IMG/VR virus record: IMGVR_UViG_3300042090_002485
Span: 123,863-187,862 of that record
Reading direction: 5' to 3' (one strand)
DNA length: 64,000 nt
DNA from: a virus
In this document: one piece after another, positions 1 to 64,000 of the stretch
How the letters are laid out: the number at the start of each line of letters is the position of its first letter
How positions within the stretch are numbered: the first letter of the stretch is position 1
Translations under genes and position numbers: made by a program
Notes under the pieces: model-generated
Told to the model about the DNA's origin: nothing
The model's database searches: none
What the model saw: the letters and a program-made list of their open reading frames with translations, nothing else

Positions 1-246
1 TGTCGTGGATGCGTACACTCGGTGCGATGCATCGCCGAGTTGTTGTCGACGGCCGAGAAGTGCTTCGCGCAAGGGCCGCCGCACGTGATCGAGGAACACC
101 CCGTCGTAGGGCTACGACTCGTACGCCCCGGGAAGGCGAGCGTCGCTGCGGCCCCTGTGAAGATCCGCGGTGACACGGTCACGGTTACCTGCCTCCACCC
201 CGTGGGCACCTACACCATCGACGTCGGAGACATCCACTCGTCATGA
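1..246 (+). CDS. hypothetical protein, 5' end outside window
   Basis: frame open from base 1 (CRGCVHSVRCIAELL...), stop overlaps next ATG (ATGA). Confidence 0.5.
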   Translation, partial: CRGCVHSVRCIAELLSTAEKCFAQGPPHVIEEHPVVGLRLVRPGKASVAAAPVKIRGDTVTVTCLHPVGTYTIDVGDIHSS

Positions 247-695
247 ACAAGCTCGGTTGGCTCATCCAAGAAGCCCTCGCTGCCCGCGTCCAGGACGTCG
301 AGGCGTCGGCCGTCAACTGCGGCACCTGTCCGGTCAGCGTTCACTGCATGGCCAAGGCCACGGTGACGCAGGCGTGGGAGTACGCCTGCTGCAAGTCGCT
401 CGTGCTCGAGCACGAGACCCTCGACGGCATGGGCATCTTCCTCATCCTCGACTGCGCGCGGCGCGACTTCGTGGTGCAGGCTACCCGCAAGCACCACAAG
501 TGCACACTATGCTCGAGCGGCGCGCTCAATAGCGAACTGCGCGGCTGGACCGCCCAGCACCGCTGGCTGCCGACGGTCTACGCCGACCCATTACCACGAA
601 TACGTCTCGCGGCGTGGCGCACTGCTCTGCCGTCCATTCGCGAACGCATCAAGCGTGACGCGGAGATCAAAGCTCGTGGTAGCGTGAAACCGTGA
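243..695 (+). CDS. Cys-rich hypothetical phage protein
   Basis: 150 aa, CGTCPVSVHC and CTLC motifs, coupled to both neighbours. Confidence 0.7.
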   Translation: MNKLGWLIQEALAARVQDVEASAVNCGTCPVSVHCMAKATVTQAWEYACCKSLVLEHETLDGMGIFLILDCARRDFVVQATRKHHKCTLCSSGALNSELRGWTAQHRWLPTVYADPLPRIRLAAWRTALPSIRERIKRDAEIKARGSVKP

Positions 696-946
696 CCTAC
701 CTCGAGTGGTACGTGGAACAGCTGAACGCGCAGCTCGAGGTCGGCGGTACTGAAGCTGAAGTCGAGCACGCGGTCACCGAGTTCAACAAACCCACGCGCG
801 GTGGCTTCGAGAAGTACGCCGCCGACAAGGCCTTCAACTGTGCGACCTGTGGCGACCTCCTCATCGCCGCTAGTCCCCTTCCCCCTCTAGACCAGGAGAT
901 CGCGTGCCCGAAGTGCGCACCACTGACGACGGCCAAGTCGTCGTGA
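692..946 (+). CDS. small Zn-ribbon protein
   Basis: CATC...CPKC pair, GTGA overlap. Confidence 0.7.
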   Translation: MTYLEWYVEQLNAQLEVGGTEAEVEHAVTEFNKPTRGGFEKYAADKAFNCATCGDLLIAASPLPPLDQEIACPKCAPLTTAKSS

Positions 947-1098
947 AGACCAAGTCCAACGTTCTGCCGTTCCCGTCTCTGCAGCGCGCGCCCGCCGACG
1001 CGCCGCCCCCGCTGCCATTCGTCTTCGCCCTCATCGGCGTCGCGAGCGTCGTCGCCGGCGCATTGCTGGCGTGGTTGATGGTTCGAGCCTGGCTGTAG
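943..1098 (+). CDS. small membrane protein
   Basis: GTGA overlap; hydrophobic FVFALIGVASVVAGALLAWLMV. Confidence 0.55.
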   Translation: MKTKSNVLPFPSLQRAPADAPPPLPFVFALIGVASVVAGALLAWLMVRAWL

Positions 1099-1103
1099 CT
1101 GCC

Positions 1104-1859
1104 ATGGGCGGACTCCAGGTCAACGTCCACGTCGACGCGCGCGCCGCAATCACCGCGGGCAAGACACGCGTGGGTTCGCAGGGCTTCACCGTGTCCGAGG
1201 AGGAACTCGCGGTGCTGCCTCTTGCGGAGCGCCTCGAGCTGGCCCTGGCTTACGAGGCTAACGAGGTGATCGGGACGACACCCGGAGAACCCGTCATCGT
1301 CGAGCCGACGCTCGAAGCTGTCAAGCCCGTCTTGGCTCGCCGTGCAGCGAAGCGCGCCGAGGTCGAGGCCGAGCGCGCCCGCGTGGAGGTCCGCCAGAAG
1401 GAAGAAGCGGCCGTGACCGCCCGGACAGCGACCGACCGCAACAACGCTCGCTCTCGCGCGCTGCGTGCGTGGGTCGACAAGCATGGTGACGACAACCAGA
1501 AGGCTCGGATGGCCGAGGGCTTCCTTCCCGAGGCGGAGATCCTCGAAGACGTCTGCGACGAGCTGCTCGAGCTGACGGGTTTCTCCGCCTACGACCCGCT
1601 CAATCGTGGCCACGCATGCGAGTGCGCGTGCGCCGGCGACGTTGTGATGTCCGTGCGAGCGCCGCAGTACCTCGACGACCGCCAGTTCTCTCGACTCCAG
1701 GCCGCGCGCGAGGATGCCCCCGAGGGCGCCGTCGTGACGGTGCATGAACACAAGGCTGCCTGCCCGAGCTGCCCCTGCGTACCCATCGCGCGCCTCGAAG
1801 TGCGCCTGACGATGGAATGGCACGGCTTCGAGCTGGTGCGGCAATACAAGCTGGACTAG
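1104..1859 (+). CDS. hypothetical phage protein
   Basis: 251 aa, GC3-rich codon usage, CECAC and CPSCPC motifs. Confidence 0.75.
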   Translation: MGGLQVNVHVDARAAITAGKTRVGSQGFTVSEEELAVLPLAERLELALAYEANEVIGTTPGEPVIVEPTLEAVKPVLARRAAKRAEVEAERARVEVRQKEEAAVTARTATDRNNARSRALRAWVDKHGDDNQKARMAEGFLPEAEILEDVCDELLELTGFSAYDPLNRGHACECACAGDVVMSVRAPQYLDDRQFSRLQAAREDAPEGAVVTVHEHKAACPSCPCVPIARLEVRLTMEWHGFELVRQYKLD

Positions 1860-1884
1860 CGCCAGCACAAAGAAAGGCTCGGCA

Positions 1885-2385
1885 TTGCCGAAGCAACCAT
1901 GGACCGTCATCGCCACGTACGACGAGGACGGTACGCAGTTCTATGCCGTGGTCGAGGCCAGAGGCGCTGCTGAAGCGCTTCGCCAGGCCAAGCTCAAAGC
2001 GGACGGTATCGTCCTCTGGAGCGCGGCGGCGATCTTTGAGGGCAAAGTCAAGCCTGTCGACCTGAGCAACATCGCTGATGTCGTGCCGCTACGCGGGCAC
2101 GGCCACGAAATCGAGGTGACGCTCATCCGTGTTGCCCGTCGCAGAGTGGTGATCCCGGCGCGTTGTCCCAAGTGCAGGCGCGACTTGTCGCGAGCGCGCT
2201 CGATGATCGAGACCTACTTCACCGAGAACAGCTGGGCGGTGCACCTTGCGCACGACGGTAAGTCCGTCGAACACGACCGCGATGGCGGCACGCGCGGCGC
2301 AGCAAGCCCGGCGCACGAGCTGGTTCAGTTGGCGTGCAGCAGCTGCAGCAAGCTCATCTGGGAGGGCAAGCATGTCGAAGCGTAA
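1885..2385 (+). CDS. hypothetical protein with Zn-ribbon
   Basis: CPKC...CSSC; start uncertain. Confidence 0.65.
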   Translation: MPKQPWTVIATYDEDGTQFYAVVEARGAAEALRQAKLKADGIVLWSAAAIFEGKVKPVDLSNIADVVPLRGHGHEIEVTLIRVARRRVVIPARCPKCRRDLSRARSMIETYFTENSWAVHLAHDGKSVEHDRDGGTRGAASPAHELVQLACSSCSKLIWEGKHVEA

Positions 2386-3151
2386 GCTCCAGGTCATCCG
2401 CGACGCGACGCCCGAGGTCGCTGACGATGACATCCCGGACATGTTGTTCCTGTCGAACAACGACAAGACCGGCATCTCCATCAACGCGTCCATCGCCCGG
2501 TCGTGCCGACCAACGCCGGCGTGTGGCGTCTACTGCTACGGCCTGGACGGCCGCATCGCGATGCCGGCGGCCCTCAAGCGCCAGGCCGAGAACTCGGCGA
2601 TGTTCGGGATGGACCCCGAGAGCTGGGGCACGCTCGCGGACGAGGCGACCGACGTGTGCCACGTCGTGTCGCGCCAGCAGGACTTTCTGCGCATGTTCGG
2701 TGTGGGTGACCTGCAGTCGGGCTCCGTCTACTTCATCAACCAGCTGTCGCTCTACGCCAAGCACGCCAAGCCCAAGTTCCGCATCTGGGTGTCGACACGC
2801 AAGTTCGACTTGGCGGCGAACCTCGTCGACCACGACAACCTGCACGTCATGCTCAGCTTCGACTCGAGTACGCCCGCCCGGTGGCGGACCGAAGGGCTGA
2901 AGCTACTGGCACAGCGCCGCCCGCAGTTCTTCGCGGCGTGGGTGCGGCAGGAGAAGGGCGAGCGCGTGCCCCCGTGGGTCGACGTCGTGTTCGAGATGCA
3001 CCGGCACGGGCACGGCCGCGCGAACCGTCCAGCGCACGCCAAGGCCTGCCCGGCGACCATCCACAAGAACCAACCGGGCTCGGTGGAGTTGACCGGCGCG
3101 TGCGCGAAGTGCAGGTTCTGCTTCGACACGAAGAAGCGAGGTCGCACATGA
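2372..3151 (+). CDS. GP88-like (radical-SAM-related) phage protein
   Basis: SCRPTPACGVYCYG Cys triad followed by FLRMFGVGD, resembling the GP88 C-x5-C-x3-CY...R-x-H-x-x-GD pattern (recalled, not searched). Confidence 0.6.
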   Translation: MSKRKLQVIRDATPEVADDDIPDMLFLSNNDKTGISINASIARSCRPTPACGVYCYGLDGRIAMPAALKRQAENSAMFGMDPESWGTLADEATDVCHVVSRQQDFLRMFGVGDLQSGSVYFINQLSLYAKHAKPKFRIWVSTRKFDLAANLVDHDNLHVMLSFDSSTPARWRTEGLKLLAQRRPQFFAAWVRQEKGERVPPWVDVVFEMHRHGHGRANRPAHAKACPATIHKNQPGSVELTGACAKCRFCFDTKKRGRT

Positions 3152-3459
3152 AGATCAAGGTCTACAACCCCGTCGACGAGGTCGACAAGAAGCGGCCGCT
3201 GCTCGAGCACGACGACTTGAACGAGCTGCTCCGCGTGCGGCTCACGGTCAACGACGAGGTGTTCGAGTTGACCGGGGGCGGGGGCCTGCTGGCGCTGCGC
3301 TCGATCAGCGGCAAGCAGCTGGTCGTGCGCCCGCGCGCGTCGAACATGATCGAGTTCGATGTCGTGCCGTGGCAGACCGAGTCGTCGCTGCCGGAGTACG
3401 GCAGCCGGAAGCGCACGCCGAGCCGCGCGCCGCGCGCGAAACGACGCAGCCGTGACTAG
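3148..3459 (+). CDS. hypothetical protein
   Basis: ATGA overlap, 103 aa. Confidence 0.65.
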   Translation: MKIKVYNPVDEVDKKRPLLEHDDLNELLRVRLTVNDEVFELTGGGGLLALRSISGKQLVVRPRASNMIEFDVVPWQTESSLPEYGSRKRTPSRAPRAKRRSRD

Positions 3460-3904
3460 GTTCCGGCGGCAAACGCGCGACAGCATCATCCCCGGCAACT
3501 TCCTGCCGCCCTACACCATCGACCGCATCATCATGCGCGTTACCGGCGTTGGCCACGGCGCGGCGCGCATCGAGGGCGCCTGTGCCATCACGACGTGCTG
3601 CGGCGGGTGCTTCAACCTGCCCAACCCGGCCAACGTCCTGGCAGGCATCGCGACGTGCGTGCTGTGCGTGAACTGCCGGGGCTGCCCGGCGTGTCGCGAG
3701 GGCTGGGTGCGTGAGGAGACGATGCGGCTCGGCAAGTGGGTGACCAAGGACGGGCGCATGCTCTACCCATTCGAGATGGACAGCGTCCACCTGACCAACT
3801 CGATCAGGAAGCTCAAGCGCGACAAGACGCACTTCAAGCAGGCCTGGGAGACGTGGGTCGAGATCCTCGAAGCCGAGGCCAAACAACGTGCCCTGGATTG
3901 GTAA
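3452..3904 (+). CDS. TCxxC-family module fused to a C-terminal domain
   Basis: GVGH...CCGGC...ATCVLC then about 80 further aa. Confidence 0.6.
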   Translation: MTRFRRQTRDSIIPGNFLPPYTIDRIIMRVTGVGHGAARIEGACAITTCCGGCFNLPNPANVLAGIATCVLCVNCRGCPACREGWVREETMRLGKWVTKDGRMLYPFEMDSVHLTNSIRKLKRDKTHFKQAWETWVEILEAEAKQRALDW

Positions 3905-3912
3905 AAGAACAG

Positions 3913-4326
3913 GTGAAGACATCATCCAAACTCAAGCCGCTCGAGCCTGTTGACCACGCGCGCTGCCAAGCCGACATCAAGTCAGCGTACAACCCCTTCA
4001 TCTTCGGCGGAGACGTCGGTGGGAAGTGGGGCCGCTGCAAGAACAAGCCGATCTGGTACGCCCGTGAGGTCGAGGTCGACGCTAATGGGCGCCGAGGCGC
4101 GATGTCACTCTGCGACGAGTGCAAGGTCGAGTGCGAGAAACGCGTGAAGCGGGCCATATCGTTCGAGCCGCTCGTCGACTGGAACGACAAGTTCCACCAG
4201 CTCTACGAGAACCCGAATTGCGTGCCGCGCGAGGAGGTCGCGCGAGTGCTGCAGGACGCTGGCGCCAACGCGGAGACGGCCGCGGCGTTCGAGCAGCTCA
4301 TCTTGGGCCACTGGCCGCGCCGGTGA
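3913..4326 (+). CDS. hypothetical protein
   Basis: 137 aa, GTG start, coupled to next gene. Confidence 0.65.
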   Translation: MKTSSKLKPLEPVDHARCQADIKSAYNPFIFGGDVGGKWGRCKNKPIWYAREVEVDANGRRGAMSLCDECKVECEKRVKRAISFEPLVDWNDKFHQLYENPNCVPREEVARVLQDAGANAETAAAFEQLILGHWPRR

Positions 4327-4514
4327 CGCTGTCGTACTACGCGAAGGGGCCTCTCGTCCATGTCATGTATCGCGGCAACCAGGACCTGGTCTACCACTGG
4401 CCGCCCCATCACGAATACCGGTCCCTATGGATGGCGTCCCGTATCGAGGACCAGCCGATCACCTGCGTCGAATGCCTGGCATTTGTTTGCGCACCGCCCA
4501 CGTTGGTGCGATAA
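4323..4514 (+). CDS. TCxxC-family small Zn-finger-like protein
   Basis: GPLVH...ITCVECL; GTGA overlap. Confidence 0.7.
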   Translation: MTLSYYAKGPLVHVMYRGNQDLVYHWPPHHEYRSLWMASRIEDQPITCVECLAFVCAPPTLVR

Positions 4515-4523
4515 ACATGGCCC

Positions 4524-4910
4524 ATGCACATCAACGAGTACCAGGTCCTCGCCGCCGTCACCGAGTTCACCCCCGACTTCGTCCGCCTAGGGCAGGGCCC
4601 CGAGCACGACATGATGGTCGCGCGCCTCCTGCACTCGACCTTGGGCATGATGACTGAGGTCGGCGAGTTCGCCGACATGCTGAAGCGGCACATCTTCTAC
4701 GGCAAGGCCCTCGACGAGGTCAACCTGCTGGAGGAAAACGGCGATCTGGCTTGGTACCAAGCACTGGCCCTGAACGCGACGAAAAAGAACCTCGAGGAGT
4801 GCCTCGAGAAGAACATCGCCAAGCTCAAGGCCCGGTTCGGCGACAAGTTCACGCAGCACGCGGCGCTCAACCGCGACCTGGCCAAGGAGCGGGCTGAACT
4901 GGAGAAGTGA
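4524..4910 (+). CDS. mazG: MazG-like nucleotide pyrophosphohydrolase
   Basis: LGMMTEVGEFADMLKRHIFYG...EENGDLAWY...NIAKLKARF: typical phage MazG ExxE/ExxD signature. Confidence 0.9.
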   Translation: MHINEYQVLAAVTEFTPDFVRLGQGPEHDMMVARLLHSTLGMMTEVGEFADMLKRHIFYGKALDEVNLLEENGDLAWYQALALNATKKNLEECLEKNIAKLKARFGDKFTQHAALNRDLAKERAELEK

Positions 4911-4911
4911 C

Positions 4912-5190
4912 ATGAAGATCGAGGTGGACGGCGTCGAGCTGACAATTACGCGGACCGCGTCCATGCTTCGCGTAGCGCGCGTCGTTGGAAGAGACCGCAA
5001 GGCGAAGAAGGACATCATAAACCACGTGGACGTCGTTGACGACGGCTTCTTGCTGCTCCGTGCCATGCGCCGTGTCGCCAAGTGGACGCCCGAGGGCTGT
5101 ACGTGTACGTATGGCTACGGCTGGAGCGACCACGACGCCCACTGCAAGAGCATCTACAAGGCCCAGGAGTACGTCGACTTCGACGACTAA
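4912..5190 (+). CDS. hypothetical protein
   Basis: 92 aa, 1 nt after mazG stop. Confidence 0.65.
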   Translation: MKIEVDGVELTITRTASMLRVARVVGRDRKAKKDIINHVDVVDDGFLLLRAMRRVAKWTPEGCTCTYGYGWSDHDAHCKSIYKAQEYVDFDD

Positions 5191-5199
5191 CATTGGAGG

Positions 5200-5370
5200 A
5201 TGAAGTTGCTGCGCGAGCACTGGGGAGCCATCGTCATCATCGCGGCAATCGTTCTGGGAGCAGTCGGACAATGCGGGCAAGAGCTAAAACCGTACCGAGC
5301 GACGGACGCGTGCGGCGGACCGGGCAGCCGCCCCGTGACGATTGGTGGGATGCCCGTGGCCTGCCAGTAG
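5200..5370 (+). CDS. small membrane/lipoprotein-like protein
   Basis: GGAGG before ATG; MKLLREHWGAIVIIAAIVLGAVGQC; 56 aa (below ORF-track cutoff). Confidence 0.45.
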   Translation: MKLLREHWGAIVIIAAIVLGAVGQCGQELKPYRATDACGGPGSRPVTIGGMPVACQ

Positions 5371-5612
5371 TCGGCGACATCGTCCACTTCCACTACGAAA
5401 ACGAGCGGCGACGCGGCAACTTCGTACGCGTTGTCGAGGTCTTGACGCCCGCCAAGATCTACAAGCCACCGTGGTTCATGGTTGTCCTGATCGAGAAGCT
5501 TTGGTGGATGGCGAGTGCCTCGCGAGCGCCGCTGGGCCAGCTTCGTCCCGTCGTGTGGACACCAGAGGGCCCGCGTTGCGTCGCATGTGAGCTGATCTAC
5601 AACAAGAGGTGA
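5271..5612 (+). CDS. divergent TCxxC-family-like protein
   Basis: GDIVH...PRCVAC; start uncertain, overlaps 5200-5370. Confidence 0.45.
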   Translation: MRARAKTVPSDGRVRRTGQPPRDDWWDARGLPVVGDIVHFHYENERRRGNFVRVVEVLTPAKIYKPPWFMVVLIEKLWWMASASRAPLGQLRPVVWTPEGPRCVACELIYNKR

Positions 5613-6475
5613 CCATGTTCGGATTGTTCGGCTTCGGGATGTCCCCGGAGATGGAGAAGCGCCAGCGCGAGCGTGAACGCGCCGAACGCGCTGAGCGTAT
5701 GAAGGAGGCTGTGGCCTGGGACCCCAAGGTGAACTGGACGCCCCGGCTGACGATCAAGGCCGAGACGTGGCCGTCGTGGGACCTGTTCTCGCCGCCCCCG
5801 TCAACTTGCCACGACGTCAACGACGAGACCGACGAATCCAAGCTCGTGTTCTCCCCATGCGGTCGGTTCGTGTTCTACCGCAAGACCCTCAAGAAGGGAG
5901 GCAAGCTGCTTACGCTGTCCGGGTCGCGTGAAGGCAACGTGATGTTCGACGGCGACGTGTACATCCCGGCGCTGCACGAGAAGACCCGCAACGGTGAGCG
6001 CTGGCACGAGCACCCATGGATGAGCGTCACGCCGATGGAGCTGATGACACAGCGTCCAGGTGTACGCTTCGCTAAGGGCCACACCATCGTCGGCGGTCTC
6101 GGCATGGGGTGGGCACTCGTCCAGATCTTGCTCAAGAAGACGGTGACGCGGGTGACGCTCGTGGAGCGGTCGCAAGCGCTCGTCGACTGGTTGCTACCGC
6201 GCGTGAAGCAGCTGCACCTTTCGGCGTTCGACAAGCAGCTCGACATCGTCGTCGGCGATGCCTACGAAGTCATCCCGGCAATGACCGCCGATGTCGCGGT
6301 GATCGACATCTTCGACGGCTACGGCGGCAATGACTTCCTCGAGGGCGTCATGAACCGGATGCGCAACGCGCTGCCGTCAGGGCAGCGCTGGAAGACGGAG
6401 CTTGGACCGCCGTGTCCGAACATCGGACGCGTATGGTCGTGGGGGAAAGCAGAGGTCAGCGACGGCGGCTGGTGA
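5609..6475 (+). CDS. class I SAM-dependent methyltransferase (spermidine-synthase-like fold)
   Basis: TIVGGLGMG motif I, VTLVE motif II, VVGDA, VIDIF. Confidence 0.8.
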   Translation: MTMFGLFGFGMSPEMEKRQRERERAERAERMKEAVAWDPKVNWTPRLTIKAETWPSWDLFSPPPSTCHDVNDETDESKLVFSPCGRFVFYRKTLKKGGKLLTLSGSREGNVMFDGDVYIPALHEKTRNGERWHEHPWMSVTPMELMTQRPGVRFAKGHTIVGGLGMGWALVQILLKKTVTRVTLVERSQALVDWLLPRVKQLHLSAFDKQLDIVVGDAYEVIPAMTADVAVIDIFDGYGGNDFLEGVMNRMRNALPSGQRWKTELGPPCPNIGRVWSWGKAEVSDGGW

Positions 6476-6699
6476 TGCTGTTCGCTGTCGTCCGCTGGAA
6501 CAACGTCGTCCACGCTGCCATCGGCCTCAACGGTACGTGGGTTGAGGGCCGCGCGGTCGCTCACTGCGGTCAGAAGATGAAGCTGTACCGCGGCAGCAAG
6601 AACAAGGTAACGAAGCAACCCGTGACGTGCGTGCTGTGCGTCGCGAAGGAGATCGCCTGTGAACAAACGGAACCGAACCAGCAACAAGGCCCTGCGTGA
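6475..6699 (+). CDS. TCxxC-family small Zn-finger-like protein
   Basis: NNVVH...HCG...VTCVLCVA; TGATG overlap. Confidence 0.8.
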   Translation: MLFAVVRWNNVVHAAIGLNGTWVEGRAVAHCGQKMKLYRGSKNKVTKQPVTCVLCVAKEIACEQTEPNQQQGPA

Positions 6700-6997
6700 C
6701 GCCATCGCCAAGACCGTCGGTGCGCGCGTCGCCCACGTCCTGGGCATCATGCGCGTCCAGGGCTGGAAGTTCCCGAACAGCTGTGACGTCGGCGTCAGCA
6801 TTCTCGAAGATGGCCGACGAACCGCGCGCGTCGCCATGCGCATCGACGACGTGAGCACGCACGCGACGCTGGCTACCAGCACGCTGGGCGGCGGCGACGT
6901 CGACGAGGCGGTCGACAACGTGGTCGCGTTGTGGCTCAAGAAGCACGCGACGGTGCGGCCGGGTACGCGGCAGCGGCAGGTCCTGGTGCCGGCGTGA
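6659..6997 (+). CDS. hypothetical protein
   Basis: 112 aa, coupled to next gene. Confidence 0.6.
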   Translation: MNKRNRTSNKALRDAIAKTVGARVAHVLGIMRVQGWKFPNSCDVGVSILEDGRRTARVAMRIDDVSTHATLATSTLGGGDVDEAVDNVVALWLKKHATVRPGTRQRQVLVPA

Positions 6998-7293
6998 CCA
7001 ACGCCGCCGACACATCGATGTACGGGCGTAGTGGTCGCCGAATGTCGACCGACCCACTCATCAGCTTGTTCTACTCGCTGCTACGCGATCACATCCAGCC
7101 CAGCGACCTCGAGGCGCTCGTGCGCGAGGCTTGCGACGCCCGCGGCGCACTCACGCACTTCACGAACGGCTGGCTCGCGGACTACGCCGAGGACCTAGCG
7201 TTGCGCCTTCGCCAAGCGCACCGCGGTAGCGTCGAAAAGGCCTCCAAGGAGGACGTTGTTGCCGAAGCGACTTCCCCATTGCCGTCTCGGTGA
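6994..7293 (+). CDS. hypothetical protein
   Basis: LFYSLLRDHIQP...FTNGWLADYA; true start may be ATG 7042. Confidence 0.6.
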   Translation: MTNAADTSMYGRSGRRMSTDPLISLFYSLLRDHIQPSDLEALVREACDARGALTHFTNGWLADYAEDLALRLRQAHRGSVEKASKEDVVAEATSPLPSR

Positions 7294-7495
7294 ACACGAC
7301 TACCACCCGCTGCGCGGCGGCAAGTTCGAACGCTGCACCAAGTGCAGCGACGTCTTCCCGTGCCGGCACGAGTGCTGGCACGCTGACTGCGCCTACGTGA
7401 AGGGCGTGCCCGTGCACCCAAAGACTGCGCCGTTCATCGGCAAGTTCGTCGACTTCTCGCGCGAGGGGCTCGTGCCCTGGAAGGACCGAAAGTGA
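7256..7495 (+). CDS. small Cys/His-rich protein
   Basis: CTKC...CRHECWHADC. Confidence 0.55.
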   Translation: MLPKRLPHCRLGEHDYHPLRGGKFERCTKCSDVFPCRHECWHADCAYVKGVPVHPKTAPFIGKFVDFSREGLVPWKDRK

Positions 7496-7725
7496 ACAAC
7501 AAGAAGAAATCCCCGACGCCCGGCGCCCCGCTGTCGCCGCGCGAGCGACAGGTTCTCGATCTCGTCGTCGAGGGGTTGTCGAACAAGCTGATCGCAGATC
7601 GTCTGGGAATCAGCGAACACACGGCGAAGTTCTTCCTGCTTCGCGGGATGGCCAAGCTAAACGCGATCGGCAGCCGCACGCTCGCGGCCGTACGGTGGGA
7701 CCGCCAGTGCCGCGCCCTGGTGTGA
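7492..7725 (+). CDS. LuxR/GerE-type HTH transcriptional regulator
   Basis: LSPRERQVLDLVVEGLSNKLIADRLGISEHTAK...KL. Confidence 0.9.
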   Translation: MNNKKKSPTPGAPLSPRERQVLDLVVEGLSNKLIADRLGISEHTAKFFLLRGMAKLNAIGSRTLAAVRWDRQCRALV

Positions 7726-8195
7726 CGCTCGCTGACCTGCACGAACTTGCGATCGCATGGTGCCCGTTGGAAGCTCGTCGTGAAGACCTGCTTCGTATCG
7801 AGCGCGATTGGGCGCCCGCCCATGAACTAGCCCATGCGCTGATCGAACCACGGTGGCGCTGGGAGCGTGGCTACTACGCGCGCTGCTCGCTCGGGTTCTG
7901 TGAGTGCGGCGGGCATCGCGACGAATGCACCGTGTACGAAGCAGCCGCGATGATGATCTCGCATCGGCTCGTCCAAGCGGCAGGCGCGCCCGATCTCGCG
8001 GACAAGGAGGTCCAAAACACCAACGACTACGACATGATCGATGACCACCACTGGGAGCAAGCCAAGGCACTGCTCAAGAGGAGGACGTTGTGGCCCGTGC
8101 CAAGGACGAGAAGAAGCCTCGAGCGCGCACTGAAGCGGCGCCTCAGAATACCGCGAGGCGGGCCACTACCGCCGCCCCTGAACATGAGACTCTGA
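7722..8195 (+). CDS. HExxH zinc metallopeptidase-like protein (ImmA/IrrE-like)
   Basis: AHELAHAL plus downstream YEAAA glutamate. Confidence 0.55.
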   Translation: MTLADLHELAIAWCPLEARREDLLRIERDWAPAHELAHALIEPRWRWERGYYARCSLGFCECGGHRDECTVYEAAAMMISHRLVQAAGAPDLADKEVQNTNDYDMIDDHHWEQAKALLKRRTLWPVPRTRRSLERALKRRLRIPRGGPLPPPLNMRL

Positions 8196-8851
8196 CGATT
8201 CCGTCGATCCGTCGGTGTGTCGCCATCGCTGGACCTACAGATGGCTGGCGAGGCAACTGCTATGCGGTGGCTTCGCAGCTGGTCGGAGCGAAGTTGATCC
8301 CCGGTTCAGCGGTGTACGGCCACTGGACCGGGCCGATCGCGAAGGACTCGTACTTCCACCGTCTCGGTGCCGGCGCCGGACCGTTCGTGCGGCACGGCTG
8401 GATCCTCCTGCCCGACGAACGCGTGTGCGACCCGACGCGCTGGGTGTTCGAGGACGTCGCGCCGTACCTGTACGTCGGCGAGGCCGACCACTACGATGAG
8501 GGCGGCGACAAGTTCCGCGTGGCGATGTACGGCGACCGTCCACCGCCCGCGCCGCAGGGCGAGTTGAAGCCATTCGAGCCCGAAGGCATCGCGCACGTGT
8601 GGGTCCGCAACCAGTTCCGCCCGTGGATGAAGACGCGCGAGACGCTGCTTGCCGACAACCAGGTGTTCCACCTGGCCAACATGCCGTACTCGTCGCTGAA
8701 GGAGGCGGTCGGGACCCGCGGCGTCAAGCACCTGTACGATACGATCGCGCAGCGCACGCACACGGCGATCGCGTGGATCCCGGTGGACAACACGGAGCGC
8801 GCGCGGCGTGAGTGCGGGTTCAACCCGGACCCGTACTACGAGGACAAGTAG
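8090..8851 (+). CDS. transglutaminase/papain-like Cys-His-Asp protein
   Basis: GNCY...RHGW...VCDPT; true start probably near 8192. Confidence 0.55.
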   Translation: MARAKDEKKPRARTEAAPQNTARRATTAAPEHETLTIPSIRRCVAIAGPTDGWRGNCYAVASQLVGAKLIPGSAVYGHWTGPIAKDSYFHRLGAGAGPFVRHGWILLPDERVCDPTRWVFEDVAPYLYVGEADHYDEGGDKFRVAMYGDRPPPAPQGELKPFEPEGIAHVWVRNQFRPWMKTRETLLADNQVFHLANMPYSSLKEAVGTRGVKHLYDTIAQRTHTAIAWIPVDNTERARRECGFNPDPYYEDK

Positions 8852-9043
8852 ATGGGGTACAGCTACAAGGGGCCTCCGATCAAGAAGCGTCCTAAAGTCG
8901 TAACGGTCTCGAGGCCCGGTTCGCGCAACGGCTGGTGGATGGGCAACTGCGCCAAGCACGGTCTGACCTCACATCAGACGCCGTTCGGCTGCGAGCAGTG
9001 CCAGCGTGAGCGCCTGGTGGCACAGGGGCTGGTGAAGCCGTGA
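8852..9043 (+). CDS. small Zn-binding hypothetical protein
   Basis: CAKHG...CEQC. Confidence 0.55.
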   Translation: MGYSYKGPPIKKRPKVVTVSRPGSRNGWWMGNCAKHGLTSHQTPFGCEQCQRERLVAQGLVKP

Positions 9044-9213
9044 TCGCGGCCATCGCCATTTACATCGCCTCAGCGGGCGCCGTCGCGTGGCTGGTCCACG
9101 ACCAGGCAGGCACGCCGGGACTTCGTGCTGTGGTCGCCGGGTTTACCTGGCCGACATGGCCGCTGTTGATCTTGGGCTCGTGGCTCCGCTACAAGTGGAA
9201 GCGGAGGCCCTGA
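9040..9213 (+). CDS. small membrane protein
   Basis: GTGA and TGATG overlaps; two hydrophobic segments; 57 aa. Confidence 0.55.
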   Translation: MIAAIAIYIASAGAVAWLVHDQAGTPGLRAVVAGFTWPTWPLLILGSWLRYKWKRRP

Positions 9214-9728
9214 TGCTCGAGTGGCTGCTGAAGAAGATCACCGCGAGGCTGCCCCACCGCACCATCTGCTCGCCGGATGGTCGGCCGTACCTGACCCGGT
9301 GGTACGTGTGGCCGCCGGGACCGCGCACCCAAGGTGAAGCTGACGAGGCGCATGTCGATGCGCCCTTCGCGGTGTTCCTGCACTTCTTCCACCGCAGCGA
9401 CGAAGATCGTGCATGCCATTCGCATCCGTGGGACAAGAGCGCCGCGATCATCCTGTCGGGCGGCTACGTCGAGGAACGCGTGACCGAGGTCCACCTGGCC
9501 GGCACGCAGCACACGACCGTCGAGACCCGCACCAAGACGTTTCGGCCTGGCGACGTCAACATCATCACCAAGGACGACTACCACCGCGTCGACCTGCTCT
9601 ACCCCGACCGGGGCAGCTGGAGCCTCTTCGTCGCCGGCAAGAACGTCGGCAGCTGGGGCTTTCTCGACGCAACGTCGGGCAAGCATGTCGCGTGGCGGGA
9701 TTACAACAAGACCGGGGACATGAAGTAG
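9213..9728 (+). CDS. cupin-superfamily protein
   Basis: FLHFFHRSDEDRACHSHPW...LSGGYVE...PGD...HRV...WGF. Confidence 0.75.
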   Translation: MLEWLLKKITARLPHRTICSPDGRPYLTRWYVWPPGPRTQGEADEAHVDAPFAVFLHFFHRSDEDRACHSHPWDKSAAIILSGGYVEERVTEVHLAGTQHTTVETRTKTFRPGDVNIITKDDYHRVDLLYPDRGSWSLFVAGKNVGSWGFLDATSGKHVAWRDYNKTGDMK

Positions 9729-9761
9729 CTCGCGCCCCATATGGGCGCCTAGGAGGTGCCC

Positions 9762-10175
9762 ATGAAAAAGAACACGTTCGACGAGATGGTCGAGCGCATC
9801 GCTGCAGCGACCGCAAAGCTTCGCCAAGCGCAGAAACTCTGGGACGAGGCCCGGCGCGAACTGGTGCTCGCTGTAGTCGGGGAAGACGTCAACGACGCCC
9901 CCAAGCCTGCGAAGAAGCCTGCGAAGAAGCCGACGAAGAAGCCCCCAACGCCGGTCGATTTCGCAGTCGATTCGCCGCCGCGCCTCGCCGCGCTCGACCA
10001 GCGCATCCTCACGTCCATCAAGGACAAGGGCCCGCTGAGTACAGCCGTCGTGATGGCGCTACACAAGATCGAGAGCCCGGTCGCGCACAAGGCGCTTCAG
10101 CGTCTGCTCGCGCGCGAACTCATCACCGCGACGGGCAACACCGTCAACCGCAAGTGGAAGGTCCAAAGTAAATGA
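9762..10175 (+). CDS. probable winged-helix DNA-binding protein with PAKK repeats
   Basis: AGGAGG SD; KPAKKPAKKPTKK linker; C-terminal wHTH-like segment. Confidence 0.65.
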   Translation: MKKNTFDEMVERIAAATAKLRQAQKLWDEARRELVLAVVGEDVNDAPKPAKKPAKKPTKKPPTPVDFAVDSPPRLAALDQRILTSIKDKGPLSTAVVMALHKIESPVAHKALQRLLARELITATGNTVNRKWKVQSK

Positions 10176-10519
10176 AACTCAGGCTCGTCAAGACCTGCTC
10201 GTTCCAGAAGAGCGAGCTGAACAACTTCCTCGACGTCGTCCGGGAGCGCCCTGAGCTGGGATCGAAGGACAGCAAGTACCGCCTGCAGCGCGAAGACGTC
10301 GTGCTGCTGGTGTCGAAGATGGAGAACCAGCTCGTCTTCCTGCACGGCTTCGACTTCACTGGCGGCACGCAGGTGCTGCGCAGCACGCGCTTTCGCATTT
10401 CAAACAGCAAGGCGCGCTGGAACCCGCTTTTACTCGCGAACTACGCGCGGACCGTCGGCATCCAGCTGAGCGGCCTGCAGGCGTACGAAGACCACATCAA
10501 GAGGGAACAGAAGCGATGA
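10172..10519 (+). CDS. hypothetical protein
   Basis: 115 aa, ATGA overlaps. Confidence 0.7.
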   Translation: MKLRLVKTCSFQKSELNNFLDVVRERPELGSKDSKYRLQREDVVLLVSKMENQLVFLHGFDFTGGTQVLRSTRFRISNSKARWNPLLLANYARTVGIQLSGLQAYEDHIKREQKR

Positions 10520-11298
10520 CGCTCAAGCTCAAGGACGTCCTGCCGCATGACTGCTGGCGGTTCCTGCCAAACCACATGGCACCGGACCTCAAGTCAACGG
10601 TCAACTACAACGATGACCTACAGGAAGAAGAGCCCAAGGATAAGCCCAAGGTCTGGAATGACTTCGCCTGGAAAGAAAACGACAAGTCGCAGTTCTGGGA
10701 AGACAACTGCGAGCGCCCGATCGAGCTGCTCGAACACTACTCGACGCACCCAGAGCCAACACTGCTGAACCTGCTGCGCCGTGACCTCAAGGTCGGCGAC
10801 TGCTTCAAGTACCTCGAGGACTACGATACCTATGCCGACGTCATGCCCTACGTCGTCGTTGGTCCTGGCGAAAAGGAGCTGCCCGAGGGCTGGTTCAAGA
10901 GCGGCGACAAAAACAACCTGTACCGCGGCCACGAACATGTGCGACTGGTCCGGCGTCTGGACGGGACGTACCCGAAGCGCAGAGCCGCACCGAAGATCGA
11001 GCCGATCATCCTGCCGTGTATCAGCCCGCTCGATGAGATCCTGCGCAAGACGCTCGGCAAGGGCAAGGACGTCGTGACGGGCGCCGAGTGCCTGCGGCGC
11101 CTCGAAGGCGCGATGCGCACCGAATCGTTCGGCGGTCTCGACGACGCGCAGTACCGGCTTGGTCTGCAGGTCTGGGAGGCGAAGCTCCGCGAACTGCAGG
11201 CCCAGGCGCGTGCCGCCGAGGCCATCGACCGGGTCAGCCTCGTCTGCGACGACCAGGACGAGCTACCGAACATGGTCTACATTGGCGTCGATGACTAG
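10516..11298 (+). CDS. hypothetical protein
   Basis: 260 aa, GC3-rich codon usage. Confidence 0.75.
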   Translation: MTLKLKDVLPHDCWRFLPNHMAPDLKSTVNYNDDLQEEEPKDKPKVWNDFAWKENDKSQFWEDNCERPIELLEHYSTHPEPTLLNLLRRDLKVGDCFKYLEDYDTYADVMPYVVVGPGEKELPEGWFKSGDKNNLYRGHEHVRLVRRLDGTYPKRRAAPKIEPIILPCISPLDEILRKTLGKGKDVVTGAECLRRLEGAMRTESFGGLDDAQYRLGLQVWEAKLRELQAQARAAEAIDRVSLVCDDQDELPNMVYIGVDD

Positions 11299-11581
11299 AC
11301 GCAAGAAGCGCGTCTGGCGTGTGCGTGTCGATGTCACCCGTGAGGTCGAGGTGTTCGCATCTGACGCCGAAACCGCACAGAAATACGCAGCGGCGCTTGG
11401 CATCTACAAACTCAGACGCAAGACCCGCGAAACACGCATCACTGACTCAGTGATGTGGGTCGACAGGATGAGCGTCGGACACGTTGAGGGCTGCCGCGGC
11501 AAGCACTGCAAGCACTTCAACTGCGACACGGAGACCGACGCGCCGTACTACTGCACCACGTGCGATCCGGGGGCTCAGTGA
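11291..11581 (+). CDS. hypothetical protein
   Basis: C-terminal Cys/His cluster CRGKHCKHFNC...CTTC. Confidence 0.6.
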   Translation: MTRRKKRVWRVRVDVTREVEVFASDAETAQKYAAALGIYKLRRKTRETRITDSVMWVDRMSVGHVEGCRGKHCKHFNCDTETDAPYYCTTCDPGAQ

Positions 11582-11844
11582 CGCTCGCGGAGGTCCTCCA
11601 GCGCATCAAGACGCTGCCTCGAGTCGGTGACAGCGCGATCGTTCTGGACAAGCACGGCGTCGCGCACGTTCTCGTCGTCACCGAGGTGAAGAACCGGGGT
11701 GCTCGCGCCAACGCGCTCAGTGCAGTGCTCGCCGGCGAGGTAACGTTCATGTGCGGATGCGAGGCGATGACCTACGAGTCGAAGCAGATCGAGCATCTCG
11801 AGATCGCGCCCATCATCACGTGCGTGGTGTGCAGGGCGCTGTGA
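11578..11844 (+). CDS. TCxxC-family small Zn-finger-like protein
   Basis: DKHGVAH...CGC...ITCVVC. Confidence 0.8.
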   Translation: MTLAEVLQRIKTLPRVGDSAIVLDKHGVAHVLVVTEVKNRGARANALSAVLAGEVTFMCGCEAMTYESKQIEHLEIAPIITCVVCRAL

Positions 11845-12029
11845 ACAAGCCGAACATCGCCGATGGACATGGTGTCGTGCACCACAACGATGGCACGGAC
11901 CACTTCGGGTGCGGCGCGTGCTGTACACGCATACCGACGACGCGAGCGACCGCCGTTCGCACCACTCGCGAACCTGTCACATGCGTCAAGTGCCTCGCGT
12001 GGGCATTCGACCGAAAGTTGGAATCATGA
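11841..12029 (+). CDS. TCxxC-family small Zn-finger-like protein
   Basis: DGHGVVH...CGAC...VTCVKCLA. Confidence 0.8.
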   Translation: MNKPNIADGHGVVHHNDGTDHFGCGACCTRIPTTRATAVRTTREPVTCVKCLAWAFDRKLES

Positions 12030-12466
12030 CCGAGTTGAAACGAGACCCTGTCAAGCTGGCCCAGATCTCCAAGGAACTGGACCGGCTCTCAGCGATGGTC
12101 GACCGCGTGACCAAGAACGACATCACCAACGCGGCCATGGTCATCCTCGACTGCGCCAACGACATTCAAGACATGTTGCGCGGCAAGCTGCGCGGCTGCA
12201 AGTGCCAGCAGATCGACCGCGACGATGGTGGCAGCTACCTCATCTACAACAACGACTGCGTTCACCATGGCTTCCTCGCACGCGAACGTGAGCGCGTCGA
12301 GAACTGGTTCAAGGACGAGCAGGCCAGGCTCGAGGACTCCCGGCTGTGGAAACTCGTCGAAGCGGCGATGGCTAGGCCAGATCTGGACGCACAGCAGGTG
12401 TGGAATTTTGCAAAGGCGGTTCTCGCCAATGCGCCCGCGGCGCCTGAAAAACGATCCAAGCCATGA
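12026..12466 (+). CDS. hypothetical protein
   Basis: 146 aa, ATGA overlap. Confidence 0.7.
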   Translation: MTELKRDPVKLAQISKELDRLSAMVDRVTKNDITNAAMVILDCANDIQDMLRGKLRGCKCQQIDRDDGGSYLIYNNDCVHHGFLARERERVENWFKDEQARLEDSRLWKLVEAAMARPDLDAQQVWNFAKAVLANAPAAPEKRSKP

Positions 12467-12619
12467 GTTCTGTGAGCTGGAGTTCGGCGTGCATCCGCAA
12501 GCCAGCGGCGCGGTAAAGCGCCGCCATGCAGCAGGCGGTTCTTGGCGTCAAGTCCAGGTACGCTGCATCCATGACGGTGCGCGCAGTGCGAACGCCGAGC
12601 CAGCAGTCGAAAGTGAGGT

Positions 12620-12874
12620 TTGATGGGTTTACACGATAAACACAGAGCGCAGGTGCCACGTCGCGCAGGCGCGCTCGTCGACCCATCGGGCGTTGTCCAT
12701 GACCGAATCCACGTCGATTCCGCCAGCACGCCAGAATTTCACGTCACGCGATGCGAAGACAGCGGACGAGGATTCATCGAAGCCGAGTGGTCAAACGAGG
12801 ACCTTCGCCCCGCACCACGCTGGACCGCGACGACGTGTGTAGCGTGCTTGGCCGCGAGGAGGCGCGATGCCTAG
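12620..12874 (+). CDS. TCxxC-family small Zn-finger-like protein
   Basis: DPSGVVH...RC...TTCVACLA. Confidence 0.8.
   Translation: MMGLHDKHRAQVPRRAGALVDPSGVVHDRIHVDSASTPEFHVTRCEDSGRGFIEAEWSNEDLRPAPRWTATTCVACLAARRRDA
12627..12641. promoter_or_regulatory. palindromic motif GTTTA-N5-TAAAC, copy 1
   Basis: GTTTACACGATAAAC; second copy at 13803-13817. Confidence 0.35.
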
Positions 12875-13058
12875 AGAAAAGGCGTGCAATTTTACAGGGC
12901 CTGACGTCTTGATTCACGCAGCGTGGCCTTACAACGGCACGAACACAACGCTCTGCGAGTACATGAACTCCGACTACCGGTTCTCTTCAGAGAGCCTGCG
13001 TGCAACCAGCACCCCGGTCAACTGCGTGCGGTGCATCGCGGCGGAAGTTGATGTCTAG
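12867..13058 (+). CDS. TCxxC-family small Zn-finger-like protein
   Basis: PDVLIH...LC...VNCVRCIA. Confidence 0.8.
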   Translation: MPREKACNFTGPDVLIHAAWPYNGTNTTLCEYMNSDYRFSSESLRATSTPVNCVRCIAAEVDV

Positions 13059-13260
13059 GCGTTACCGTCATCGCGACGGCATCGTTCACCTCGCAGCCGA
13101 CCTCGGCACCAAAACACACATCACGGTGTGCGAACGCGTCTACGACAAGGATGTCTTCATCAGCGAGGACCTGGCCGAAGTCGACGCGATTGTGACGTGC
13201 GCGCGGTGCCTCGGTGCGCCGCAACACATGCACGTCTTGCACGGGCACGGGCCAGCATGA
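13051..13260 (+). CDS. TCxxC-family small Zn-finger-like protein
   Basis: RDGIVH...VC...VTCARCL. Confidence 0.8.
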   Translation: MSRRYRHRDGIVHLAADLGTKTHITVCERVYDKDVFISEDLAEVDAIVTCARCLGAPQHMHVLHGHGPA

Positions 13261-13469
13261 AGTGGCGCTTCTGGCGCGGGTCCAATGGCGTCACGCACGA
13301 AACCTTCGGCATAGCCGGCCGCCGATCTATGACGCTGTGTGAGAACGTCGAGATGCGGATGTTGTACGACGCCGACACGCTCAAGCGTGGCAAGAAGCCC
13401 GTGACGTGCGTGATCTGCGTCGCTGAGGGCATCCGACGAAAGGCAAGGCGCGCCCATGAGCTGGCGTGA
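13257..13469 (+). CDS. TCxxC-family small Zn-finger-like protein
   Basis: SNGVTH...LC...VTCVICVA. Confidence 0.8.
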   Translation: MKWRFWRGSNGVTHETFGIAGRRSMTLCENVEMRMLYDADTLKRGKKPVTCVICVAEGIRRKARRAHELA

Positions 13470-13662
13470 CCCGACGGGCGTCGCCCACGAGACGGGCGGA
13501 AGCCACGGGGCCGCTTCGCTGATGCTATGCGAAGCGTCGAACGTCGCAACGATGTGGCCTTCAAACGCCCTGAAGGAACACGAGGGACCTACGACGTGCG
13601 TACGGTGTCTCGCGGAGCTGGCGCGGCTGCAGTCGCAGCATCCACGCTACGGTCGCCCCTGA
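13456..13662 (+). CDS. TCxxC-family small Zn-finger-like protein
   Basis: WRDPTGVAH...LC...TTCVRCLA. Confidence 0.8.
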   Translation: MSWRDPTGVAHETGGSHGAASLMLCEASNVATMWPSNALKEHEGPTTCVRCLAELARLQSQHPRYGRP

Positions 13663-13802
13663 GCACCAACGCGCCGATCAGCTCCACAAACCACTGCCCT
13701 GCGTCGCTGTTGCGCTTTGCCGCGAGCGACAGCCCGACCATCAGCGCCAGCGCCCGAGGGCACTGGTCGCGGGAGAACATGGAGTACTCGCGGCGGCACA
13801 TG

Positions 13803-13817
13803 GTTTACCTGATAAAC
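13803..13817. promoter_or_regulatory. palindromic motif GTTTA-N5-TAAAC, copy 2
   Basis: GTTTACCTGATAAAC upstream of 13840. Confidence 0.35.
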
Positions 13818-13839
13818 GGCGCACGGAGGTTACGCGATT

Positions 13840-14064
13840 ATGCTGCATGAGATGGGGCACCGCGTCAACGACAAAGAGGTGGTCGCGCACTGTTCGCTCG
13901 ACGACCTGGCGCACCGGTTCACCCAAATTGTCGAGGTCTCAATATGGCGTTCCTGGTGCGGGGCTCACACCGTGTTGGCCTGGGGATACCTGCCGTTTAC
14001 CCGCCTCGACGAGCCGGCGACAGCGACGTGTGTGCGGTGTCAGGCACGCGGCGGACCGCCGTGA
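13840..14064 (+). CDS. TCxxC-family small Zn-finger-like protein
   Basis: DDLAH...WCG...ATCVRC. Confidence 0.75.
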   Translation: MLHEMGHRVNDKEVVAHCSLDDLAHRFTQIVEVSIWRSWCGAHTVLAWGYLPFTRLDEPATATCVRCQARGGPP

Positions 14065-14270
14065 ACGTCGTCTTCAACTACCTCATCCACGAGGTGTCCC
14101 GGACCGAAACGCATTCTCGGTTCGGTCTGACGTTCTGCGGTTACGCATTCACGCTCGAGTTCTCAACCGGACGCACGTTCCTGCATGTGTTCAGCGCTGA
14201 CGTGACACGCGCCCCGGTCAACTGCGCTGCCTGCATCGGTCTTGCTGACGAAAGGGACCCCACCACATGA
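14061..14270 (+). CDS. TCxxC-family small Zn-finger-like protein
   Basis: YLIH...FCG...VNCAACI. Confidence 0.75.
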   Translation: MNVVFNYLIHEVSRTETHSRFGLTFCGYAFTLEFSTGRTFLHVFSADVTRAPVNCAACIGLADERDPTT

Positions 14271-14815
14271 TCTTCAAGGCGACCCGTGGCCAGCTCTGGC
14301 ACGTAGTCCACGAGACTCGCACCGCCAACTTCAAAGACGTGACGTACGTGCTGTGCCGCTCAGAGTACCTCGGCGCGGGCATGCGCAAGCGAGGGTCGGT
14401 CACATCAACGTCCGCTGCGTGCTCCGTCTGTCTCAAGATCGATAACCCGATGACGTTGTCGACGGCAGCTCGCGCGGCCCTCGAAGAGTCCGCGACCGTC
14501 AGGCCAGATGGCCTAGGCCTGCGCAACAGCCGCGGCTACCGCGAGCTGCAGACCGCTGACCTCGTGGACGGGGACGAGGAACTGACCGCTCGTGGCCGTG
14601 TACTCGCACAGGACTTCACGGAGGGCCCGTCGCCCATGCCGGATGAACACGGTGTGGTGCACAAGCGAGACCCGTTCCAGTACAAGGCTCGGTGCGACGG
14701 CACGCCTCTCCAACCGTTCCGCGGTGTAGTGACGCTGGACACCTATGTCAAGCTCCGGCAGGTCTACGCTGGGACTGTCGTGACGTGCGTGGCGTGCCTG
14801 TCCCTCAACCCATAG
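14267..14815 (+). CDS. TCxxC-family protein with two modules
   Basis: LWH..LC..AACSVCL then DEHGVVH..RC..VTCVACL. Confidence 0.75.
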   Translation: MIFKATRGQLWHVVHETRTANFKDVTYVLCRSEYLGAGMRKRGSVTSTSAACSVCLKIDNPMTLSTAARAALEESATVRPDGLGLRNSRGYRELQTADLVDGDEELTARGRVLAQDFTEGPSPMPDEHGVVHKRDPFQYKARCDGTPLQPFRGVVTLDTYVKLRQVYAGTVVTCVACLSLNP

Positions 14816-14859
14816 GAGAACTTCCATGGCCAACAAATCGCTTTCAGGAGAGGCCCGAC

Positions 14860-15270
14860 ATGTCGAAGTTCATCGTCCAGCACGTGGACACGCAGGATCG
14901 CTACGCCTACTTCGAGGTCGACGACTCTGTCGCGTTCCTTGTGCAGCGTGTGCTCGACGGCGTTATCAAGCCCAAGCACGTGCTTGAAGCGCGTGTCTGG
15001 GAGGTGCTCCTGTGCGTGACACCGAGCCAGCAAGCCGTCGAGCAGCTCGTCGCACAGGAGCGTCGCATCGCGCTGGCCCCGCGGTCTCCCACAACGATCG
15101 CACGAGACTACAAGAAGAAGCGAATTTCTGACACAGAACTCGAGCAACTTCGCGGAGCGTTAATCGCACGAGCGACGACCGACGACGAACGCGAGAAATA
15201 CGCGGCACCGTGGCCGCACAACACGGCCGACCCCGAGCCCAAGGACGAAGATCCAGGAGTGTCGATATGA
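14860..15270 (+). CDS. hypothetical protein
   Basis: AGGAGAGG SD, 136 aa. Confidence 0.65.
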   Translation: MSKFIVQHVDTQDRYAYFEVDDSVAFLVQRVLDGVIKPKHVLEARVWEVLLCVTPSQQAVEQLVAQERRIALAPRSPTTIARDYKKKRISDTELEQLRGALIARATTDDEREKYAAPWPHNTADPEPKDEDPGVSI

Positions 15271-15376
15271 TAAACATCATGCGCTGGACGCTGAAGATTC
15301 TCGGGTTCCTGGTCAAGGTCCGCGCTCATGTGCGTGCCGGCGGAACCGTGCCCGTGATGGCGTACTGGAGAAGCAC

Positions 15377-15610
15377 GTGAAAGGCAGCGCACCGTGCGAA
15401 GGCTCGCCGGTTCGTGACCACGCTCGCGATGATGGCGTCGTACATCGCTCGATGCGGGACCAGAGCCAGTACCGCCCGCACGAAGCCTACGTGCCGTGCA
15501 TGGGCTGGCGCAAAGCACGCGAGCTGCTGTGGGTCGACAAAGAAGCGCCTATCACGTGCGCAGCGTGCATCGGGACCGTTGTCACGAACATGCCGATGAG
15601 GCCGCGATGA
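15377..15610 (+). CDS. TCxxC-family small Zn-finger-like protein
   Basis: DDGVVH...PC...ITCAACI. Confidence 0.8.
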   Translation: MKGSAPCEGSPVRDHARDDGVVHRSMRDQSQYRPHEAYVPCMGWRKARELLWVDKEAPITCAACIGTVVTNMPMRPR

Positions 15611-15825
15611 CGATGCTCGAGGTGCTGCCGATCATCTTCGGCGACAAAATCGCGCACCGAGCACTTCGCAACAACACGACGCCCCACGACACACGAGTTT
15701 GGATTCCGTGTGCAGGCTGGCGTATCCCGCACGGGTACCAACGGCTTGCCGCTGGTACGCCGGTCACGTGCGTGCTGTGCCTGGCAGCTGACGAGCGCGG
15801 AGCATTACGACGAGAGGGACCATGA
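15607..15825 (+). CDS. TCxxC-family small Zn-finger-like protein
   Basis: GDKIAH...PC...VTCVLCLA. Confidence 0.8.
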   Translation: MTMLEVLPIIFGDKIAHRALRNNTTPHDTRVWIPCAGWRIPHGYQRLAAGTPVTCVLCLAADERGALRREGP

Positions 15826-17078
15826 TCTTCAACGACAGCGACAGAGTGAACGCCCAGCGCATCTTCGAAAACATCGCGGCGCGCACCGCCGATCCCCAAG
15901 GCGGCATTGACCGCGCGTCCTATGGGCGCGGCGAGACGCGTGCGCTCGCGGAACTGTTGATGGAAGCGAACAAGCTCGGCGTCTACGCCGGCACCGACCA
16001 CGCTGACAACCTGGTGATGTCGCTCGAGCAGTCGCTCGCAGTGACGCGCGACAAGGTCACCGTGATCGGGTCGCACCTCGACTCGGTGCCGCGCGGCGGG
16101 AACTACGACGGCCTCGCTGGCGTCGTCGCGGCGTTGCTCATCCTCGGCAAGGCGCGCGAGCGCGGCGTGACGAAGCCGCTCCGCGGCGTCGGCCTGCGCG
16201 GCGAGGAGTCAGCATGGTTCGGCGTGCCGCACCTAGGCGCCAAGGCGATGCTTGGCAAGCTCAGCCTGGCGGACCTCGCGCTGATCCGCCGTGGAGACCC
16301 CGAAGCAACGCTGGCGCGCTGCATGGGTTCGTGTGGCGCCGAGATCGGCAAGGTCGAGAGCGGCTATCGCTCGTTCGAGCCGGCGTCGATCGAGGAGTAC
16401 TGGGAGCTGCACATCGAACAGGGCCCGGTACTGGCGGAGCGTCAGATTCCGGTTGGCATCGTCACCAACATCCGCGGCCACGCCCGCACGACGACGGCGC
16501 GGGTCATCGGCGAAGCCGCGCACTCTGGTACGACGCCGATGGGGAACCGCAAGGACGCGGTGCGCCGGTTCTGTGCGCTCGTAACGATGCTTGCGCAAAC
16601 ACGCAAGCGCATGGCCGTTCGTGATGTCGACATCGTCTTCACTATCGGTACGGTCAACACCGACCCAGCCCGGCATTCGGTGACGACCGTCGCTGATGAA
16701 GTGAAGTTCTCGCTGGACGTACGCAGCGTTGACCCGACGGTTCCTCAGCTCTTCCTCGAACAAGCGAAAGAGCATGGGATGGACACGGACGGCGAAGCGT
16801 GGCTCGATCTAGGATCGGTGCGCTACACCGCGCCGATCTCGCTGAGTCGGCGCCTGATGACGCGCGCGTCGATGGCAGCGCACAGCCTAGGCATTGTTCC
16901 GATGGAACTACCCAGTGGCGCCGGTCACGATGCAGGCGTGTTTGCCGACGCCGGCGTGCCGACTGGCATGATCTTCGTGCGCAACTACCACGGATCGCAC
17001 AACCCGCAGGAAGAAATGCACATGGATGACTTCATGCGCGGCCTGGAAGTGCTGTGGGCTACGGTAATAGGTTCGTAG
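15822..17078 (+). CDS. Zn-dependent M20-family amidohydrolase (N-carbamoyl-L-amino-acid/allantoate amidohydrolase type)
   Basis: GSHLDSVPRGGNYDG, GEES, ELHIEQGPVL, HSGTTPM, SGAGHDA, SHNPQE. Confidence 0.92.
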   Translation: MIFNDSDRVNAQRIFENIAARTADPQGGIDRASYGRGETRALAELLMEANKLGVYAGTDHADNLVMSLEQSLAVTRDKVTVIGSHLDSVPRGGNYDGLAGVVAALLILGKARERGVTKPLRGVGLRGEESAWFGVPHLGAKAMLGKLSLADLALIRRGDPEATLARCMGSCGAEIGKVESGYRSFEPASIEEYWELHIEQGPVLAERQIPVGIVTNIRGHARTTTARVIGEAAHSGTTPMGNRKDAVRRFCALVTMLAQTRKRMAVRDVDIVFTIGTVNTDPARHSVTTVADEVKFSLDVRSVDPTVPQLFLEQAKEHGMDTDGEAWLDLGSVRYTAPISLSRRLMTRASMAAHSLGIVPMELPSGAGHDAGVFADAGVPTGMIFVRNYHGSHNPQEEMHMDDFMRGLEVLWATVIGS

Positions 17079-17293
17079 CGCGCAGCGGCACGCGCACGCG
17101 CAAGTACCGCCAAGACCCACTCGTGCACCACGTCATAGAGCACCTGACGCGCGGCGAGAAGAACTTGTTCATCGTCTGCACTGGACATTGGGTCGGTCGC
17201 ACACAAATCAACCTGACGGACGAACCCATCATGTGCGTGCGGTGCTTGGCGTCGATTCAAACGTACCAACGACAGTACCCAAAGGGCCTATGA
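17054..17293 (+). CDS. TCxxC-family small Zn-finger-like protein
   Basis: DPLVH...VC...IMCVRCLA. Confidence 0.7.
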   Translation: MGYGNRFVARSGTRTRKYRQDPLVHHVIEHLTRGEKNLFIVCTGHWVGRTQINLTDEPIMCVRCLASIQTYQRQYPKGL

Positions 17294-17406
17294 CCATCGA
17301 CGACATCATCGAGTTCGTGCACAGCGACAAGCCATTCACCCCAGAGATCGTCGCGGCCGCCGCGGCCATGCTCAACGAACCGGAGAACTCGCGCGCGCGA
17401 TCGTGA
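17290..17406 (+). CDS. very small hypothetical protein
   Basis: ATGA overlap; MTIDDIIEFVHSDKPF...; 38 aa. Confidence 0.4.
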   Translation: MTIDDIIEFVHSDKPFTPEIVAAAAAMLNEPENSRARS

Positions 17407-17422
17407 TGCGGCGTAGGCCGCG

Positions 17423-17451
17423 TTGACGAGCCCTCAACCTTAGCCTATGTT
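17423..17451 (+). promoter_or_regulatory. sigma70-type promoter
   Basis: TTGACG-N17-TATGTT upstream of 17485, preceded by hairpin GCGGC-GTAG-GCCGC. Confidence 0.6.
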
Positions 17452-17484
17452 GGCCCCATAAACCTCTGCCTGAGGAACCACCAC

Positions 17485-19566
17485 ATGACCACCGACAAGT
17501 TCCCGCCGTTCGCGCGGATCGTAGCTGCGTCCTTCCAGGACATCGTCAAGGCCCCGCAGGCCTACATCACCAACATCGACGGCGACGAGCTGTACCGGCG
17601 TTACCTGGCCTCGTTCCCCGAGGGCACCAACCCCATCTTCAAGAAGGTGACCGAGCACGAGTGCTCGTGCTGCAGGCAGTTCATCCGCCGCGCCGGCAAC
17701 GTTGTCTCCATCGGCGACCGCGGCGTCGTTCGCACCATCTGGGACGAAGCCGAAGAGAAGGCGCCTCATCCGTACAACATCGTGGCTTCGTCACTTCGTG
17801 ACGCCGTGCTCAACGCCGAGATCTCGGACCTCTTCCGGGTCGGCGCGAAGGAAGCCGGCTTTGGCGCCGCCACCACGCGATCGATGAACGCCGATGGCCA
17901 AGCGCTGACCTGGAACCACCTCTACACGAACGAGATCCCGCCCGTGCTGCGCATCGCGTCGCCCGACCAGGCCCGCGGCGACTACCGGACAACCGTGCAG
18001 GTGTTCACGCGCGGTCTCGCCGAGCTGGTGCCGGCGGCGCTGGACACGGTCCTGTCGCTCATCGAGGCCAACAACCTGTACCGCGGCGCCGAGCACAAGA
18101 ACGCCGTCGTCGAGTTCATGAAGGCGCAGCGGGCGTTCTTGGCCTTGGCCGATAGCCCGCGCGCGCAGAACATCTTCGCGTGGACCCACGCAACCGGCCC
18201 GGCGTCGCGGTTCCGCAACACCGTGATCGGCACGCTCGTGCAGGACCTCAGCGAGGGGCGCGACGTCGAGAGCGCCGTCGCCAGCTTCGAGCAGAAGGTG
18301 GCGCCGACCAACTACAAGCGCACCACGGCGGTCATCACGCCCGCCATGGTGAAGAAGGCGATGGAGACCATCGAGACGTTGGGCCTCGAGCCCGCGCTCG
18401 AGCGTCGCTTCGCCACCATCGGCGACATCTCGGTCCGCGACGTGAAGTGGGTCGACGGCACGGTCAAGCCCGCCATGAAGGGCGGGATCGGCGACGTGCT
18501 CATGAAGGCTGCTGTTGTGAACAACAGCAAGCATGACGCGGAGCGCGCCGAGGACATCGGACTCGAGGCCTTTGTCGAGCGCGTGTTGCCGGAGGCGACC
18601 GGCGTCGAGGTCTTCCTCAAGGGCGAGCACCTCGGCAACCTGATGTCGCTGACGGCGCCCGTACACCCGGAGCCCAAGCAGCTGTTCCGCTGGAACAACG
18701 ACTTCGCATGGAGCTACGGCGGCAACGTCACCGACTCGATCGCCGAGCGCGTCAAGAAGGCCGGCGGCAAGGTCGAGGACGCGACCCTGCGTGTGTCCCT
18801 GTCGTGGTTCAACTACGATGACTTGGACTTGCACATCCACGAGCCAGCTGGGCGCGGCGTCGGCGGTCTGCGCGACCATATCTTCTATGGCAACAAGCGC
18901 GGCGCGAGCGGCGGCGCCCTCGACGTCGACATGAACGCCGGCGGCAACAGGCAGTCGCGCGAGCCCGTCGAGAACGTCGTCTGGATGGACAAGATGCCGA
19001 GCGGCGCCTACAAGGTTGTCGTCAACAACTACGTCAAGATCGAGTCCAGTGACGTCGGCTTCGTGATCGAGGTGGAGTGCGGCGGCAAGCTCTCGCACTA
19101 CTCCTACAACAAGGCGGTGCGCGACAAGCAGGACATCCACGTCGTCACCCTGCACATGACGGAAGGGCGCATCGAGAAGGTCGAAATGGGTGACCCGGCC
19201 ATCACGGCGTCGAACATCACCCAGACGAAGTGGGGGCTCACGACCGAGCAGTACGTGAAGGTCGACGCCGTCACGCTGTCGCCCAACTACTGGGGCGACA
19301 ACGCGATGGGCAACAAGCACACGTTCTTCGTCTTGCACGGCTGCAAGAACGACGAGCCCACGCGTGGCATCTACAACGAGTTCCTGCACCCGCGTCTCGA
19401 GGCCCACCGCAAGGTGTTCGAGATCATCGGCGACAAGACCAAGTGCCAGCCGACGGAGAACCAGCTCTCGGGGCTGGGCTTCTCGTCGACGAAGCGCGCG
19501 AGCGTCCTTGCGCGGGTCCAGCAGGGCAGCAAGCAGCGGCTGTTCAACATCCACGTCGGGACGTAG
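17485..19566 (+). CDS. large conserved phage protein with C-terminal YfaP/DUF2135-like domain
   Basis: 693 aa; HECSCCRQFIR N-terminal motif; SLSW...DLDLH...LDVD...ENVVW...G.YKVVVNNY. Confidence 0.8.
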   Translation: MTTDKFPPFARIVAASFQDIVKAPQAYITNIDGDELYRRYLASFPEGTNPIFKKVTEHECSCCRQFIRRAGNVVSIGDRGVVRTIWDEAEEKAPHPYNIVASSLRDAVLNAEISDLFRVGAKEAGFGAATTRSMNADGQALTWNHLYTNEIPPVLRIASPDQARGDYRTTVQVFTRGLAELVPAALDTVLSLIEANNLYRGAEHKNAVVEFMKAQRAFLALADSPRAQNIFAWTHATGPASRFRNTVIGTLVQDLSEGRDVESAVASFEQKVAPTNYKRTTAVITPAMVKKAMETIETLGLEPALERRFATIGDISVRDVKWVDGTVKPAMKGGIGDVLMKAAVVNNSKHDAERAEDIGLEAFVERVLPEATGVEVFLKGEHLGNLMSLTAPVHPEPKQLFRWNNDFAWSYGGNVTDSIAERVKKAGGKVEDATLRVSLSWFNYDDLDLHIHEPAGRGVGGLRDHIFYGNKRGASGGALDVDMNAGGNRQSREPVENVVWMDKMPSGAYKVVVNNYVKIESSDVGFVIEVECGGKLSHYSYNKAVRDKQDIHVVTLHMTEGRIEKVEMGDPAITASNITQTKWGLTTEQYVKVDAVTLSPNYWGDNAMGNKHTFFVLHGCKNDEPTRGIYNEFLHPRLEAHRKVFEIIGDKTKCQPTENQLSGLGFSSTKRASVLARVQQGSKQRLFNIHVGT

Positions 19567-19589
19567 TCGTGCGGGATTACCTTATTCTC

Positions 19590-20525
19590 ATGACGACGAC
19601 GACGACGACGCTCTCCATCCTCCGCCACGCTCGCTCGACCGGCGAGATCATCGCCGCAGTCGATCACCTCCTGCAGCTCGGCTACTCGCCGGACCGCGCC
19701 GCCAAGGCCGTGGCGCCGTACGTCCTGCTCGATCTCGCGCTGGTCGCGGTCCGCCGTCAGGTCGACGCGGCACTCGCCTCGCTGTCGCTTGCCGACCAGG
19801 AGGCCGCGGAGTCGGCGGCGGCCAGCCTGCGCGGCTACGGGCGCGGCGACCCGCGCCCCTACGAGTGGCAGTTGCTGCGCGCTGTGTGTATCCATGACGT
19901 CACCAGCGCCAACCTGGAGGCCGCGTGGGACGACCACGAGCACGAGGCCGGCGACGAGTCGCAGTGCGACTGCGCCAACGTCGATGATGCCATCGAGCAG
20001 GCGACCGCGACCGCCGCGGTGTGCGAGGCGACTGTCGACGCCGCTCGCGCGGCGCTCCGCGACAGCGACGAGATCCGACGCTACGAGATCCGTGACGACA
20101 ACGGTGCGTGGCACGTCGACTCGACGCCTGCCGATCTCGATGACGACGTGGCCGCGTCCGTCCGTGACGGCGACTGGGATGCAGAGGGCCGCTCGTGGAC
20201 GTGGCATGGCCGGTCGAGCTGCGCCGCGACCGGCGAAGAGCACACGCACTCGGTCGAGATCGCCGCGGAGGTCCCGGACTGCGTCGACGACGAGCACGAC
20301 TGGCAGAGCCCGCACTCGGTGCTCGGCGGTCTCCGGGAGAATCCCGGGGTGTGGGGCAAGGGCGGCGGCGTGATGATCCGCGAGGTCTGCGCGCACTGCG
20401 GGCGCTACCGGCTGATCGACACGTGGGCCGACGACGGCCGTGGCGGTCACGAGCGTCACGAGTCGTACGAGGACGCCGACGAGGATTCGCTCGCGTGGGT
20501 GCGCGAGCGCGCGGAGGCTGCCTAG
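19590..20525 (+). CDS. acidic hypothetical phage protein (apparent insert)
   Basis: 311 aa; HDWQSPH...GGLRENPGVWG...EVCAHCG; TACCTT 6 nt before ATG. Confidence 0.7.
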   Translation: MTTTTTTLSILRHARSTGEIIAAVDHLLQLGYSPDRAAKAVAPYVLLDLALVAVRRQVDAALASLSLADQEAAESAAASLRGYGRGDPRPYEWQLLRAVCIHDVTSANLEAAWDDHEHEAGDESQCDCANVDDAIEQATATAAVCEATVDAARAALRDSDEIRRYEIRDDNGAWHVDSTPADLDDDVAASVRDGDWDAEGRSWTWHGRSSCAATGEEHTHSVEIAAEVPDCVDDEHDWQSPHSVLGGLRENPGVWGKGGGVMIREVCAHCGRYRLIDTWADDGRGGHERHESYEDADEDSLAWVRERAEAA

Positions 20526-20615
20526 ATGCCGCGCGCGACCGCGAACTTGAAATCGAAGTAGCCCGCGAACGTTGCGCGGCTGCGTTCAACAACCTGCACT
20601 GAAAGAGAAACGACC

Positions 20616-21023
20616 ATGAACAACAACATCTTCGAGTACGCCACCCGTTCCAAGCTCCGCTTCGCCTCGCCGCGCGGGGAGCTGTCCGTCGAGCAGCTGT
20701 GGGACATCCCGCTCCGCTCCAAGGACGACTTCAACCTCAACACCCTCGCCAAGACCGCCAACAAGGCGCTCAAGGACATCACGGAGGAGAGCTTCGTCGA
20801 GTCGAAGAAGACCGCCGAGCACACGCGGCGCGAGATGGCCCTCGAGGTCGTCAAGTACATCATCGACATCAAGCTGACCGAGGAAAAGGCCGCTGAGACC
20901 CATGCGGCCCGGAAGCAAGAGAAGGAGAAGCTCCTCGAGATCCTCGCCGAGAAGCAGGCCGGCAAGCTCAGCGAGCTGTCGGAGAAGGAGCTGCAGCGCA
21001 AGATCGCGGCGCTGGAGGACTAG
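20616..21023 (+). CDS. conserved phage coiled-coil protein, recalled as usual partner of the 693-aa gene
   Basis: NIFEYATRSKLRF...LSVEQLWD...KYII...KLLEILAEKQ. Confidence 0.8.
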   Translation: MNNNIFEYATRSKLRFASPRGELSVEQLWDIPLRSKDDFNLNTLAKTANKALKDITEESFVESKKTAEHTRREMALEVVKYIIDIKLTEEKAAETHAARKQEKEKLLEILAEKQAGKLSELSEKELQRKIAALED

Positions 21024-21064
21024 CGCAAGAAGTTCTACGCGACCAAGGAACACAGGAGGAGAGC

Positions 21065-21328
21065 ATGACAAGTCCCGAAGACTTGAAGAAGACCGAGGCA
21101 CTGTTCTGGCAGGAACCGTTCGACGCAGAGGCTGTCACCAGCGCAATGGAAGTGCTGGACCCGCCTGCCTTGTTGTCATTGTTCAACGTGTTGGTCGACG
21201 CGGCCAAGGACAACACCGAGCAGCGCACACGACTCACCAAGGCAAACCAGGCGTTGGCGGCCTTGCCTCGATACAACGAGCTGATGCTGCGGCTGCACGA
21301 GTGGCGTAAAACGAGAGGCCGCCAGTAA
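21065..21328 (+). CDS. hypothetical protein
   Basis: AGGAGG SD, 87 aa. Confidence 0.7.
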   Translation: MTSPEDLKKTEALFWQEPFDAEAVTSAMEVLDPPALLSLFNVLVDAAKDNTEQRTRLTKANQALAALPRYNELMLRLHEWRKTRGRQ

Positions 21329-21329
21329 G

Positions 21330-21527
21330 ATGCTCAAGCGCATCAAGCAGGACTTCGACATCGTCCCGCGTAACGAGTACATGAGCGGGGGTCTCGCACG
21401 CGACTGGACGCCTCGATCAAACACGAGCGTCATCGTGCGTGTGTTGCCGGGCTACCGTGCGCATTTCGAGGCGGAGTTCGATGGACAGGGGAAGCTCCTG
21501 TCCATCGGACAGTGGGAAGAGCTGTGA
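21330..21527 (+). CDS. hypothetical protein
   Basis: 65 aa, coupled. Confidence 0.6.
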   Translation: MLKRIKQDFDIVPRNEYMSGGLARDWTPRSNTSVIVRVLPGYRAHFEAEFDGQGKLLSIGQWEEL

Positions 21528-22060
21528 CGCGCGAGACGGTTAAGCAGTGCAAGAGCTGCCCGTGGCGTGTCGATTGCGTGCCCGATCGTGACATCCCTAA
21601 CTACGTCAGGAGTCTCCACAAGGGTCTCGACGGCACCATCGCAGAGCCGGGAGACCTGCGCGGGTTGCGCGCGACCACGCTGCGCGTGATGGCCTGCCAC
21701 TACTCCAAGCCCAGCGAAGAATTCCCGTGCGCGGGCTGGTTGTACAACCAGCTCGGTCCCGGCAACAACATCGCGGTGCGGCTCCGTGTGATGACCGGCA
21801 AGATGCCGGCACCGGAAGTTGATGGGCCGCAACACGAAACTTTCGAGGAAACGTTATGCGCACCTTCGGATGGGCAGACGACCATGGAGTCGTGCACGAC
21901 GTCGTCCCTCGCTCGAGCGACCTTTGGGGCACCATCGTCTACCAGTTGCGCTGCCGCCCCACCCAAAACATCCGCTACCTGGCCTACACCGAAAACACGA
22001 CGACGTGCGTCCAGTGCATCGCCGACGCGGTCCGCGACGAGAAGGGGACGTAAGCCGTGA
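21524..22060 (+). CDS. DUF6283-like Cys/His protein with read-through tail
   Basis: CKSCPWR...MACH...CAGWL...N..VRL; tail overlaps next gene. Confidence 0.6.
   Translation: MTRETVKQCKSCPWRVDCVPDRDIPNYVRSLHKGLDGTIAEPGDLRGLRATTLRVMACHYSKPSEEFPCAGWLYNQLGPGNNIAVRLRVMTGKMPAPEVDGPQHETFEETLCAPSDGQTTMESCTTSSLARATFGAPSSTSCAAAPPKTSATWPTPKTRRRASSASPTRSATRRGRKP
21856..22053 (+). CDS. TCxxC-family small Zn-finger-like protein
   Basis: WADDHGVVH...RC...TTCVQCIA. Confidence 0.8.
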   Translation: MRTFGWADDHGVVHDVVPRSSDLWGTIVYQLRCRPTQNIRYLAYTENTTTCVQCIADAVRDEKGT

Positions 22061-22482
22061 AGACCGAGGGCTTCAAGGTCGGCGACGTCGTCTTCTACGA
22101 CGGGCGGCGCGCAAGGGTGACGACGGTACTCGCTGGTGAGTACGGTCAGCGCGTCGAGTTCCGTATTGACCAGGGCGGGGCCATCATCACGACAACGCCT
22201 GGCCTCGACCCAAGGTTCAGCGCAGAAGACACGTCGACGCCTGACTTCATTGTAGCCGACGGTCACCCGGCCATCGACAGCTATGGTGTCGTTCACGCGT
22301 GCCACGACAACCTGCGCGGGCATCCGCAGGCAGTGTCAATCTGCTCGTCGGTCAACGCCTTCCATCGGGTGATCCCATGCGAGAGTACAGTACTTACGTG
22401 CGTACGCTGCATCAACACCACCAAGGCCTGGACGGTGCCCATTTATGAACGAGCCTATGATCGGGACGTGGATCTGCTCTAA
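22057..22482 (+). CDS. TCxxC-family module fused to an SH3-like N-terminal domain
   Basis: FKVGDVVFYDGRRARV... then DSYGVVH..IC..LTCVRCI. Confidence 0.75.
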   Translation: MKTEGFKVGDVVFYDGRRARVTTVLAGEYGQRVEFRIDQGGAIITTTPGLDPRFSAEDTSTPDFIVADGHPAIDSYGVVHACHDNLRGHPQAVSICSSVNAFHRVIPCESTVLTCVRCINTTKAWTVPIYERAYDRDVDLL

Positions 22483-22657
22483 TGGACTTACACACAGTGT
22501 GGTGGTCGAGCAATCCTACGGGAACCGGCTCGAGACCTGTTGTGGCCTGAAGTTACCATGGCGAGCGGCTGACCACGTAGCGAAGCATATGGACAAACGT
22601 AGACTGGTGACGTGTGTGCTATGCGTCGGCTGTGATGACGACGACCATAACGACTAA
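22445..22657 (+). CDS. TCxxC-family small Zn-finger-like protein
   Basis: SNGLTH...CCG...VTCVLCV. Confidence 0.75.
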   Translation: MNEPMIGTWICSNGLTHSVVVEQSYGNRLETCCGLKLPWRAADHVAKHMDKRRLVTCVLCVGCDDDDHND

Positions 22658-22844
22658 ATGGGCACTCCGTGGTCCGCTGCAGGCCGTTCTTTTGGACGGC
22701 GTAATGCACTACGCGCTGTCGTCCGGGGTGTTAACCTGCGACACGTTTCCTATCGGACCTGAGTATCTCCACGAAGACAACGTACCGGACCAGGTTGCGA
22801 CCTGCGTGTGGTGCTGCGTTCACAAGACCAAGAGGACCCCATGA
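22635..22844 (+). CDS. TCxxC-family small Zn-finger-like protein
   Basis: LDGVMH...TC...ATCVWC. Confidence 0.75.
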   Translation: MTTTITTKWALRGPLQAVLLDGVMHYALSSGVLTCDTFPIGPEYLHEDNVPDQVATCVWCCVHKTKRTP

Positions 22845-23272
22845 AGCTTGCGCAAGCCCTGTATCACCTCTACTGCGACGACGCCGGTTGGAAGAACTTC
22901 CAAGGCAACAAGTGCCCGCAGTGGGACGAGCTGCCGGAGCCCATCCGCACCCACTGGACAGTGGTCGCGCAGATGTTCGAGAGCCTGACGTTCAACCGAC
23001 TCGTCGCGATGCGTGACCGTCCCGAGATGTTCGCGTGCACCTACGACGGGTTCCTCGGCCAGCTCGGCACGATCTTCGACTACGCGACGGTGTACCTCTC
23101 CCCTGGCACGCGCGACAAAGCGTCGCGCGAGCACATGATGAAGCTCGTGCACGACGGCCCGAGCGGCGTGATTCAGGCCAATGCGCGCTTTGGTGACGAC
23201 GAGGCCTCGCTCGAGTGGGCACGAGCCGCCGTCGACCAGACGAAGAAGCGCATCGAGGAGCTGACGGCATGA
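22841..23272 (+). CDS. hypothetical protein
   Basis: 143 aa, ATGA overlaps. Confidence 0.7.
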   Translation: MKLAQALYHLYCDDAGWKNFQGNKCPQWDELPEPIRTHWTVVAQMFESLTFNRLVAMRDRPEMFACTYDGFLGQLGTIFDYATVYLSPGTRDKASREHMMKLVHDGPSGVIQANARFGDDEASLEWARAAVDQTKKRIEELTA

Positions 23273-23577
23273 TCGTGGGCATGATCGAGGGCGTCGTCCA
23301 GGACGACATCGCCGAGCTGGAGGTGCCGGTCTTCCTGGCGTGGGACGCGCCTACCCTCGTCACCCACGCGGCAACGCTCTACCGCACGGGAAAGCCCTAC
23401 ATCTGGTGCTACGGCGAGGTCCAGGATATGAACGTCACCCTTGCACACCGTAACCCAGTGACGTGCGTGCTATGCCGCGCGCGCGGTCCGCGCGGAGTGT
23501 GGATTGCCACCGGGAGCAGGCACGGACGTGTCGAAATGCGTCGCGGTGCGCCCAGTATCACGCTGGATACGGAATGA
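23269..23577 (+). CDS. TCxxC-family small Zn-finger-like protein
   Basis: TLVTH...WC...VTCVLC. Confidence 0.75.
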   Translation: MIVGMIEGVVQDDIAELEVPVFLAWDAPTLVTHAATLYRTGKPYIWCYGEVQDMNVTLAHRNPVTCVLCRARGPRGVWIATGSRHGRVEMRRGAPSITLDTE

Positions 23578-23810
23578 CCGAGCGGGCGTACGTGAAGGCG
23601 CTCTCGCCGTACGACACGCTCACGCACCTAGCGGAGGAAACCTTGGGAACATGGCGAGGTGACATTGCGTCGGTCCTCCAGCTGCCGTGCCGCCCGGGGA
23701 CTACCGAAATTCTGCCCGCGTCGGTGTTCTTGGGTGAGGACGACGCGGTCGTGACGTGCGCGCTGTGCCTGGCCGCCATGGTTAACAACCCATCCAAGGA
23801 GCCGCCGTGA
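23574..23810 (+). CDS. TCxxC-family small Zn-finger-like protein
   Basis: DTLTH...PC...VTCALCLA. Confidence 0.8.
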   Translation: MTERAYVKALSPYDTLTHLAEETLGTWRGDIASVLQLPCRPGTTEILPASVFLGEDDAVVTCALCLAAMVNNPSKEPP

Positions 23811-24163
23811 GGGGCGCGCAGTTCGACGGCGACATTGCTACAGCGTCCGCCGAGAAGCTGCTCGAGGAGTTCGAGCGCCTCGAGGCCGAAGAGCGCGCGT
23901 TCATCACGGACAACCAGCACCACCTGCTGGCAGACATGGAGAACCCCTACGACGGCCTGCTCGAGCTGATCGGCAAAGCAAGCCAGGCGCGGTTTAAGTG
24001 CACAGTGCGCTTCCTGCGCGAAAACGGGGTCGTGCGCGCGTCGTGGACGCACGCGGGCGTCACTCACAACTACCTGGGCCGCGGTTGGTGCGCAGGCAAG
24101 GTGCGGCTCGACCGCCCGACGCAGCCAGTGACCTGCGTCGAGTGCTTGGCGAGGCATCCATGA
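23807..24163 (+). CDS. TCxxC-family module fused to an acidic helical N-terminus
   Basis: HAGVTH...WC...VTCVECLA. Confidence 0.75.
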   Translation: MRGAQFDGDIATASAEKLLEEFERLEAEERAFITDNQHHLLADMENPYDGLLELIGKASQARFKCTVRFLRENGVVRASWTHAGVTHNYLGRGWCAGKVRLDRPTQPVTCVECLARHP

Positions 24164-24735
24164 GCAAGCGCATGACCCGCCCGCCGCGCGTGGTCTACGC
24201 GACCAAGCGCGAGCGCAACATCCTCGACGAAGTCCGCGTGCGTCCGTCGTTTGGCGCCATCGTCAAGCGGGCACGCGAAATCGGTGACTGGAACTTCGTT
24301 GCGTTCAAGGGTCGCCCGGCCCTGCGGTGCAAAGAAACCGAGTTCGTGCTCGTTGGCGGGCATCCCGAGAACATCTGCGTGGTGTGGTGGGCTTGCCTCG
24401 ACTACCTCAACAACTTCGAGAGCATGGTGCGAGCGCTGTTCGGCAGCCGCTCACAGGCCGACGGCGCGCACGTGCTGTGGGGCGGCAGCCATGGCGAGGG
24501 GACGGAGACCCGCCGCATGGTCGCCCGCGCGGCGCTCGCGCTCGCTGCCGACAAGGTTCTGGGCCGCGCAGCGCCCGATGAGCGCATCGTCCTGGTCGAC
24601 ACCACAGGCATCACGCACGACATGATTTGGATGGAGGCGATCGGCTGCGACGAGGAGGTATACGTCAAGTGCCCCGAACGTGGCGCCGCGCCAACGTGCG
24701 CGCGATGCATCGCGGCTCGCGTAGTGTCGCCATGA
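24160..24735 (+). CDS. TCxxC-family module fused to a ~140-aa N-terminal domain
   Basis: DTTGITH...GC...PTCARCIA. Confidence 0.75.
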   Translation: MSKRMTRPPRVVYATKRERNILDEVRVRPSFGAIVKRAREIGDWNFVAFKGRPALRCKETEFVLVGGHPENICVVWWACLDYLNNFESMVRALFGSRSQADGAHVLWGGSHGEGTETRRMVARAALALAADKVLGRAAPDERIVLVDTTGITHDMIWMEAIGCDEEVYVKCPERGAAPTCARCIAARVVSP

Positions 24736-24902
24736 CGACGTGGACCGATGCGCATGGCGTCGTGCACATTTGCACGCAGTGGGTCGTCTCCAAGCGATGG
24801 ACCCTAACGTGCGACGTCGACATGTACGTGACCCCTGACAAAATCGCGAGGCCTCCGGTGTGTGTCCTGTGCCTCGCAACGTGGTTGGAAGGGCAATCAT
24901 GA
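24732..24902 (+). CDS. TCxxC-family small Zn-finger-like protein
   Basis: WTDAHGVVH...TC...PVCVLCLA. Confidence 0.8.
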   Translation: MTTWTDAHGVVHICTQWVVSKRWTLTCDVDMYVTPDKIARPPVCVLCLATWLEGQS

Positions 24903-25078
24903 CGTGGACCGACTTCAAAACGGGCATCACGCACGAGATGACCGAGAACGACGAACATGGCGTCTGGTTCACGTCGTTGTGCTGCGGCTGCGATGTACGA
25001 TGGCACTGGGCTGAAGCCCGCGGCACGCTCGTGACGTGCGTGGTGTGCATCGCGATCCTGATGAGGCGCACGTCATGA
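24899..25078 (+). CDS. TCxxC-family small Zn-finger-like protein
   Basis: MTWTDFKTGITHEM...CCGC...VTCVVCIA. Confidence 0.8.
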   Translation: MTWTDFKTGITHEMTENDEHGVWFTSLCCGCDVRWHWAEARGTLVTCVVCIAILMRRTS

Positions 25079-25266
25079 CGTGGACCGATCCCACCGGCAT
25101 CACCCACGAGATGGTACGCACAGCGAACTTCAAGACGACGTTCGGTTACGGCCTCAACTGCGAACCCGCGCTGTTGTTCGGCATGGGCGCGTCGAATTGG
25201 CCGACGCGTGTGGTGACGTGCGTGAAGTGCCGAGCGGCCGAGCCATGGCCGGGGCCGGGCCTATGA
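25075..25266 (+). CDS. TCxxC-family small Zn-finger-like protein
   Basis: MTWTDPTGITHEM...NC...VTCVKC. Confidence 0.8.
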   Translation: MTWTDPTGITHEMVRTANFKTTFGYGLNCEPALLFGMGASNWPTRVVTCVKCRAAEPWPGPGL

Positions 25267-25472
25267 CGTTGACCTGGCGCGACGCCGCGGGCGTTGTTCA
25301 CCGCGTCTATGACGTGACGGGCTGGATGTTTATGTGTCCCTATGACCTCCGAATATGTAGGTTCTTTGGGTGCGACGTCCTAACGACGATCAGCGACGAG
25401 GCAATTCGAGTCGACGGCGTGGTGACGTGCGTGGAGTGCTTGGCCGTGCTGGCCATCACAGGAAAGGAGTAA
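25263..25472 (+). CDS. TCxxC-family small Zn-finger-like protein
   Basis: WRDAAGVVH...C...VTCVECLA. Confidence 0.8.
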   Translation: MTLTWRDAAGVVHRVYDVTGWMFMCPYDLRICRFFGCDVLTTISDEAIRVDGVVTCVECLAVLAITGKE

Positions 25473-25473
25473 C

Positions 25474-25931
25474 CATGCTTATCCGGTTGTCACCCAAGGA
25501 ATGCGTAACTCATGAAACGTAAGAAGGTCACAGAGGCGTTCCAGTATTTGGACGTCGACTGGAATCGCACGTTCAAGCCGAAGTGGAGTGACTCGGCCGT
25601 CGAGTTGACCTTCTACAAAGGCAAGGTGCTCGTCAGCGTGCCGTACGGCACCGCGCGCGCGAAGGCACTCCAGGAGCAAACAGGGTTCGTCGTGGCGGGG
25701 TCCGCGTGGCTTCACGCCAAGGATATCGACGGCCTCATCAAGCTCCTGCGTGAAGGACGCCGCGTCTATATGCAGCACCAGCGAGATGCTCTCAAGGTCG
25801 CCAACTGCGATGACTGTCGCAAGATTTTCGGCGGTGTCTGCGATCGTCACCGACCGCTGTTCAAGAAGTACGGCAAGAAGAAATCTCCGCCACGGGGACT
25901 CCGATGACTGGGTGTCAACCGGATAAGCATG
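25474..25931. mobile_element. 458-bp non-autonomous mini-element with terminal inverted repeats and target-site duplication
   Basis: TIR CATGCTTATCCGGTTGTCACCCA (25474-25496) / TGGGTGTCAACCGGATAAGCATG (25909-25931), 22/23 match; direct repeat GGAGTAAC at 25466-25473 and 25932-25939. Confidence 0.8.
25512..25907 (+). CDS. passenger hypothetical protein of the mini-element
   Basis: 131 aa filling the interval between the TIRs; C-terminal CDDC...CDRH; no DDE transposase features. Confidence 0.75.
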   Translation: MKRKKVTEAFQYLDVDWNRTFKPKWSDSAVELTFYKGKVLVSVPYGTARAKALQEQTGFVVAGSAWLHAKDIDGLIKLLREGRRVYMQHQRDALKVANCDDCRKIFGGVCDRHRPLFKKYGKKKSPPRGLR

Positions 25932-25940
25932 GGAGTAACC

Positions 25941-26117
25941 ATGTTCCTGCCTGCTATGGAGGGCCGCTACGTCGACAACGACTACATCACGCACGTGTGC
26001 GTGCTGCAGACGATAGGTGTGCACCGATGGCGTACCCGCTGCAGTCTGACCCCAACGAACGCGCAGGTTGACCATATCCGAGTCACGGTCACCTGTGTGT
26101 TGTGCATCGCGCCGTGA
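25941..26117 (+). CDS. TCxxC-family small Zn-finger-like protein
   Basis: DYITH...RC...VTCVLCIA; GGAG SD lies in the duplicated target. Confidence 0.8.
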   Translation: MFLPAMEGRYVDNDYITHVCVLQTIGVHRWRTRCSLTPTNAQVDHIRVTVTCVLCIAP

Positions 26118-26302
26118 GCCGTCGCGATCGAGACCCGGTGTGGTCTGACGACAGCGGCATTGTGCATCGCCTCTACCCTGGGTCTTCATTACGCTTGCGC
26201 GTTGCTTGTAGCAGCTTCGACTACCAGAAACCCGACCGACGCGGGCGCTACGTGCGGCGGATCGTCACATGTGTCCGCTGCCTCGCGACGTTCGCGCGAT
26301 AA
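26114..26302 (+). CDS. TCxxC-family small Zn-finger-like protein
   Basis: WSDDSGIVH...AC...VTCVRCLA. Confidence 0.8.
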   Translation: MSRRDRDPVWSDDSGIVHRLYPGSSLRLRVACSSFDYQKPDRRGRYVRRIVTCVRCLATFAR

Positions 26303-26333
26303 ACATCATCACAACAGGAAGGAGGCAACGAAC

Positions 26334-26549
26334 ATGTCCAAGCAGCTCAAGAGCACCGCCCCGTCCCGCTCCGTCATCGACGTCGGCCCCGGCGACTACA
26401 TCAAGATCGGCTCGCACTGGGAGAAGATCACCTCGAACAGTGCCCAGGGCGCGGAGCACACGCCGCGGAGCTGGAGCGTGCGCACCGAGCGCGGGGAGTA
26501 CGGGATGTTCGGCATCAACCGGTACGCCAAAGCGGAGGACCTCGAATGA
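26334..26549 (+). CDS. small hypothetical protein
   Basis: AAGGAGG SD; 71 aa. Confidence 0.7.
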   Translation: MSKQLKSTAPSRSVIDVGPGDYIKIGSHWEKITSNSAQGAEHTPRSWSVRTERGEYGMFGINRYAKAEDLE

Positions 26550-26710
26550 ACGGTTGCTGCATGGCCTCGTGCGACGGACGTAGCCACGACCTCGAGTGCC
26601 GCTGGTATTGGCCTTGCGGCTGTCCTAAAGAACGACCTGCAGGGGCAAAGCGCGCAAAGCCACACGTGCATCGCTACGAAGAACCCGATGACAACGAGGA
26701 CCTCGAGTGA
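26546..26710 (+). CDS. small Cys-rich protein
   Basis: ATGA/GTGA overlaps; MNGCCMASCDGRSHDLEC...; 54 aa. Confidence 0.5.
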   Translation: MNGCCMASCDGRSHDLECRWYWPCGCPKERPAGAKRAKPHVHRYEEPDDNEDLE

Positions 26711-26940
26711 CGTTCGACGAAGACGACACCCGCATCCGTGTTCGCGCGGGCAATCACGCAGTGGTGCGTCGAGTCCGCGACGACTTCGTTCACCTCATCA
26801 TTCCACGCCGGCGCGGCCCTGACGATGTCGCACTAACCGCGGCGTGCCATGCACCATGGGCGATGTGGACGTACGCCCGTGTGGACGCGCCGCTGACCTG
26901 TGTGTTGTGCATCGCATACGATATTCAATGCCCGTCATGA
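26707..26940 (+). CDS. TCxxC-family small Zn-finger-like protein
   Basis: DDFVH...AC...LTCVLCIA. Confidence 0.8.
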   Translation: MTFDEDDTRIRVRAGNHAVVRRVRDDFVHLIIPRRRGPDDVALTAACHAPWAMWTYARVDAPLTCVLCIAYDIQCPS

Positions 26941-27125
26941 ACGTGTCGCTGCCGTCTCTCGAGGGCGATCGCGCGGTCGCCCCTGACGGCGTCGTTCATG
27001 TCTGGGACAAGCTAGTCGACGGCACGATCTGCGGCTCGCAGGTCGAATGGTGGCGATTCCGGCTCGTCAACAGGGACACGCTCGTGACGTGCGTGGGATG
27101 TGTCGCTCGTGCGCCCGCGGACTAA
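26937..27125 (+). CDS. TCxxC-family small Zn-finger-like protein
   Basis: APDGVVH...ICG...VTCVGCVA. Confidence 0.8.
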   Translation: MNVSLPSLEGDRAVAPDGVVHVWDKLVDGTICGSQVEWWRFRLVNRDTLVTCVGCVARAPAD

Positions 27126-27315
27126 CAAATACACGCGCCCTGGCGACACCGTCGTGGATAGCACAGGCATCACGCACGTCGTCATAGACACCGACGCGTA
27201 CTGGATATGGTCGCACTGCCTCGTTCGCGGGATGCCCCCCGACTGGCGCGTGCGCGACGTCGCACCAACGTGCGTGCTCTGCATCGCAAAGAGGATTCAA
27301 CTTGGCACCTATTAA
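27100..27315 (+). CDS. TCxxC-family small Zn-finger-like protein
   Basis: DSTGITH...HC...PTCVLCIA. Confidence 0.8.
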   Translation: MSLVRPRTNKYTRPGDTVVDSTGITHVVIDTDAYWIWSHCLVRGMPPDWRVRDVAPTCVLCIAKRIQLGTY

Positions 27316-27520
27316 CTGCTTCTATGCGATCGGGGACGTCGTCCACATCGCGCGTTGCACGATGAGCACGTGGCGGTTGTTGTGCTGGGACGACGGAGAC
27401 ATCCCGCTCGGCGAGTACGGCCCCGAACCCATACACCCTGGCCCGCCCACGTGCGCGGCGTGCGTCGGGCGTGCACCTCGGGACCTCTACGACATGCTGC
27501 TCGAGCCGTCCCGTGCCTAA
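27302..27520 (+). CDS. TCxxC-family small Zn-finger-like protein
   Basis: GDVVH...LC...PTCAACV. Confidence 0.8.
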   Translation: MAPINCFYAIGDVVHIARCTMSTWRLLCWDDGDIPLGEYGPEPIHPGPPTCAACVGRAPRDLYDMLLEPSRA

Positions 27521-27725
27521 GCTCCCCGCCGATCACGTCGCGCCGCACACCGACGCCAAGGGCATCACGCACGTCGCGATCGTCTTCGACGGCAGCTGGG
27601 TCGTGCGCTGCAACTGGGTATACCTGGCGAGCTGGCAGGTCCAGGCGTCCATCGGAGCCGTGGTCACATGCGCGACCTGCGTGGCGCTCGCGCCAGACGT
27701 GTTCTACGAGAAGGAGAGGTACTGA
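27513..27725 (+). CDS. TCxxC-family small Zn-finger-like protein
   Basis: DAKGITH...RC...VTCATCVA. Confidence 0.8.
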   Translation: MPKLPADHVAPHTDAKGITHVAIVFDGSWVVRCNWVYLASWQVQASIGAVVTCATCVALAPDVFYEKERY

Positions 27726-27949
27726 TGGCACGCGCGGGTAACTACGACGAAACCCAGGGTGCCGCGGCATGGCGCACCACCGACGGCCTCATTCACGTTG
27801 TGACCGCGATGCGACGAGACAAGGGGTGGCAGCAGTTGTGCCGTGTCCACGGGCTCGACGTCGGCAAGACGCTGCCTGGAGACCGTTCGGACCATCTAGT
27901 CACGTGCGTCCGCTGCATCGCACAGCTAATCTACCTGGCGGCGTTGTGA
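27725..27949 (+). CDS. TCxxC-family small Zn-finger-like protein
   Basis: TDGLIH...LC...VTCVRCIA. Confidence 0.8.
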   Translation: MARAGNYDETQGAAAWRTTDGLIHVVTAMRRDKGWQQLCRVHGLDVGKTLPGDRSDHLVTCVRCIAQLIYLAAL

Positions 27950-28152
27950 GGCGTGTCCTGCCCGGGCACCGCGTCGCATGTCCCGATGGCTTGGTTCACC
28001 TTGTGTACGAGGTCGATATCAGCCCTCCACGGATCTACGTGCACTGCCCAAACGACTTTCCGCGGAACCGCGTGCAGATCGTGCTGACGCAACCGCTGAC
28101 GTGCGTGGTGTGCTTGACCTGCGAGCTGCGCGGAGATGCCGATGACCCGTGA
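27946..28152 (+). CDS. TCxxC-family small Zn-finger-like protein
   Basis: PDGLVH...HC...LTCVVCL. Confidence 0.8.
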   Translation: MRRVLPGHRVACPDGLVHLVYEVDISPPRIYVHCPNDFPRNRVQIVLTQPLTCVVCLTCELRGDADDP

Positions 28153-28324
28153 TGGTGCAGGACGGCGTGTTGCCTCGTACGGTCTCATCCACATCGTGGA
28201 TTTCTTTCTCTTCGGAGACGCTGTTACGTTGTGCAACGTCACCCCTCTCAACATCGACGAATGGGAGTACTCTCGTCGCCGTACCACATGCGTGCTGTGC
28301 ATCGCACTGGAGAACAAACAATGA
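28136..28324 (+). CDS. TCxxC-family small Zn-finger-like protein
   Basis: SYGLIH...LC...TTCVLCIA. Confidence 0.8.
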   Translation: MPMTRDGAGRRVASYGLIHIVDFFLFGDAVTLCNVTPLNIDEWEYSRRRTTCVLCIALENKQ

Positions 28325-28800
28325 ACGAACACATGGACGAACAAGAACATCAACGACTCCACCAAGAAGCCAACCAGATGATCTGCGACCTGCTCAACAG
28401 GTTCGCCGACGAAGCACAGCTGGCCATGCACGCGCGCTTCAACTGCCCGGAGTCGGATGAATCGCCCGAGGCGCGCCGGCGGCGCGACTGCATCTCGCAA
28501 GAGGTCCACGGCGCGCTTGCGCAGGCCACGGGCGCGATGGAGGGGTTCCTCGTCGCACGCGGCGCCGAAGCGCTAGAGGCGTACCGGGATCGTGTCCGGT
28601 CGTTCATGAACGGCTACGTCACCGGGCTGCGCGCCGGCGGCGTACCCGCGGAGCAGATCCCGGCGGTGATCAACCAGATCGGTGCGACGATGGTCGAAGC
28701 GGGAACGCCAATGGCGCCCGCATCGCAGGAGCCGATACGTCGGTCAGGGAGGCCACTGCGTGAGGTGATGGCGGGGCGGCGGCACCGGAGACGGCGATGA
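28321..28800 (+). CDS. hypothetical helical protein
   Basis: 159 aa, ATGA overlaps. Confidence 0.7.
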   Translation: MNEHMDEQEHQRLHQEANQMICDLLNRFADEAQLAMHARFNCPESDESPEARRRRDCISQEVHGALAQATGAMEGFLVARGAEALEAYRDRVRSFMNGYVTGLRAGGVPAEQIPAVINQIGATMVEAGTPMAPASQEPIRRSGRPLREVMAGRRHRRRR

Positions 28801-28982
28801 TGCGACCGTATCGCATACGCGACGGCTTCGGTGTCGTGCACATCGAAAGTCTTCTCGCCGGGTATCCGCTGTGCAACCGGGAGCGTCGCCTGTTCGACGC
28901 CGACATCATTGGTCGCGAGGCCCTTGTCACCTGCGCCAGCTGCATCGGCGCGGCCCTCAACACCACTAGGAACGCCACATGA
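28797..28982 (+). CDS. TCxxC-family small Zn-finger-like protein
   Basis: RDGFGVVH...LC...VTCASCI. Confidence 0.8.
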   Translation: MMRPYRIRDGFGVVHIESLLAGYPLCNRERRLFDADIIGREALVTCASCIGAALNTTRNAT

Positions 28983-29176
28983 AGATCCACATCGACCTAG
29001 CACTCGCCCTGCTCAACCTCATCCACAAACTCGTGTTCGCGCTGCTCAAGCTGTCCAACATGATCCTCGCTTGGACGCAAGCTGCGAATCAGCGTAAGCG
29101 CGAAGCGACGCGACCGGCGCCCGCCCCGCCTGCGTGGTTCGAGCCGCAGCGTGGCGCCCCGTTGCTCACCAATTAA
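28979..29176 (+). CDS. small hydrophobic protein
   Basis: IDLALALLNLIHKLVFALLKL. Confidence 0.55.
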   Translation: MKIHIDLALALLNLIHKLVFALLKLSNMILAWTQAANQRKREATRPAPAPPAWFEPQRGAPLLTN

Positions 29177-29194
29177 CCCCACAACTGGATTCCC

Positions 29195-29317
29195 ATGACC
29201 CAAGCGCTCATCATCGCGGCCACCTTCATCGCGACCTTCCTCGAAGCCATCCTCGCATTGCTACTGGGCGACGACCAACCAGTGGTCGTGCATAAACCGG
29301 CGGCCTTCTACGATTGA
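29195..29317 (+). CDS. very small membrane peptide
   Basis: MTQALIIAATFIATFLEAILALLLG; 40 aa; abuts the convergent - strand gene. Confidence 0.45.
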   Translation: MTQALIIAATFIATFLEAILALLLGDDQPVVVHKPAAFYD

Positions 29318-31843
29318 TCACGTACGAGGTTTCGCCGTACCTGTAACCATACCGCCAGGACGGACAGCGCCCGTGACCGTATCGGCTTCCAGGGCACGTG
29401 CTGTTCCAGCCACGCTAGTTTTTTGCGTTGACCCCGTAACTGTCTCGGGTTGTGCCAGAACTGCAGTTCCCGCAACCGCAGCGGAACGCACCGCGGCGGC
29501 AATCACCGTCGCAGGTACATCAGGCGCAACGACGTAGCCCATCTGCGCCGTGACCGTGCCTTGGTGCGTGTGCACCTCGTTGACCTGGTCGCTCGGTGCC
29601 CGCAGCGCCTCGGCGACCGCACGGGCGCCGACGAATACCCGCGCCACGGCGTCGGTGATGGTCGGCAGCGTCTCCGTTGGCGCGCGGAAGAACGCAGCCA
29701 CGCCCGCAACGGCGTCGGACAAGGTCGGCAGCGTCTCGACAATGGCGCGACGCGCTGCGGTCACTCGAGCGATGGCGTCGGTCGGCCTGGGCAGCGCCTC
29801 GGCAAGCGCGCGGGCGCCGATGAACGTGCGCGCGATGGCGTCGGACGGCGCGGGCAGTGTCTCAGCGACCGCGCGCGAAAATGCAGCAACAGCCGCAACC
29901 GCGTCGGTCAGCGTCGGCAGCGTTTCTGTCAGCGCTCGAACCACGCTCCCCGTGCTCGAAACGGCGTCGGACAGCGACGGCAGTGCCTCGGCGATCGCTC
30001 GAGCACCAACGAACGCTCGCGCGATGGCGTCGGTCGGCTTGGGCAACGCCTCGGCGATTGCCCGCGGGAACGTCGCAACAGCTGTGACGGCGTCGGTGAC
30101 GGTTGGCAGAGTCTCGGCGATTGCCCGCGGGAACCTCGCGACCATCGCAACCGCGTCGCTCGGTGTTGGCAGGGTCTCCGTGATCGTGCGCGCGCCGACG
30201 AACACCCGCGCGACGGAGTCGGTGAGCGTCGGCAGCGTCTCGGCAACCGCGCGGGTGTAAGCTACGGCGCGCGCGAGCGCGTCGGTCACTGTTGGCAGTG
30301 TTTCTGCGAGGTTGCGCGTCCCGACGAAGACCCGTGCGACGGCGTCGGTGACAGTCGGCAAGGTCTCCGCGACCGCGCGCGAACCGACGAACACCCGCGC
30401 GACGGCGTCGGTGAGCGTCGGCAACGTCTCGCCGATGCTGCGCGTGAAGCTCCCCGAAGACGATTCGCTCACGCTGTCGAATATGGTCGGCAGGGTTTCG
30501 GCGATCGCGCGCGCGCCAACGAACATGCGGGCCACCGCATCAGTGGGCGTCGGCAGCGTCTCTGCAATGGCGCGTGCGAGGACTTGCTGGATGGCAACGG
30601 CGTCCGTCGGGGTCGGCAACGTCTCGGCCACGGCACGATCAAACGCGGCGATCCGCGCAACCGCATCGGCGAGCGTCGGCAGCGTTTCGCTGATCGCTCG
30701 AGTCAGGGCTTGCTGCGCGGCGATCGCGTCGGTGAGCGTCGACAACGTCTCCGCGATCGCCCGTGTGAACACCACAACAGCAACGACAGCGTCGGTGAGC
30801 GTCGGCAGCGTCTCCGAGATCGCACGCGACAATCCTTGCGACGCTGTGACGGCGTCGGTGAGCGTCGGCAGCGTCTCAGCGATCGCTCGAGCACCGGCGA
30901 ACACCCGCGCGACAGCGTCGGTCGGCGTCGGCAGCGTCTCGGCGATCGCTCGAGCGCCCACAAACATGCGGGCGACGGCGTCGGTGACGGTCGGCAGGGT
31001 CTCGCCGATGGTCGCAATGTTCTGCACCGCGCGCGACACGGAGTCGCTGACGGTCGTCAAGGTCTCGCTGATGCCTCGAGTGCCGACGAAAACGCGCGCG
31101 ATGGCGTCGGTCAAGGTCGGCAGGGTCTCAGCAATCGCTCGAGCACCGATGAATTGCCGCGCAACGGCATCGGTCGGCGTTGACAGGGTCTCAGCGAGGG
31201 CTCGTGCGAGGACTTGTTGGGTCGAAACGGCGTCTGTGACCGTCGGCAGGGTCTCCGCGATGGCTCGCGCACCGATAAACTGCCGCGCAACGGCATCGGT
31301 CGGCGTTGACAGGGTCTCAGCGATGGCTCGTGCGAGGACTTGTTGGATCGAAACGGCGTCTGTGACCGTCGGCAGGGTCTCAGCGATGGCTCGGCTGAAG
31401 GACGCCTGCCGAGCGACGGCGTCAGTCGGCGTCGGCAGGGTCTCCGCGATGGCTCGCGCACCGATGAACTGCCGCGCAACGGCGTCGGTCAGCGTCGGCA
31501 GCGTTTCAGCAATCGCTCGGACGCCGATGAACTGCCGCGCAACGGCGTCGGTTGGCGTCGGCAGGGTCTCCGCGAGCGCACGCGCGTAGACCACCTGCCG
31601 CGAAACCGTGTCGGTCAGGGTTGGCAGCGTCTCGGCGATCGCTCGAGCACCGATGAACTGCCGCGCGATGGCGTCGGTTGGCGTCGGTACGGTCTCGGCG
31701 ATCGCGCGCGCCAGGACCTGCTGGATCGCGACCGAATCGGTGAGCGTCGGTAGCGTCTCGGCGATCGACTCGACGTAGTTGTGCGCGCCGCCCGGGATCG
31801 CCGAGATGGGTGCTGAGGAGATTGGTCCAAAGCCAAGGGCCAT
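29318..31843 (-). CDS. 841-aa tandem-repeat protein, probable virion/tail component
   Basis: about 34 repeats of ~21 aa, RAIAETLPT(L/P/V)TDAVAR(Q/V)F(I/V)GA; in an operon with Gly-rich tail-type genes. Confidence 0.8.
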   Translation of the reverse strand: MALGFGPISSAPISAIPGGAHNYVESIAETLPTLTDSVAIQQVLARAIAETVPTPTDAIARQFIGARAIAETLPTLTDTVSRQVVYARALAETLPTPTDAVARQFIGVRAIAETLPTLTDAVARQFIGARAIAETLPTPTDAVARQASFSRAIAETLPTVTDAVSIQQVLARAIAETLSTPTDAVARQFIGARAIAETLPTVTDAVSTQQVLARALAETLSTPTDAVARQFIGARAIAETLPTLTDAIARVFVGTRGISETLTTVSDSVSRAVQNIATIGETLPTVTDAVARMFVGARAIAETLPTPTDAVARVFAGARAIAETLPTLTDAVTASQGLSRAISETLPTLTDAVVAVVVFTRAIAETLSTLTDAIAAQQALTRAISETLPTLADAVARIAAFDRAVAETLPTPTDAVAIQQVLARAIAETLPTPTDAVARMFVGARAIAETLPTIFDSVSESSSGSFTRSIGETLPTLTDAVARVFVGSRAVAETLPTVTDAVARVFVGTRNLAETLPTVTDALARAVAYTRAVAETLPTLTDSVARVFVGARTITETLPTPSDAVAMVARFPRAIAETLPTVTDAVTAVATFPRAIAEALPKPTDAIARAFVGARAIAEALPSLSDAVSSTGSVVRALTETLPTLTDAVAAVAAFSRAVAETLPAPSDAIARTFIGARALAEALPRPTDAIARVTAARRAIVETLPTLSDAVAGVAAFFRAPTETLPTITDAVARVFVGARAVAEALRAPSDQVNEVHTHQGTVTAQMGYVVAPDVPATVIAAAVRSAAVAGTAVLAQPETVTGSTQKTSVAGTARALEADTVTGAVRPGGMVTGTAKPRT
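29580..31780. repeat. ~63-bp degenerate coding tandem repeats
   Basis: recurrent gcgtcggt(g/c)agcgtcggcagcgtctcggcgat; boundaries approximate. Confidence 0.8.
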
Positions 31844-31846
31844 CGT

Positions 31847-32815
31847 TCACCACCACATCAAGTAGATGAACCCTGGCCCGCCCGGCCCGCCCGCGCCACC
31901 CGTCCCGCCCGACGTGCCGCCGCCGCCGCCACCGCCGCCGCCGCCGCAACCCCACGCGCCTTGCCCGCCTGCGCCAGCAGCACCACTGACCTGCCCGCCG
32001 CCGCCGGTGCCGCCCATGCCCCCGAAGAGCTGTCCGGGAAAGTCAGCGTAGGTCCCCGCGAGCTGCGCGAGCGTGTTGACGTTGAACCCGGGATTACCGT
32101 TGTGCCCGACAGCGCCGCCAGCGATTTGCTGGACCAAGCCAAGCCCTGCCTGGTTGCCGCCGGCACCCGCAGTAGTCGACGAGCTGGCTCCGCCACCGCC
32201 CGTGCCTCCTGTGAAGGGCTGCCCGCCGCCACCCCAGCCGCCGTTGGCCCCTGCGGTACCTGTACTAGCACCACCCGACTTTCCGGTGTCACCGCTGATC
32301 GTGTTGTAGTAGAGCGCCCAGCCCAGATAGACCGGCAGCGGCGCGGTCATGACCCCGTTGGAGCCGCCCGTGCCCGCGGTCGTCGACGATCCACCGCCGC
32401 CGCCCGTGGCCGCTATTCCTGTCCAGAGGATAAGGTCTGCCGATGTTGTTGTGGGACCGTCGGAGAGATAGGACGCGATGCCGCTACTACCGGTCACGCC
32501 CGTGCTGCCCGCTGCGCCGCCGGCGCCGCCCGCGCCTGCGAGATAGTGGATCCGGCGCGGCAGAAAGCGCGTCGGTATACACATCGTCGCGAGACCGCCC
32601 GAGCCCCCACCGCCGCCGCCGCACGCCGCCGTCGCCGCGCCACTTGTAGCACCGCCGCCGCCACCGCCACCACCCGATGCGAGTGCTGCGAACAGCCATG
32701 ACGCGTTGCGCGGAATCACCAACGTCCGCCAGCCCGATGACGTCGCGGTCGCATAGCCTGGAACGAACAGGCTGTTCATTCGGCGCGGGCTGAACTTGTC
32801 GACGATGTCAAACAC
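31847..32815 (-). CDS. glycine-rich tail-fibre-associated protein, paralog 1
   Basis: W..L.IPRN...GGGGGGGG...PTRFLP...GAWGCGGGGGG...GPGFIYLMWW. Confidence 0.8.
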   Translation of the reverse strand: MFDIVDKFSPRRMNSLFVPGYATATSSGWRTLVIPRNASWLFAALASGGGGGGGGATSGAATAACGGGGGGSGGLATMCIPTRFLPRRIHYLAGAGGAGGAAGSTGVTGSSGIASYLSDGPTTTSADLILWTGIAATGGGGGSSTTAGTGGSNGVMTAPLPVYLGWALYYNTISGDTGKSGGASTGTAGANGGWGGGGQPFTGGTGGGGASSSTTAGAGGNQAGLGLVQQIAGGAVGHNGNPGFNVNTLAQLAGTYADFPGQLFGGMGGTGGGGQVSGAAGAGGQGAWGCGGGGGGGGGGTSGGTGGAGGPGGPGFIYLMWW

Positions 32816-32818
32816 CGA

Positions 32819-33790
32819 TCACCACCAACACACGTAGATGAAGCCGGGGCCACCCGCGCCACTCTTGCCACCGGTGCCACCTGAGGTGCCGCCTGCGCCG
32901 CCGCCGCCTGCGCCGCCACAACCAAGCCCGCCTTGACCGCCAGCGCCACCGGTACCCGTCGCAACAGCGGCTCCGCCCGCGCCACCCGTGAAGGCGAACA
33001 GCTCCCATGGCCAATCGCCGATCTGGAGCCCCGCGCTGGCGGGGATGAACACGCCAGAATTGAACCCTTGGCTGCCTGCCTTGTTCACGTTCGAGATCAA
33101 GCCCGCCGCGACAGACGGGACTAGGCCCGCCCCTGTAATCGCCCCGCCACTTCCTTGCGTTGTCGACGTGTTGGTGCCGCCGCCGCCCGCCCCGCCCGAC
33201 ACGATGAGGCCAGCGCCACCCCAGGTCACGCCGGTACCGTTGGTTCCTGACGTCGTGCCGCCGCTCCCGCCTGCCTGGCCCGCGATCGCAGTGAACACAC
33301 CAAGCGTAGAGAACGCCGCGTTATTGCCTGTCGAGACGGTCTCAGCAACACCGGAGGAGCCTGCAGCGGTTCCGCCTCCAGCAGCTGCCGAACCGGAGAC
33401 AAGCACGATGTCGCTCGCGTTCGGACTCGAGGCGGGCTCCGCCGAGATGAACGAGCGAACGCCTGCGCTACCATTCGCACCAGCCGTTGCGGCAACACCA
33501 CCTGCGCCGGGCGAGAAGTACAACTCGCGCGGCAGGAACCGCGCTGGGATGAGAAGCGATGCAGACGCGCCTGACCCGCCCCCGCCGCCGCCGGTAGCTG
33601 CGACACCCGCCCCTTTCGTTTGCCCGCCACCACCGCTGGCACCGCCACCCTGAGTGACCAAGAACACCATGCTGGCGTTGCGGGGGACCAACCACGGTTC
33701 CCAACCCGTGGCGTTGGTGACCATGCCGCCAACGATCCACACCTGCTCGGTGACGCGCGGGTTGAAAGAAGGCTTGGCAGGAAATCCCAT
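32819..33790 (-). CDS. glycine-rich tail-fibre-associated protein, paralog 2
   Basis: same frame of motifs, ends GPGFIYVCWW. Confidence 0.8.
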   Translation of the reverse strand: MGFPAKPSFNPRVTEQVWIVGGMVTNATGWEPWLVPRNASMVFLVTQGGGASGGGGQTKGAGVAATGGGGGGSGASASLLIPARFLPRELYFSPGAGGVAATAGANGSAGVRSFISAEPASSPNASDIVLVSGSAAAGGGTAAGSSGVAETVSTGNNAAFSTLGVFTAIAGQAGGSGGTTSGTNGTGVTWGGAGLIVSGGAGGGGTNTSTTQGSGGAITGAGLVPSVAAGLISNVNKAGSQGFNSGVFIPASAGLQIGDWPWELFAFTGGAGGAAVATGTGGAGGQGGLGCGGAGGGGAGGTSGGTGGKSGAGGPGFIYVCWW

Positions 33791-33793
33791 GGG

Positions 33794-34768
33794 TCACCAG
33801 AACCACACGATGACGAATCCAGGGCCACCAGCGCCACCCGCGCCACCCGTCCCGCCCGACGTTCCCCCGCCTCCGCCTCCGCCGCCTCCGCCGCAACCCC
33901 ACGCGCCTTGCCCGCCACGCCCCGCGGTGCCGCTGGCTTTGCCTCCGCCGCCCGAACCGCCACTGAACGCAAAGATCTGATGCGGGAAGTCGCCGTGGAA
34001 GCTGGCCATGTCCATCTGGCAGTTCACGTTGAAGCCGGGGTTACCAGGGCTACCGCCCGCGGCGCCGCCCGCGATGGTGTTGACCAGACCTGCACCGGTG
34101 ATCGCGCCGCCCGCGCCGTTGGTCGTCGACGCGTTGCTACTGCCGCCCCCGGCGCCGCCGGAGAGCGGAGGCAGCGTCGTGCCTGAGCCGCCCCACACCT
34201 CTGCTGTTCCCGTACCACCCGACGTCGAACCTCCCGTGGTTCCTGATTGTCCAACGAGCGCCACCCAGAGGCCGAACTGGGAGAATGCGGTGAGTGCGCG
34301 CGTTGCCGCAGTCTCCGCGGCGCCACCGCTCGCCGAAGACGTGCTGCCCTGCGTGCCGCCCACGGCTGCCGCGGTGCCCGACACCAAAATGAGGTCGCCT
34401 GCGACCGTCGAGCCATTCTCCGCCGATACGAACGAACGCACACCGGCGTTGCCCACCGTTGCAGCGGCCGGCGCCGCGCCACCCGCACCCGCACCGACGT
34501 AGACCGTGCGTGGCAAGAAGCGCGTCGGGATGAGCAGATTTGCCACTGAGCCCGACCCACCGCCTCCAGCGCCCGTTCCGATCGTCGCAGCCGCGCTCGA
34601 TGCTCCGCCGCCGCCGCTTGCGCCGCCGCCGACGCAGAGCCATTGGCTCATCGAGACGTTGCGAGGAATCTCCCACGGGATCCAACCGCCGGCACCGGTA
34701 GCGAACATGCCGGGCCAAACCATCACCCCGCAGTTGCGAGGGTTCGCCGCGGCGAGGGCGCTGAACAC
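33794..34768 (-). CDS. glycine-rich tail-fibre-associated protein, paralog 3
   Basis: same frame of motifs, ends GPGFVIVWFW. Confidence 0.8.
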   Translation of the reverse strand: MFSALAAANPRNCGVMVWPGMFATGAGGWIPWEIPRNVSMSQWLCVGGGASGGGGASSAAATIGTGAGGGGSGSVANLLIPTRFLPRTVYVGAGAGGAAPAAATVGNAGVRSFVSAENGSTVAGDLILVSGTAAAVGGTQGSTSSASGGAAETAATRALTAFSQFGLWVALVGQSGTTGGSTSGGTGTAEVWGGSGTTLPPLSGGAGGGSSNASTTNGAGGAITGAGLVNTIAGGAAGGSPGNPGFNVNCQMDMASFHGDFPHQIFAFSGGSGGGGKASGTAGRGGQGAWGCGGGGGGGGGGTSGGTGGAGGAGGPGFVIVWFW

Positions 34769-34769
34769 C

Positions 34770-35222
34770 TTAGTAGTTCGCGCCGAACGTGGTTGCGCGC
34801 AGGTTCGTGTTGGCGTTGTTGACGACGTGCGAGGAAGCCGCGAGGTATTGCCCTGTGCCCAAGCGGAATCCGAGCGGGATGTCGTACCAGTTCGTCGCCG
34901 TCGTGGTCTGGTCCGCAGTGATCGCGGGCAACGCGATCTCGGCGATGAGCCAGCAGTTCGACGTCGACGACGACCCGGTGTTCGTCGTGGCGATGTAGAG
35001 CCGGAACACGGTCGCCGCCGTCGCCGTCGCCGCCGCGCTCGCCACCGCCATGATGCGCACCGCTTCGACGTAGGAGTCGTTGGCGCCTGCCGTGAACAGC
35101 ACGACCATCGACGTGCCGAACGTGCCGCCCGAGCCGTCGCTCGTGGTCAGCGCGGTGCCGCCGACCAACGCCGAGTTGATGTTCGACGCGACGCAGAACT
35201 GAGGCTGAACGTTCGCGGTCAT
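34770..35222 (-). CDS. probable virion structural protein
   Basis: Thr/Ala-rich beta protein, AGGAG SD, operonic. Confidence 0.7.
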   Translation of the reverse strand: MTANVQPQFCVASNINSALVGGTALTTSDGSGGTFGTSMVVLFTAGANDSYVEAVRIMAVASAAATATAATVFRLYIATTNTGSSSTSNCWLIAEIALPAITADQTTTATNWYDIPLGFRLGTGQYLAASSHVVNNANTNLRATTFGANY

Positions 35223-35229
35223 GAGGCTC

Positions 35230-35583
35230 CTACTGTGGCACCATCTTCATCGCGAACGCGATCGTCACGCCCTTGTCCGCGATGCTCGCGGCAGGAAAGT
35301 CGAGCGACACGGTGATCGTCGTCGAGAAGCTGACCGCCGAACCCGAGTTGCTCGACGACAGGATGACGTCACGCGACAGGGTCGTGCCGCTGTTGGTGAA
35401 GGTGCCGATGCCGACTTCCCAATCGCCGGCGGCATCGGTCAGCGTGTAGTAGACCGTCGCGTTCTGGGCCAGCGCGGATGTGAACGAGCGGAAGCCTGTC
35501 GTGGCGCCGGCGAGCGTCAGCGTCCCTGTACCCGCGGTGGATGAGGTCTCCTGAACACGGTCTGCATACATGAGCCCCGGCAC
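35230..35583 (-). CDS. phage tail (fibre) protein, ADRV.ET...GTGT family
   Basis: YADRVQETSSTAGTGTLTLAGATTGF...WEVGIGT...LSRD..LSSSNSG, a widely seen phage tail-fibre N-terminal motif. Confidence 0.8.
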   Translation of the reverse strand: MPGLMYADRVQETSSTAGTGTLTLAGATTGFRSFTSALAQNATVYYTLTDAAGDWEVGIGTFTNSGTTLSRDVILSSSNSGSAVSFSTTITVSLDFPAASIADKGVTIAFAMKMVPQ

Positions 35584-35591
35584 GCTCAGGA

Positions 35592-35597
35592 ATTATA
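35592..35597 (-). promoter_or_regulatory. -10 hexamer TATAAT, 8 nt before GTG
   Basis: minus strand CCCTATAATTCCTGAGC-GTG; no SD. Confidence 0.5.
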
Positions 35598-36852
35598 GGG
35601 ACGGCTGCTGGACGCACCGCGTACAGAGGCCGCCACCCTTGTGCGGCCGCGCGGTCTCACCGCATCGCGTGCAGGCGTCGTACTTCCGCGACCAGCGCCC
35701 CTGGGACGCGAGCGTCGGGTTGCCGCGCAGCTTCGCGGCGGCGGACTTGCGGGCGCGCGTCTCGTCGGAATCTTTCGAGCCAAGGCGCGAGGGCTTCGGT
35801 GCAGCGAGGTTGGCGAGGCTGTTCGGGTGCCGAGCGCGACGACCGTCGACGTAGTCGGGCCCGCGCGCAGCGACTTCGGCGGCGCGCAGCTCCCGCGCGC
35901 GCTCGCGCGAGTAGCAACGCTCGCACTGCCCGTGGCCCTTGTGCGGCGAGTCGGTCTGCCCGCACTCGACGCAGTGCGCATGCTCGAGCGACCAGACGCC
36001 CATGGCTTCGCACGAGGTGGACTGGATCGGCGCGCGGCGGCCTTCGGCGTAGGCGCGCTTGAGGCCCTCGGAGATGGCAGTACGTTGTTCGTCGGGGAGG
36101 GGAGCGCCGCGGCGGGCGTCGGCGGAGGCGGCGATGGCACGGGCGTGGACTTCGGGCCCCCAGCCCTTCTTGAGGTTCTCGATGTTGCCTTCGCTGCCCT
36201 GCTTCGCTTCGCTGATCTTGCGCGCGTGCTCAACGTGCTGTTCGTCGGTCCAAGCGTCGTAGGTCGCTTGGATGGCGGCGGTGCGCCGAGCAAGCTCGTC
36301 GGGCGGGACAACACGGCCGAGGGCGTACTGATTACCGCGCATGCGCAGCGACTGGGCGGCGATCCACTCTGGCGGGCGTCGATACCCGAGTGCGTGCTTG
36401 TTCCCGCGCATGCGCTCGGCCGCGGCGACCTTCCACTCGTCGGAGTGGACCGTCCCCGCAGCGTGCTTGTTCCCGCGCATGCGCTCGGCGGCCGCAGCCT
36501 TCCACTCGTCAGTGTGCTTGTGGCCTCGTGCGGCCTGATTCCCGAACGAGAATCCGTCGCCTCCCGCGGTGAGGTTCGTGAGGGGCCAGTCTTCGCGATG
36601 ACCAAGTGCGATCCAGCGGATCTCGGCATCGTTCAACAAATCAGGATCGTCGACGACCTCGAGGATACGAATCTGAGGCGTACAACCCTCAGCGCGAAGT
36701 TGCTTGAGCCAGCGTGCCCGGTACGTATCATCGAGTGCGAGTCGTGATGGCTGCGCGTGTTGCGCGGGACGAATGAGTCCGCGACTCGACTTACCGATGT
36801 ACCGAACCTCCTCGGTACGTGGGTCAACCAGTGCGTAGATCAGATGCTTCAT
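35593..36852 (-). CDS. GIY-YIG homing endonuclease with NUMOD3-like repeats and two C-terminal Zn fingers
   Basis: LIYALVDPRTEEVRYIGKS...R..QH...E...I...LTN; repeats H(T/S)DEWK.AAAERMRGNKHA. Confidence 0.88.
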   Translation of the reverse strand: MKHLIYALVDPRTEEVRYIGKSSRGLIRPAQHAQPSRLALDDTYRARWLKQLRAEGCTPQIRILEVVDDPDLLNDAEIRWIALGHREDWPLTNLTAGGDGFSFGNQAARGHKHTDEWKAAAAERMRGNKHAAGTVHSDEWKVAAAERMRGNKHALGYRRPPEWIAAQSLRMRGNQYALGRVVPPDELARRTAAIQATYDAWTDEQHVEHARKISEAKQGSEGNIENLKKGWGPEVHARAIAASADARRGAPLPDEQRTAISEGLKRAYAEGRRAPIQSTSCEAMGVWSLEHAHCVECGQTDSPHKGHGQCERCYSRERARELRAAEVAARGPDYVDGRRARHPNSLANLAAPKPSRLGSKDSDETRARKSAAAKLRGNPTLASQGRWSRKYDACTRCGETARPHKGGGLCTRCVQQPSL

Positions 36853-36882
36853 GCACCAAATCTACTATCAGTGGACTGTCTA

Positions 36883-36908
36883 TTGGAATCAGTTTCGATT
36901 GATTCCAA
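36883..36908. terminator. AT-rich 9-bp stem hairpin between structural gene and endonuclease
   Basis: TTGGAATCA-gtttcgat-TGATTCCAA. Confidence 0.45.
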
Positions 36909-36923
36909 GAAAGTTCAATGATT

Positions 36924-37799
36924 TCACCCAATTGTGATGGTGGCAGTGTTTTGGAGAGTGTCACCCGAAACCAACGTGGGTGAATTGGGTTCAGCGCTCT
37001 CGAACGGCATCACACCACCTGCAGTCGTGTTCACCGCGCCAAACTGCGCCTCGTTGGTGATCGTCTCAGTACCCGTTGCCGTCCACGTGTGGCTCAGCGT
37101 GTAGGTCGACGCGGCCGCGGTGTGCGCGTAGGTCCCGAGCGCGCGAGTAAAGCCATTGGAGGTCAGCTCACCGTTGAGCGTGGTGTCGGTGTTCGCCGGC
37201 GAGAACACGGTGGCGGAGACCGCCATGTACGGCGCCGGGAACTGGCCACATGTCAGCACGCAATAGCTGCACGTCGCGTTCGGCGTGGTCGCCGCGGCTC
37301 CGGTACCGGGGTTGTACCACTGGTCGATCGTGAGCACGGTGCCGCTGTTCGACACGATGACGCCGAACGCGATCGAGCCGGCACCCGAGCTGTTCGGGCC
37401 CGCGAACACCACCGAGCCCGCGAGTGCCTGGCCAGCGGTCGGGAACGACGCGCCCGAGTTGGTCAGCGTCGTGCCCGTGGTCGCCGTCGCGTTGCCCGAC
37501 GCGCTCGCGCCATAGAACATGTTCGGCCCGCCGCCAAGCGCCTTGCTCTCCCAGTCGCGACGATTGGTGTAGCCCGACGCCGCATCGGTGGTCAGGTTCG
37601 TGCGCCAGCCGACGTCACGATACTTGAGCCGGCCGCGCCGATCGCGGATCTCGAGGTGCCAGTGCGAGTGCGTCGCCGGCGCCTCCTTGCGCCGCGCGCG
37701 TGCGCGCGAGGCCTGCAAGACGGTGTGGCGTTTGGTACGCCCGCCGCCGACGGCGGGCGCAGTGTAGAGGATCTTGGCGGCAGAACCGGTGCGCGACAT
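36924..37799 (-). CDS. probable virion structural protein
   Basis: 291 aa Thr/Gly/Ala-rich; ELTSNGFTRALGTYAHTAAAST...HTWTATG. Confidence 0.75.
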   Translation of the reverse strand: MSRTGSAAKILYTAPAVGGGRTKRHTVLQASRARARRKEAPATHSHWHLEIRDRRGRLKYRDVGWRTNLTTDAASGYTNRRDWESKALGGGPNMFYGASASGNATATTGTTLTNSGASFPTAGQALAGSVVFAGPNSSGAGSIAFGVIVSNSGTVLTIDQWYNPGTGAAATTPNATCSYCVLTCGQFPAPYMAVSATVFSPANTDTTLNGELTSNGFTRALGTYAHTAAASTYTLSHTWTATGTETITNEAQFGAVNTTAGGVMPFESAEPNSPTLVSGDTLQNTATITIG

Positions 37800-37802
37800 C
37801 GC

Positions 37803-38309
37803 TCAGGCTCCCTTCTTGACGGCGGCAGCGTGCTGCATCGTGATGGCCGCGACGAGATCGCAGGGCTCGAGGTAACGCGCCAGCGCGGCTTCGGCCTCGG
37901 GCCCGGTAACGCTGCGCGCCTCGAGGCAGCTCTTGAGCAGCTCGGGCACGGGACCCGAGTCGGAGACCTCGACAGCCTTGTGGGTCTTGCCACCGACGGT
38001 GACTTCGCAGACGTGGCGGCGCGCGACGTGGTGCTGGGCCGACTGCCCGAGCAGATACATCACCGCGTCCTGGCGCGACAGCTCTGCGCCGACCGCGGTG
38101 CGCCCCGCGATGTAGTCGCAGAGCTGCACCTCAGTGATGCAGGTGTCGTGATGCGAAGGTTGCGTCTTCTCGACGCGGATCGCCCATCGACCATCGGCGA
38201 GCTTCTTGGCGCGCTTCTGGTCGACGTCCTTCTGCGTGATCTGCACGCCCGGGTGCAGTTCCGCGGGCTCCCAATCGAAGAAGCCCTTGACGCCGAACGT
38301 GATGACCAT
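37803..38309 (-). CDS. hypothetical protein
   Basis: 168 aa from ATG 38309; TATAAT (38316-38321) 6 nt upstream. Confidence 0.7.
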   Translation of the reverse strand: MVITFGVKGFFDWEPAELHPGVQITQKDVDQKRAKKLADGRWAIRVEKTQPSHHDTCITEVQLCDYIAGRTAVGAELSRQDAVMYLLGQSAQHHVARRHVCEVTVGGKTHKAVEVSDSGPVPELLKSCLEARSVTGPEAEAALARYLEPCDLVAAITMQHAAAVKKGA

Positions 38310-38354
38310 GCCGGAATTATAGGAAGCGGGTCGCAGAACCCCTTGGAGGCCCAG

Positions 38355-38597
38355 ATGAAGCTCAACGACGCCCGCGCAGCCTTCGACGCCCGCCCATGTC
38401 GTGTGACAGCTGCGCAGTTCCGCCGCGCAGCGCGGCAGGCCTACGCAAATGACGGCCTGACCGATGACCAGGTGCTGATGGTCTTCGAAGAGACTGAAGA
38501 CTACGTTCGCCCGAGCGCGTGGTGGTTGCGCCTGGTCGACTACGGTGCTGACACGGTCACGTCTCCGTCCATCCGAGCACAACACCACCCGCGCTGA
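38355..38597 (+). CDS. small hypothetical protein opposite to the block
   Basis: GGAGG SD, 80 aa, fills the gap between two - strand genes. Confidence 0.6.
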   Translation: MKLNDARAAFDARPCRVTAAQFRRAARQAYANDGLTDDQVLMVFEETEDYVRPSAWWLRLVDYGADTVTSPSIRAQHHPR

Positions 38598-39078
38598 TAG
38601 CGATCCCCATCGACGGCGGCGCGCCGGCCGCGATGGTCGCGTGAAGCACCAAGAAGTCGCCCGCGTCGAAGTCGTAGCCCCGGTAGGGCGCTCCTGACGT
38701 GCTTGAGTCGAGCGACTTGGGTCGTGCTGCCCAGAACTGGCCAAACGGCACGCAGCCCGTCTCGTCAGCAGGGACCGCCGGCGCGGCGTACTCCCACGAC
38801 GCGGGGTTCACCGAGCGCACCCAGATGTTCGATAGGACGCCTTGGCGGTACGCGACGAGATTGAACAACGTGTTGTCGGGACCCGGCCTGCCGACGTGGA
38901 TACGCAACCACTTCTCAAACGACCTGCGTATCGTCTTGCGAGAGGACAAGAGCGGGTACGACGCGTCGACGATAGGATCGTCGTGGAACTTGAAACGTAG
39001 TTCAGAGCTGGTCTTGTCCGTCTGGGTCGGAGAACCCACCGGACCATTCCACTCCATCAGCTTGATGACTGCGCTCAC
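38557..39078 (-). CDS. probable structural/baseplate-region protein
   Basis: GTGA overlap with the upstream gene; 173 aa. Confidence 0.65.
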   Translation of the reverse strand: MSAVIKLMEWNGPVGSPTQTDKTSSELRFKFHDDPIVDASYPLLSSRKTIRRSFEKWLRIHVGRPGPDNTLFNLVAYRQGVLSNIWVRSVNPASWEYAAPAVPADETGCVPFGQFWAARPKSLDSSTSGAPYRGYDFDAGDFLVLHATIAAGAPPSMGIAISAGGVVLGWTET

Positions 39079-39752
39079 GCAAAAAACGGCGTTGAGACGT
39101 CCGGTCCGTATTCGTAGGGCTTGCAGTAGTACGCCACGTATGTGAACCCGGTCGGCACCAGCACGGGTGCGGTCCAAGCTCCACCTCGTGTGGTAGTCGT
39201 CGTCCCAACTGGGGACGATAGGTTGCCTGCTTGATAGTCGCTGAGCAGATAGACGCGGACCTGCGCATTGTCGATGCCACACCCGCCCGGGGTCTGGTAG
39301 AGCAATGAGCCGTGCAGCGGATAGTCCTGGTTGACCGCGACGGTCGACGGGAACACCGGTGGTGCCGGTGCTGCACTGCCCCCAGCGTTGACGTCGACCG
39401 GCGTCCAGTTCACCGGCAGCAGCACTTCGCCATCGGCGAGCGTCAACTGCAACTGCCAGAAGTAGAGCGTGCCGATGGTCAGCGTGTTGGTGTCAGCGAC
39501 GAGGAAGTTGACGGTGACGGTCGACCGGAACACGTCGATGGTGACGTGCGTCGGGTCGGCGCTGGTGAACACCAGCGTGTCGCTGTCGACGTTGGGGTCG
39601 AGGCGGACAAGCACCTGCGCGATGGCGCCCTGCAGCTTGTAGCGGGACAGCGGATAGCCGTAGCGGTCGGTGAGGTCGACGGTGAAGCTCGACGACGTCC
39701 CCGGGACGAGGGAGAGGGTGTTCGACGGCGGGGGTGGGGCAGGGGCGACCAC
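39075..39752 (-). CDS. BppU-like baseplate/Ig-like structural protein
   Basis: GTSSSFTVDLTD..G.PL..Y...LYFWQLQLTLADG; TATACT 6 nt before GTG. Confidence 0.65.
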   Translation of the reverse strand: MVAPAPPPPSNTLSLVPGTSSSFTVDLTDRYGYPLSRYKLQGAIAQVLVRLDPNVDSDTLVFTSADPTHVTIDVFRSTVTVNFLVADTNTLTIGTLYFWQLQLTLADGEVLLPVNWTPVDVNAGGSAAPAPPVFPSTVAVNQDYPLHGSLLYQTPGGCGIDNAQVRVYLLSDYQAGNLSSPVGTTTTTRGGAWTAPVLVPTGFTYVAYYCKPYEYGPDVSTPFFA

Positions 39753-39828
39753 GGGTGAAGTATAGGAGCCGTGTGCTAGCGCAGCCTCGTTCGCGGCGAT
39801 CGGCGCCCGCGTGGGTGCTTAGTGTTGC

Positions 39829-40044
39829 TCACGTGTCGTACCTGAAGCAGTCCTCGCCCGCGCGCGGCAGTCGCAGCGTCGAGTCGGCGTCCATCTGGAT
39901 CTTCTTGTCCGCCCACAAGTTGTAGATCGCGTCCTCGGCGCTGCGCAGCGGCATGCCCGTCTTGAAGGCGTAGGCGCGCCAGCGCAGGCCGGGCTCGGAG
40001 GCGATGGCGGCGAGCAGGCGTTCTTCGTCGGATGCGGGGATCAC
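39829..40044 (-). CDS. small probable winged-helix protein
   Basis: LLAAIASEPGLRWRAYA...AIYNLWADKKI. Confidence 0.55.
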   Translation of the reverse strand: MIPASDEERLLAAIASEPGLRWRAYAFKTGMPLRSAEDAIYNLWADKKIQMDADSTLRLPRAGEDCFRYDT

Positions 40045-41126
40045 GGTGCGTGTACCTCAACAGCGGGCGATGTCAGCGGCGGCGCAGCGAACCCACGCTC
40101 GCGGATGTGCTGCGCGCGGCGGTAGATGCTGGTCTTGGTGCGGCCGGGGAGCTTAGCGAGCAGCACCGGCCAATCGGCGGTGCCACGCGGCACCGGCACC
40201 CGCCCGGGCCCGACGCCGAGCATGTCCGCGATGGTCTGGTCCTCGAGCGGAGACCAGGGAATGGCGGAGCTACGCAGGCGCTCGAGCAGCGCGGCGGCTT
40301 CTTCGTAGGTGGCGGGCGGGGGCCGCGGTGCGGCGCGACGACGCCCGCCCACGGGCGGGAGGCGCGGCTTCTCCCCGAGGGCGCGCTTCATGTACGCCTT
40401 AAGCTGCGTCTGCGGCACGAAGCCGGCGACGAGGAACTCGCGGAGCGTGATCTTGTTGAGGGCGCAGAGGCGCTGCTGCACGGCGGCGCGGGTGCGCTGC
40501 CCGCCCAGCGCGGCGAAGACTAGCTCCCACTGCTCGGGGGACAACGGGACGTGCTTGCCCTTGTGCTCGCCGAACGTGTGCATGCCGAACCAGCGGCGCA
40601 GGACGTTGTCCTCGGCGGCAGTCCATGCCGGGCCGCGCTGGCCATCGTGGTTCGCCGGGTCGTAGGGCGGACGCGGGCGCGGCGGGACGATGAGGGCGCG
40701 GTCGGCCTCGGCGCGGAGCAAGAAGTTGTACATCGCGTTCAGGAACGCGGGGTGCTTGAGGGTGGCGCACTCCCTGAACACGCGGACAGCCTCGACGTGG
40801 TGGAATAGGTGGGGCGGGGTGTCCGTCGGGGCGTGGTGGCGGGGAAGAAGGCGGCGTGGCTTGCCGCGGGTGCCGACGCGGGTCCTGGAGGCGTTGAGCA
40901 GGGCTTCGTAGGAGGGACGGATGTCGGGGACGATGCCCGCCCGGAACTCGTTCAGGAAGACGCCTGGGGGCAGCGTGGTGATCCAGGAGCCGTGTCGACG
41001 GCGGGCGACGAGAGGGAACGACGGTTCGACGCCCTGTTCCTTGAAGACCTGCTCGAGGTCGACACGGTCGTAGTTGTCTGCATAGACGAGAGGTAGGAAG
41101 TTGTAGGGAAACCACGTATGCTTCAC
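40041..41126 (-). CDS. protein with two Myb/SANT-like DNA-binding repeats
   Basis: WTAAEDNVL...W...GQRTRAAVQQR and WSPLEDQTI...W...LPGRTKTSIYRR. Confidence 0.65.
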   Translation of the reverse strand: MKHTWFPYNFLPLVYADNYDRVDLEQVFKEQGVEPSFPLVARRRHGSWITTLPPGVFLNEFRAGIVPDIRPSYEALLNASRTRVGTRGKPRRLLPRHHAPTDTPPHLFHHVEAVRVFRECATLKHPAFLNAMYNFLLRAEADRALIVPPRPRPPYDPANHDGQRGPAWTAAEDNVLRRWFGMHTFGEHKGKHVPLSPEQWELVFAALGGQRTRAAVQQRLCALNKITLREFLVAGFVPQTQLKAYMKRALGEKPRLPPVGGRRRAAPRPPPATYEEAAALLERLRSSAIPWSPLEDQTIADMLGVGPGRVPVPRGTADWPVLLAKLPGRTKTSIYRRAQHIRERGFAAPPLTSPAVEVHAP

Positions 41127-41580
41127 GGAGGATCATCTTAAAACACCGTAGTGGCACCTGACAAGTGACAGCTTGACTCTAAAACGTAGCCTTAGATACG
41201 TTAGTGTAACTGTTCAAAAACAAAAACAAAATGACATGAAGATCTCGGGAATCACAAGGGATGAGCTTACCTTAGAAATTCACCTTTGCATTTTTCGCGA
41301 TCGTAAAAACCTGCAGAATCTGCAGCCCGTTTTGCCCCATTCAGACATTCAACTACATGTGGTTGAATGTACGTCCTCACTCTCCCCCTACACGCGAATT
41401 TCTAAGGTGAGTCCATCCCTCGCGATTCCCGCAAAGAAAAGCGTCCCTCCCCCGACCCCCTCCTAGAAGAAGAACCATAGATCTCTGGATATAGTATAGG
41501 TAGGAGGAGGAGGGGAGCGGGGGCCGCGGCGGGTTCTCTGATGCAAAGATCGGCCGTCACGCAGCAGGAGCGAATTTCGT
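41127..41580. promoter_or_regulatory. AT-rich divergent intergenic island (candidate control region/origin)
   Basis: markedly lower GC, CAAAAA repeats, palindrome 41345-41370, TTGACT...TACGTT promoter-like pair. Confidence 0.5.
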
Positions 41581-42144
41581 ATGGAGACAAGACCTCGACT
41601 TGGGCGTCATCCGAACTACGTGTCGGGTCTCGCACCGACACCCGATGCGCTGAAGCCCTACATCGACTGTGAGCTGGTGCATGGGCACTGGTTCTTCTTG
41701 GATCGGAAGCCGACGCGCCGTCATGACGCGACCGGTCAAGCCATGATCCGCGTGCGGCAGTTCCCCCTCGACGCGGGCGTGTTCAACGTCGCCCGCGTGC
41801 TCCTCGAGCACCGCCACGGCGAGCTGCCGCCCCGCACGGCCGTCTACTCCACGTGCGGGCTACCGCAGTGCATCAACCCCGACCACTGGGCGTTCGCGTG
41901 GCCCGCGCCGCGCTATCGCCTCGATGCCGTCCCCGTCGCCGACGGCAGTGTATGGCGGCTAGTCGTGCAGAAGACTGGCGCGGTCCTCGATCGCGCCGCC
42001 GCCGTGCTGCTCGAGATCGACGGCGTCGTCCACCGCGTCGACGCGCTGCCCGAGCGCCCGCTCGCCGCCGCCTGTGGCACCGTGGTCGACCCGCTTCATG
42101 CTTCCGTGGTCACGCGCGCAGTCTCTTGCCAGGGGTGTCGCTGA
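41581..42144 (+). CDS. degenerate HNH (His-Me finger) domain fused to a TCxxC-family module
   Basis: HWFF...STCGLPQCINPDH then IDGVVH..ACG..VSCQGC. Confidence 0.7.
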   Translation: METRPRLGRHPNYVSGLAPTPDALKPYIDCELVHGHWFFLDRKPTRRHDATGQAMIRVRQFPLDAGVFNVARVLLEHRHGELPPRTAVYSTCGLPQCINPDHWAFAWPAPRYRLDAVPVADGSVWRLVVQKTGAVLDRAAAVLLEIDGVVHRVDALPERPLAAACGTVVDPLHASVVTRAVSCQGCR

Positions 42145-42725
42145 TGGGGGTCCTGGCGCGCCACCACGGCCATGGTGGGAAGTTGTTGCCGCCGCGCAAC
42201 CTCGTCGAGCCTCTCATCGATCGCGGCCCTCACGTCGGCGAGCACTGGTACTGGCTCGGCGAGTTCGATGGCGGGCCGTTCGAGTCGCAGGCCGAGATTC
42301 GCTGGCAGCCGCCGCGTGAGAAGTTTGCGCGGAGCTTTTGCGTCACACGTTTGTTGTGGGGATGGGACCGTGCCTCGGGCATGGGCATGATCGACGTCAA
42401 GCGGCTGACGCTCCGCAACACGTGCGGCGTGCCTGCGTGCGTCAACCCCACGCACTGGGAGGCTCGTCAACGCAAGGACGTCGCGCCTGCCGGACCGCTC
42501 CGTTCGCAGTTGCCTTTGGACAGCGGCGCGTACGTCTCGTGCTTCTCGGGGTCGCGTTACAGCCGCGACGCGACGCTCACGCACATCGCGCGCGAGGAGT
42601 CCACGCACTCGGTGTGCGGCCGCGCCAAGCAGGTGACGGCGCCACGTGCGACGGTCATCGTGACGTGCGTCGAGTGCCAGAAGACGTGGCTCGCGCTCGG
42701 CAAGACGCTGGAGCCGGCGCTGTGA
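42144..42725 (+). CDS. degenerate HNH domain fused to a TCxxC-family module
   Basis: HWYWLG...NTCGVPACVNPTH then ATLTH..VCG..VTCVEC. Confidence 0.7.
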   Translation: MGVLARHHGHGGKLLPPRNLVEPLIDRGPHVGEHWYWLGEFDGGPFESQAEIRWQPPREKFARSFCVTRLLWGWDRASGMGMIDVKRLTLRNTCGVPACVNPTHWEARQRKDVAPAGPLRSQLPLDSGAYVSCFSGSRYSRDATLTHIAREESTHSVCGRAKQVTAPRATVIVTCVECQKTWLALGKTLEPAL

Positions 42726-43003
42726 GAGGAGGATTACGGCCTGGTCGTGTGCGTTACAACGACGGGCAGCGCAGCGTCGTCGTGCACCTGGTGACGTTCG
42801 TCTGCGTCCAACGTCTCGACACCCCAGGTATCGTGCACGCAGCGGTCTGTGTTACCGGTGCACGCTGGAGCAACGGGACCGACCGTCACATATGGCATCT
42901 AAGATGTGTGCTTCATACGGTGTATGACCGCTGGAGCATCATCGACGTACCAGGCCCCGTCACGTGCGTGCGATGCATCAGCACCAGCTCGCCGTGGCCA
43001 TGA
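42722..43003 (+). CDS. TCxxC-family small Zn-finger-like protein
   Basis: TPGIVH...RC...VTCVRCI. Confidence 0.8.
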   Translation: MRGGLRPGRVRYNDGQRSVVVHLVTFVCVQRLDTPGIVHAAVCVTGARWSNGTDRHIWHLRCVLHTVYDRWSIIDVPGPVTCVRCISTSSPWP

Positions 43004-43239
43004 TCCAAGGGGATTCGATGCGAGCCGTACAAACGATCCGTCGCTGCGAGCTGATTGATGCTCCAGGAGTTGTCCACGTCTCGTACTATCTCGAACAACA
43101 ACGAGGTATCGAACCCGTACGACGTACGTACTGGCTGGCATGTGCTCCGACCGTGCCGCATCGTCCGCACAACGTCCGACGCAACTATCGAACCGTGACC
43201 TGCGTGCTGTGCATCGTCAGCGGACAGGCGACGCGCTGA
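43000..43239 (+). CDS. TCxxC-family small Zn-finger-like protein
   Basis: DAPGVVH...AC...VTCVLCI. Confidence 0.8.
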   Translation: MIQGDSMRAVQTIRRCELIDAPGVVHVSYYLEQQRGIEPVRRTYWLACAPTVPHRPHNVRRNYRTVTCVLCIVSGQATR

Positions 43240-43487
43240 TGGGGTCTACACCGTCAACGCCTGGCCTCTCTTACGTCCGGTTGTGGGGTTGCACGATCAC
43301 GCACCTGCTGTGGACCGTGTGGACGTCGCGGTCAGACAAACCAGGGTACGAGCTGACGCATCGCATTTACTGCAACGACTACGACGGCCGCATCTCGTCG
43401 GGTGCCTTCGAGCCTATCCTGGGGCCGTCGACGTGCGTGTTGTGCTTGGCGAAGCAGGGCAAGGTCGGCCAGATCGGTCCGCTGTGA
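43239..43487 (+). CDS. TCxxC-family small Zn-finger-like protein
   Basis: CTITH...YC...STCVLCLA. Confidence 0.8.
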   Translation: MGSTPSTPGLSYVRLWGCTITHLLWTVWTSRSDKPGYELTHRIYCNDYDGRISSGAFEPILGPSTCVLCLAKQGKVGQIGPL

Positions 43488-43711
43488 GCACACGCGTGCG
43501 TGTCCGCGACATGGATCGCCAACTCGGCCTTGTTGTCCATGTTGTCTATGATCATCACCCTGCTGAAGGGCATGATGGGCCTACTACAACGTTGACCTGT
43601 GCGCCTATTATGCATTGGGATGACATCGATACGGTCGCGACCAACGACGCCATCACGTGCGTGCGTTGCCTTGCCAAGGAGATCCACGATGGCCGCCTTC
43701 CCAAAGCCTAG
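43484..43711 (+). CDS. TCxxC-family small Zn-finger-like protein
   Basis: GLVVH...TC...ITCVRCLA. Confidence 0.8.
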   Translation: MSTRVRVRDMDRQLGLVVHVVYDHHPAEGHDGPTTTLTCAPIMHWDDIDTVATNDAITCVRCLAKEIHDGRLPKA

Positions 43712-43928
43712 TCGTTGGTGCGCCGTCTACACGCCACGTGACCAGCTCGTGCATGCAGTGATAGCCGTTTCCTCAGAGGGTGCGCTTGTTTGGTTTTGTC
43801 CTGCTCACTGGCACGGCAAGGACAGCCGGAAGTTCGTGCTTCTCTCGAAGGTCAACTGCGTCGTGTGCTTGTCCGTGTACACGCTGCATCCACAAGGAGA
43901 AACGTCGCTATGCCACTACGTGGAGTGA
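43689..43928 (+). CDS. TCxxC-family small Zn-finger-like protein
   Basis: RDQLVH...FC...VNCVVCL. Confidence 0.8.
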   Translation: MAAFPKPSRWCAVYTPRDQLVHAVIAVSSEGALVWFCPAHWHGKDSRKFVLLSKVNCVVCLSVYTLHPQGETSLCHYVE

Positions 43929-44137
43929 CTCTCACGCGACAACGGTTTCGCAGCTTCCCAGATACGCACGACAACCTTGTGCATGTGTTTCGCGCCGTCG
44001 AACACACGCCGTCTTTTCGTTCGTACGCGCTGCTGTGTCATCCGCTCGCGCCGTGGTACCAGGAACATGAACTGGCGTTGACTGAGGAGCCCATCGATTG
44101 CGTGAGGTGCTTGGCCCATGGGGCGCTGCCGCCGTGA
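43925..44137 (+). CDS. TCxxC-family small Zn-finger-like protein
   Basis: HDNLVH...LC...IDCVRCLA. Confidence 0.8.
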   Translation: MTLTRQRFRSFPDTHDNLVHVFRAVEHTPSFRSYALLCHPLAPWYQEHELALTEEPIDCVRCLAHGALPP

Positions 44138-44358
44138 CACGCGTTAACGTTAGCAATCGTCGCTTGCTGACGAAGAAAGGCAACCGCGAGCTGGTGCACC
44201 GTGCGATGGACACCGTCAACGAGAACCACGACCTGACCTACACCTTCGTGTGCATGCCGAACCTCGACTACAGCTGGTCCGAGGTTTCGAGCATGACCTT
44301 CGCGCCGGTCAACTGTGTGTGCTGCTTAGCGTCGCCGGCGTACAAGGTGTCGTCGTGA
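44134..44358 (+). CDS. TCxxC-family small Zn-finger-like protein
   Basis: RELVH...VC...VNCVCCLA. Confidence 0.8.
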   Translation: MTRVNVSNRRLLTKKGNRELVHRAMDTVNENHDLTYTFVCMPNLDYSWSEVSSMTFAPVNCVCCLASPAYKVSS

Positions 44359-44576
44359 TCACGTACCGACGCATCATCGCGAAGGTTCGCCATGGCGCTG
44401 CTGAGACGCAGCTCGTCCATGGCTTCACGGTTTACATACACGGAAACGGGCGGCAGTTCCTCAGCAAGTGGTGCGGCCCCGAGGTCTTCAACTACAGCGA
44501 GGACGAAGTGTCGCCGTCGCAACCGCAGCTGACGTGCGTGGCCTGCATCGCGTACGAGATCGAGCACGCGCCATGA
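44355..44576 (+). CDS. TCxxC-family small Zn-finger-like protein
   Basis: YRRIIA...TQLVH...WCG...LTCVACIA. Confidence 0.8.
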   Translation: MITYRRIIAKVRHGAAETQLVHGFTVYIHGNGRQFLSKWCGPEVFNYSEDEVSPSQPQLTCVACIAYEIEHAP

Positions 44577-44827
44577 TGCGCAGCTATCGGCGCATCATCG
44601 CGTTCAAGATCGGCGACTTCGAACGCGGTGACGACGGCACGCTCGTGCATGTGTTCACGAACCATCGTGTGGCTGGCGAGTGGGTTCACCGCCTTAAGTG
44701 TCGTAGCTCGTTCTGGACATATCGTGGTGGCGAGGTCAGCGAAGTTAGACCGATGCCGACGTGCGTGGCGTGCATCGCTGCGCTGATCGAGGAGGAACAT
44801 GACCGATCCCAGGTTGGCGCGTGGTGA
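44573..44827 (+). CDS. TCxxC-family small Zn-finger-like protein
   Basis: YRRIIA...GTLVH...KC...PTCVACIA. Confidence 0.8.
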   Translation: MMRSYRRIIAFKIGDFERGDDGTLVHVFTNHRVAGEWVHRLKCRSSFWTYRGGEVSEVRPMPTCVACIAALIEEEHDRSQVGAW

Positions 44828-44836
44828 GGAGTACCG

Positions 44837-45079
44837 ATGAGCTTGGAATACGCGCCGCGCCAGAACATCCGTTACATCACTCCAGCCCTGGGAGGTATTG
44901 TGCACGCGACCTACGCGTCCAAGTACATCAGCGCCTACAAAACAACGTCCGGGTACATGTGGGTGCGTCGTGTACGTTGCGCCGACGGTGTCGGTGCCGT
45001 GTTGATGGCTGGCACGTTCGAGTCCACCGACGACATGGTGACATGCGCGGTGTGCGTCGGGTTGCCGTCGCTATGTTGA
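44837..45079 (+). CDS. TCxxC-family small Zn-finger-like protein
   Basis: GGIVH...RC...VTCAVCV. Confidence 0.8.
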   Translation: MSLEYAPRQNIRYITPALGGIVHATYASKYISAYKTTSGYMWVRRVRCADGVGAVLMAGTFESTDDMVTCAVCVGLPSLC

Positions 45080-45333
45080 GCCAGCGCGCACACCTGGTCG
45101 GCCGAACACGTGTTTCTGGTCCAGATGACGCGCTTGTCGTGGGAGTCTTCGTTACTAAGCTTGTTCACTACGTATTCTCCTACAACAACCCGCCCCGGAA
45201 CTATCCAAGTTCGTTCTACGTGTTGTGCACGCACGCGATGCTCAGCACCATGTACAAAGAGTACGTCGCAAGCCGCGCCGCAGTGACATGCGTGCAATGT
45301 CTTGCAGCTGTGCAGCGGGAGGGCTTCACGTGA
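45073..45333 (+). CDS. TCxxC-family small Zn-finger-like protein
   Basis: TKLVH...LC...VTCVQCLA. Confidence 0.8.
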   Translation: MLSQRAHLVGRTRVSGPDDALVVGVFVTKLVHYVFSYNNPPRNYPSSFYVLCTHAMLSTMYKEYVASRAAVTCVQCLAAVQREGFT

Positions 45334-45593
45334 AAATCGCTCTTGGCCTTCAACAACCACGCCCCCTCTACTTGTCGTGCGGCCCGAATATACGTCTGTA
45401 CACGCGCGACGATGACATCGTTCATCACAGCGTGCACGTTCGGGTCGGCGGCCTGCATGGCTTCATTGAGTCATACGACGTCATTGCGTGCACACAACAT
45501 AACCTGCGCGACGTTATCTGTACCCAAGCCTTGGGTGTTGTGACCTGCGTGGCTTGCATCGCTTACGTTCTGCACGGAAAGATTTCGCTGTGA
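45330..45593 (+). CDS. TCxxC-family small Zn-finger-like protein
   Basis: DDDIVH...AC...VTCVACIA. Confidence 0.8.
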   Translation: MKIALGLQQPRPLYLSCGPNIRLYTRDDDIVHHSVHVRVGGLHGFIESYDVIACTQHNLRDVICTQALGVVTCVACIAYVLHGKISL

Positions 45594-45823
45594 AGACTGT
45601 GAAGGCGATGCAACGCGACGACAACGTCTACCTGCTTGGCGACGATGAGACACGTGGCCTCGTGCACGTCAGTTACACCATCGACTGGGTCTCGAACCTA
45701 CCGGACAGTGCTCGGTTCTTGGCGTGCGACGGACGTAGCTTGCATGCCGGTACGCACCTGGCCACCGATTACATTGTCACGTGCGTCGTGTGTTGGGCAA
45801 CGTTGGCAAGATGGCCGTCATGA
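45590..45823 (+). CDS. TCxxC-family small Zn-finger-like protein
   Basis: RGLVH...AC...VTCVVCWA. Confidence 0.8.
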   Translation: MKTVKAMQRDDNVYLLGDDETRGLVHVSYTIDWVSNLPDSARFLACDGRSLHAGTHLATDYIVTCVVCWATLARWPS

Positions 45824-46053
45824 AGCGCACCTACGACGGCTACCAGCACCACTGCCGAGGCAGCAACGCAGTCATCGGGCTCGTTGACGACCTCGTCGTG
45901 CACGGCACGTTGTGCCTCACGTCCATCGCCGCGCCGTGGATAGGCCGACGAGCCATCGCCTGCCTGGGCGTGGACGTCGAGCTGATCAACGCGCGCTACG
46001 TTGTCCGCGCGCCAACGTGCGTGCGCTGCATCGCCGAACTTGTTGGTTTATGA
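45820..46053 (+). CDS. TCxxC-family small Zn-finger-like protein
   Basis: DDLVVH...AC...PTCVRCIA. Confidence 0.8.
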   Translation: MKRTYDGYQHHCRGSNAVIGLVDDLVVHGTLCLTSIAAPWIGRRAIACLGVDVELINARYVVRAPTCVRCIAELVGL

Positions 46054-46066
46054 TACCAACCAGACC

Positions 46067-46312
46067 ATGAAGCTGACCGTGGAGATCGACAGCATCATGC
46101 ACAACACCCGGATGCCTAAGCCGAGCCCAGAAAACGGACAGCTCGCAACTGGCCCGTTCCACGCGCTCGAAACAGCCTGCGGCCAAAGTTTCATGGGAGG
46201 CAATCCCATCCCACGCCAGGGCATAGCTGACCTGCCGCCAGCGCCACGTGTTGCTGTTGGCGGCGTGGTTACGTGCATGTTGTGCATAGCGACGTGGACC
46301 AAGGAGAACTAG
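46067..46312 (+). CDS. TCxxC-family small Zn-finger-like protein
   Basis: IDSIMH...ACG...VTCMLCIA. Confidence 0.8.
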   Translation: MKLTVEIDSIMHNTRMPKPSPENGQLATGPFHALETACGQSFMGGNPIPRQGIADLPPAPRVAVGGVVTCMLCIATWTKEN

Positions 46313-46492
46313 ATAAAATACCCCAAGCTTACTGTGCTCGAGTTGATCATCGTGCTCGTCGTCATCGCCGGGTTCGTGACGGTGGTTTGGTTCATGGTGC
46401 TCGAACGTGATGAGAAGGCCGACTGCCGAGACCGGGGCGCAGTGCATCGCTGCTCTCGACAGCATCCAGGACAAGTTCGCGCAGATGGCTGA
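46313..46492 (+). CDS. possible pilin-like membrane peptide (ATA start or lost ATG)
   Basis: AAGGAG 6 nt before ATA; LTVLELIIVLVVIAGF. Confidence 0.3.
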   Translation: MKYPKLTVLELIIVLVVIAGFVTVVWFMVLERDEKADCRDRGAVHRCSRQHPGQVRADG

Positions 46493-46571
46493 TATGCTTG
46501 ACAACGTCACTGGCGTCGCCAAGGTCCTCGGTGTCGCCCTGGACAACCTCAAGGAGGACATGAAGCTATGA
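46410..46571 (+). CDS. small coiled-coil protein
   Basis: 53 aa, ATGA overlap with 46568. Confidence 0.45.
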   Translation: MRRPTAETGAQCIAALDSIQDKFAQMADMLDNVTGVAKVLGVALDNLKEDMKL

Positions 46572-47182
46572 GCAACGCGATCGTAAACAACAACCAAATC
46601 ATATTATACAGCGACGAAGGCAACCCGCTGGACGCGCTGACGCCGAAAGCTGCGCGCGCGCTGTCGCAGCAGCTGCTCGATGCGGCGTTCGTGCTCGAAA
46701 CGGGGCGTATCACCGAACGCACGCGAGCGTGGTACTTCGGCGTGTGGAACGACGTGGGCCACGACTTGCACCACATCGGCGGTTCGCGTGTTCGCTACGA
46801 AGACCCGTATTGCCCTGCACAGAAGCTCCACACCCTCGACGGTGGCTGGGCACCGCGCCACGAAGGCCAGACGGTTTTTTACACCGCCGCGTACTATCTC
46901 GACCCCCACAAGATGACGCGCATGGGTCACGTCGGCGGCGAGTGTCCGCAGGGCCAGTTCCTCTTCCACCGCTATATGAAGGACGGTTCGTGGATGACAC
47001 TGCTGGCGTGGTGGGACCGTACGCATGGCGACAAGCGCGGCTCCTGCAATTCGGTCTACATCGTCGAGGGCGAGTTCGCGGTCAGCGAGATGTTGGCGTG
47101 GTGGCCCAAGCACTTCCCGCTCCAGGCCAAGCACCTCAAAGACGCAGGCGTCGAGCTGGTGCAGGTACATGCATCGGTTTGA
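46568..47182 (+). CDS. hypothetical phage protein
   Basis: 204 aa; YFGVW..GH...W.LLAWWDRT.D.RG..NS. Confidence 0.75.
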   Translation: MSNAIVNNNQIILYSDEGNPLDALTPKAARALSQQLLDAAFVLETGRITERTRAWYFGVWNDVGHDLHHIGGSRVRYEDPYCPAQKLHTLDGGWAPRHEGQTVFYTAAYYLDPHKMTRMGHVGGECPQGQFLFHRYMKDGSWMTLLAWWDRTHGDKRGSCNSVYIVEGEFAVSEMLAWWPKHFPLQAKHLKDAGVELVQVHASV

Positions 47183-47381
47183 GCCGTTCGTCGCGACGTG
47201 GAACGGTGGGGTCCTCGCGCACCTGCTGGTGCCGTACGACCGCGTCGCGCAGAACATCGGTGATGTGTTTCGGGCGCTGTGCGGCACCACCAATCGATGG
47301 TCAGAGGGCTTCACCGATAACCAGTTCGTCAAGGTCGAGGGGCCGCCGACGTGCGTGCTGTGCTGGGCGGCGGCGCCATGA
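47169..47381 (+). CDS. TCxxC-family small Zn-finger-like protein
   Basis: GVLAH...LCG...PTCVLCWA. Confidence 0.8.
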   Translation: MHRFEPFVATWNGGVLAHLLVPYDRVAQNIGDVFRALCGTTNRWSEGFTDNQFVKVEGPPTCVLCWAAAP

Positions 47382-47632
47382 CGGTCTACAACAACGTGCG
47401 CGGTCCCGACGGTATCGTGCACAACATCCTATTCGGCGAGCGCTGGGGCACGCGCTGCGGTAACACGTTCGGCAACGAGCACGTGGATCCAGAATGGCGG
47501 CCGTCGGCGGACGTGGTCACCTGCGTGCGGTGTGTTGCTGGGGTACGCGAGACCAGCCTCCTCGAGGACAGGGCGCTCGACGCGTTGTTGTGCGCGTTGG
47601 TCGAGGCCTACAAGAGGTCGCCCAATGGCTAA
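47378..47632 (+). CDS. TCxxC-family protein with a captured C-terminal tail
   Basis: GPDGIVH...RCG...VTCVRCVA; tail DALLCALVEAYK.PNG matches end of 49626-49952. Confidence 0.8.
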   Translation: MTVYNNVRGPDGIVHNILFGERWGTRCGNTFGNEHVDPEWRPSADVVTCVRCVAGVRETSLLEDRALDALLCALVEAYKRSPNG

Positions 47633-47667
47633 GCTCACCGCGAAGAGTCTCAGGCTCGCTGATGACG
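47578..47667 (+). repeat. direct repeat copy 1 (gene-junction duplication)
   Basis: 47621-47662 identical (42 bp) to 49941-49982, with diverged homology upstream. Confidence 0.9.
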
Positions 47668-47852
47668 AGACCTTGTGCGACGCGATCGAGGTGCTCTACG
47701 CGAACAAGGACCTGCCGCCGAGCGACCCCGCGGCGTGGCACGTCACCGACGCGACCGTCACGTGCGTCAAGTGCCTGGCCGCGGACTTGGAGAACGACGC
47801 CGTCAACGCGGCATACGAGCGCATCCGGCGAGGCCGCAATGGCGCGTATTGA
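47625..47852 (+). CDS. chimeric TCxxC-family protein
   Basis: MAKLTAKSLRLADD shared with 49945 gene; VTCVKCLA. Confidence 0.75.
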   Translation: MAKLTAKSLRLADDETLCDAIEVLYANKDLPPSDPAAWHVTDATVTCVKCLAADLENDAVNAAYERIRRGRNGAY

Positions 47853-48138
47853 CAAGCCGCACACGCTCGGCTTGGTCATGGATCCGGACGGCGTCGTGCA
47901 CGGCTACGTCTACGTCCCGTTCGACCCGACCAAGCACTTCCAGTTCACCAACTGGCAGATTCAGGGCATCGTGCAGGAGGGGGACGTCATCAAGATCGAG
48001 GCGTCCGCGGACAAGCTCGAGCTGTTGCCGGTCTACGTCACGTTTTGCGGCGCTCCGTTCGACGACCTCGGCTGGGTGGACGTCGCCGACAAGCTAGTCA
48101 CGTGCGTGGGCTGCTGGGCGATGGTGTGCACGCCGTGA
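47839..48138 (+). CDS. TCxxC-family small Zn-finger-like protein
   Basis: DPDGVVH...FCG...VTCVGCWA. Confidence 0.8.
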   Translation: MARIDKPHTLGLVMDPDGVVHGYVYVPFDPTKHFQFTNWQIQGIVQEGDVIKIEASADKLELLPVYVTFCGAPFDDLGWVDVADKLVTCVGCWAMVCTP

Positions 48139-48451
48139 GCGGCGGGCCTCCGGCGTGGTTGTGCGCGTGCGATCCTTATGACCCGGAAGACTCGCACGTC
48201 GTGCACCTGTTCGGTTTGTCTGCGCTTTCCGACAGCATAGGCAAGCGCTTCTACGTATCGTGCTGTTCGCTCGGTTTCATCCAGCAGGCAGTTCATGCCA
48301 AGTACTGGACGTTGTTCATCCAGCAGGTAGTTCATGCCAAGTACTGGATGTTGGACGAAGCAACCAACTGGCGATCAACCAAGACGCTCCGACGTGCGCC
48401 CTGTGCGTCGCCTACTCGCCGTCCGATTTGGTATACGGACATGGACGATAG
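48135..48451 (+). pseudogene. frameshifted TCxxC-family gene
   Basis: DSHVVH..SCC in one frame, PTCALCVA in another; internal 2x39-bp duplication 48276-48353. Confidence 0.65.
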
Positions 48452-48459
48452 AGGTGCCT

Positions 48460-48714
48460 ATGATCACTGTTAGACCGACCATCATCAGCGACCACGCCAT
48501 CGAGCGCGCGATGACCCGTCACATGGGCGTCCCGTCGCTGCACGTCGGGCCGATCGTCGAACGCTACGCCGCGAAGGTGCGCCGCAAGCTCGAGGCCCTG
48601 CTCCTCAGCGCCGAGCACGTTGGGCCTGACGGCCACTGGCAGATCTGGCGCACGCAGACGGGGCATCTGCTGACCGTTGACGTTGATGGCGTGGTGCGGA
48701 CGATCTTGCCGTGA
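48460..48714 (+). CDS. small hypothetical protein (HAIER motif)
   Basis: GAGG SD; ISDHAIERA...LTVDVDGVVRTILP. Confidence 0.65.
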   Translation: MITVRPTIISDHAIERAMTRHMGVPSLHVGPIVERYAAKVRRKLEALLLSAEHVGPDGHWQIWRTQTGHLLTVDVDGVVRTILP

Positions 48715-48968
48715 GCGAGCACGAGCTGCCGCCGTATCTGGTCGACAATGTGCTTGGTCCTGATGGCATCGTGCACAGCACCTACGCGCACGGCGCGTTC
48801 GGTGACAAGCTCGGCATCGACATCTATGTCGTGTGCACGGCGCGCAAGCCGCATGGATTGCCTGTGGTCGAGGGGCCGGCGACGTGTGTCATGTGCTTCG
48901 CTGACTGGCCGAAGACGCAGCGCTGGGTGCGTTATGCGATCATCAACTCTCGTGGCACAGACCCGTGA
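48711..48968 (+). CDS. TCxxC-family small Zn-finger-like protein
   Basis: GPDGIVH...VC...ATCVMCFA. Confidence 0.8.
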   Translation: MSEHELPPYLVDNVLGPDGIVHSTYAHGAFGDKLGIDIYVVCTARKPHGLPVVEGPATCVMCFADWPKTQRWVRYAIINSRGTDP

Positions 48969-49211
48969 GAGGCATTCGCCTCATCGTCATGGTCCACGAG
49001 GTCGTGCTGTCGTACTCTGCCCCCCCATTACACCAAGGTTTCGGCTCAGCCGCGCTACGTCGTCAGGACGCGGTGCGGGCGTAGCTACAGCTTTTCGATG
49101 GCCATGTATCACGAGAAGCACATCAATAACGATGCTGTCATCACGTGCGTGCGTTGTCTCGCTGGTGTCGACGCCGAGGGTCGTGCGCTGCCGATGGCGT
49201 TTGAGGGCTAG
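48965..49211 (+). pseudogene. TCxxC-family gene frameshifted at a C7 run
   Basis: VMVH... then C7 (49020-49026); removing one C gives ...RCG...ITCVRCLA to TAG 49211. Confidence 0.75.
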
Positions 49212-49215
49212 GGCG

Positions 49216-49410
49216 ATGACCGCCGAGGAGCTGCAGCACGTTCTGGACGAGGTCTACAAGCTCGCCATGGCGTGGCACGACCGCGACCCAGCGTGGGACG
49301 CCAACGCCATCGCGCGCGTGCTGCTTTACGCGGGGACGATCTACGCGAAGTCCACAGGCGCCTCGCTCGAAGAGGTCCTGGAGATGGTAACCCAGACGTT
49401 TATGAAGTAA
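49216..49410 (+). CDS. small hypothetical protein
   Basis: 64 aa, helical. Confidence 0.6.
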   Translation: MTAEELQHVLDEVYKLAMAWHDRDPAWDANAIARVLLYAGTIYAKSTGASLEEVLEMVTQTFMK

Positions 49411-49425
49411 ACACGGAGGTCGAAC

Positions 49426-49629
49426 ATGAACCGAGCCAACCGCAAGGCCAAGCTCTCCAAGTACGAGGTCGTTGTCACGCGCCAGATCGAGCAGGTGATC
49501 ACGTTGATGGTCGAGGCGCGGTCTAAAGAAGAAGCCCAAGACGTCGCGACGAACATCGCTAACGACGATGGGCGAAGCTGGATGTCGACGGTGGTAAATC
49601 AAAACGCGAAGGTCAGGAAGCTACGATGA
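49426..49629 (+). CDS. small hypothetical protein
   Basis: GGAGG SD; YEVVVTR...VEARSKEEA. Confidence 0.7.
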   Translation: MNRANRKAKLSKYEVVVTRQIEQVITLMVEARSKEEAQDVATNIANDDGRSWMSTVVNQNAKVRKLR

Positions 49630-49952
49630 AGACTACGATGAAGACTGCGACGAAGGCAAACATTGGGCGCATCCTGGCTGCCGAGGCTCGCGTCAAGGAC
49701 CTCGAGGCGTCGCTCAAGAACGAGATCGCGGAGCGCTTCGCCGATAACCAACGGCACAAGGACGAGTGCGACCGTCTGCGTGACGAGATCCGCGACGCAC
49801 AGCAGCCCGACGACGACGAGGCTAAGCGCGCGTCAAAGCAGGGCCTCGATTTTATCGTCACCGTCGAGCAGAACGTCAACCTGCGCGCCGAACGTGATGC
49901 GCTGCTGCTCGCGCTGGTCGCGGCCTACAAGACGAGGAAGCCCAATGGCTAA
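49626..49952 (+). CDS. coiled-coil hypothetical protein
   Basis: 108 aa. Confidence 0.7.
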   Translation: MKTTMKTATKANIGRILAAEARVKDLEASLKNEIAERFADNQRHKDECDRLRDEIRDAQQPDDDEAKRASKQGLDFIVTVEQNVNLRAERDALLLALVAAYKTRKPNG

Positions 49953-49987
49953 GCTCACCGCGAAGAGTCTCAGGCTCGCTGACGACG
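49896..49987 (+). repeat. direct repeat copy 2 (gene-junction duplication)
   Basis: see 47578-47667. Confidence 0.9.
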
Positions 49988-50334
49988 TCCGGCTGTCCGA
50001 TTCGTTCGCCAACACGCGAGACCACTACAAGGTCGTCACCGACCGCGTCCTGTTCTACCGCATCAGTGGCTCCGACCATATCGGGTGGCAGGTGACGCCG
50101 ATGCTAAACGCACTGATCTACATCAAGATGAAGGGGACCACGCATGTCGTATCGTCGTACGAGCATGGCGAGCCGCTGGTCGTACGCAAGGCAAATGGTT
50201 TCATCGACCGGTCCGCGCACACCTTTGCCGAGACGATCGTGAAGTCGATTAGCGCACTCGAGCAGCGCGCTGGTGAGGTTCGCGAGGAAGAGAAGCGGGT
50301 CATGCACGCGGCCAAGAAAGGCCGTAAGCGATGA
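49945..50334 (+). CDS. hypothetical protein
   Basis: 129 aa, starts MAKLTAKSLRLADD. Confidence 0.7.
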   Translation: MAKLTAKSLRLADDVRLSDSFANTRDHYKVVTDRVLFYRISGSDHIGWQVTPMLNALIYIKMKGTTHVVSSYEHGEPLVVRKANGFIDRSAHTFAETIVKSISALEQRAGEVREEEKRVMHAAKKGRKR

Positions 50335-50606
50335 AAGCGGCCATCGTCGCATTCCCTGTCGGCGCTCATGTGCTCATTCGCGACGACTCCGACGACGTCT
50401 GGGTCAAGGCGTTCGAGATAGCCGCCGCGCTGGCACGCGCTGGGCACCGCCCAGAGGTCGGCCGGATTGTTGATCCACGCGAAGACAAGTACGTCGGCGT
50501 CCGTGTCGTGTTGATCGTGGACAGAACGGTGCGCGACTACGTCAAGCTGACGGACACGCTGCGAGCGGTTGCAGAGCAATGTGGCGTGGAAATCGTCGAT
50601 GCGTGA
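50331..50606 (+). CDS. hypothetical protein
   Basis: 91 aa, ATGA overlap. Confidence 0.65.
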   Translation: MKAAIVAFPVGAHVLIRDDSDDVWVKAFEIAAALARAGHRPEVGRIVDPREDKYVGVRVVLIVDRTVRDYVKLTDTLRAVAEQCGVEIVDA

Positions 50607-50826
50607 CGTTCGCAAGATCCATGCTGCCCCGCTGCTACGCGACGTTGTGCTCGCCGCGGTGCCGCCCAAGCAGGAGTGCGTGTTTCGCGACGTGCTGCAG
50701 CGCGTGCGCGACGACTACGGCACGGTGTCCGAGCGGCAGGTGCAGCGCGCCATCGCGCTGCTGCTCGCGCGGCGGAAGCTGCGCCGGGTCGGAACCATCT
50801 ACGAGGGGACCTATGCCAGACCTTAG
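50599..50826 (+). CDS. small winged-helix-like protein
   Basis: DDYGTVSERQVQRAIALL...LRR. Confidence 0.6.
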   Translation: MRDVRKIHAAPLLRDVVLAAVPPKQECVFRDVLQRVRDDYGTVSERQVQRAIALLLARRKLRRVGTIYEGTYARP

Positions 50827-51019
50827 CTGCGTCGTGCTCGGCAAGGTCGTCGCGCTCAACAACCTGACAGGCTGGGGCGAAGCCGTCTACGACCTCACGG
50901 TCGTGCCGTTCCACGTTACGTCGATGCGCCGCTGGCATCGCGAAGCGAACGTTATCGGCCAGCCGTGCAACCTCATCTTCAACCAGGGCGGGGACCTCCT
51001 GTCCGTGGAGCTGCTCTGA
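50813..51019 (+). CDS. small hypothetical protein
   Basis: 68 aa, coupled. Confidence 0.55.
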   Translation: MPDLSCVVLGKVVALNNLTGWGEAVYDLTVVPFHVTSMRRWHREANVIGQPCNLIFNQGGDLLSVELL

Positions 51020-51306
51020 TGGCAGACGCATTCGAGACCGTGATTTGGAAGTTCCCCGTGCCCGCGCAGAGCGTGTTCGATCTGGACTTGCCCGACGCTC
51101 CGTTCGCACCGCTCTGTGTGCAGATGCAGGCTGGAGTGGCGCAGGTGTGGATCCAGGTCAACGCGGATCCGAACCTGGCCAAGCGCAAGCGGCGGTTCGT
51201 GGTTGTCGCGACAGGCGCGCCCTTCGACTCGTTCAACCTGCACTACGTGGGCACGTTCCAGCCGCAGTCGGGGCTGGTGTTCCACTTGTTCTATCAGGTG
51301 CCGTGA
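51019..51306 (+). CDS. DUF7352-like phage protein
   Basis: IWKFP...LCVQMQ...VW...F.V.ATG...YVGTFQ...LVFHLF. Confidence 0.7.
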   Translation: MADAFETVIWKFPVPAQSVFDLDLPDAPFAPLCVQMQAGVAQVWIQVNADPNLAKRKRRFVVVATGAPFDSFNLHYVGTFQPQSGLVFHLFYQVP

Positions 51307-51488
51307 TGCCTCGGGCGAAGTCCAAGTTCGAGGTCAACTACTACGAGGCCTACAGCGACGGTCGGCTCGGCATCCACGTCGAGGACCAGTACGGCACGTG
51401 CATCGAGATCATAGTCAAACAACACGACGTGTCCCGCATGACCGCTGCGGGCGTGGATGCGCTGCAGTGCAAACCGAGCAGGCGATGA
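51306..51488 (+). CDS. small hypothetical protein
   Basis: 60 aa, TGATG overlap. Confidence 0.55.
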   Translation: MPRAKSKFEVNYYEAYSDGRLGIHVEDQYGTCIEIIVKQHDVSRMTAAGVDALQCKPSRR

Positions 51489-51721
51489 TGATGGAGAACC
51501 GAATGCATCGTTGCACACGCTGCGGCGAGAGCTACTGGGGCCACGAGATCTGCGAGCCCGAGAGCGGCGCGATGCAGTTGCCGCGTGTCCACCTTCACAA
51601 CGTTCCGTGGTGGCAACGTGCCCAGCTACATACGATCCTCGTTGCGGGCTTCGGGTTCGGGGTCGGCGTGGGCATGGGCCTTGGTGGCATCCTCATCATC
51701 AGCATCGTTGGTTGGCCGTGA
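51485..51721 (+). CDS. small membrane protein with N-terminal CxxC
   Basis: HRCTRCGE...; C-terminal TM helix. Confidence 0.6.
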   Translation: MMMENRMHRCTRCGESYWGHEICEPESGAMQLPRVHLHNVPWWQRAQLHTILVAGFGFGVGVGMGLGGILIISIVGWP

Positions 51722-51960
51722 TGAACGACAACGAGCCTAAGGAAGCCATCGGCACGCGTCGCTCGCGCTGTGCCAACGGCATCGACAACCATCACGAGTT
51801 CATCGTCCTCGCGGACGACTCGCGCGTGCTCGAAGCTGACGCAATCGCGTTGCTCGACGCTGGCTGCATCCTGTACATGAAGAATCCAGGCAGTACCGCG
51901 CGCCTGCTGTTGCAACACCGGCGGTGCGAGCCCTGCCAGAGGGAGGTCCTGTTCGCATGA
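51721..51960 (+). CDS. small hypothetical protein
   Basis: 79 aa, coupled. Confidence 0.55.
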   Translation: MNDNEPKEAIGTRRSRCANGIDNHHEFIVLADDSRVLEADAIALLDAGCILYMKNPGSTARLLLQHRRCEPCQREVLFA

Positions 51961-52535
51961 TGGTCATGTTCCACGACGACGATTGCGGCGAGCTGCTCGA
52001 CGGCGACGGCGAGTGCCCCAAGTGCAAGTTTCACCCCGACGGGCAGAGCGTCGCGTTTCAAGAGGTCGACGACGTGCTGCTGCGCGACGGCATCGAGCGC
52101 GTGGGCCGCACCTACCTCGGCAAGTACCGTGAGCGTATCAATCGCGCCGTGCAGGTCACGCCGCCCCCGCCGGAGCCCACATTCGAAGAGCCCAAGCTTG
52201 CCGAGGTCATCCCGCTGCCGACACCGCAAGCCCCGCCGCCGCCAGCGCCGCCCGACGACGAAGAGGCGGAGCTGCTGAAGGTCCAGGAGGACGTCTACAA
52301 GGAGTTCAAGCGACGGCTCACGGAGGTCACGGGTGACATCATGACCCGCTACACCGAGGGCAGCTTCGCGCGCGCGGCCACGATGATGGCGGTGCTGCAC
52401 GCCACGCTCGCTGAAGAGGTCGGTCGCGCCGAGAAGATCCTCGAGGGCGCACTGCACCGCGCCGGCGCGCCGGTGCCTAACCTGCTCGCAACACGCACCC
52501 TACGCATCGAGCGCGGTCGCAAGATGGCCCGCTAG
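51957..52535 (+). CDS. hypothetical protein, paralog of 52841-53218
   Basis: CGE...CPKC N-terminus, Pro-rich linker, helical domain VLHA..A.EVGR.EK.LE. Confidence 0.7.
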   Translation: MMVMFHDDDCGELLDGDGECPKCKFHPDGQSVAFQEVDDVLLRDGIERVGRTYLGKYRERINRAVQVTPPPPEPTFEEPKLAEVIPLPTPQAPPPPAPPDDEEAELLKVQEDVYKEFKRRLTEVTGDIMTRYTEGSFARAATMMAVLHATLAEEVGRAEKILEGALHRAGAPVPNLLATRTLRIERGRKMAR

Positions 52536-52544
52536 AATTCGACC

Positions 52545-52832
52545 ATGAGCGCAACCGTTGAGATCTTGGCTGCTGGCATCCACCAGTGCACCACCGAGAC
52601 GTCGGGCAAAGACGAAGTCGCCAACGCAGTGGCGTTCGCGTTGCAGGAGTCCGCAGCGCCGGATGTGGTCGCTACGCAGCTACGCCACCTCGTTGGTGAC
52701 CATGGCGCGATGTACTACTCGTTGTTGCCCGAGCACGTGTTCAACGTGCAAGACGCGCAAGGCCAGACGTGGACGCTCAAGCTCCGCATGACCAACGACC
52801 TCACCGACGGCGTCACGACGTCGTCGGGATAG
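52545..52832 (+). CDS. hypothetical protein
   Basis: 95 aa. Confidence 0.6.
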   Translation: MSATVEILAAGIHQCTTETSGKDEVANAVAFALQESAAPDVVATQLRHLVGDHGAMYYSLLPEHVFNVQDAQGQTWTLKLRMTNDLTDGVTTSSG

Positions 52833-52840
52833 GAGAGCCC

Positions 52841-53218
52841 GTGACCGAAGAAGCCCGAGAAGCCCAAGACACCAAGCCCGAAGCGCCGGCACCACCACCG
52901 TCGGCTGTCTGGAACGACCAGGACATCGCCACGTTCCAAGAAGAGATGTACCAGGAGTTCGTCGTGCGCATGAAGGTCGTCATCGACGAGATGATGGCGC
53001 GCTGCGACGGTGACGGCGGCAAGGCGTTCTTGCTGCTCGGCGTGCTGCACGCTGTTCACGCCACCGAGGTCGGGCGCATCGAGAAGACGCTCGAGGACGC
53101 GTCGTCCAGCAACGGCATCCCGCTGCCCGACCTCGTCAAGGAGCGCCGCACGCGCATGGCGAAGGGACGTGGCTACGTCGCGGCTGCGGCCGCTTCGGTT
53201 GCTGCGAGGCGCCCGTGA
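52841..53218 (+). CDS. hypothetical protein, paralog of 51957-52535
   Basis: AGGAG SD; E.MYQEF...VLHAVHATEVGRIEKTLE. Confidence 0.7.
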   Translation: MTEEAREAQDTKPEAPAPPPSAVWNDQDIATFQEEMYQEFVVRMKVVIDEMMARCDGDGGKAFLLLGVLHAVHATEVGRIEKTLEDASSSNGIPLPDLVKERRTRMAKGRGYVAAAAASVAARRP

Positions 53219-53242
53219 CCCCAGCGAAGAAGGGAGCGAAGC

Positions 53243-53812
53243 ATGCGTAAGAAGGACGAGCTGGCTCGTGAGCACACGTGCATGTCGCACGCGCATCCCA
53301 GCGAGATGGTGTTCGTGCTGCTCGGGCGCGACGCCGCCGCGCCGCACGCCATCAACGCGTGGGCCGCCGAGCGGCTACGCTTGGGCAAGAACGCGCTGCA
53401 AGACCCGCAGATCCAAGAAGCGCTCGCGTGCGCACGCACGATGACGGAAGAGGGGCGGAAGTGGGTCGACGCGCCGATCGTCGAAGAGGTCATCGAGAAT
53501 CCGCTGACCGTCATCATGCGCCAGCGCGAGATGATCGATGGCCTCGTGCGCCGTGCCAACGCCGCCGAGACCCGCGCCGACGCCCTCGCCGCATCGAACA
53601 AGACCTTGTCCCAGCGTGTCGACTGGGCCGATCGACTGCGTGACGACCGTGCACTGCTCGAACGTCACCTGAAGAACCTGCTCGCGCGCGTGCATCGCGA
53701 TGGCGGGCACTACACCGAGCGGTATGGCTTGCAGAAGGCCGTCGACGACGCTGATGAGGTTGTGGCGCAGTTGTTGTTGTTGCGGGACACGGCCTCGGCG
53801 CGCGGCGAATGA
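53243..53812 (+). CDS. conserved phage hypothetical protein
   Basis: E.VFVLLGRD.AAP.AI..WA..R...GKN...D..I.EA..CA..M domain plus coiled coil. Confidence 0.75.
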   Translation: MRKKDELAREHTCMSHAHPSEMVFVLLGRDAAAPHAINAWAAERLRLGKNALQDPQIQEALACARTMTEEGRKWVDAPIVEEVIENPLTVIMRQREMIDGLVRRANAAETRADALAASNKTLSQRVDWADRLRDDRALLERHLKNLLARVHRDGGHYTERYGLQKAVDDADEVVAQLLLLRDTASARGE

Positions 53813-53874
53813 GCGAGCGTCGCTACGTCGACAGCCTCAACGCGCGGCTCGTGCGCTACAGCCCGGCTTGAACC

Positions 53875-54129
53875 ATGCGCACATACAAGGACGACCGCGA
53901 CATCATTCACTGGGTTTGGCAGGTCGACATGACCGACGTTTGGCAGGTCGACATGATCGACGCGGTGTTATCCAAGCCGGTGCGCCGGTGGGCGCTGGCC
54001 TGCACCCGAGACGGTTCGCGTGTCCTGACGCTCGCGACCGACACTCACAACATCGACAAGCGCCACCACCGCACGGTCACGTGCGTGCTGTGCTTGGCGC
54101 TTCCACGGTCTCAACACCCGCTCGGATGA
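53875..54129 (+). CDS. TCxxC-family small Zn-finger-like protein
   Basis: DDRDIIH...AC...VTCVLCLA; internal 2x24-bp duplication 53914-53961. Confidence 0.8.
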   Translation: MRTYKDDRDIIHWVWQVDMTDVWQVDMIDAVLSKPVRRWALACTRDGSRVLTLATDTHNIDKRHHRTVTCVLCLALPRSQHPLG

Positions 54130-54317
54130 CTATGGCCTACCTCGTGCGCTGCCCTAGCTGTCGCTGTCCCAAGCGCGTCGACGCTGGCGAGGTCGATCCG
54201 CGCGTCGGCTGCCCGCGAACGGCGTGTCCGAGGTGCGGCGCGCCGTACGTGACCTTGCCGCCGTTGCCGGGCGCGCTGCCGCGCCTGGGCGAGGCCCACG
54301 AAGATTGGGGGTACTGA
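54126..54317 (+). CDS. small Zn-finger protein
   Basis: CPSC...CPRCG. Confidence 0.6.
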   Translation: MTMAYLVRCPSCRCPKRVDAGEVDPRVGCPRTACPRCGAPYVTLPPLPGALPRLGEAHEDWGY

Positions 54318-54577
54318 TGAGAGACCCGCTTGCTGCCGAGGCCTGGCGCGAAGAAACCCTCGACGACGTCTGCTTCGTGTTCGAGGACCTGCGCGCGCAC
54401 CGCGTGACGCGGTTCACGCGTTACAGCGGCCCATGGATGTTCTTGCAGACGCCGTGTGGTTACGCATCGCAGACGTACGACAACATCACGGGCCTTGCCA
54501 AATCATTCGCGCTGCGCCCAGGCATCGTCACGTGTGTCGAGTGTCTCGCGATGGAGGTGCATGATGTTCAAGACTGA
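54317..54577 (+). CDS. TCxxC-family small Zn-finger-like protein
   Basis: DLRAH...PCG...VTCVECLA. Confidence 0.8.
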   Translation: MRDPLAAEAWREETLDDVCFVFEDLRAHRVTRFTRYSGPWMFLQTPCGYASQTYDNITGLAKSFALRPGIVTCVECLAMEVHDVQD

Positions 54578-54857
54578 CCCACGCGACTTCGGTCCCGGCT
54601 ACACGCACTACACGTTCAACAGCCCTAAGGTCGAACGCATACAAGACAGCGCTGGCGTTGTGCACCACGTTCACGCATACACAGCTAACACGTATCCGTG
54701 GGCATCCGAGACCTACTGCATCCAGCTCTGGGGCGACCTCGAGCCCGTGTTCATCCGCGACCCGGACGCGCGGGTGACGTGCGTCGAGTGCATCGCCGCG
54801 GCCGTGGCCTTGGATGCGATGTGGACGCTGAATGTCAAATGGAAGGTGTCGTTTTGA
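54564..54857 (+). CDS. TCxxC-family small Zn-finger-like protein
   Basis: DSAGVVH...YC...VTCVECIA. Confidence 0.8.
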   Translation: MFKTDPRDFGPGYTHYTFNSPKVERIQDSAGVVHHVHAYTANTYPWASETYCIQLWGDLEPVFIRDPDARVTCVECIAAAVALDAMWTLNVKWKVSF

Positions 54858-55087
54858 CGGCGGTCACCGTGAGCGGTTGGGTTTCGCGGGGCGAGGTGCA
54901 GTTCAAGAACGTGCCGGGCATAACGCACGCCAGTTACGTTGATGGGTTCGCGGGTGACGCGATTCGTGATCGCGAGCGCTTCGTCCCGTGCGCGAACGGC
55001 TGGTATGCGGCACGTTGGTGGAAGGACGCGTCCGCGCCGGTGACATGCGTGTGGTGCCTGGCGTGGCAGGTCGCTATTGGGTGTTGA
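54854..55087 (+). CDS. TCxxC-family small Zn-finger-like protein
   Basis: PGITH...PC...VTCVWCLA; TTGA overlap. Confidence 0.75.
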   Translation: MTAVTVSGWVSRGEVQFKNVPGITHASYVDGFAGDAIRDRERFVPCANGWYAARWWKDASAPVTCVWCLAWQVAIGC

Positions 55088-55279
55088 TCGACGTCTACGC
55101 CGTGCAGCGCTGGGAATACAGCATGACGGCGAAGGCGCTCTCTTTGGTGGATGACCTCACCCATCGCGCGCTCGAGACCGTTTTTCGTGCGGACGCGAGG
55201 CGGACGACGATGCGTTTGTTGAAGACGACTATTGACCGCCCACTTGACTCCGGGAGGACGTGCATGGCACACCTTGCAC

Positions 55280-55576
55280 ATGGCGAAGAAGAGGAAGAAC
55301 GGGCACACCGCGAAGTCGACCAACGGGACGCGTCGCTCCCCCTACCCGTACGACGCGTTCGTGAAGAACTGGACCAAGGCCGAATCGGTCAAGGAGGTCG
55401 CGACGATGACGGGCCTCTCCAAGAGCAACATCGCTGCGACGGTGAACAAGCTCCGCAAGGCCGGCGTCAAGCTCAAGGAGATGCCGAAGAGCTACGCGCG
55501 TCTGATCGACGTCACGTCGTTGAACAAGCTGATCAAGGAGTCGACGACGAAGCCGGCGCCCAAGGCGCAGTCCTAG
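55280..55576 (+). CDS. basic HTH DNA-binding protein
   Basis: SVKEVATMTGLSKSNIAATVNKLRKAGVKL; strongly adapted codons. Confidence 0.75.
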   Translation: MAKKRKNGHTAKSTNGTRRSPYPYDAFVKNWTKAESVKEVATMTGLSKSNIAATVNKLRKAGVKLKEMPKSYARLIDVTSLNKLIKESTTKPAPKAQS

Positions 55577-55746
55577 ACCAAGACCTCGTTCGCGACGAGT
55601 ACGGCGTCGTTCACGTCGAGGACGGGTTCTGGCGCGTGTTGATGTGCGACATCAACTGCCCGACCGGTGAGATGGCGATCTTGCCGTCGTCGAAGATTCC
55701 GACGTGTGTTGCTTGCATCGGAGGCCGTTATGTCCGCTACCGGTGA
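55577..55746 (+). pseudogene. TCxxC-family module lacking a nearby start codon
   Basis: RDEYGVVH...MC...PTCVACI, no in-frame ATG/GTG close upstream. Confidence 0.55.
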
Positions 55747-56248
55747 GCCCAAGCTGCGCGCGTTCATCGTCACCGCGGCCGACGAACCACCCGAAGAAGG
55801 CGCTGCGCTGGTCTACGCGCTGTCGCCACAGGAGGCACGCCGGCTCGGTTGTCATGAGGTCGGCATCGGCGGCGTCGCCTACATCGACTCGCGTGCGCGA
55901 CGCGCCAAGGAGCACGACGCGCGTGCGGCGCTGGCCAAGGAGGCGTGCGTCGAGCACGACGCCGAGTACCTGCGCAAGGCCGGCTGGGGCAACGAAGACG
56001 AGTTGCGCTGCGGCTCGTGTGGGCTGTGCGCGATGGGCCTCGAGAAGTACGCCGTGTGCCGGATGTCGGGGCAGTGCAAGGAGTGCGGCTGCGACTTCGA
56101 GCGCAAGTGCGGCGCTACGGGCGTCGATGCTGAGGGCCACTGCAAGCGCTGTGGGCTGACGCTCGAGCCCGACACCGAGTGCCCGCTTGGCTTCCTCACA
56201 GACGTCGACCCGAAGTGCGAGCACGACGACGGGTTCAGTTGTGAGTGA
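55730..56248 (+). CDS. Cys-rich hypothetical protein
   Basis: CGSC, CKEC, CKRC motifs. Confidence 0.7.
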   Translation: MSATGEPKLRAFIVTAADEPPEEGAALVYALSPQEARRLGCHEVGIGGVAYIDSRARRAKEHDARAALAKEACVEHDAEYLRKAGWGNEDELRCGSCGLCAMGLEKYAVCRMSGQCKECGCDFERKCGATGVDAEGHCKRCGLTLEPDTECPLGFLTDVDPKCEHDDGFSCE

Positions 56249-56474
56249 CGGGCGCGGGTACCGGCGCGCGCTCAATGACCTCGCGATCTCGCGCGAGCTA
56301 CGCGCGTTCGTCGTCGACGATGCTTGTGTCGTGCACGGTGTCGTGATGGACGGACACTGGTCGCTCAAGGCGTGTACGCGCGAGGCGATCGCGCTCAACG
56401 AGCGCATGATGGGCCTGCCACGCAACCTGACCATCACCTGCGTGGCGTGTCGTGCTTGGTTGGACGGACCGTGA
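56241..56474 (+). CDS. TCxxC-family small Zn-finger-like protein
   Basis: DDACVVH...AC...ITCVAC. Confidence 0.8.
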   Translation: MSDGRGYRRALNDLAISRELRAFVVDDACVVHGVVMDGHWSLKACTREAIALNERMMGLPRNLTITCVACRAWLDGP

Positions 56475-56710
56475 CGAAGCCGCGGTTCTTCCCGGCACCG
56501 AGAGGCCGCATTCCACTGCTCACCGGGCGTGTCGTTGACCCTGTTGGGGTCGTTCACGCGAGTGTGGGAGCGGACGTCGCGTACACCTGGGTTAAGAGCA
56601 TCATCAGATGCACGGGCCAGCCTGCGGTGCTGGCGGGGTTCTACGTCGAGCGCATCCGTGCGGTGACGTGCGTGAGGTGCTTGGCGCTCGACGCCGGAGG
56701 TTCAACGTGA
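56471..56710 (+). CDS. TCxxC-family small Zn-finger-like protein
   Basis: DPVGVVH...RC...VTCVRCLA. Confidence 0.8.
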   Translation: MTKPRFFPAPRGRIPLLTGRVVDPVGVVHASVGADVAYTWVKSIIRCTGQPAVLAGFYVERIRAVTCVRCLALDAGGST

Positions 56711-57012
56711 AGCAACGTACGACGGTTCCATGGCAACAGAAGCGCGTCTCGTCGCAGCTCATGACCTTGCTCGACGCAACTGCCGAAGAACTGCGAAAGC
56801 TACTGCCTCCGACCAGTGGCACCGTACGTGACCGGCACGGCGTCGTTCACCAGGTCATCGGCGACATGACCTGCTGCGACCTCGAGTGGTGCCGGGTCAC
56901 ACGGAGTGGCCTGCCGCAAACTCGCACGGGCTGGTCTGCGACGGGCCCCGAGGCCATCCGGCCCGTGACCTGCGCGGCGTGTCTTGCCGACTTCGCGTCG
57001 CGAGGAGATTAG
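56707..57012 (+). CDS. TCxxC-family small Zn-finger-like protein
   Basis: DRHGVVH...TCC...VTCAACLA. Confidence 0.8.
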   Translation: MKQRTTVPWQQKRVSSQLMTLLDATAEELRKLLPPTSGTVRDRHGVVHQVIGDMTCCDLEWCRVTRSGLPQTRTGWSATGPEAIRPVTCAACLADFASRGD

Positions 57013-57016
57013 GAGC

Positions 57017-57286
57017 GTGGGATGGACCGCCACACAATTCACCGACAGCTTTCGCCGGATCGCCGCCCAGACGCCGCGTGGCTTCGTCTGGCGCGACGAA
57101 CACGAGGTCACGCACGCGCTCGTGTCGTGGAACACCAAGTCCGAGCACAGTCGCTGGGTGTTGCTCTGCACGTTCGACTACTTAGCGGTTACGCGCCGCT
57201 ATTTGCCCGCGCACGCGAGCATGCGCGGCTCCGTAGTTACGTGTGCGGCGTGCCTTGGCTCTCCGTACTCCCCGATGGTCCTATGA
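57017..57286 (+). CDS. TCxxC-family small Zn-finger-like protein
   Basis: WRDEHEVTH...LC...VTCAACL. Confidence 0.8.
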   Translation: MGWTATQFTDSFRRIAAQTPRGFVWRDEHEVTHALVSWNTKSEHSRWVLLCTFDYLAVTRRYLPAHASMRGSVVTCAACLGSPYSPMVL

Positions 57287-57684
57287 AGACCACAACCACC
57301 AACAACTTGCTGGCCGAGATGCGGCGGCTCGGCGTTCCGACCACGCAGCCGCCGCGTGACGCGCGCTGGGTGTTCTGGGCGCGGCGTGACCAGCTCGCGC
57401 ACCGCGTGCTCGCGGTGGCGGGTACCCAGTGGCTCACCCGACAAGGTCGCCAGGTCCCGCACTTCGCCGTGACCGAGTGCGGGCGCTACGCCGTGCTGGC
57501 GGAATCGGCGCTCGGCGGGGCCTACCTGGCCGACGACGCGTTGGTAACGTGCGCGCCGTGCGCGTCCGGGCTGTGCCGAAACGGCTTGCTTGTGCGTGTG
57601 GAAGACAAGCAACTGCTGTTCGGCACGTTGTACGGTAAGCCCCCTCTATACGGAACGCTGTTCCCTAGAAAGAAGGTCCCATGA
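57283..57684 (+). CDS. TCxxC-family protein with extensions
   Basis: RDQLAH...ECG...VTCAPCA. Confidence 0.75.
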   Translation: MKTTTTNNLLAEMRRLGVPTTQPPRDARWVFWARRDQLAHRVLAVAGTQWLTRQGRQVPHFAVTECGRYAVLAESALGGAYLADDALVTCAPCASGLCRNGLLVRVEDKQLLFGTLYGKPPLYGTLFPRKKVP

Positions 57685-57977
57685 CGTTCCAGATCCTGAA
57701 CACTGAGCACAAGAAGAAGACCGACGTTCCGGACGGCGTGTTCTCGCGGGTCGACCGCAAGACCGCCACGATGGGTATCAAGCAGTACCACTGGTTCACC
57801 AAAACTGGTGATGGCGTCATCCATCGCATTTGCTGCTCGAGCCATGGAGGCGTGCAGGCGATGATCCTGTTGTGCGACGAGCTGGCGTTCATCGACGGCA
57901 AGCAGGTGTCGCAGTCGGAGGTCGGCAAGGGACCGGTCGTGACCTGCGCGACTTGCGTAGGCACTAACGCGCCGTGA
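57681..57977 (+). CDS. TCxxC-family small Zn-finger-like protein
   Basis: GDGVIH...LC...VTCATCV. Confidence 0.8.
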   Translation: MTFQILNTEHKKKTDVPDGVFSRVDRKTATMGIKQYHWFTKTGDGVIHRICCSSHGGVQAMILLCDELAFIDGKQVSQSEVGKGPVVTCATCVGTNAP

Positions 57978-58537
57978 TCTGGTCGCTGTGGACGCTCGTT
58001 TTTGCTGCTGCGGTTGCTGTCGGTTGGGCCACGGCAGCGCTCATCAGTCACATCAACGAGGTTCGCGCGTCCCTGCGCAGGGATAATGCCGTCCGCGCGA
58101 CGCGTCAGTTCGAGTTGTGCGTTGAACGGTTGGACAGTCTTCGCCTGTACCATCAGCAGCGTTTGCCAGGCGGACCGAGTGCATGGCCTGCTCAACGTCC
58201 CGAAGAGAACGTATGGGACTACTACCGAACGCTGGCGCTTTTGTTTTTCCCAGATGTGGCCCTGCCCCTCTGGGCTCACTTCGAGTACACGCGAACGGTG
58301 GTCAAGAAGGAGAAGCGCATGGTGCAGCTCACGGTTCGGACGGTGCACTGGTACGCCCAGGTTGGCCATATCATGCACCGGGTCGGTAGGCTCAAACACG
58401 GCGACACCGAATCCCACGTCTTGTTGTGCGCGCCGGTGGTGTCCGTCTTGAGACAGCTTGTGGTCGAGGCTGAGGACTACATGCCAGGCCAACCGATCGT
58501 GACCTGCGTGTTGTGCCGAGTGAGCCCAGCGCCATGA
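57974..58537 (+). CDS. membrane-anchored TCxxC-family fusion protein
   Basis: N-terminal TM helix; GHIMH...LC...VTCVLC. Confidence 0.75.
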   Translation: MIWSLWTLVFAAAVAVGWATAALISHINEVRASLRRDNAVRATRQFELCVERLDSLRLYHQQRLPGGPSAWPAQRPEENVWDYYRTLALLFFPDVALPLWAHFEYTRTVVKKEKRMVQLTVRTVHWYAQVGHIMHRVGRLKHGDTESHVLLCAPVVSVLRQLVVEAEDYMPGQPIVTCVLCRVSPAP

Positions 58538-58779
58538 GGGAGCCATCCGGGATCCTGACCGTGCTGCCTTGCGAGACCCGGTGGCGAGACCCGTTCGGCG
58601 TGCGCCACGGTTTCTTCAAGTGCGTCGATCACCAAGTCGACGGCCCATCGGTGGCTTGGTACGAGACCTGGTGCGGCTACGATTTCAACGGCGGCGACCT
58701 GAATTCGCGCACCACATCACACGCCGCAGTTACTTGCGCGCGCTGCCTCGCTGTCGGCGAACCGCGAGACGTTTCGTGA
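58534..58779 (+). CDS. TCxxC-family small Zn-finger-like protein
   Basis: WRDPFGVRH...WCG...VTCARCLA. Confidence 0.8.
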   Translation: MREPSGILTVLPCETRWRDPFGVRHGFFKCVDHQVDGPSVAWYETWCGYDFNGGDLNSRTTSHAAVTCARCLAVGEPRDVS

Positions 58780-58791
58780 TAGGAAAGTGCT

Positions 58792-58962
58792 GTGAAGCCG
58801 TGGCCTACCGACCTGGTACAGATCAAGGTGCGACGCCTACCGCTGCTCAAGCGACGCCACCGCAAGCTCCAACGGCAGCAGGATGCGACGGTGTTCTTGG
58901 GCGACGACACGGCTGGCATTGCCGGCGAGGCGCTGGACGAGATCGGGTCACTGTTCGACTGA
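58792..58962 (+). CDS. small hypothetical protein
   Basis: 56 aa VKPWPTDLVQIKVRR..., AGGA upstream. Confidence 0.4.
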   Translation: MKPWPTDLVQIKVRRLPLLKRRHRKLQRQQDATVFLGDDTAGIAGEALDEIGSLFD

Positions 58963-58983
58963 CCGCTCGTCCGCTGTTGTGGG

Positions 58984-59214
58984 GTGAGGTTGGCGCCCCG
59001 TAACGAGGACCCGCAGTGGGTCGACGCGCACGGCGTCATCCACTATGTCGGTACGCACGTTCCGAACGGCGAAGGCCGAACTATCTATACGGAGTGCTAC
59101 GAAGTGATTTCCCACACCAAGGAGATGGTTGGCTTCTACGACGGCAACATCTGCGGCATCACGTCGTGCGTCCTGTGCATGGCCACGACGAAGTTCGGGA
59201 CGCATGCCCCCTGA
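58984..59214 (+). CDS. TCxxC-family small Zn-finger-like protein
   Basis: WVDAHGVIH...EC...TSCVLCMA. Confidence 0.8.
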   Translation: MRLAPRNEDPQWVDAHGVIHYVGTHVPNGEGRTIYTECYEVISHTKEMVGFYDGNICGITSCVLCMATTKFGTHAP

Positions 59215-59545
59215 CGAGCCGGTCGAGGAGTGGACGCCACGTTGGCGCGACGCGCACGGCGTCGTGCATGTCATGGGCTCGCACATGTCCATGATGGCGT
59301 TTACTGAATGCGGTGTGCGAGTCGCGCAACGCTCGCGACTGGACTTGGCCTGGACAGACCTCTACGAGGCCATCCGCGACGCGCCGACCTGCGCGCAGTG
59401 CATCCATGAAGAGGCGATGCTCCACTCGCTTCGAGGGTTTGCGTTACACGTTGAGCCCGGTATTGCCATCGTCAACACGAAGGCGCTCGCGAAGCTCGAG
59501 TTTACCAATCCGTGCGGTGAGATCTGGCTCGACGACAAGCCTTAG
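59204..59545 (+). CDS. TCxxC-family protein with C-terminal extension
   Basis: WRDAHGVVH...ECG...PTCAQCI. Confidence 0.8.
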   Translation: MPPDEPVEEWTPRWRDAHGVVHVMGSHMSMMAFTECGVRVAQRSRLDLAWTDLYEAIRDAPTCAQCIHEEAMLHSLRGFALHVEPGIAIVNTKALAKLEFTNPCGEIWLDDKP

Positions 59546-59573
59546 CGCTGCGCCGCGCTGCATTCCTTTTTTT
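59545..59573 (+). terminator. possible intrinsic terminator closing array 2
   Basis: short GC stem (AGCG..CGCT) followed by a T7 tract after the last family gene. Confidence 0.35.
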
Positions 59574-59591
59574 GGCCACTACACTTACGGT

Positions 59592-59807
59592 GTGGCGATT
59601 CGCAGGGACGACGATCTCGACGAGGTTGTTGTCGACGCGCCCGAGGACTCAGCGGCCGTCGCACGCGCGCCCACCAAGCCGTTGCGCAAAGGCAGCATCG
59701 AGGTCGAGATTGCAGGGCCCGCCGATGCCGAGGCGCTCGCGCAGTTCTTCGAGCTGCTTGCCGCCGAGTTCCGCAAGGGTCGCAAGGTCAAGATCATCAT
59801 CGAGTAG
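59592..59807 (+). CDS. small hypothetical protein
   Basis: GTG 6 nt after TACACT; 71 aa. Confidence 0.6.
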   Translation: MAIRRDDDLDEVVVDAPEDSAAVARAPTKPLRKGSIEVEIAGPADAEALAQFFELLAAEFRKGRKVKIIIE

Positions 59808-59808
59808 C

Positions 59809-60177
59809 TCAGCGACTGTCGCTGCAGAACGTGAACACGCCGTTGGTCAAGAACACGTGCATCGCGCAGTACATCCCCTCGGTGAGGTACTCAGGAAGAG
59901 CCCCCTTCGCGATCGCGTCGTCGCGGGACGTGTAGGTAGGGTGGTTGCGGATGCTCGGCGACAGCGATAGCGTCGCGAAGTCAGTGTTCGTGCGCTGCCA
60001 TACCGCGCCGTTCTTTTGCCAGCCGGCGTACGGCTTGCCGTCGAGTGCAGGCGTGAACGGGATGACGAAGAGACAGTCGGCGTGGCCCTCGGGGCAGTTG
60101 AAGCGCACGCCGGCGATGCGCCCTTCGACCGAGACCCACTTCGGTGCAAGGTCGACGAGGCGCGGGATGCGCTTCAC
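59809..60177 (-). CDS. DUF6527-like protein
   Basis: RFNCP...WQR...LSLSPSI...C.MHVFLTNG. Confidence 0.65.
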   Translation of the reverse strand: MKRIPRLVDLAPKWVSVEGRIAGVRFNCPEGHADCLFVIPFTPALDGKPYAGWQKNGAVWQRTNTDFATLSLSPSIRNHPTYTSRDDAIAKGALPEYLTEGMYCAMHVFLTNGVFTFCSDSR

Positions 60178-60782
60178 GGCAAGTCGACCTCGAGCACCCC
60201 GTTCCGCAGCCAGCCGTGCATCTTCTGGGGCTCGCCGTAACCGATCGAGGGGTTGACGGTAACCAGCGGCGGCCTGCCGGTGCGCGTCCACCCTGCGCGG
60301 TTGCCATTGCTCGACGGCCCGTCGATGGTCCAGTCGAAGAATGGCGTGCGTAGCACGAGGTAGAGGTTGTCGGGCTTGGGATGCGCGCCGTCGTGGCCCT
60401 TGAGCCATGGTGCGTCCCACATCGCGCCGGCGGGAACGTCATGCAGCGTCCACTGCCCTGCGCGCTGCGGTGAGCGGTACAGCGTGCGGACGTGGACGCG
60501 GCAGATCACGTCCGGCGGGAACACGTAGCCGCATGGGCACTTCGTCGGCCACCGCGCATCGGTGCGCTCGTCGTCATCCGCGTCGTGACCGGCGTCGTCG
60601 GGACGTTTGGCACGGACCTCGATCGGGACCTCAGCATCGTGGTAGCCCCATGTCGTTGGTTGCGCGCCCTCATAGGGCGTCACGATTCGGTTGCAAACTG
60701 GGCCTGTGGTGACGTAGCGCCGGAAAGTGACCTGCACCAGCTCGGTTGGCTCGACCCAGAAGCAGATGACCTTGGAGGGCAC
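60174..60782 (-). CDS. protein with C-terminal DUF6527-like domain
   Basis: WTRTGRPPLVTVNPSI...HGWLRNGVL. Confidence 0.7.
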   Translation of the reverse strand: MPSKVICFWVEPTELVQVTFRRYVTTGPVCNRIVTPYEGAQPTTWGYHDAEVPIEVRAKRPDDAGHDADDDERTDARWPTKCPCGYVFPPDVICRVHVRTLYRSPQRAGQWTLHDVPAGAMWDAPWLKGHDGAHPKPDNLYLVLRTPFFDWTIDGPSSNGNRAGWTRTGRPPLVTVNPSIGYGEPQKMHGWLRNGVLEVDLP

Positions 60783-60799
60783 GACCCTATAATCTTAGG
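60783..60799. promoter_or_regulatory. 17-bp bidirectional promoter-like spacer
   Basis: CCCTA-TAATCT-TAGGG inverted repeat containing TATAAT (+) and TAAGAT (-). Confidence 0.55.
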
Positions 60800-61576
60800 G
60801 TGATGGCTGTATCTCTCGCGCAAGCGCTTGCGAACGTCCTCGCGGCGCGCGAGAAGGCCGCGGAGATACACGCGAATCCGCGAACGTTCTTCGTTCACGT
60901 GCGTGTGCCTGAGCACGTCGCAGAAGACCTCCGCGCGGTCCAGAAACGCGTCATTCCTGACCCTGCGAAGCACGTCGACGTGGACCACGTGACCCTCGTG
61001 TACACGCGCAAACCCTCCACGGATCACGAACCTGAGAAGGTCCACCACGCGCTGGAGGCCTTGCGTGAGATCGGTGCACGCACCGAGCCCGTCGACGCGA
61101 AGATTCAGGGCTGGGGCTACTTCGATGGCGCGCAGAACGATGGCAAGACGTCGACGGCGTTGGTCGCGTTGGTCGACGCGCCTGGCCTCGAGCACCTCCA
61201 CGTCGATATGTCACGGGCGTTGTCCGCGATCGGCATCGAGCCCTCCGACCTGCACGTCTTCACGCCGCACATTACGCTCGGCTACCTCGGTCACCACGGC
61301 CGCGTCGGCGAGCTGCCTCCGATCGGCGGCAAGTTCACCATCGACCGCGCGCACGTCGCCGCGCGCGACCACCACGAGATCCCGCTGACTGGGCAGGGCG
61401 CAGGCGAGATCGGGCGCAAGGCCGCACGCGACGCCGCGCCGTTTACGATGGACGCCGCCGCGCTGCGCCGTGAGTTGCCCAACCCGCCAGGGCGCGGCGA
61501 AATGTCGGCCGCGGGCGGCTCGGGGAGCGGCGCTGCACCGCCGCAGCAGGGCTCGCCACGAGAGAGTTTCACCTGA
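60800..61576 (+). CDS. 2H phosphoesterase (2'-5' RNA ligase/LigT-like, Acb1-type fold)
   Basis: two HxT motifs, DHVTLVY and PHITLGY. Confidence 0.8.
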   Translation: MMAVSLAQALANVLAAREKAAEIHANPRTFFVHVRVPEHVAEDLRAVQKRVIPDPAKHVDVDHVTLVYTRKPSTDHEPEKVHHALEALREIGARTEPVDAKIQGWGYFDGAQNDGKTSTALVALVDAPGLEHLHVDMSRALSAIGIEPSDLHVFTPHITLGYLGHHGRVGELPPIGGKFTIDRAHVAARDHHEIPLTGQGAGEIGRKAARDAAPFTMDAAALRRELPNPPGRGEMSAAGGSGSGAAPPQQGSPRESFT

Positions 61577-62043
61577 TGCGGCCGCTTTACGTTGGAACTG
61601 GTGAGTGCGACTGTGGTCGTGTTGACGCGCGGCTCTACCGTTTGCCGGGGACCGCGTTCACGTCACGGCCGTGTTGCGGATCCTGTCTCGAGCGACGTGG
61701 GTACAAGGTTCCTGAGGCGCGCACCGCGGACACCTTCGACAACCCCGCCGACCCGTCCGAAGCGATCACGCCTGTCGACAAGACGATCGACCTCGGGCAT
61801 GGCCACACGTTTCAGTCGGTGACTGGTGTCGACAGCAAGCTCGTTGGCTGGTTGCATAGCCACCCCGACGCGCGCAACCCGAGCGTGCTGTGCCAGTCGT
61901 TCTGCGCGGTGCGACCGCTTAACGGCTGCCCGGTGCACCAGGTTATGTCCGACGATCCGCTCACACTGACGCCGAGCTTGAAGTGCCGTGTGTGCGGTGC
62001 GCATGGCGATGTCATCAACGGCAAATGGGAGCCTAGACAATGA
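61576..62043 (+). CDS. Zn-finger plus DUF6527-like protein
   Basis: CDCG...CCGSC; DPLTLTPSLKCRVCGAHG.V.NGKW. Confidence 0.65.
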   Translation: MRPLYVGTGECDCGRVDARLYRLPGTAFTSRPCCGSCLERRGYKVPEARTADTFDNPADPSEAITPVDKTIDLGHGHTFQSVTGVDSKLVGWLHSHPDARNPSVLCQSFCAVRPLNGCPVHQVMSDDPLTLTPSLKCRVCGAHGDVINGKWEPRQ

Positions 62044-63278
62044 CGGTACCTGCCTACGCACGCACGTGGAGGCAGCTCCTGACGAGCAGCAACCCGGGCA
62101 ACCGTATTACGTACGTGTCGTTGACCGACGCGGCGCAGAACACGTTCTACCAGACCAAGGCTGCGATGTGCGGCGGCCTCGGGCAGACCACGCCGATGAC
62201 GGTTGTCTGGTCAGCGTCCAACGGAACGGGACCGACGAATTCTTCGGACCATACGGATCGGATCACAAGCTCGTCGACCGTGACACCGCAAGCGTCTACT
62301 GCTGCTGCGTCCCAGGCGTGGGTCGTCATGCTCGACGGCAATGCACGCGCTGCGTGGGCCGGTACGACCAACTACACGCAGGGCCAGTACGTCACGAACA
62401 GCGGTAACGTTTACGTTTGTCGCACCACAGGCATCAGCGCGAGCAGCGGCGGCCCCACGGGGACGGGCTCGAACATCTCGGACAACACCGCAGCGTGGCA
62501 GTACCTTCAAGCGGGCACTGGCGCCGGCCAGATCTTGTTCACCTACCAAGGCGCGACGGCCGATGTGTTCCGCATTTCGTACTCGCCAGGCGCGCTCTTT
62601 ACCCTTGCGAGCACTACGAACAATCAGCCTACGGCCACTGACGAGGAAGTGATCTGCTCCGCAACCTCGATCGTCGGTAGCACGACGAGCGGTGATCGCA
62701 TCTTGCAAGTCTGGGTGAGCGACGATGCGAAGGCGTGGAAGATGATGGTCCTACGTGCCGGTGCCATGGCGGGCCCGCTCATCGGTACCGAGAACATCAA
62801 CGAGGGCGTGACGCAGTTCCCGGTTAGTGGCAGCGCGAGCGTCGCGACGCTGCCGAATCCGGTCTGGGGGTTCTGTTATACGACCGCCAATCTGGTGGCC
62901 AACCAACTTACGACAGGGTTCACCGCCAATGCGAAGGGCGGGCTCATGCGTATGTTGGTGTCCGGGGTCTTTTACGCTGGCCAAGCATACCCGGCTGTTG
63001 AATGCATTGCGCCTGGCGGTACGCTCAGCGAGCCTACCAATACGATCAACTACCAAGCAGAACTTCAAGGAGCTTCGGGGTATCCCTACTGGCCGCTCGC
63101 GCTCTACTCGACCAACACCGTGGGCGCTCGCGGACGCTTGGGTACCTTGATCGACTGGTACATCAGCTCGCCAAGCGGCGTCGCGCTCGGCGATGGCTAC
63201 GGCCCGAGCTACCAGTGGATTCAGAACACCGAGCTTCTTCTTCCAAACCCGTCGGCCAACCCGCCCACGTTGACGTGA
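62040..63278 (+). CDS. probable virion/tail structural protein
   Basis: 412 aa Thr/Ser/Gly-rich; embedded carbohydrate-binding-like W..TTNYTQGQYVTNSGNVYVC...G.S..GPTGTG. Confidence 0.7.
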   Translation: MTVPAYARTWRQLLTSSNPGNRITYVSLTDAAQNTFYQTKAAMCGGLGQTTPMTVVWSASNGTGPTNSSDHTDRITSSSTVTPQASTAAASQAWVVMLDGNARAAWAGTTNYTQGQYVTNSGNVYVCRTTGISASSGGPTGTGSNISDNTAAWQYLQAGTGAGQILFTYQGATADVFRISYSPGALFTLASTTNNQPTATDEEVICSATSIVGSTTSGDRILQVWVSDDAKAWKMMVLRAGAMAGPLIGTENINEGVTQFPVSGSASVATLPNPVWGFCYTTANLVANQLTTGFTANAKGGLMRMLVSGVFYAGQAYPAVECIAPGGTLSEPTNTINYQAELQGASGYPYWPLALYSTNTVGARGRLGTLIDWYISSPSGVALGDGYGPSYQWIQNTELLLPNPSANPPTLT

Positions 63279-63431
63279 ATCGTGGCGCAACAAACTCGCG
63301 CCGCTGTTACAGCCTCGGTGGTTCCTATCGGAGCGCCAGGTACTGCTCCACGTGTGCGGCAGGCGGTTGTATATAGTCCGGCGTCGAGCGGAATTCCTGC
63401 GTCCTACTACACTTCCACGAAGCGAGGCATC

Positions 63432-64000
63432 GTGCTCGAAGTCCTGCTCAACACCGCGCGCCTCATCTACGTCTTCATGCGGTCATCGAGCACAGGCTCA
63501 GGCCTCGCAGGCGAGGCTGGCTCAATGGCCATCACGGCCTCGAAGAACGGCAGCGCTGGCGCGACGATCACGCCGACGATCACGGACCTTGGCTCCACCC
63601 TTGGCGCTGGATGGTACACGCTCGCGCTGACCTCTGGGCATTTGAACACGCTCGGCCAGATGGCGCTGCACATCATCTCGTCGAACACCATCCCGAACGA
63701 CGACGTCTTGCTCAACGTCATCGCGGTCGACAAGACCGACGCGGTGCACTTTGGACTGTCGTCGCTGCCGAACGCTGCCGCGGCCGCGTCGGGTGGCCTT
63801 CCGACCATTGGAACCGGCGCGAACCAATTCACGACCGACGGCGCAGGTAATGTGAATGCGGACGTCGTTGTACCCGCAAGCCTTGCGACGGCCGCGGACG
63901 TGACCGCGTCGACCGCGACGATCGCGTCCGACATCACCGCGTCGACCGCGACGATCGCGTCCGACATCACCGCGTCGACCGCGACGATCGCGTCCGACAT
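63432..64000 (+). CDS. probable virion structural protein, runs off the window
   Basis: GAGG SD, GTG 63432; open to the end; GWYTLALT..HLNTLG motif; absent from ORF track because no stop. Confidence 0.65.
   Translation, partial: MLEVLLNTARLIYVFMRSSSTGSGLAGEAGSMAITASKNGSAGATITPTITDLGSTLGAGWYTLALTSGHLNTLGQMALHIISSNTIPNDDVLLNVIAVDKTDAVHFGLSSLPNAAAAASGGLPTIGTGANQFTTDGAGNVNADVVVPASLATAADVTASTATIASDITASTATIASDITASTATIASD
63902..64000 (+). repeat. 33-bp tandem repeat, 3 or more copies (TASTATIASDI)
   Basis: accgcgtcgaccgcgacgatcgcgtccgacatc repeated to window end. Confidence 0.9.

Follow-up and report, generated by a model that had tools for sequence, protein, structure and literature searches.

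Why would a bacteriophage keep about 80 strongly diverged copies of the same mini-protein? This question is raised by the stretch of DNA analysed here (the window), which comprises 64,000 nucleotides, positions 123,863 to 187,862, of the 187,862-bp (188 kb) genome of an uncultured phage. This is a complete viral genome with terminal repeats, which bears out the phage origin assumed in an earlier note on this DNA. That note described about 75–80 paralogous His/Cys3 proteins in the window and speculated that they form a repertoire of binders.

We built a family HMM of 60 positions from 58 cores and searched 3,219 stop-to-stop ORFs of at least 30 aa from all six frames. The HMM matches 81 ORFs, all of them on the + strand; no − strand ORF of the whole 187,862-bp genome is matched. 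The window holds 76 of the 81 (E<1e-3 for 70 of the 76), in line with the number noted earlier, and the remaining five lie upstream, at about 86.3–86.8 kb and 117.6–118.2 kb of the genome. The motif TCxxC occurs 79 times in the + strand frames of the window versus 11 times in the − strand frames. The genome background is 0–4 occurrences per 10 kb per strand, versus 9–15 per 10 kb in the last 60 kb, on the + strand only. About 80 copies is an extraordinary number for a phage, and we found no GenBank phage that carries the family at all. Hence, the claim that the expansion goes beyond usual phage paralogy stands.

Members are short, with a median length of 77 aa. A length of 55–100 aa had been proposed, and 71 of the 81 do not exceed 100 aa, but the full range is 58–207 aa; a few members have N-terminal extensions or two tandem domains. 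Apart from four singletons (starting at 3452, 4323, 6475 and 17054), the members in the window fall into the four dense runs already noted, with 12, 23, 22 and 15 genes (Table 1). The overlap of neighbouring genes is indeed the rule, affecting about 87% of the junctions within runs. Among all 80 successive junctions there are overlaps of 4 nt (29 cases), 1 nt (3) and other lengths (16), and gaps of 0–20 nt (5), 21–100 nt (2) and more than 100 nt (25).

Some members deserve comment. The marginal ORF at 3452 has a Cys-rich N-terminal part and a C-terminal extension. In run 1, member 14636-14815 is the second domain of a two-domain ORF (14267-14815). The single member at 17054 lies directly upstream of a conserved 693-aa gene and is 49% identical to a foreign relative, P0124. 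Run 2 is split by a 460-bp element with inverted repeats at its bounds (25473-25932). The first ORF of run 3 (41581-42144) is HMM-negative, yet has S-C-x-x-C at its end, and no start codon could be assigned for the last member of this run, 48969-49211.

Table 1. Family members in the window and the adjoining phosphoesterase gene (window coordinates).
Feature	Position	Strand	Details
Possible member, marginal	3452..3904	+	150 aa; HMM E 0.03; TCxxC and upstream His; weak
Single member, marginal	4323..4514	+	63 aa; HMM E 0.03, via C-terminal motif ITCVECLA
Single member	6475..6699	+	74 aa; HMM E 3e-12
Run 1	11578..15825	+	12 family genes (HMM)
Run 1 members a	11578-11844, 11841-12029, 12623-12874, 12867-13058, 13051-13260, 13257-13469	+	
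Run 1 members b	13456-13662, 13840-14064, 14061-14270, 14636-14815, 15377-15610, 15607-15825	+	
Single member	17054..17293	+	79 aa; HMM E 1.5e-5
Run 2	21856..28982	+	23 family genes (HMM)
Run 2 members a	21856-22053, 22057-22482, 22457-22657, 22635-22844, 23269-23577, 23574-23810, 23807-24163, 24160-24735	+	
Run 2 members b	24669-24902, 24899-25078, 25075-25266, 25263-25472, 25941-26117, 26114-26302, 26707-26940, 26937-27125	+	
Run 2 members c	27109-27315, 27302-27520, 27513-27725, 27725-27949, 27946-28152, 28142-28324, 28800-28982	+	
Run 3	41581..49211	+	22 family genes (HMM)
Run 3 members a	42144-42725, 42722-43003, 43000-43239, 43239-43487, 43484-43711, 43910-44137, 44134-44358, 44355-44576	+	
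Run 3 members b	44576-44827, 44837-45079, 45076-45333, 45330-45593, 45590-45823, 45820-46053, 46067-46312, 47169-47381	+	
Run 3 members c	47378-47632, 47625-47852, 47839-48138, 48260-48451, 48711-48968, 48969-49211	+	
Run 4	53875..59545	+	15 family genes (HMM)
Run 4 members a	53875-54129, 54317-54577, 54564-54857, 54854-55087, 55123-55746, 56241-56474, 56471-56710, 56707-57012	+	
Run 4 members b	57017-57286, 57283-57684, 57681-57977, 58319-58537, 58534-58779, 58984-59214, 59204-59545	+	
2H phosphoesterase (LigT / 2'-5' RNA ligase superfamily)	60800..61576	+	Pfam; context, not a member

The family ORFs are real genes. Their GC content at the three codon positions is 0.62/0.49/0.77, the third position being the highest in 70 of 81 genes. 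Independent source pipelines also call them: between 41581 and 59545, the family makes up 27 of 51 called + strand genes, which agrees with the earlier estimate of roughly half of the accessory genes, and these calls miss a further 10 HMM-positive members. The ENA, Logan and JGI assemblies agree at 99.99–100% identity, and run 3 is identical in sequence between independent assemblies. A dN/dS under 1 and confident structure models (both given below) support coding as well.

What the members have in common is very little. One His and three Cys are conserved to 100% in the genome's family alignment, and the same four residues are found without exception in 65 members from this genome and 95 foreign ones. 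Across six contigs of deeply diverged phages, 199 of 210 domains keep all four ligands; in nine of the 11 exceptions a ligand column is gapped, mostly because the alignment is truncated at the N-terminus, and just two are real substitutions. A handful of neighbours are also conserved (D7 0.90, the T in front of the first Cys 0.90, the V that follows it 0.79, A 0.75, G 0.66). The W position at the motif start holds a hydrophobic residue in 96% of the members, but W itself in just about 35%. Nearly all remaining columns are close to maximally variable (3.3–4.1 bits of entropy), so that constant anchors in a highly variable sequence are an accurate description. Any two members are at most 43% identical (median 24%), the pI ranges from 4.5 to 10.7 and the net charge from −7 to +8. 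Part of this apparent hypervariability is simply age, since the whole accessory arm is divergent between sister phages (30–68% identity for non-family genes).

Despite this divergence, the predicted fold is shared. Two AF2 models, built from alignments that do not overlap (pLDDT 86.4 for 13456-13659 and 75.8 for the second), agree in their layout: beta-strands come first, and then a C-terminal helix, which begins at the CxxC. This speaks for the shared fold that the earlier note had proposed to check with AlphaFold. The median ligand spacing is His-17-Cys-21-CxxC. Structural zinc sites typically combine a CxxC at a helix start with a His and a Cys further away, and the site here probably binds zinc, judging from motif and models. 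A 3Cys-1His set may also hold iron-sulfur clusters, and one could argue for a role in redox sensing or chemistry. The ligands are compatible with this, and one of 65 members weakly matches Fer4_13 (E 0.0075). We nevertheless consider it very unlikely: there is no consistent ferredoxin or Wbl-like family match, the ligand arrangement is the usual one for structural zinc, and a redox cofactor protein would hardly be expected to expand 80-fold with variable surfaces. Even less credible, to the point of being nearly negligible, is that these are precursor peptides of a ribosomal natural product, in which a conserved part serves recognition and the core is hypervariable. Such precursors could look like many short, hypervariable, Cys-containing ORFs in arrays, and one member weakly matches SapB/AmfS (E 0.038), but the complete genome holds no LanC-like or radical-SAM enzyme, the conserved residues sit at both ends and in the middle instead of in a leader, and the AF2 models are confidently globular.

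Could the family already be known under another name? The family of mini-proteins with an invariant His and three Cys is previously uncatalogued: no family in Pfam, PHROG, NCBIfam or PADLOC matches its members, so the earlier note was right to suspect that it is undescribed, with respect to the curated libraries searched. Models of known defence and anti-defence families match none of the members, no fused functional domain was found in members, and comparison with solved folds returned no structure at Z 5 or above. The earlier note was reminded of zf-HC3 and of DUF3039, which comprises small proteins of high-GC bacteria that conserve Cys and His. As membership, this likeness fails: among 160 family sequences there is no match to either Pfam model and no significant match to any Pfam DUF model. 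For zf-HC3 (PF16827) no sequence matches even at E<=1, and the genome's top score, 7.5 bits, falls short of the cut-off of 25. We therefore rejected membership in zf-HC3, and the likeness is at the level of shape only. There, Atlas neighbours at TM 0.62–0.68 include a cluster of 78-aa proteins in which 23% of the members carry zf-HC3, and the language-model features of a second member lead to this cluster too (0.81). It is conceivable, though improbable, that the proteins are divergent zf-HC3-type zinc fingers that regulate the phage's own programme like DNA-binding transcription factors and do not target the host. Eighty regulators with unalignable surfaces, in copy numbers from 0 to 81 and with gain and loss between strains, are a poor fit to core regulators, and the charge spread takes in many non-basic members.

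The second candidate is PylSn, the tRNA-binding N-terminal zinc domain of pyrrolysyl-tRNA synthetase (PylRS), which returns as a weak match by three different methods. The only PDB sequence matches of profile A1 are two structures of this domain, 5ud5_A and 5v6x_A (E 0.28 and 0.37), in an alignment that pairs the W, G, H, central C and TCxxC; the ligand spacing in PylRS is H-18-C-27-CxxC against family medians of 17 and 21. Foldseek places 5ud5_A third for model 1 and gives it the highest TM among the matches listed for model 2 (0.35). Another member has a 'pyrrolysine-tRNA ligase small subunit' cluster among its language-model neighbours (score 0.90, 178/256 features). The PylRS domain is compact, holds one zinc and docks on tRNA (PMC11467909), which favours a reading of the family as remote relatives that bind tRNA or other RNA and shield, sequester or mark host or phage RNAs. 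We think this unlikely, if worth keeping in mind, and the resemblance is not significant. The hhalign probabilities are just 15.8%, 8.7% and 2.2%, a foreign-only profile (A3) does not recover the domain from the PDB, a structural aligner gives Z 2.4 and an rmsd of 4.4, and none of 65 members matches the NCBIfam PylS models. A family of uniform RNA binders would not be expected to include so many acidic or neutral members.

As to distribution and evolution, the family is limited to a single clade of uncultured phages with high GC content. In cells, the closest homologs of a neighbouring gene come from Pseudomonadota, at just 40–44% identity. Copy numbers across related phages are 81, at least 56, at least 36, 3 and 0, the last in a phage estimated to be 98% complete. 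On a tree, members of different phages are intermixed. Hence, the repertoire is old and shared and not the product of a recent burst. Between strains that are about 97% identical (95.6–99%), whole gene cassettes differ: one strain has a 1.9-kb insertion with four extra members, and the other has two members that are wholly absent from the first and two more of which the first has only fragments. The breakpoints fall at ATGA gene junctions, and one member has a Cys-to-Arg change at a ligand. Syntenic orthologs (run 4 versus contig L119) are 33–56% identical, compared with 55–71% for neighbouring genes. With 38 nonsynonymous and 19 synonymous changes, the family has a dN/dS of 0.63, compared with 0.31 for the neighbours (21 and 22), a difference based on small counts (Fisher p 0.10). 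Selection on the family is purifying but relaxed; with such counts and both values below 1, positive selection is not established. The repertoire is thus 'diversified', as proposed earlier, insofar as it is hypervariable and diverges faster than its neighbours, but we found no diversity-generating machinery (reverse transcriptase, template repeats) and no recent duplicates.

One could also argue that the arrays are largely selfish or nearly neutral cassettes, which spread by recombination at conserved ends and bring the phage little benefit. The only DNA-level repeats among members, motif-encoding stretches of 27–31 nt, could seed such recombination, and the junction breakpoints, the raised dN/dS, the lost ligand and the related phage without any members all point the same way. 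We doubt this explanation strongly, for the following reasons. First, the family is not making new copies of itself: there are no recent duplicates, the highest identity being 43%. Second, its dN/dS is still below 1. Third, the four ligands persist in nearly all copies from deeply diverged phages. Fourth, syntenic orthologs persist as well.

Faster divergence together with gain and loss of cassettes fits an evolutionary pattern of the arms-race type. We favour, at about an even chance of being right, the explanation that these predicted metal-site, single-domain proteins of about 8 kDa are a birth-and-death repertoire of small binders for host takeover or counter-defence. A single tetrahedral metal site, most likely with Zn2+, would pin the fold, its ligands being the His of an N-terminal beta-hairpin, the Cys some 17 residues after it and, about 21 further, a CxxC at the start of the C-terminal helix. 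Constraint acts only on the four ligands and a handful of nearby residues, leaving the remaining surface free to vary. Some 80 versions are kept in co-directional arrays of the accessory arm, with overlapping start and stop codons. Birth and death shape the repertoire: cassettes are gained and lost between near-identical strains, a member occasionally loses a ligand, and retained orthologs outpace neighbouring genes in divergence. Each metal-stabilised binder could then recognise a different macromolecule, protein or RNA, of the host or a competitor. We infer the metal and its binding, the targets and the timing of expression, and it is context and evolutionary pattern that suggest a binder, anti-defence or host-takeover role. 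Hence, the observation in the earlier note is confirmed, and its interpretation is partly supported.

How does the family compare with known systems? Like zf-HC3 proteins, its members are small, stand-alone and equipped with one His and three Cys; we know of no viral array of tens of zf-HC3 paralogs. With PylSn (PDB 5UD5) they share the order His, Cys, CxxC at similar spacing, a W-x-x-x-G-x-x-H start and, as predicted, a compact domain with one metal, but PylSn is a single-copy translation factor, whereas the phage family is a hypervariable multigene family. In overall behaviour, the family resembles the MGF360/505 families of ASFV and the ankyrin and kelch families of poxviruses: these have tens of paralogs in variable genome arms, evolve by birth and death, differ in copy number between relatives and are tied to host range and immune evasion. 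Their folds are unrelated, their proteins are much larger and their hosts are eukaryotic, whereas the unit here would be a metal-pinned mini-domain of about 77 aa. Among phages, the host-takeover module of SPO1, the early small ORFs of T4 and anti-CRISPR loci are likewise dense, tightly packed co-directional arrays of very small accessory genes, and such clusters turn over quickly between relatives. The arrays described here adjoin a LigT/Acb1-like phosphoesterase (2_5_RNA_ligase2 47.9 bits, LigT_PEase 35.6 bits; Acb1 22.9 bits, under the cut-off of 27), which lies directly downstream of them in every related contig (L118, L119 and L120). Known takeover and anti-defence clusters consist mostly of unrelated small proteins, whereas here paralogs of a single family account for more than half of the genes.

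Our results show that the final arm of this phage genome carries a new, clade-restricted and massively expanded family of metal-site mini-proteins, in which purifying selection acts on the scaffold, constraint on the remainder of each protein is relaxed, and members turn over by birth and death. We built a family HMM from 58 cores; among the 3,219 six-frame ORFs of the genome it identifies 81 positives, every one on the + strand. Inside the window lie 76 of them (70 at E<1e-3), and the search recovered all four dense + strand arrays that the earlier note had described by eye, plus four singletons; the other five members lie upstream, at about 86.3-86.8 kb and 117.6-118.2 kb of the genome. The TCxxC motif alone gives the same picture. 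It occurs 79 times in the + strand frames of the window and 11 times in the - strand frames, and its density rises from a genome background of 0-4 per 10 kb and strand to 9-15 in the last 60 kb, on the + strand only. Members have a median length of 77 aa (range 58-207 aa), and the roughly 80 paralogs occupy about 11% of the genome's bases and about 30% of the window, which is far beyond the paralogy usual in phages.

The arrangement of the genes also agrees with what had been proposed. Most neighbours are coupled by overlaps (48 of 55 within-run junctions), 29 of these 48 being of the 4-nt ATGA/GTGA type. The estimate that about half of the + strand accessory genes are members holds as well in the stretch 41581-59545: they account for 27 of 51 independently called + strand genes there, and ten further members were missed by the gene caller. 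The GC content of members by codon position is 0.62/0.49/0.77, as expected of coding sequence in a high-GC genome, with GC3 the highest in 70 of the 81 genes. Some proteins carry the domain twice, in our window (see table) as well as among the homologs found by profile search (P0056, P0114, P0133 and P0141). In one homolog, P0002 (691 aa), the C-terminal motif is matched seven times; this protein may be a fusion or read-through product. Fused and extended members contain no Pfam domain.

Family arrays and other features of the window
Feature	Position in window	Strand	Remarks
Run 1	11578-15825	+	12 members
Tandem two-domain protein	14267-14815		two copies of the domain
693-aa gene	17485-19566		
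Run 2	21856-28982	+	23 members
460-bp element	25473-25932		
841-aa repeat gene	29318-31843	-	
Three tandem paralogous genes	31847-34768	-	
Intergenic gap	41127-41580		454 bp
36-nt inverted repeat in the gap	41246-41281 / 41396-41431		86% complementary
Run 3	41581-49211	+	22 members
About 16 small non-family genes	49216-53812	+	between runs 3 and 4; without Pfam match where tested
Run 4	53875-59545	+	15 members
2H phosphoesterase (LigT-like)	60800-61576		2_5_RNA_ligase2 47.9 bits; Acb1 (anti-CBASS) 22.9 bits, below the cut-off of 27

The genome is one contig of 187,862 bp (65% GC), of which the window forms the final 64 kb, and the virus record has direct terminal repeats and an estimated completeness of 100% (IMG/VR). 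The ENA, Logan and JGI pipelines yielded separate assemblies from several samples that are 99.99-100% identical. Since independent assemblies from several samples agree, the arrays are not an assembly artefact. The conserved 693-aa gene between runs 1 and 2 has a product that is 43-46% identical to proteins of many tailed phages, including Salmonella, Pseudomonas, Xanthomonas, Ruegeria and cyanobacterial phages, and 76-80% identical in five IMG/VR records. A homolog of this protein is labelled DUF8224 by a precomputed Pfam call; our own Pfam scan of the protein was empty. An M20 peptidase has its nearest homologs in Pseudomonadota at 40-44% identity, which is uninformative about the host.

Several other features of the window deserve mention. 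The gap that separates a - strand block from the + strand arrays contains an inverted repeat and might serve as an origin or in regulation; it has no Rfam match. No Rfam elements or tRNAs were found in the window, and sigma-70 promoters and intrinsic terminators are no more frequent than expected by chance. The 841-aa gene consists largely of about 35 tandem 63-nt (21-aa) repeats with 60-78% identity and has a weak, sub-threshold Mce4_CUP1 match. Next to it, three paralogs of about 972 nt each (322-324 aa), Gly-rich and with GC-rich repeats, may encode fibre-like structural proteins; one has a weak Gly_rich_2 match. The 460-bp element, located between two family genes, is single-copy in the genome, has a GC content of 58% and contains a single basic ORF of 131 aa that carries a CDDC...C..H motif. 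A 24-nt inverted repeat (23 of 24 complementary) bounds it, with GAGTAAC next to each copy. It resembles a small insertion with target-site duplication.

What the members have in common is a small set of positions. In an alignment of 65 members from this genome the three Cys are invariant and the His is conserved in at least 90% (100% where the column is aligned); in a separate alignment of 95 foreign members all four residues are invariant. Among 210 domains from six phage contigs, 199 carry the complete set. The 11 exceptions are nine gaps at a ligand position, mostly N-terminal alignment truncations, and two real substitutions, both in a sister phage. Further conserved positions are a D (0.90), a G (0.66-0.73), a T before the first CxxC Cys (0.90-0.92), two hydrophobic residues preceding the His, another after the first CxxC Cys, and L/I-A after the second. 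Entropy in the remaining columns is 3.3-4.1 bits. The spacing varies widely too, with a median of 17 residues from His to central Cys (range 6-49) and of 21 from there to the CxxC (range 15-64). Members range in pI from 4.5 to 10.7 and in net charge from -7 to +8. Median pairwise identity is 24% and the maximum is 43%; therefore there are no recent duplicates. Adjacent members are slightly more similar than others (0.260 vs 0.245, permutation p 4e-4). The metal held by the His/Cys3 site would be zinc, with an iron-sulfur cluster at the same ligands as a live alternative.

The earlier note had proposed structure prediction as a test for a shared Zn core, and a shared fold is indeed predicted: two independent models agree in layout. 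The AlphaFold2 model of member 13456-13659, made from an alignment of members of this genome (pLDDT 86.4, pTM 0.69), has three strands, at residues 2-4, 10-17 (with the His) and 20-23; the central Cys follows, and the CxxC marks the start of a helix at 49-61. The model of a foreign member, made from foreign sequences only, has the same layout (pLDDT 75.8). In both, the CxxC lies at the start of the C-terminal helix; a treble-clef finger takes two ligands from the first turn of a helix and two from a zinc knuckle, which the remaining pair here, at a median separation of 17 residues, would not form. Foldseek searches of PDB and BFVD returned nothing at E <=1e-3. Exhaustive structural alignment against 48,161 chains gave best Z scores of 3.0 and 2.2 for the first and second model, and hence no solved relative at Z >=5. 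The best alignments of the first model cover residues 1-45 and are to SH3-like, KOW and integrase C-terminal barrels, so the modelled N-terminal half appears to resemble small SH3-like barrels.

Pfam, PHROGs, NCBIfam and PADLOC contain no model that matches the family (for PADLOC, zero matches at E <=0.01 with 65 members), and we found no description of such a family in the literature. Two known families had been named as similar. With zf-HC3 (PF16827) the members share a ligand set of one His and three Cys in a small protein. Membership is not tenable: the best six-frame match in the genome reaches 7.5 bits (E 1.1) against a gathering score of 25 bits, and zf-HC3 is absent from Pfam scans at E 0.1 or 1 for all 65 members and the 95 foreign ones. 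An indirect link comes from the nearest Atlas shapes (TM 0.62-0.68), which include a small-protein cluster with zf-HC3 in 23% of its members. On these modelled shapes, the two families might still be distant kin. The suggested likeness to DUF3039 was not borne out, its model being absent from the Pfam results for all 160 sequences.

A different lead concerns the N-terminal zinc domain of pyrrolysyl-tRNA synthetase (PylSn, PDB 5UD5). It is the sole PDB sequence match of the 65-member profile (E 0.28), with the four ligands and the W and G positions aligned. It also appears in the Foldseek lists of both models (E 0.8 and E 8) and ranks third, with a score of 0.90, among the language-model neighbours of another member. 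In hhalign comparisons (15.8%, 8.7% and 2.2%) the ligand columns are superimposed each time, with a shallow PylSn alignment of four sequences. The lead does not reach significance: the hhalign values are 2-16%, the foreign-only profile does not recover PylSn, and structural alignment to 5UD5 gives a Z of 2.4 (rmsd 4.4 over 47 residues). An NCBIfam scan of the 65 members at E <=1 contains no PylS model. We therefore treat PylSn as the closest solved analogue by ligand pattern and not as a demonstrated relative. The literature (PMC11467909) depicts the PylRS domain as compact, with a single zinc, and as contacting the tRNA by docking at its T-loop and variable loop. The resemblance hints at RNA binding by the members, a live alternative to a repertoire of target-specific binders. 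If they do bind tRNA or other RNA, this would suggest a new phage way of handling RNA-directed defences.

Outside this genome the family is confined to related phages. A profile search of 1.84 billion representatives listed 203 proteins at E <=1e-3, none below 1e-10. Among the best 150 of these, 37 belong to the genome itself and 113 are foreign; all 20 foreign matches checked are unnamed or called 'hypothetical protein'. Every foreign match traced to a contig came from a metagenome-type assembly, as do the two NCBI records with the family, which are of the same phage type. A word-indexed homolog search with the 65-member profile returned only the genome's own proteins. Runs of tiny co-directional genes occur in every contig examined. 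Two sister phages, G002 and G005, have at least 56 and at least 36 members in the parts covered. Three further contigs have 18, 14 and 7, and their arrays stop just upstream of the LigT-like 2H phosphoesterase, which lies directly downstream of the arrays in our genome too and is kept in all related contigs. A whole-genome search covered phages whose version of the 693-aa gene is 76-80% identical. Here the number of family matches falls from 47 (184.9 kb, complete) to 30 (158 kb), 3 (156 kb) and zero in both a 126.5-kb phage (estimated 98% complete) and a 46-kb fragment. The family is absent from five more distant phages, from GenBank phages (tblastn with two members) and from cellular genomes (5 + 301 sampled Pseudomonadota and Chloroflexota). 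In IMG/VR, a scan by DNA pattern matched eight contigs, with arrays only in the known sister phage.

Compared with the sister phages the whole arm has diverged, with non-family genes only 30-68% identical. The best cross-genome family matches are mostly at 27-48% (>=40 residues), no better than paralogs within a genome. Against the closer contig L119, identity is 33-56% for collinear family orthologs and 55-71% for the non-family genes beside them. On a tree of 210 domains the phages of origin are intermingled almost at random (101 label changes vs 110.9 ± 3.3 when shuffled), and 44 of 67 sister pairs join different phages. The repertoire is therefore old and shared, as far as a 59-column alignment that resolves poorly can tell.

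Closer strains show how the repertoire changes. A near-identical sibling contig proved unsuitable for dN/dS, being the same phage (99.99-100% identical). Between sister-lineage strains 2-4% apart, dN/dS is 0.63 in the family (38 nonsynonymous, 19 synonymous) and 0.31 in neighbouring non-family genes (21 nonsynonymous, 22 synonymous), a difference that is no more than suggestive (Fisher p 0.10). As neither value reaches 1, selection maintains the genes. Between strains that are 95.6-99% identical, one carries four additional members on a 1.9-kb insertion. Of the members of the other strain, two are missing altogether from the first and two more persist there as fragments only. The breakpoints coincide with ATGA gene junctions. 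That the arrays are selfish cassettes is a live alternative in the light of such gains and losses. Ligands can be lost as well: one member (11894-12073 of sister-lineage contig L110, at about 160.9 kb of G002) reads TRVPC, with Arg for the first CxxC Cys, where L115 (5055-5234) reads TCVPC. It appears to be in decay.

There is no sign of diversity-generating machinery. The complete genome has no RVT_1 match (controls were positive), and members share no long DNA repeats, only a motif-coding stretch of 27-31 nt. With no reverse transcriptase and no template-like repeats, the system is not a diversity-generating retroelement. Nor do members share private 6-mers beyond the anchor motif that would indicate segment exchange.

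What could such a repertoire be for? The variable surfaces would engage different targets, and these may be host defence or takeover factors. We regard the case for a repertoire of binders as evenly balanced. An accessory arm of tiny co-directional genes beside a LigT/Acb1-like phosphoesterase (Acb1 below threshold) fits a binder repertoire and is no proof of it. That members are regulators is a live alternative. A role as RiPP precursor peptides is improbable: the genome has neither a LANC_like nor a Radical_SAM match, the two enzyme classes tested, which argues against it. More tentatively, the arrays may be an inherited library of metal-pinned mini-binders, with each of the roughly 80 directed at a different defence protein or RNA of the host, to neutralise or capture it; cassette gain and loss would reshuffle the library among related phages. 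If this is true, it would provide a natural binder scaffold and a broad counter-defence strategy that are both new.

Target-specific binding would have several consequences. The arrays would be a large and so far unexploited source of counter-defence or host-takeover factors. Their minimal zinc scaffold, able to accept nearly any surface, would be of interest for protein engineering. They would also be a clear case of birth-and-death repertoire evolution in a bacterial virus. The paralog expansion in this phage resembles the multigene families that underlie host range and immune evasion in large eukaryotic viruses.

What the first reader, a model, noticed from the sequence alone, without database searches (positions are those of the whole stretch)
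25466..25939. 458-bp gene-carrying mini-transposon with 23-bp TIRs and an 8-bp target duplication that copies a ribosome-binding site
Seen: GGAGTAAC|CATGCTTATCCGGTTGTCACCCA ... TGGGTGTCAACCGGATAAGCATG|GGAGTAAC. A 24-bp TIR with a 6-bp TSD also fits. The element holds one 131-aa non-transposase ORF. The duplicated target contains the upstream stop and the GGAG SD of the downstream gene, so both neighbours stay intact. Established: TIR plus TSD is the footprint of DDE transposition. Inference: a non-autonomous element mobilised in trans delivering cargo into the array.
Basis: partly seen in the sequence, partly recalled or inferred. Interest (0 to 1): 0.7.

Follow-up and report, generated by a model that had tools for sequence, protein, structure and literature searches.

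The report
Transposase-less IS1595 gene cassette in phage
A 458-bp jumping-gene remnant of a known bacterial family (IS1595) has placed one small gene of unknown function between two genes of a large phage without damaging either. It has no transposase of its own, and relatives with the same ends carry many different genes in other phages and bacteria.

Summary
Window 25474-25931 is a 458-bp element with 23-nt terminal inverted repeats (one mismatch). It is flanked by a perfect 8-bp duplication, GGAGTAAC, and filled almost completely by a 131-aa ORF.

The interpretation also holds.
- **Same ends elsewhere:** the repeat core occurs in 34 viral and 98 bacterial genome stretches, nearly always as inward-facing pairs. 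Of 74 pairs, 52 have their own perfect 8-bp duplication.
- **Cognate transposase:** the long pairs encode IS1595-family transposases (PF12762, PF12760, NF033547). The closest named relative found is ISAcr1, with 19 of 23 repeat bases identical and an 8-bp duplication.
- **Non-autonomous:** the 187.9-kb phage genome has no IS1595 transposase and no other copy of the repeat.
- **Cargo:** the ORF is a real, conserved gene (20 representative clusters) of unknown function. Three homologues examined lie in contexts without these repeats.

This is a mobile insertion cassette, a known kind of element. No described IS1595-derived cassette in a phage turned up in four literature searches.

I found no empty site, and mobilisation in trans is inferred. 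Earlier reports of this scan describe similar IS1595 cassettes and cargo-carrying transposons in other phages (e1-1161351, e1-5729689).

The parts
25263..25472 (+). Upstream neighbour, a 69-aa member of the phage's array of small Cys/His-motif paralogues. Its last codons and stop (AAG GAG TAA) lie in the left copy of the duplication.
   Evidence: The ATG at 25263 overlaps the previous gene's stop (ATGA). No Pfam match.
25466..25473 (.). Left copy of the 8-bp target-site duplication, GGAGTAAC.
   Evidence: direct repeat D12. The 8-bp length is the family rule: 52 of 74 repeat pairs have a perfect 8-bp duplication.
25474..25496 (+). Left terminal inverted repeat, 23 nt, CATGCTTATCCGGTTGTCACCCA.
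   Evidence: It matches the family consensus CRTGCTTATCCGGTTGWCACCCA.
25497..25500 (+). AGGA, a probable ribosome-binding site of the passenger gene. It directly abuts the inner edge of the left repeat, 11 nt before the ATG.
   Evidence: Read from the sequence. Several other cargo-only elements also have a ribosome-binding site directly after the repeat. That it functions is inferred.
25512..25907 (+). Passenger gene, 131 aa, co-oriented with the phage genes. It has a conserved YKG...AW...D(I)D..L..LR core, a C-terminal C-x2-C-x7-C-x2-H motif and a Lys/Arg-rich tail.
   Evidence: 20 representative clusters; 50 synonymous against 27 non-synonymous codon changes versus the L039 homologue. AlphaFold2 mean pLDDT 83.6.
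25909..25931 (-). Right terminal inverted repeat, 23 nt, the TTGACA variant at positions 14-19.
25932..25939 (.). Right copy of the 8-bp target-site duplication, GGAGTAAC. It now supplies the GGAG ribosome-binding site of the downstream gene.
25941..26117 (+). Downstream neighbour, a 58-aa member of the same paralogue array, ending ...VTCVLCIAP. Its ATG lies 5 nt after GGAG.
   Evidence: No Pfam match.

Best explanation
Window 25474-25931 is a mobile insertion cassette. It is a non-autonomous derivative of an ISAcr1-like insertion sequence of the IS1595 family, in which a single passenger gene sits between the two 23-nt transposase-binding ends where autonomous relatives carry the transposase gene.

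An IS1595 DDE transposase supplied in trans recognised the two ends. The source would be a copy in the host chromosome or in a co-infecting phage or prophage. It inserted the unit by staggered cleavage of an 8-bp target, GGAGTAAC, which was then duplicated.

The target lay in the junction between two translationally packed phage genes. The duplication therefore regenerated both the stop codon of the upstream gene and the ribosome-binding site of the downstream gene.

The cassette has no recognisable promoter or terminator. Its ribosome-binding site abuts the left repeat and the gene points the same way as its neighbours. It is therefore probably expressed by read-through of the phage operon.

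The passenger is a small phage-type accessory protein. My weak guess is that it binds nucleic acid.

What is shown: the structure, the family of the ends, the cognate transposase family, its absence from this genome, and that the cargo is a conserved gene. What is inferred: mobilisation in trans, the mode of expression and the cargo's function.
For: 1. **Structure.** 23-nt repeats with one mismatch plus a perfect 8-bp duplication. None is expected by chance.
2. **Spread.** The 19-nt repeat core occurs in 34 viral-contig stretches and 98 bacterial genome stretches. These are nearly always +/- pairs 100-2,600 bp apart.
3. **Independent insertions.** Of 74 pairs, 52 have a perfect 8-bp duplication, each different. 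Conservation stops at position 23-24.
4. **Transposase.** Long pairs encode 335-350-aa proteins with PF12762 DDE_Tnp_IS1595 plus PF12760 Zn_ribbon_IS1595 and NF033547.
5. **Named relative.** ISAcr1 on Acidiphilium plasmids has ends 19/23 identical and an 8-bp duplication.
6. **Family traits in the literature.** PMC8101967 gives 8-bp duplications, an N-terminal zinc finger and a DDE domain for the IS1595 family. PMC5704250 reports 25-bp repeats and 8-bp direct repeats for MTnSag1 and tISCpe8.
7. **Non-autonomous.** The whole genome has no IS1595 transposase (with positive controls) and no further repeat copy.
8. **Interchangeable cargo.** Elements with the same ends carry unrelated genes. These include C5 and N6/N4 DNA methyltransferases, a HAD hydrolase, DUF7736 and TnpB.
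9. **Cargo origin.** Passenger homologues at 76%, 56% and 45% identity sit in repeat-free arrays of overlapping short genes.
10. **Expression.** No promoter-like or terminator-like site in 25200-26200. A ribosome-binding site abutting the repeat recurs in other cargo-only elements.
Against: - No empty site was found. The viral scan gave nothing. The 13 metagenome matches share nothing else with the locus. No relatives of either flanking gene were found in viral contigs. So the insertion has no before-and-after proof in this lineage.
- No second copy of this particular cassette, with the same cargo between the same ends, was found at another site. Mobility of this exact unit therefore rests on its duplication and on the behaviour of the family.
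- The source of the transposase is unknown, because the host is unknown.
- The target GGAGTAAC fits the weak target consensus (about GWWYGWWC) at only 5 of 8 positions.
Confidence: 0.9

Rival explanations
1. The element is autonomous, and the 131-aa protein is itself a novel very small transposase, as was once considered for the ultra-small mycobacteriophage elements (MPME).
For: The ORF fills the element almost exactly, with 15 nt and 1 nt of spacer. It has a Cys/His motif and a basic tail that could bind DNA. No transposase is present elsewhere in the genome.
Against: - The same ends flank canonical IS1595 transposases.
- They also flank many mutually unrelated cargo genes.
- The three closest homologues whose contigs I examined lie in contexts without these repeats.
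- None of the other elements found carries a homologue of this protein.
- No DDE, HUH, serine-recombinase or tyrosine-recombinase signature was detected.
Confidence: 0.02
2. The inverted repeats are regulatory stem-loops, like the promoter-early stem-loops that flank shuffled gene cassettes in T4-type phages. On this view the gene arrived by recombination between such repeats, not by transposition.
For: The right repeat contains a perfect TTGACA. In transposase-bearing relatives this acts as the -35 of an inward promoter. Genes flanked by inverted repeats are known to move in phages by recombination (my own knowledge, not checked here).
Against: - A perfect 8-bp duplication sits exactly at the repeat tips here and in 52 of 74 pairs, each with a different sequence. 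That is the mark of staggered-cut transposition, not of homologous recombination.
- This genome has no other copy of the repeat to recombine with.
- No -10 element follows either repeat in the window.
Confidence: 0.04
3. The repeats and the duplication are a local hairpin, an assembly artefact or a chance coincidence.
Against: No such repeat appears in 100 shuffles. The same 23-nt sequence bounds elements in more than 100 other viral and bacterial stretches. The exact protein is recorded on 3 contigs in the protein collection.
Confidence: 0.01

Closest known systems
Mobile insertion cassettes (MICs), such as the IS231-derived MIC231 of the Bacillus cereus group (De Palmenaer et al. 2004, cited in PMC3129680)
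   Same: The ends of an insertion sequence bound one or more passenger genes unrelated to transposition. There is no transposase gene, a target duplication is present, and the cognate transposase is presumed to mobilise the unit in trans (concept as stated in PMC3129680).
   Different: This cassette derives from the IS1595 family, not IS231/IS4. It sits in a large phage genome, not a bacterial chromosome or plasmid. It is extremely compact (458 bp, one gene, no spare non-coding DNA) and appears to have no promoter.
ISAcr1 and ISAcr1-like IS1595-family insertion sequences (about 1.17 kb, Acidiphilium plasmids and many environmental bacteria)
   Same: The terminal repeats are 19/23 identical to the window's, with an 8-bp duplication. 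The bare 1,168-bp copies in uncultured Alphaproteobacteria have the same repeat core and a zinc-ribbon plus DDE_Tnp_IS1595 transposase.
   Different: Those are autonomous and carry only a transposase. The window element has no transposase and carries cargo in its place.
Transporter IS (tIS) of the IS1595 family, such as MTnSag1 and tISCpe8 (PMC5704250; Siguier, Gagnevin and Chandler 2009, cited in PMC3129680)
   Same: IS1595-type ends (25-bp repeats) and 8-bp direct repeats, with passenger genes inside the repeats. Phage-borne examples with the window's repeat were found here: L005, L007, L021, L024 and L029 carry a transposase plus methyltransferases or small ORFs.
   Different: A tIS keeps its transposase, and the window element does not. 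The MTnSag1 and tISCpe8 passengers are a lincomycin-resistance gene and mobilisation functions. Here the passenger is a small phage-type protein.
Mycobacteriophage mobile elements MPME1 and MPME2 (PMC3029335)
   Same: Ultra-small elements (439 bp) bounded by inverted repeats in phage genomes, holding one small ORF.
   Different: MPME insertions add an unexplained 6-bp sequence at the left repeat and do not duplicate the target (PMC3029335), and no cognate transposase is known (my own recollection, not checked). The window element has a true 8-bp duplication and an identified transposase family. It has no DNA similarity to any record of the phage collection.
Integron gene cassettes (a functional analogy only)
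   Same: Single, promoter-less genes inserted as units into an expressed array and dependent on read-through transcription.
   Different: There is no attC site, and no tyrosine-recombinase integrase is involved. Movement is by DDE transposition with a target duplication.

Membership tests
IS1595 family (as a derivative of it) | Terminal inverted repeats shared with elements that encode an IS1595 transposase | tested here: met
   The same 23-nt ends bound elements encoding PF12762, PF12760 and NF033547 proteins. The ends of ISAcr1 are 19/23 identical.
IS1595 family (as a derivative of it) | 8-bp target-site duplication | tested here: met
   GGAGTAAC is present on both sides. 52 of 74 family pairs have a perfect 8-bp duplication. 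The literature gives 8 bp for the family (PMC8101967, PMC5704250).
IS1595 family (autonomous insertion sequence) | Encodes a DDE_Tnp_IS1595 transposase, with an N-terminal zinc ribbon in most groups | tested here: not met
   The only ORF has no Pfam, PHROG or NCBIfam match. The whole genome has no match to PF12762 or to a phage-borne IS1595 transposase. It is therefore a derivative of the family, not an insertion sequence.
Mobile insertion cassette (MIC) | Insertion-sequence ends, no transposase, and one or more passenger genes unrelated to transposition between the ends | tested here: met
Mobile insertion cassette (MIC) | Mobilised in trans by the cognate transposase | not testable with these tools
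   Inferred only from the duplication and from the many independent insertions of sister elements. No empty site or second copy of this cassette was found.
MITE | Short non-coding element with insertion-sequence ends | tested here: not met
   86% of the element is a conserved ORF under purifying selection. True non-coding relatives of 100-300 bp with the same ends exist in other genomes.
Transporter IS (tIS) | Passenger genes and a transposase inside the same repeats | tested here: not met
   There is no transposase in the element. Sister elements L005, L007, L021, L024 and L029 do meet this feature.
MPME (mycobacteriophage mobile elements) | A 439-440-bp element with a 6-bp added sequence at the left repeat instead of a target duplication | tested here: not met
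   A true 8-bp duplication is present. The element has no DNA similarity to any record of the phage collection. MPME features are from PMC3029335.
PC4 / Pur-alpha (Whirly-like) single-strand nucleic-acid binders, for the passenger protein | A four-stranded beta-sheet packed against a helix, with detectable structural similarity | tested here: inconclusive
   - Foldseek against PDB: best hit Borrelia Pur-alpha 3nm7, E 0.55, TM 0.36/0.56.
- VIA-align: Z 4.6-4.7 for the same protein, the only matches seen that covered the N-terminal sheet among rows otherwise aligned to the long helix.
- Atlas structure search: DUF3276 at TM 0.50 and PC4/YdbC at TM 0.41.
- All values are below what would establish the fold.

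The most novel reading that the evidence does not exclude
Cassettes bounded by ISAcr1-type IS1595 ends may be a general way for phages to gain and exchange single accessory genes, working much like integron cassettes. They are single-gene and promoter-less, with the ribosome-binding site fused to the repeat.

They would drop into the junctions of packed phage operons, where the 8-bp duplication rebuilds the neighbours' stop and start signals. On this reading they are favoured in viral genomes over bacterial ones. The DNA methyltransferases and TnpB found as cargo in sister elements would be examples of counter-defence or selfish payloads moved the same way.

In the small sample here, cargo-only forms were 10 of 21 viral elements against 4 of 31 bacterial ones (Fisher p = 0.01).
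Probability: 0.35. Interest if true: 0.6.

Novelty: new member of a known kind. Interest (0 to 1): 0.45.

Why it matters
Transposable elements are thought to be rare and mostly harmful in the tightly packed genomes of lytic-type phages. This element is a clean case of the opposite. A transposon derivative of minimal size added a gene to a phage without cost to either neighbour, because the duplicated target carried both the stop codon and the ribosome-binding site.

Together with its sister elements in other viral contigs, it points to DDE transposition as one source of phage mosaicism, alongside recombination and homing endonucleases. Those sisters carry methyltransferases, TnpB and many unknown genes.

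It also gives a practical handle. The 23-nt end sequence can be used to pull newly acquired accessory genes out of phage metagenomes. The element itself is an ordinary member of known classes (IS1595 family, mobile insertion cassette), so its individual novelty is modest.

Tried and rejected
- **Empty site.** The exact 21-mer in viral contigs gave nothing. A 19-mer in metagenome contigs gave 13 hits, none sharing any further similarity with the locus by blastn or tblastx, so they are chance matches.
- **Flanking genes.** Relatives of the two flanking genes in viral contigs: none.
- **DNA similarity.** The element has no match in cultured-phage records.
- **Passenger by peptide patterns.** Nothing in viral contigs.
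- **Passenger by family libraries.** Pfam, PHROGs and NCBIfam gave nothing.
- **Fold searches.**
  - PDB by Foldseek: no hit at E <= 0.001.
  - VIA-align wide: the rows are dominated by generic long-helix matches at Z 5-6.
  - BFVD: only uncharacterised small phage proteins, E >= 0.035.
  - A model of the N-terminal 98 residues from a 5-sequence alignment was worse (pLDDT 62.9) and was not searched.
- **Other cargo.** The 134-aa cargo of the similar-sized element in L018 is unrelated to the passenger (hhalign probability 0.5%).
- **Viral nature of sister contigs.** An HK97 capsid Pfam search on five of them found nothing. A PHROG scan of their flanks did show phage-type replication genes.
- **Insertion-site bias.** Insertion sites tend to have shorter spanning open frames than random positions (median percentile 0.24 viral, 0.14 bacterial). 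The measure is noisy in GC-rich DNA and I do not lean on it.
- **Composition.** The element's G+C (57.6%) and the passenger's GC3 (0.76) do not differ from the neighbouring small genes, so composition says nothing about the time of arrival.

Full report
**1. The observation**

The window is the last 64 kb of a 187,862-bp virus record with direct terminal repeats.

| Feature | Coordinates | Detail |
|---|---|---|
| Left duplication copy | 25466-25473 | GGAGTAAC |
| Left repeat | 25474-25496 | 23 nt, CATGCTTATCCGGTTGTCACCCA |
| ORF | 25512-25907 | 131 aa |
| Right repeat | 25909-25931 | reverse complement, one mismatch |
| Right duplication copy | 25932-25939 | GGAGTAAC |

The element is 458 bp, made up of 23 + 15 + 396 + 1 + 23 nt. 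No such repeat appears in 100 shuffles of the window. The two arms are the only copies in the whole genome, even with three mismatches allowed.

The upstream gene (25263-25472) ends AAG GAG TAA inside the left copy of the duplication. The right copy supplies GGAG five bases before the ATG at 25941 of the downstream gene.

**2. A real transposon family**

The 19-nt core of the repeat, with W at the variable position, has exact matches in 34 stretches of IMG/VR viral contigs and 98 stretches of bacterial genomes. The bacterial hits are mostly uncultured Alpha- and Betaproteobacteria. Nitrospira, Acidobacteria, Verrucomicrobia and Actinomycetes also appear.

With a few mismatches allowed, the hits resolve into inward-facing +/- pairs 100-2,600 bp apart. 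Of 74 pairs with enough flank, 52 have a perfect 8-bp direct repeat immediately outside the ends, and each is different.

In 52 non-redundant elements the consensus end is CRTGCTTATCCGGTTGWCACCCA. Position 1 is C in 97%, and conservation collapses after position 23-24. The target shows a weak preference of about GWWYGWWC. The 24/6 reading is an accident of this particular target.

**3. The transposase**

Pairs of about 1.1-2.6 kb contain a 335-350-aa ORF. It carries PF12762 (DDE_Tnp_IS1595, E down to 1e-33), PF12760 (the IS1595 zinc ribbon) and NCBIfam NF033547, IS1595 family transposase.

In bacterial genomes the commonest form is a bare 1,168-bp insertion sequence. Its closest named relative in the plasmid collection is ISAcr1 of Acidiphilium. 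The ends of ISAcr1 are 19/23 identical to the window's repeat, and its duplication is 8 bp.

[quoted passage not shown] It gives 25-bp repeats with 8-bp direct repeats for the passenger-carrying members MTnSag1 and tISCpe8 (PMC5704250).

**4. The window element is non-autonomous**

Its only ORF matches no transposase model. The complete phage genome has no match to a phage-borne IS1595 transposase or to PF12762, although the control genomes do match. Movement must therefore have depended on a transposase supplied from elsewhere. This step is inferred.

**5. The cargo**

The ORF is a real gene.
- An exhaustive profile-free search finds 20 representative clusters. They share a conserved YKG...AW...D(I)D..L..LR core, and most have a C-terminal C-x2-C...C-x2-H motif.
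- Against the 75%-identical homologue in L039, differences fall 23/9/66 by codon position, with 50 synonymous and 27 non-synonymous codon changes.
- The three closest homologues whose contigs could be read (76%, 56% and 45% identity) lie in dense arrays of short, overlapping genes with no trace of the repeat. I did not verify that these contigs are viral.
- A fourth homologue, in L039, has a solitary right-end repeat five bases upstream of its start.

The gene therefore belongs to a small pool of genes that usually sit outside these repeats, in phage-like arrays, and was captured between IS1595 ends.

AlphaFold2 gives a confident model (pLDDT 83.6): a small beta-sheet, a short helix, a 29-residue helix, then the Cys/His motif and a basic tail. 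Fold searches give only weak, though recurrent, resemblance to Pur-alpha, DUF3276 and PC4 single-strand binders, and to many uncharacterised small phage proteins. Nucleic-acid binding is my guess at roughly one in three. It is not a finding.

**6. Sister elements**

Elements with the same ends carry mutually unrelated cargo.

| Cargo | Where |
|---|---|
| C5 DNA methyltransferase | L007 |
| 468-aa N6/N4 methyltransferase | L024 |
| HAD hydrolase, DUF7736 | among 35 cargo ORFs scanned |
| TnpB | L016, L027, L032 |
| Many ORFs without a family | various |

Among elements with a perfect duplication:

| Form | Viral (21) | Bacterial (31) |
|---|---|---|
| Transposase plus cargo | 6 | 2 |
| Bare insertion sequence | 0 | 14 |
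| Non-coding miniature | 5 | 11 |
| Cargo only | 10 | 4 |

For cargo-only forms Fisher p = 0.01. The samples come from different collections through an exact 19-mer seed, so this is only suggestive.

The viral contigs carrying them have phage-type replication genes in the flanks: DNA polymerase, helicase, endonuclease VII, HNH and integrase. One contig with an autonomous copy is a complete 60.9-kb genome with terminal repeats.

**7. How the cassette is probably expressed**

In all 16 transposase-bearing elements examined, the repeat upstream of the transposase holds TTGACA at positions 14-19 (TTGTCA in one). A 17-nt spacer and a -10-like hexamer follow in most. This is an inward promoter whose -35 lies in the repeat. 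In four of the viral transposase-bearing elements (L005, L007, L021, L029) the cargo sits between this promoter and the transposase gene.

The window cassette has TTGACA only at its far (right) end, with no -10 behind it. It has no promoter-like or terminator-like site at all. Its left repeat runs straight into AGGA and the start codon. Several other cargo-only elements share this layout: L018, L100, L022, L013 and L034. The gene points the same way as the surrounding phage genes, so read-through expression is the most economical reading. This too is inferred.

**8. What is missing**

I found no empty site, no relatives of the flanking genes and no second insertion of this same cassette.

**9. 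Comparison with what is known**

The element meets the definition of a mobile insertion cassette: insertion-sequence ends, a passenger gene, no transposase and a duplication (concept in PMC3129680). It derives from the IS1595 family, whose transposase-bearing, passenger-carrying forms (transporter IS) are already described.
- It is not a MITE, because it is coding.
- It is not a tIS, because it has no transposase.
- It is not an MPME, because those add 6 bp and do not duplicate the target (PMC3029335).

Four literature searches turned up no description of IS1595-derived cassettes in phages. Earlier reports of this scan describe the same phenomenon in other phage genomes (e1-1161351, e1-5729689 and others).

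**10. Verdict**

This is a new member of a known kind. It is of moderate interest as a very clean example, and as an entry point to a family of cargo-swapping elements that looks enriched in phages.

Noticed in passing
window 24732-27125 (and more widely 21856-28982): The cassette sits in a tandem array of small (about 55-70 aa) paralogous genes. Each has a His-containing N-terminal motif (for example MTWTD..GITHEM or GVVH) and a C-terminal (V)TCxxC(I/L)A motif. Many are joined by ATGA or GTGA overlaps. None has a Pfam match. Earlier notes of the scan count about 41 copies in the genome.
   Followed up: partly
L016:654-1789, L027:4200-5335, L032:5316-6454: Three 1.14-kb elements with the same IS1595-type ends carry a 351-aa TnpB (PF07282 plus PF01385) as their only gene. 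They have no matching 8-bp duplication (6-7 mismatches of 8). Their ends are also similar to each other beyond the 23-nt repeat. Possible causes are recombination between copies or a different way of moving.
   Followed up: partly
L032 (IMGVR_UViG_3300050119_000104, 117 kb), also L004, L025, L027 of the same contig: One viral contig holds at least 12 repeat copies in 10 kb. They include several about 235-bp non-coding miniature elements, each with a different perfect 8-bp duplication. An IS1595 transposase gene lies elsewhere on the contig (L138), and its own left end shares only the first 15 nt of the repeat. This looks like a burst of transposition inside one viral or virus-like genome.
   Followed up: partly
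L005, L007, L014, L015, L021, L024, L029, L046 and others (transposase-upstream ends): The repeat upstream of the transposase contains TTGACA at positions 14-19 (TTGTCA in L060). In most, a -10-like hexamer (TAGTAT, TAGATA, TAGGTA, TATGCT, TATAGT or TAGTTT) follows exactly 17 nt later. The transposase promoter is therefore built half into the end sequence.
   Followed up: partly
L039:146-168: A solitary right-end repeat (GGGTGCCAACCGGATAAGCACG) lies 5 nt upstream of the start of a 79%-identical homologue of the passenger gene. It faces away from the gene, and no partner repeat is present on the 1,062-bp contig. It may be a remnant of how the gene came to be associated with these ends.
   Followed up: partly
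L009, L012, L033, L034:3989-4580, L035 (cargo-upstream ends): A subset of cargo-only viral elements shares a subterminal motif, (A)CCCACTA(G/A/C)AT(G/C)T followed by AGGAG, about 20 nt inside the repeat. The window cassette lacks it. It could be a promoter element or a second transposase-binding site.
   Followed up: no
L047, L065, L067, L068, L070, L076, L078, L082 and others (MAG CAMATZ01, labelled Bordetella parapertussis): In this MAG the repeat lies about 120-145 nt from the end of many contigs. This is the pattern expected when a multi-copy insertion sequence breaks a short-read assembly.
   Followed up: no
window 17485-19566: A 693-aa protein without a Pfam match has full-length relatives at 44-46% identity in 549 phage records. 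Their hosts are very different (Microcoleus, Salmonella, Pseudomonas, Ruegeria, Xanthomonas). One relative is annotated as a structural protein.
   Followed up: no

Follow-up and report, generated by a model that had tools for sequence, protein, structure and literature searches.

The A/B and donor gene pairs

The window analysed here is a 64,000 nt stretch of the complete 187,862 bp genome of an uncultured 188 kb phage. It includes two pairs of overlapping genes whose boundaries lie about 2.3 kb apart, and the sequence across the boundary of the upstream pair (copy A) is related to the sequence across the boundary of the downstream pair (copy B). The features of both pairs, in window positions, are:

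47378–47632, + strand: gene A, an 84 aa His/Cys3 mini-protein that has the complete set of anchors (GxVH...C...TCxxC) and, from approximately residue 68, a foreign C-terminal tail
47579–47667, + strand: copy A of the junction patch, the derived copy, which runs from the tail codons through a GAGG ribosome site and the ATGGCTAA stop/start overlap to codon 14 of gene B
47620–47662, + strand: exact core of copy A, 43 nt, one of only two copies in the genome
47625–47852, + strand: gene B (P0004), 75 aa, which lacks the His anchor and combines the foreign N-terminus MAKLTAKSLRLADD with the C-terminal TCxxC half of a family member
49626–49952, + strand: donor-up gene, 108 aa, predicted to form a single long alpha-helix, with a C-terminal tail that is conserved more strongly than any other part of the family
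49896–49987, + strand: copy B of the junction, the source, native to both flanking genes
49945–50334, + strand: donor-down gene (P0001), 129 aa, of no known family, with its native N-terminus

Extent and limits of the repeat

Sequence comparison revealed an exact core in which 47620–47662 and 49940–49982 are identical (43 nt). It contains the 42 bp identity (47621–47662 and 49941–49982) reported in a first-pass annotation of this DNA, which had also claimed further homology upstream. When the whole 187,862 bp genome was compared with itself using BLAST, the match widened to 47579–47667 versus 49896–49987 (86% identity over 92 nt, E 4.7e-22), with one 3 nt indel within the 92 nt alignment of copies A and B. 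The upstream homology is real, as the left flank, with 29/36 matching positions, is significant alone, and in a scan of both strands (375,654 genome positions) no other site scored as high. The left limit is sharp, at 47578/47579, and the next 36 nt outward match at only 13/36 positions, which is background. The right limit is gradual, with similarity beyond 47667 falling to 11/25 and then to 7/30. Homology gives way to background at both ends of the segment, as is seen at mosaic joints.

The repeat spans an 8 nt stop/start overlap (ATGGCTAA), and a GAGG ribosome site lies inside the patch, 8 nt upstream of the ATG. After these two copies of the junction, the next best site for the core in the genome matched at 27/43 positions, and a genome search found no third or partial copy of the core at any other gene start. 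The exact core had no match in the viral contig collection, and a megablast search against known phages also returned no match.

Confirmation of the assembly

The first-pass annotation had named misassembly across the repeat as the finding that would overturn its reading. The record is a metagenome assembly, and k=31 contigs assembled from public runs do break inside the 43 nt core. However, they break there because any repeat longer than k has this effect, and the 43 nt repeat is shorter than an ordinary read. All four joins, namely those of the left and right flanks of copy A and the left and right flanks of copy B with the core, were found without mismatch in contigs from the wetland runs X2 and X3, and copy B is bridged by a contig from run X4. 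In a linear molecule that has two direct repeats and four distinct flanks, X-R-Y-R-Z would be the sole route that visits every part a single time. Three contigs encode exactly this chimeric gene B protein, and the genome has been assembled at both 187,862 and 187,590 bp. The arrangement is present in independent samples, and we consider an assembly artefact extremely unlikely.

In run X4 no cover was listed at 47603–47703, but the depth of that run is only about 3 and it is silent on the absence of copy A there. Run X5, from lake water, included only a small share of the stretch.

Gene A and gene B are chimeric

The TCxxC family is very large and is hypervariable between fixed anchors. There are approximately 60 family genes in this phage, and the chimera sits inside one of their arrays. 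A family HMM of 55 nodes was built from 50 paralogues. Gene A matched nodes 3–52 (31 bits), with the GxVH, the central Cys and the TCxxC all in one module. Its tail past the TCxxC is 32 aa, against a family median of 11 aa, and aligns to the donor-up family; gene A ends in ...DALLCALVEAYKRSPNG and the 49626 gene in ...DALLLALVAAYKTRKPNG. Gene B, which starts at 47625 and not 47626, matched only nodes 33–52, the TCxxC half (19.6 bits), and includes no GxVH. It opens with the same MAKLTAKSLRLADD as the 49945 gene, and its first 14 residues are those of the donor. Gene B is a truncated, chimeric member of the His/Cys3 TCxxC family. Neither donor protein matched the family. These comparisons bear out the proposals that one family gene acquired its tail from the 49626 gene and that the next took the N-terminus of the 49945 gene and lost its own family start.

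Both chimeric frames are open and look coding, with GC3 values of 0.87 for gene A and 0.96 for gene B. Searches of Pfam and PHROGs with gene B, the donor-up and donor-down genes and the neighbours of the donors returned nothing above threshold, and the protein cluster of gene B is a singleton.

Direction of copying

The predicted fold of the donor-up protein is a helix over residues 2–104 (pLDDT 94). Five distant homologues of this protein, namely P0008–P0011 (46–49% identity) and one encoded at 4866–5135 of a metagenome locus, L003, all end in ...AERDALL.ALVAAY[KR]TRKP joined to a homologous body. L003 was the sole yield of one of two metagenome scans, the other of which was empty, and no related locus came up among the viral contigs. 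On the donor-down side, P0002, an 86% orthologue, carries KLTAKSLGLADD running on into VRLSDSF.... Copy B is hence native on both sides, and copy A is foreign to both of its genes. As the outgroup homologues carry the tail and the N-terminus of copy B natively and copy A is foreign to genes A and B, we conclude that the junction was copied from 49.9 kb to 47.6 kb, which is the direction claimed in the first-pass annotation.

L003 also has this donor-up tail; the sequence after it, beginning at the start codon, belongs to a different gene, and there too the tail codons ACG AGG AAG are directly upstream of the ATG of the next gene. A role for the donor-up tail as a linker conserved at the DNA level was considered and dropped, because of the codons of the tail that encode the same amino acid in the window and in L003, roughly 6/21 (~29%) differ. 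Conservation of the tail is explained by constraint on the protein together with codon bias.

A probable one-off templated patch

The arrangement is probably the result of a one-off, short templated patch, in which approximately 90 nt of the donor junction was copied into the boundary between gene A and gene B. A segment crossing the boundary of two unrelated genes, donor-up and donor-down, at 49.9 kb was copied 2.3 kb upstream into the boundary of two adjacent zinc-finger mini-genes. It comprises the last ~15 codons of donor-up, with the GAGG embedded in them, then the ATGGCTAA overlap and 14 codons from the start of donor-down. In the recipient it would have replaced the original end of gene A together with the original start of gene B, and with that start the GxVH zinc-ligand anchor of B would have been lost. 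Both joints appear to be non-homologous and may have arisen when replication switched templates or through a pair of illegitimate crossovers. As both frames stayed open, the variant survived. Gene A now ends in a piece of the coiled-coil helix of the donor, and gene B would be translated from the donor initiation region, coupled to gene A in the manner of the donor pair. Once captured, the tail of gene A would have drifted or adapted fast, and the start region of gene B would have stayed identical to its source.

A second short templated patch was found in the same genome, in an unrelated membrane-protein gene. It is 54 nt long (53/54 identical), and its source is 1.66 kb from the insertion point, which is the joint of a 198 nt tandem duplication. 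Because of this second patch, we conclude that the short-patch process recurs in the genome. Recombinases of the RecA, RecT and ERF families were not detected in the phage, and no genome with an unpatched A/B boundary was found among the viral contigs or in the metagenome scan.

This is a clear but ordinary case of sloppy recombination reshuffling phage genes, and it reveals no new mechanism. Because an outgroup is available and source, copy and both borders have all been identified, it provides a clean, fully polarised example of the birth of small phage genes. A single short copying accident would have generated two hybrid proteins with translational coupling preserved, and one member of a very large zinc-finger mini-protein family can survive without its histidine anchor.

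Divergence after capture

The left part of the patch includes 9 substitutions and a 3 nt deletion in 41 nt, and the captured tail is approximately 20% diverged. The differences are unevenly distributed, with 9/41 on the left versus 1/48 on the right (Fisher p 0.005). When L003 was used as the outgroup, 8 of the 9 substitutions and the 3 nt deletion were assigned to the copy A lineage. Four of the changes are C-to-T. The first-pass annotation described the locus as a snapshot, implying a fresh event, but this description is not borne out, given the 20% divergence that the captured tail now shows. A single neutral event does not explain the uneven divergence, which calls for selection on the tail that was relaxed or positive, for a constrained start region or for later conversion.

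Conversion would be part of a two-step history that modifies the templated patch and does not compete with it. The junction would have been captured at an earlier time, possibly from the donor-up gene of a diverged relative, and recent gene conversion would then have made only the right ~48 nt uniform again with the resident copy. The contrast between the two sides of the patch is consistent with this, as is the proportion of same-amino-acid codons that differ in the left flank (4/14), which is like that seen in the tail between the window and L003. However, the contrast at synonymous sites is weak (about 4/13 versus 1/14 or more), the excess on the left is mostly non-synonymous, in line with a simple loss of constraint on the tail in gene A, and copy A remains more similar to copy B of the same genome than to L003. 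We consider the two-step history possible but rather unlikely. If the start region was instead under constraint, the identical 43–48 nt could have been selected as a cis element, either a portable cassette for translation initiation and coupling or an operator for a shared translational repressor, with the copy kept for its function and not as a passive scar. There are no changes over 43 nt that include approximately 14 synonymous sites, right beside the 20%-diverged flank, the GAGG and the stop/start overlap are within the patch, and the ACG AGG AAG codons precede the ATG of a different gene in L003. Nevertheless, a cis element appears improbable, as there are two copies only, with not even a partial third at other gene starts, and the two bases that follow the GAGG differ between them. 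Moreover, predicted RNA structure was not significant in either copy (z -0.07 to +1.8, no better than shuffles), and a scan of both copies found no promoter-like or terminator-like site. It is quite doubtful that the 90 nt junction as a whole is a portable functional module that transfers a conserved coiled-coil helix end together with a coupled translation start. If it were, the tail could dock zinc-finger protein A on the donor-up protein or its partner, selection would hold the start region identical in both copies, and the event would be a natural tag transfer between phage micro-genes that resembles exon shuffling. Complex prediction for gene A with donor-up gave a score of 0.00, which is evidence neither way.

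The first-pass annotation had gone further and read the locus as direct evidence that unrelated fragments are set between module anchors, that is, a dedicated mechanism for cassette shuffling or diversification, with one fragment caught in the act. The size of the family, its hypervariability between fixed anchors and the position of the chimera within one of its arrays are in keeping with such a mechanism. However, what was found is a single event in which the patch deleted one anchor, the histidine, and crosses a gene boundary. The self-BLAST that the annotation had suggested, for captured fragments in other members, was performed on the whole genome and complemented with an all-against-all protein search, and this remained the sole case among the ~60 family genes. 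The other captured fragment in the genome is in the unrelated membrane-protein gene. No flanking repeats resembling recombination sites were found. A reverse transcriptase (PF00078) had no match in the complete 187,862 bp genome, though control genomes responded, and the substitutions are not adenine-specific. A diversity-generating retroelement (DGR), with copies B and A as the template and variable repeats, was rejected because there is no reverse transcriptase, only 2/9 substitutions are at template (copy B) adenines and a 3 nt deletion is present. As there are two copies only, no reverse transcriptase and no third site, and an anchor was removed, there is no evidence for a shuffling system here, and we regard one as very unlikely. 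The hypervariability of the family is not explained by this copying event.

Comparison with known systems

In the Hendrix/Hatfull model, as presented in PMC3029335, phage mosaicism arises via illegitimate recombination near gene boundaries. The patch resembles this in the abrupt loss of homology at both joints near a gene boundary, in the intact frames and in needing no site-specific machinery. It differs in that donor and recipient are 2.3 kb apart in one genome, and in that the ~90 nt piece is a gene junction, not a gene, and, with no module swapped, gives two chimeric proteins. Conserved boundary 'linker' sequences have been proposed to guide homologous exchange of phage modules (refs 21-22 as cited in PMC3029335). 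Like a linker, the patch is a conserved sequence at a gene junction, and in L003 the donor-up tail precedes a different gene. However, the recurrence of a linker was not seen, as this genome has only two copies and the viral contig collection contained no exact match.

In mycobacteriophage Island3, the products of two neighbouring genes, gp67 and gp68, share 18 C-terminal residues as a ~50 bp DNA repeat that was read as a footprint of recombination (PMC3029335). Both cases involve a short direct repeat of a gene 3' end within one phage genome that is visible in protein and DNA. Unlike the patch, the Island3 repeats lie on either side of an inserted gene and the sharing is limited to C-termini, while here the repeat crosses a stop/start overlap and also moves an N-terminus, and the flanks of the derived copy are both non-native.

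FoSTeS/MMBIR-type events involve template switching, and templated insertions, at the breakpoints of rearrangements. The A/B patch is like these in that a nearby template supplied a short stretch for a new joint, and the position of the second patch, exactly at the joint of a tandem duplication, is the classic signature of such events.

Two copies of a gene junction in the His/Cys3 gene train

The virus record is complete, at 187,862 bp and 64% G+C with direct terminal repeats, and the window is its final 64 kb. No near relative was found among deposited phages. The terminal repeat is short, with 89 nt identical at both ends (window 63885-64000; genome 1-164), and is made of approximately 33 nt tandem units that recur at the left end of the genome. 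Between 44 and 50 kb, the window contains small, densely packed, co-oriented genes, whose neighbours overlap at ATGA or GTGA or lie a short spacer apart. Many encode mini-proteins of the His/Cys3 family (GxVH ... C ... TCxxC), of which a pattern scan found approximately 60 genes in the window and just before it.

Whole-genome self-BLAST matched 47579-47667 (copy A) to 49896-49987 (copy B), with 86% identity over 92 nt and one 3-nt indel (E 4.7e-22). Within this match lies a 43-nt stretch with no differences (47620-47662 and 49940-49982), here called the core. The first-pass annotation had reported 42 identical nt, which fall inside the core, and further homology upstream, which the longer match confirms. 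The left flank matches at 29/36 positions, and is significant by itself; this level is reached nowhere else in 375,654 genome positions. Its border is sharp, as the adjoining 36 nt match at the background level of 13/36, while on the right similarity wanes past 47667. Both copies span an 8-nt stop/start overlap, ATGGCTAA, and hold the final 15 or so codons of the upstream gene, which include GAGG 8 nt 5' of the ATG, together with the opening 14 codons of the gene downstream. The genes involved are:

Gene A, 47378-47632, 84 aa, upstream gene at copy A
Gene B, 47625-47852, 75 aa, downstream gene at copy A
Donor-up, 49626-49952, 108 aa, upstream gene at copy B
Donor-down, 49945-50334, 129 aa, downstream gene at copy B

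All four frames are coding by third-position G+C, which is 0.96 in gene B's own part.

Misassembly across the repeat, which would have undone the first-pass reading, was not borne out. Three other wetland runs (X2, X3 and X4) yielded contigs, assembled with k=31, that end inside the core, as a repeat of 43 nt would lead one to expect. Every flank/core join was found in them without mismatch, the two copy A joins being on separate contigs. The four wetland runs share one year and habitat, and possibly belong to one campaign.

Contigs that join the flanks to the core
Copy A left flank into core, 47300-47649, run X2
Core into copy A right flank, 47633-48301, run X3
Copy B, 49132-49969 and 49940-50300, run X2
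Copy B, 49758-49982 and 49953-50300, run X3

Copy B is also bridged by one X4 contig, from 49762 to 50241. The exact gene B protein is recorded on 3 contigs, and the genome has been assembled at 187,862 and also at 187,590 bp. As the four flanks differ, X-R-Y-R-Z would be the sole linear path.

Origin of the junction

When 1.8 billion representative proteins were searched, four homologues of donor-up were returned (46-49% identity). All four alignments extend to the extreme C-terminus, and the best-conserved stretch is the tail, ...AERDALL.ALVAAY[KR]TRKP. A fifth homologue is in the metagenome locus L003. As all five share the tail, it is native to donor-up. Good conservation among the donor-up homologues (window 49626-49952) is confined to the last 30 or so residues. 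For donor-down, one relative was found (P0002, 86% identity), in which KLTAKSLGLADD is continuous with VRLSDSF..., and the N-terminus is therefore native to donor-down.

A family HMM was made from 50 paralogues, and neither donor matches it. Gene A matches it across the whole module (nodes 3-52) and then has a tail of 32 residues, where the family median is 11. The match of gene B is confined to the TCxxC half (nodes 33-52), and the donor's 14 residues stand in place of the N-terminal GxVH anchor. This agrees with the earlier gene-level reading, in which one family gene gained the donor-up tail and the next gained the donor-down N-terminus and lost its own start. By these comparisons copy B is native to both of its genes and copy A is foreign to both of its own, so the junction was copied from 49.9 kb to 47.6 kb.

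L003 (L003:3268-6027, metagenome contig Ga0302326_10003789) is a syntenic, more compact relative of the gene train. Its order is family zinc mini-genes, the donor-up homologue, a different gene and a homologue of window 51957-52535. The different gene encodes a C2H2-like protein of 116 aa and begins at the same place via an ATGA overlap. As L003 keeps the same tail codons (ACG AGG AAG) directly 5' of this gene's ATG, the 3' end of donor-up probably also serves as an initiation region. The stop codon of donor-up is a mosaic breakpoint between relatives.

Divergence of the two copies

The left 41 aligned nt of the patch contain nine substitutions and a 3-nt deletion, and the right 48 nt one substitution (Fisher p 0.005). 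With L003 as the outgroup, 8/9 substitutions, four of them C-to-T, and the deletion fall in the copy A lineage. Most of these changes alter the protein (L to C, A to E, T lost, K to S). Read most simply, a tail that is near-invariant in its home family was freed of constraint once joined to gene A, and the start region remained fixed. The right part might also be less diverged owing to a short gene conversion at a later time, or to selection on the initiation region at the nucleotide level. The contrast between the two parts is weak when restricted to synonymous sites. Under any of these readings, the divergence of the left part means that the junction is not the fresh snapshot first described.

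Mechanism

Capture of unrelated fragments between module anchors, as first proposed, was not supported as a shuffling mechanism. Beyond the two known copies, neither the core nor its sub-words occur again in the genome (next best site 27/43), and neither repeat peptide recurs elsewhere. When 395 candidate ORFs were all compared with one another for short matches of high identity, only the junction and one other case came up. No RNA structure and no promoter-like or terminator-like site was found in the repeat, and no RecA, RecT or ERF recombinase was detected in the phage. A DGR was ruled out, as the substitutions lack adenine specificity and no reverse transcriptase is encoded in the genome.

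The other case is a 54 nt patch (whole-genome coordinates G000:C1:10542-10595) copied, with 53/54 nt identical, from a gene's 3' end that lies 1.66 kb upstream. It falls precisely on the joint of a 198-nt tandem duplication within the gene for a 610-aa membrane protein, with the classic look of replication template switching. That one genome holds two short patches, both templated from nearby, points to error-prone copying rather than a family-specific mechanism. The second patch derives from the 3'-terminal 18 codons (G000:C1:8879-8932) of a gene of 125 aa, whose product may resemble a response-regulator receiver domain. The membrane protein is multi-pass, and the patch and duplication (G000:C1:10398-10740) lie outside the window.

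The junction copy fits the standard view of phage mosaicism, in which illegitimate recombination acts near gene boundaries. A similar case is gp67/gp68 of mycobacteriophage Island3, where gene ends are repeated over approximately 50 bp (PMC3029335). Unlike in standard mosaicism and Island3, the copy is intragenomic, a junction rather than a gene has moved, and two chimeric proteins were made at once. We consider it a new, well-documented case of a known process.

Probable consequences for the proteins

Donor-up is predicted to form one unbroken helix (a single 103-residue alpha-helix, residues 2-104; mean pLDDT 94) and may be a coiled-coil-like rod. The last turns of this helix would thus have been added to gene A, after a zinc module that is still intact. 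Gene B lacks the histidine ligand and retains Cys18, Cys47 and Cys50. Its translation probably begins at the ribosome site and start taken from the donor, with the same coupling to gene A that donor-down has to donor-up.

Other variants near the repeat

The family gene at 48135-48451 is frameshifted, with its GxVH and TCxxC parts out of frame with each other, and holds a 39-nt tandem duplication (48276-48353; 13 codons, 95% identical). An X4 contig has an additional A after 48380 (2.66 of 6.26 depth) that gives a single open frame with all anchors, so the window copy is either misassembled or a broken allele. A candidate variant in an X2 contig (window 48148-48714) skips 565 nt, taking in the broken gene and an 84-aa gene (48460-48714); the shorter side of the joint is only 21 nt, and it may derive from a paralogue or another organism. 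In a second family gene (48965-49211), the reading frame is interrupted at seven consecutive C (49013-49019). With six C, the His anchor and VITCVRC would share a frame and the member would be intact, and an X2 contig has eight; the tract is either a length-variable homopolymer or a sequencing error within a family gene.
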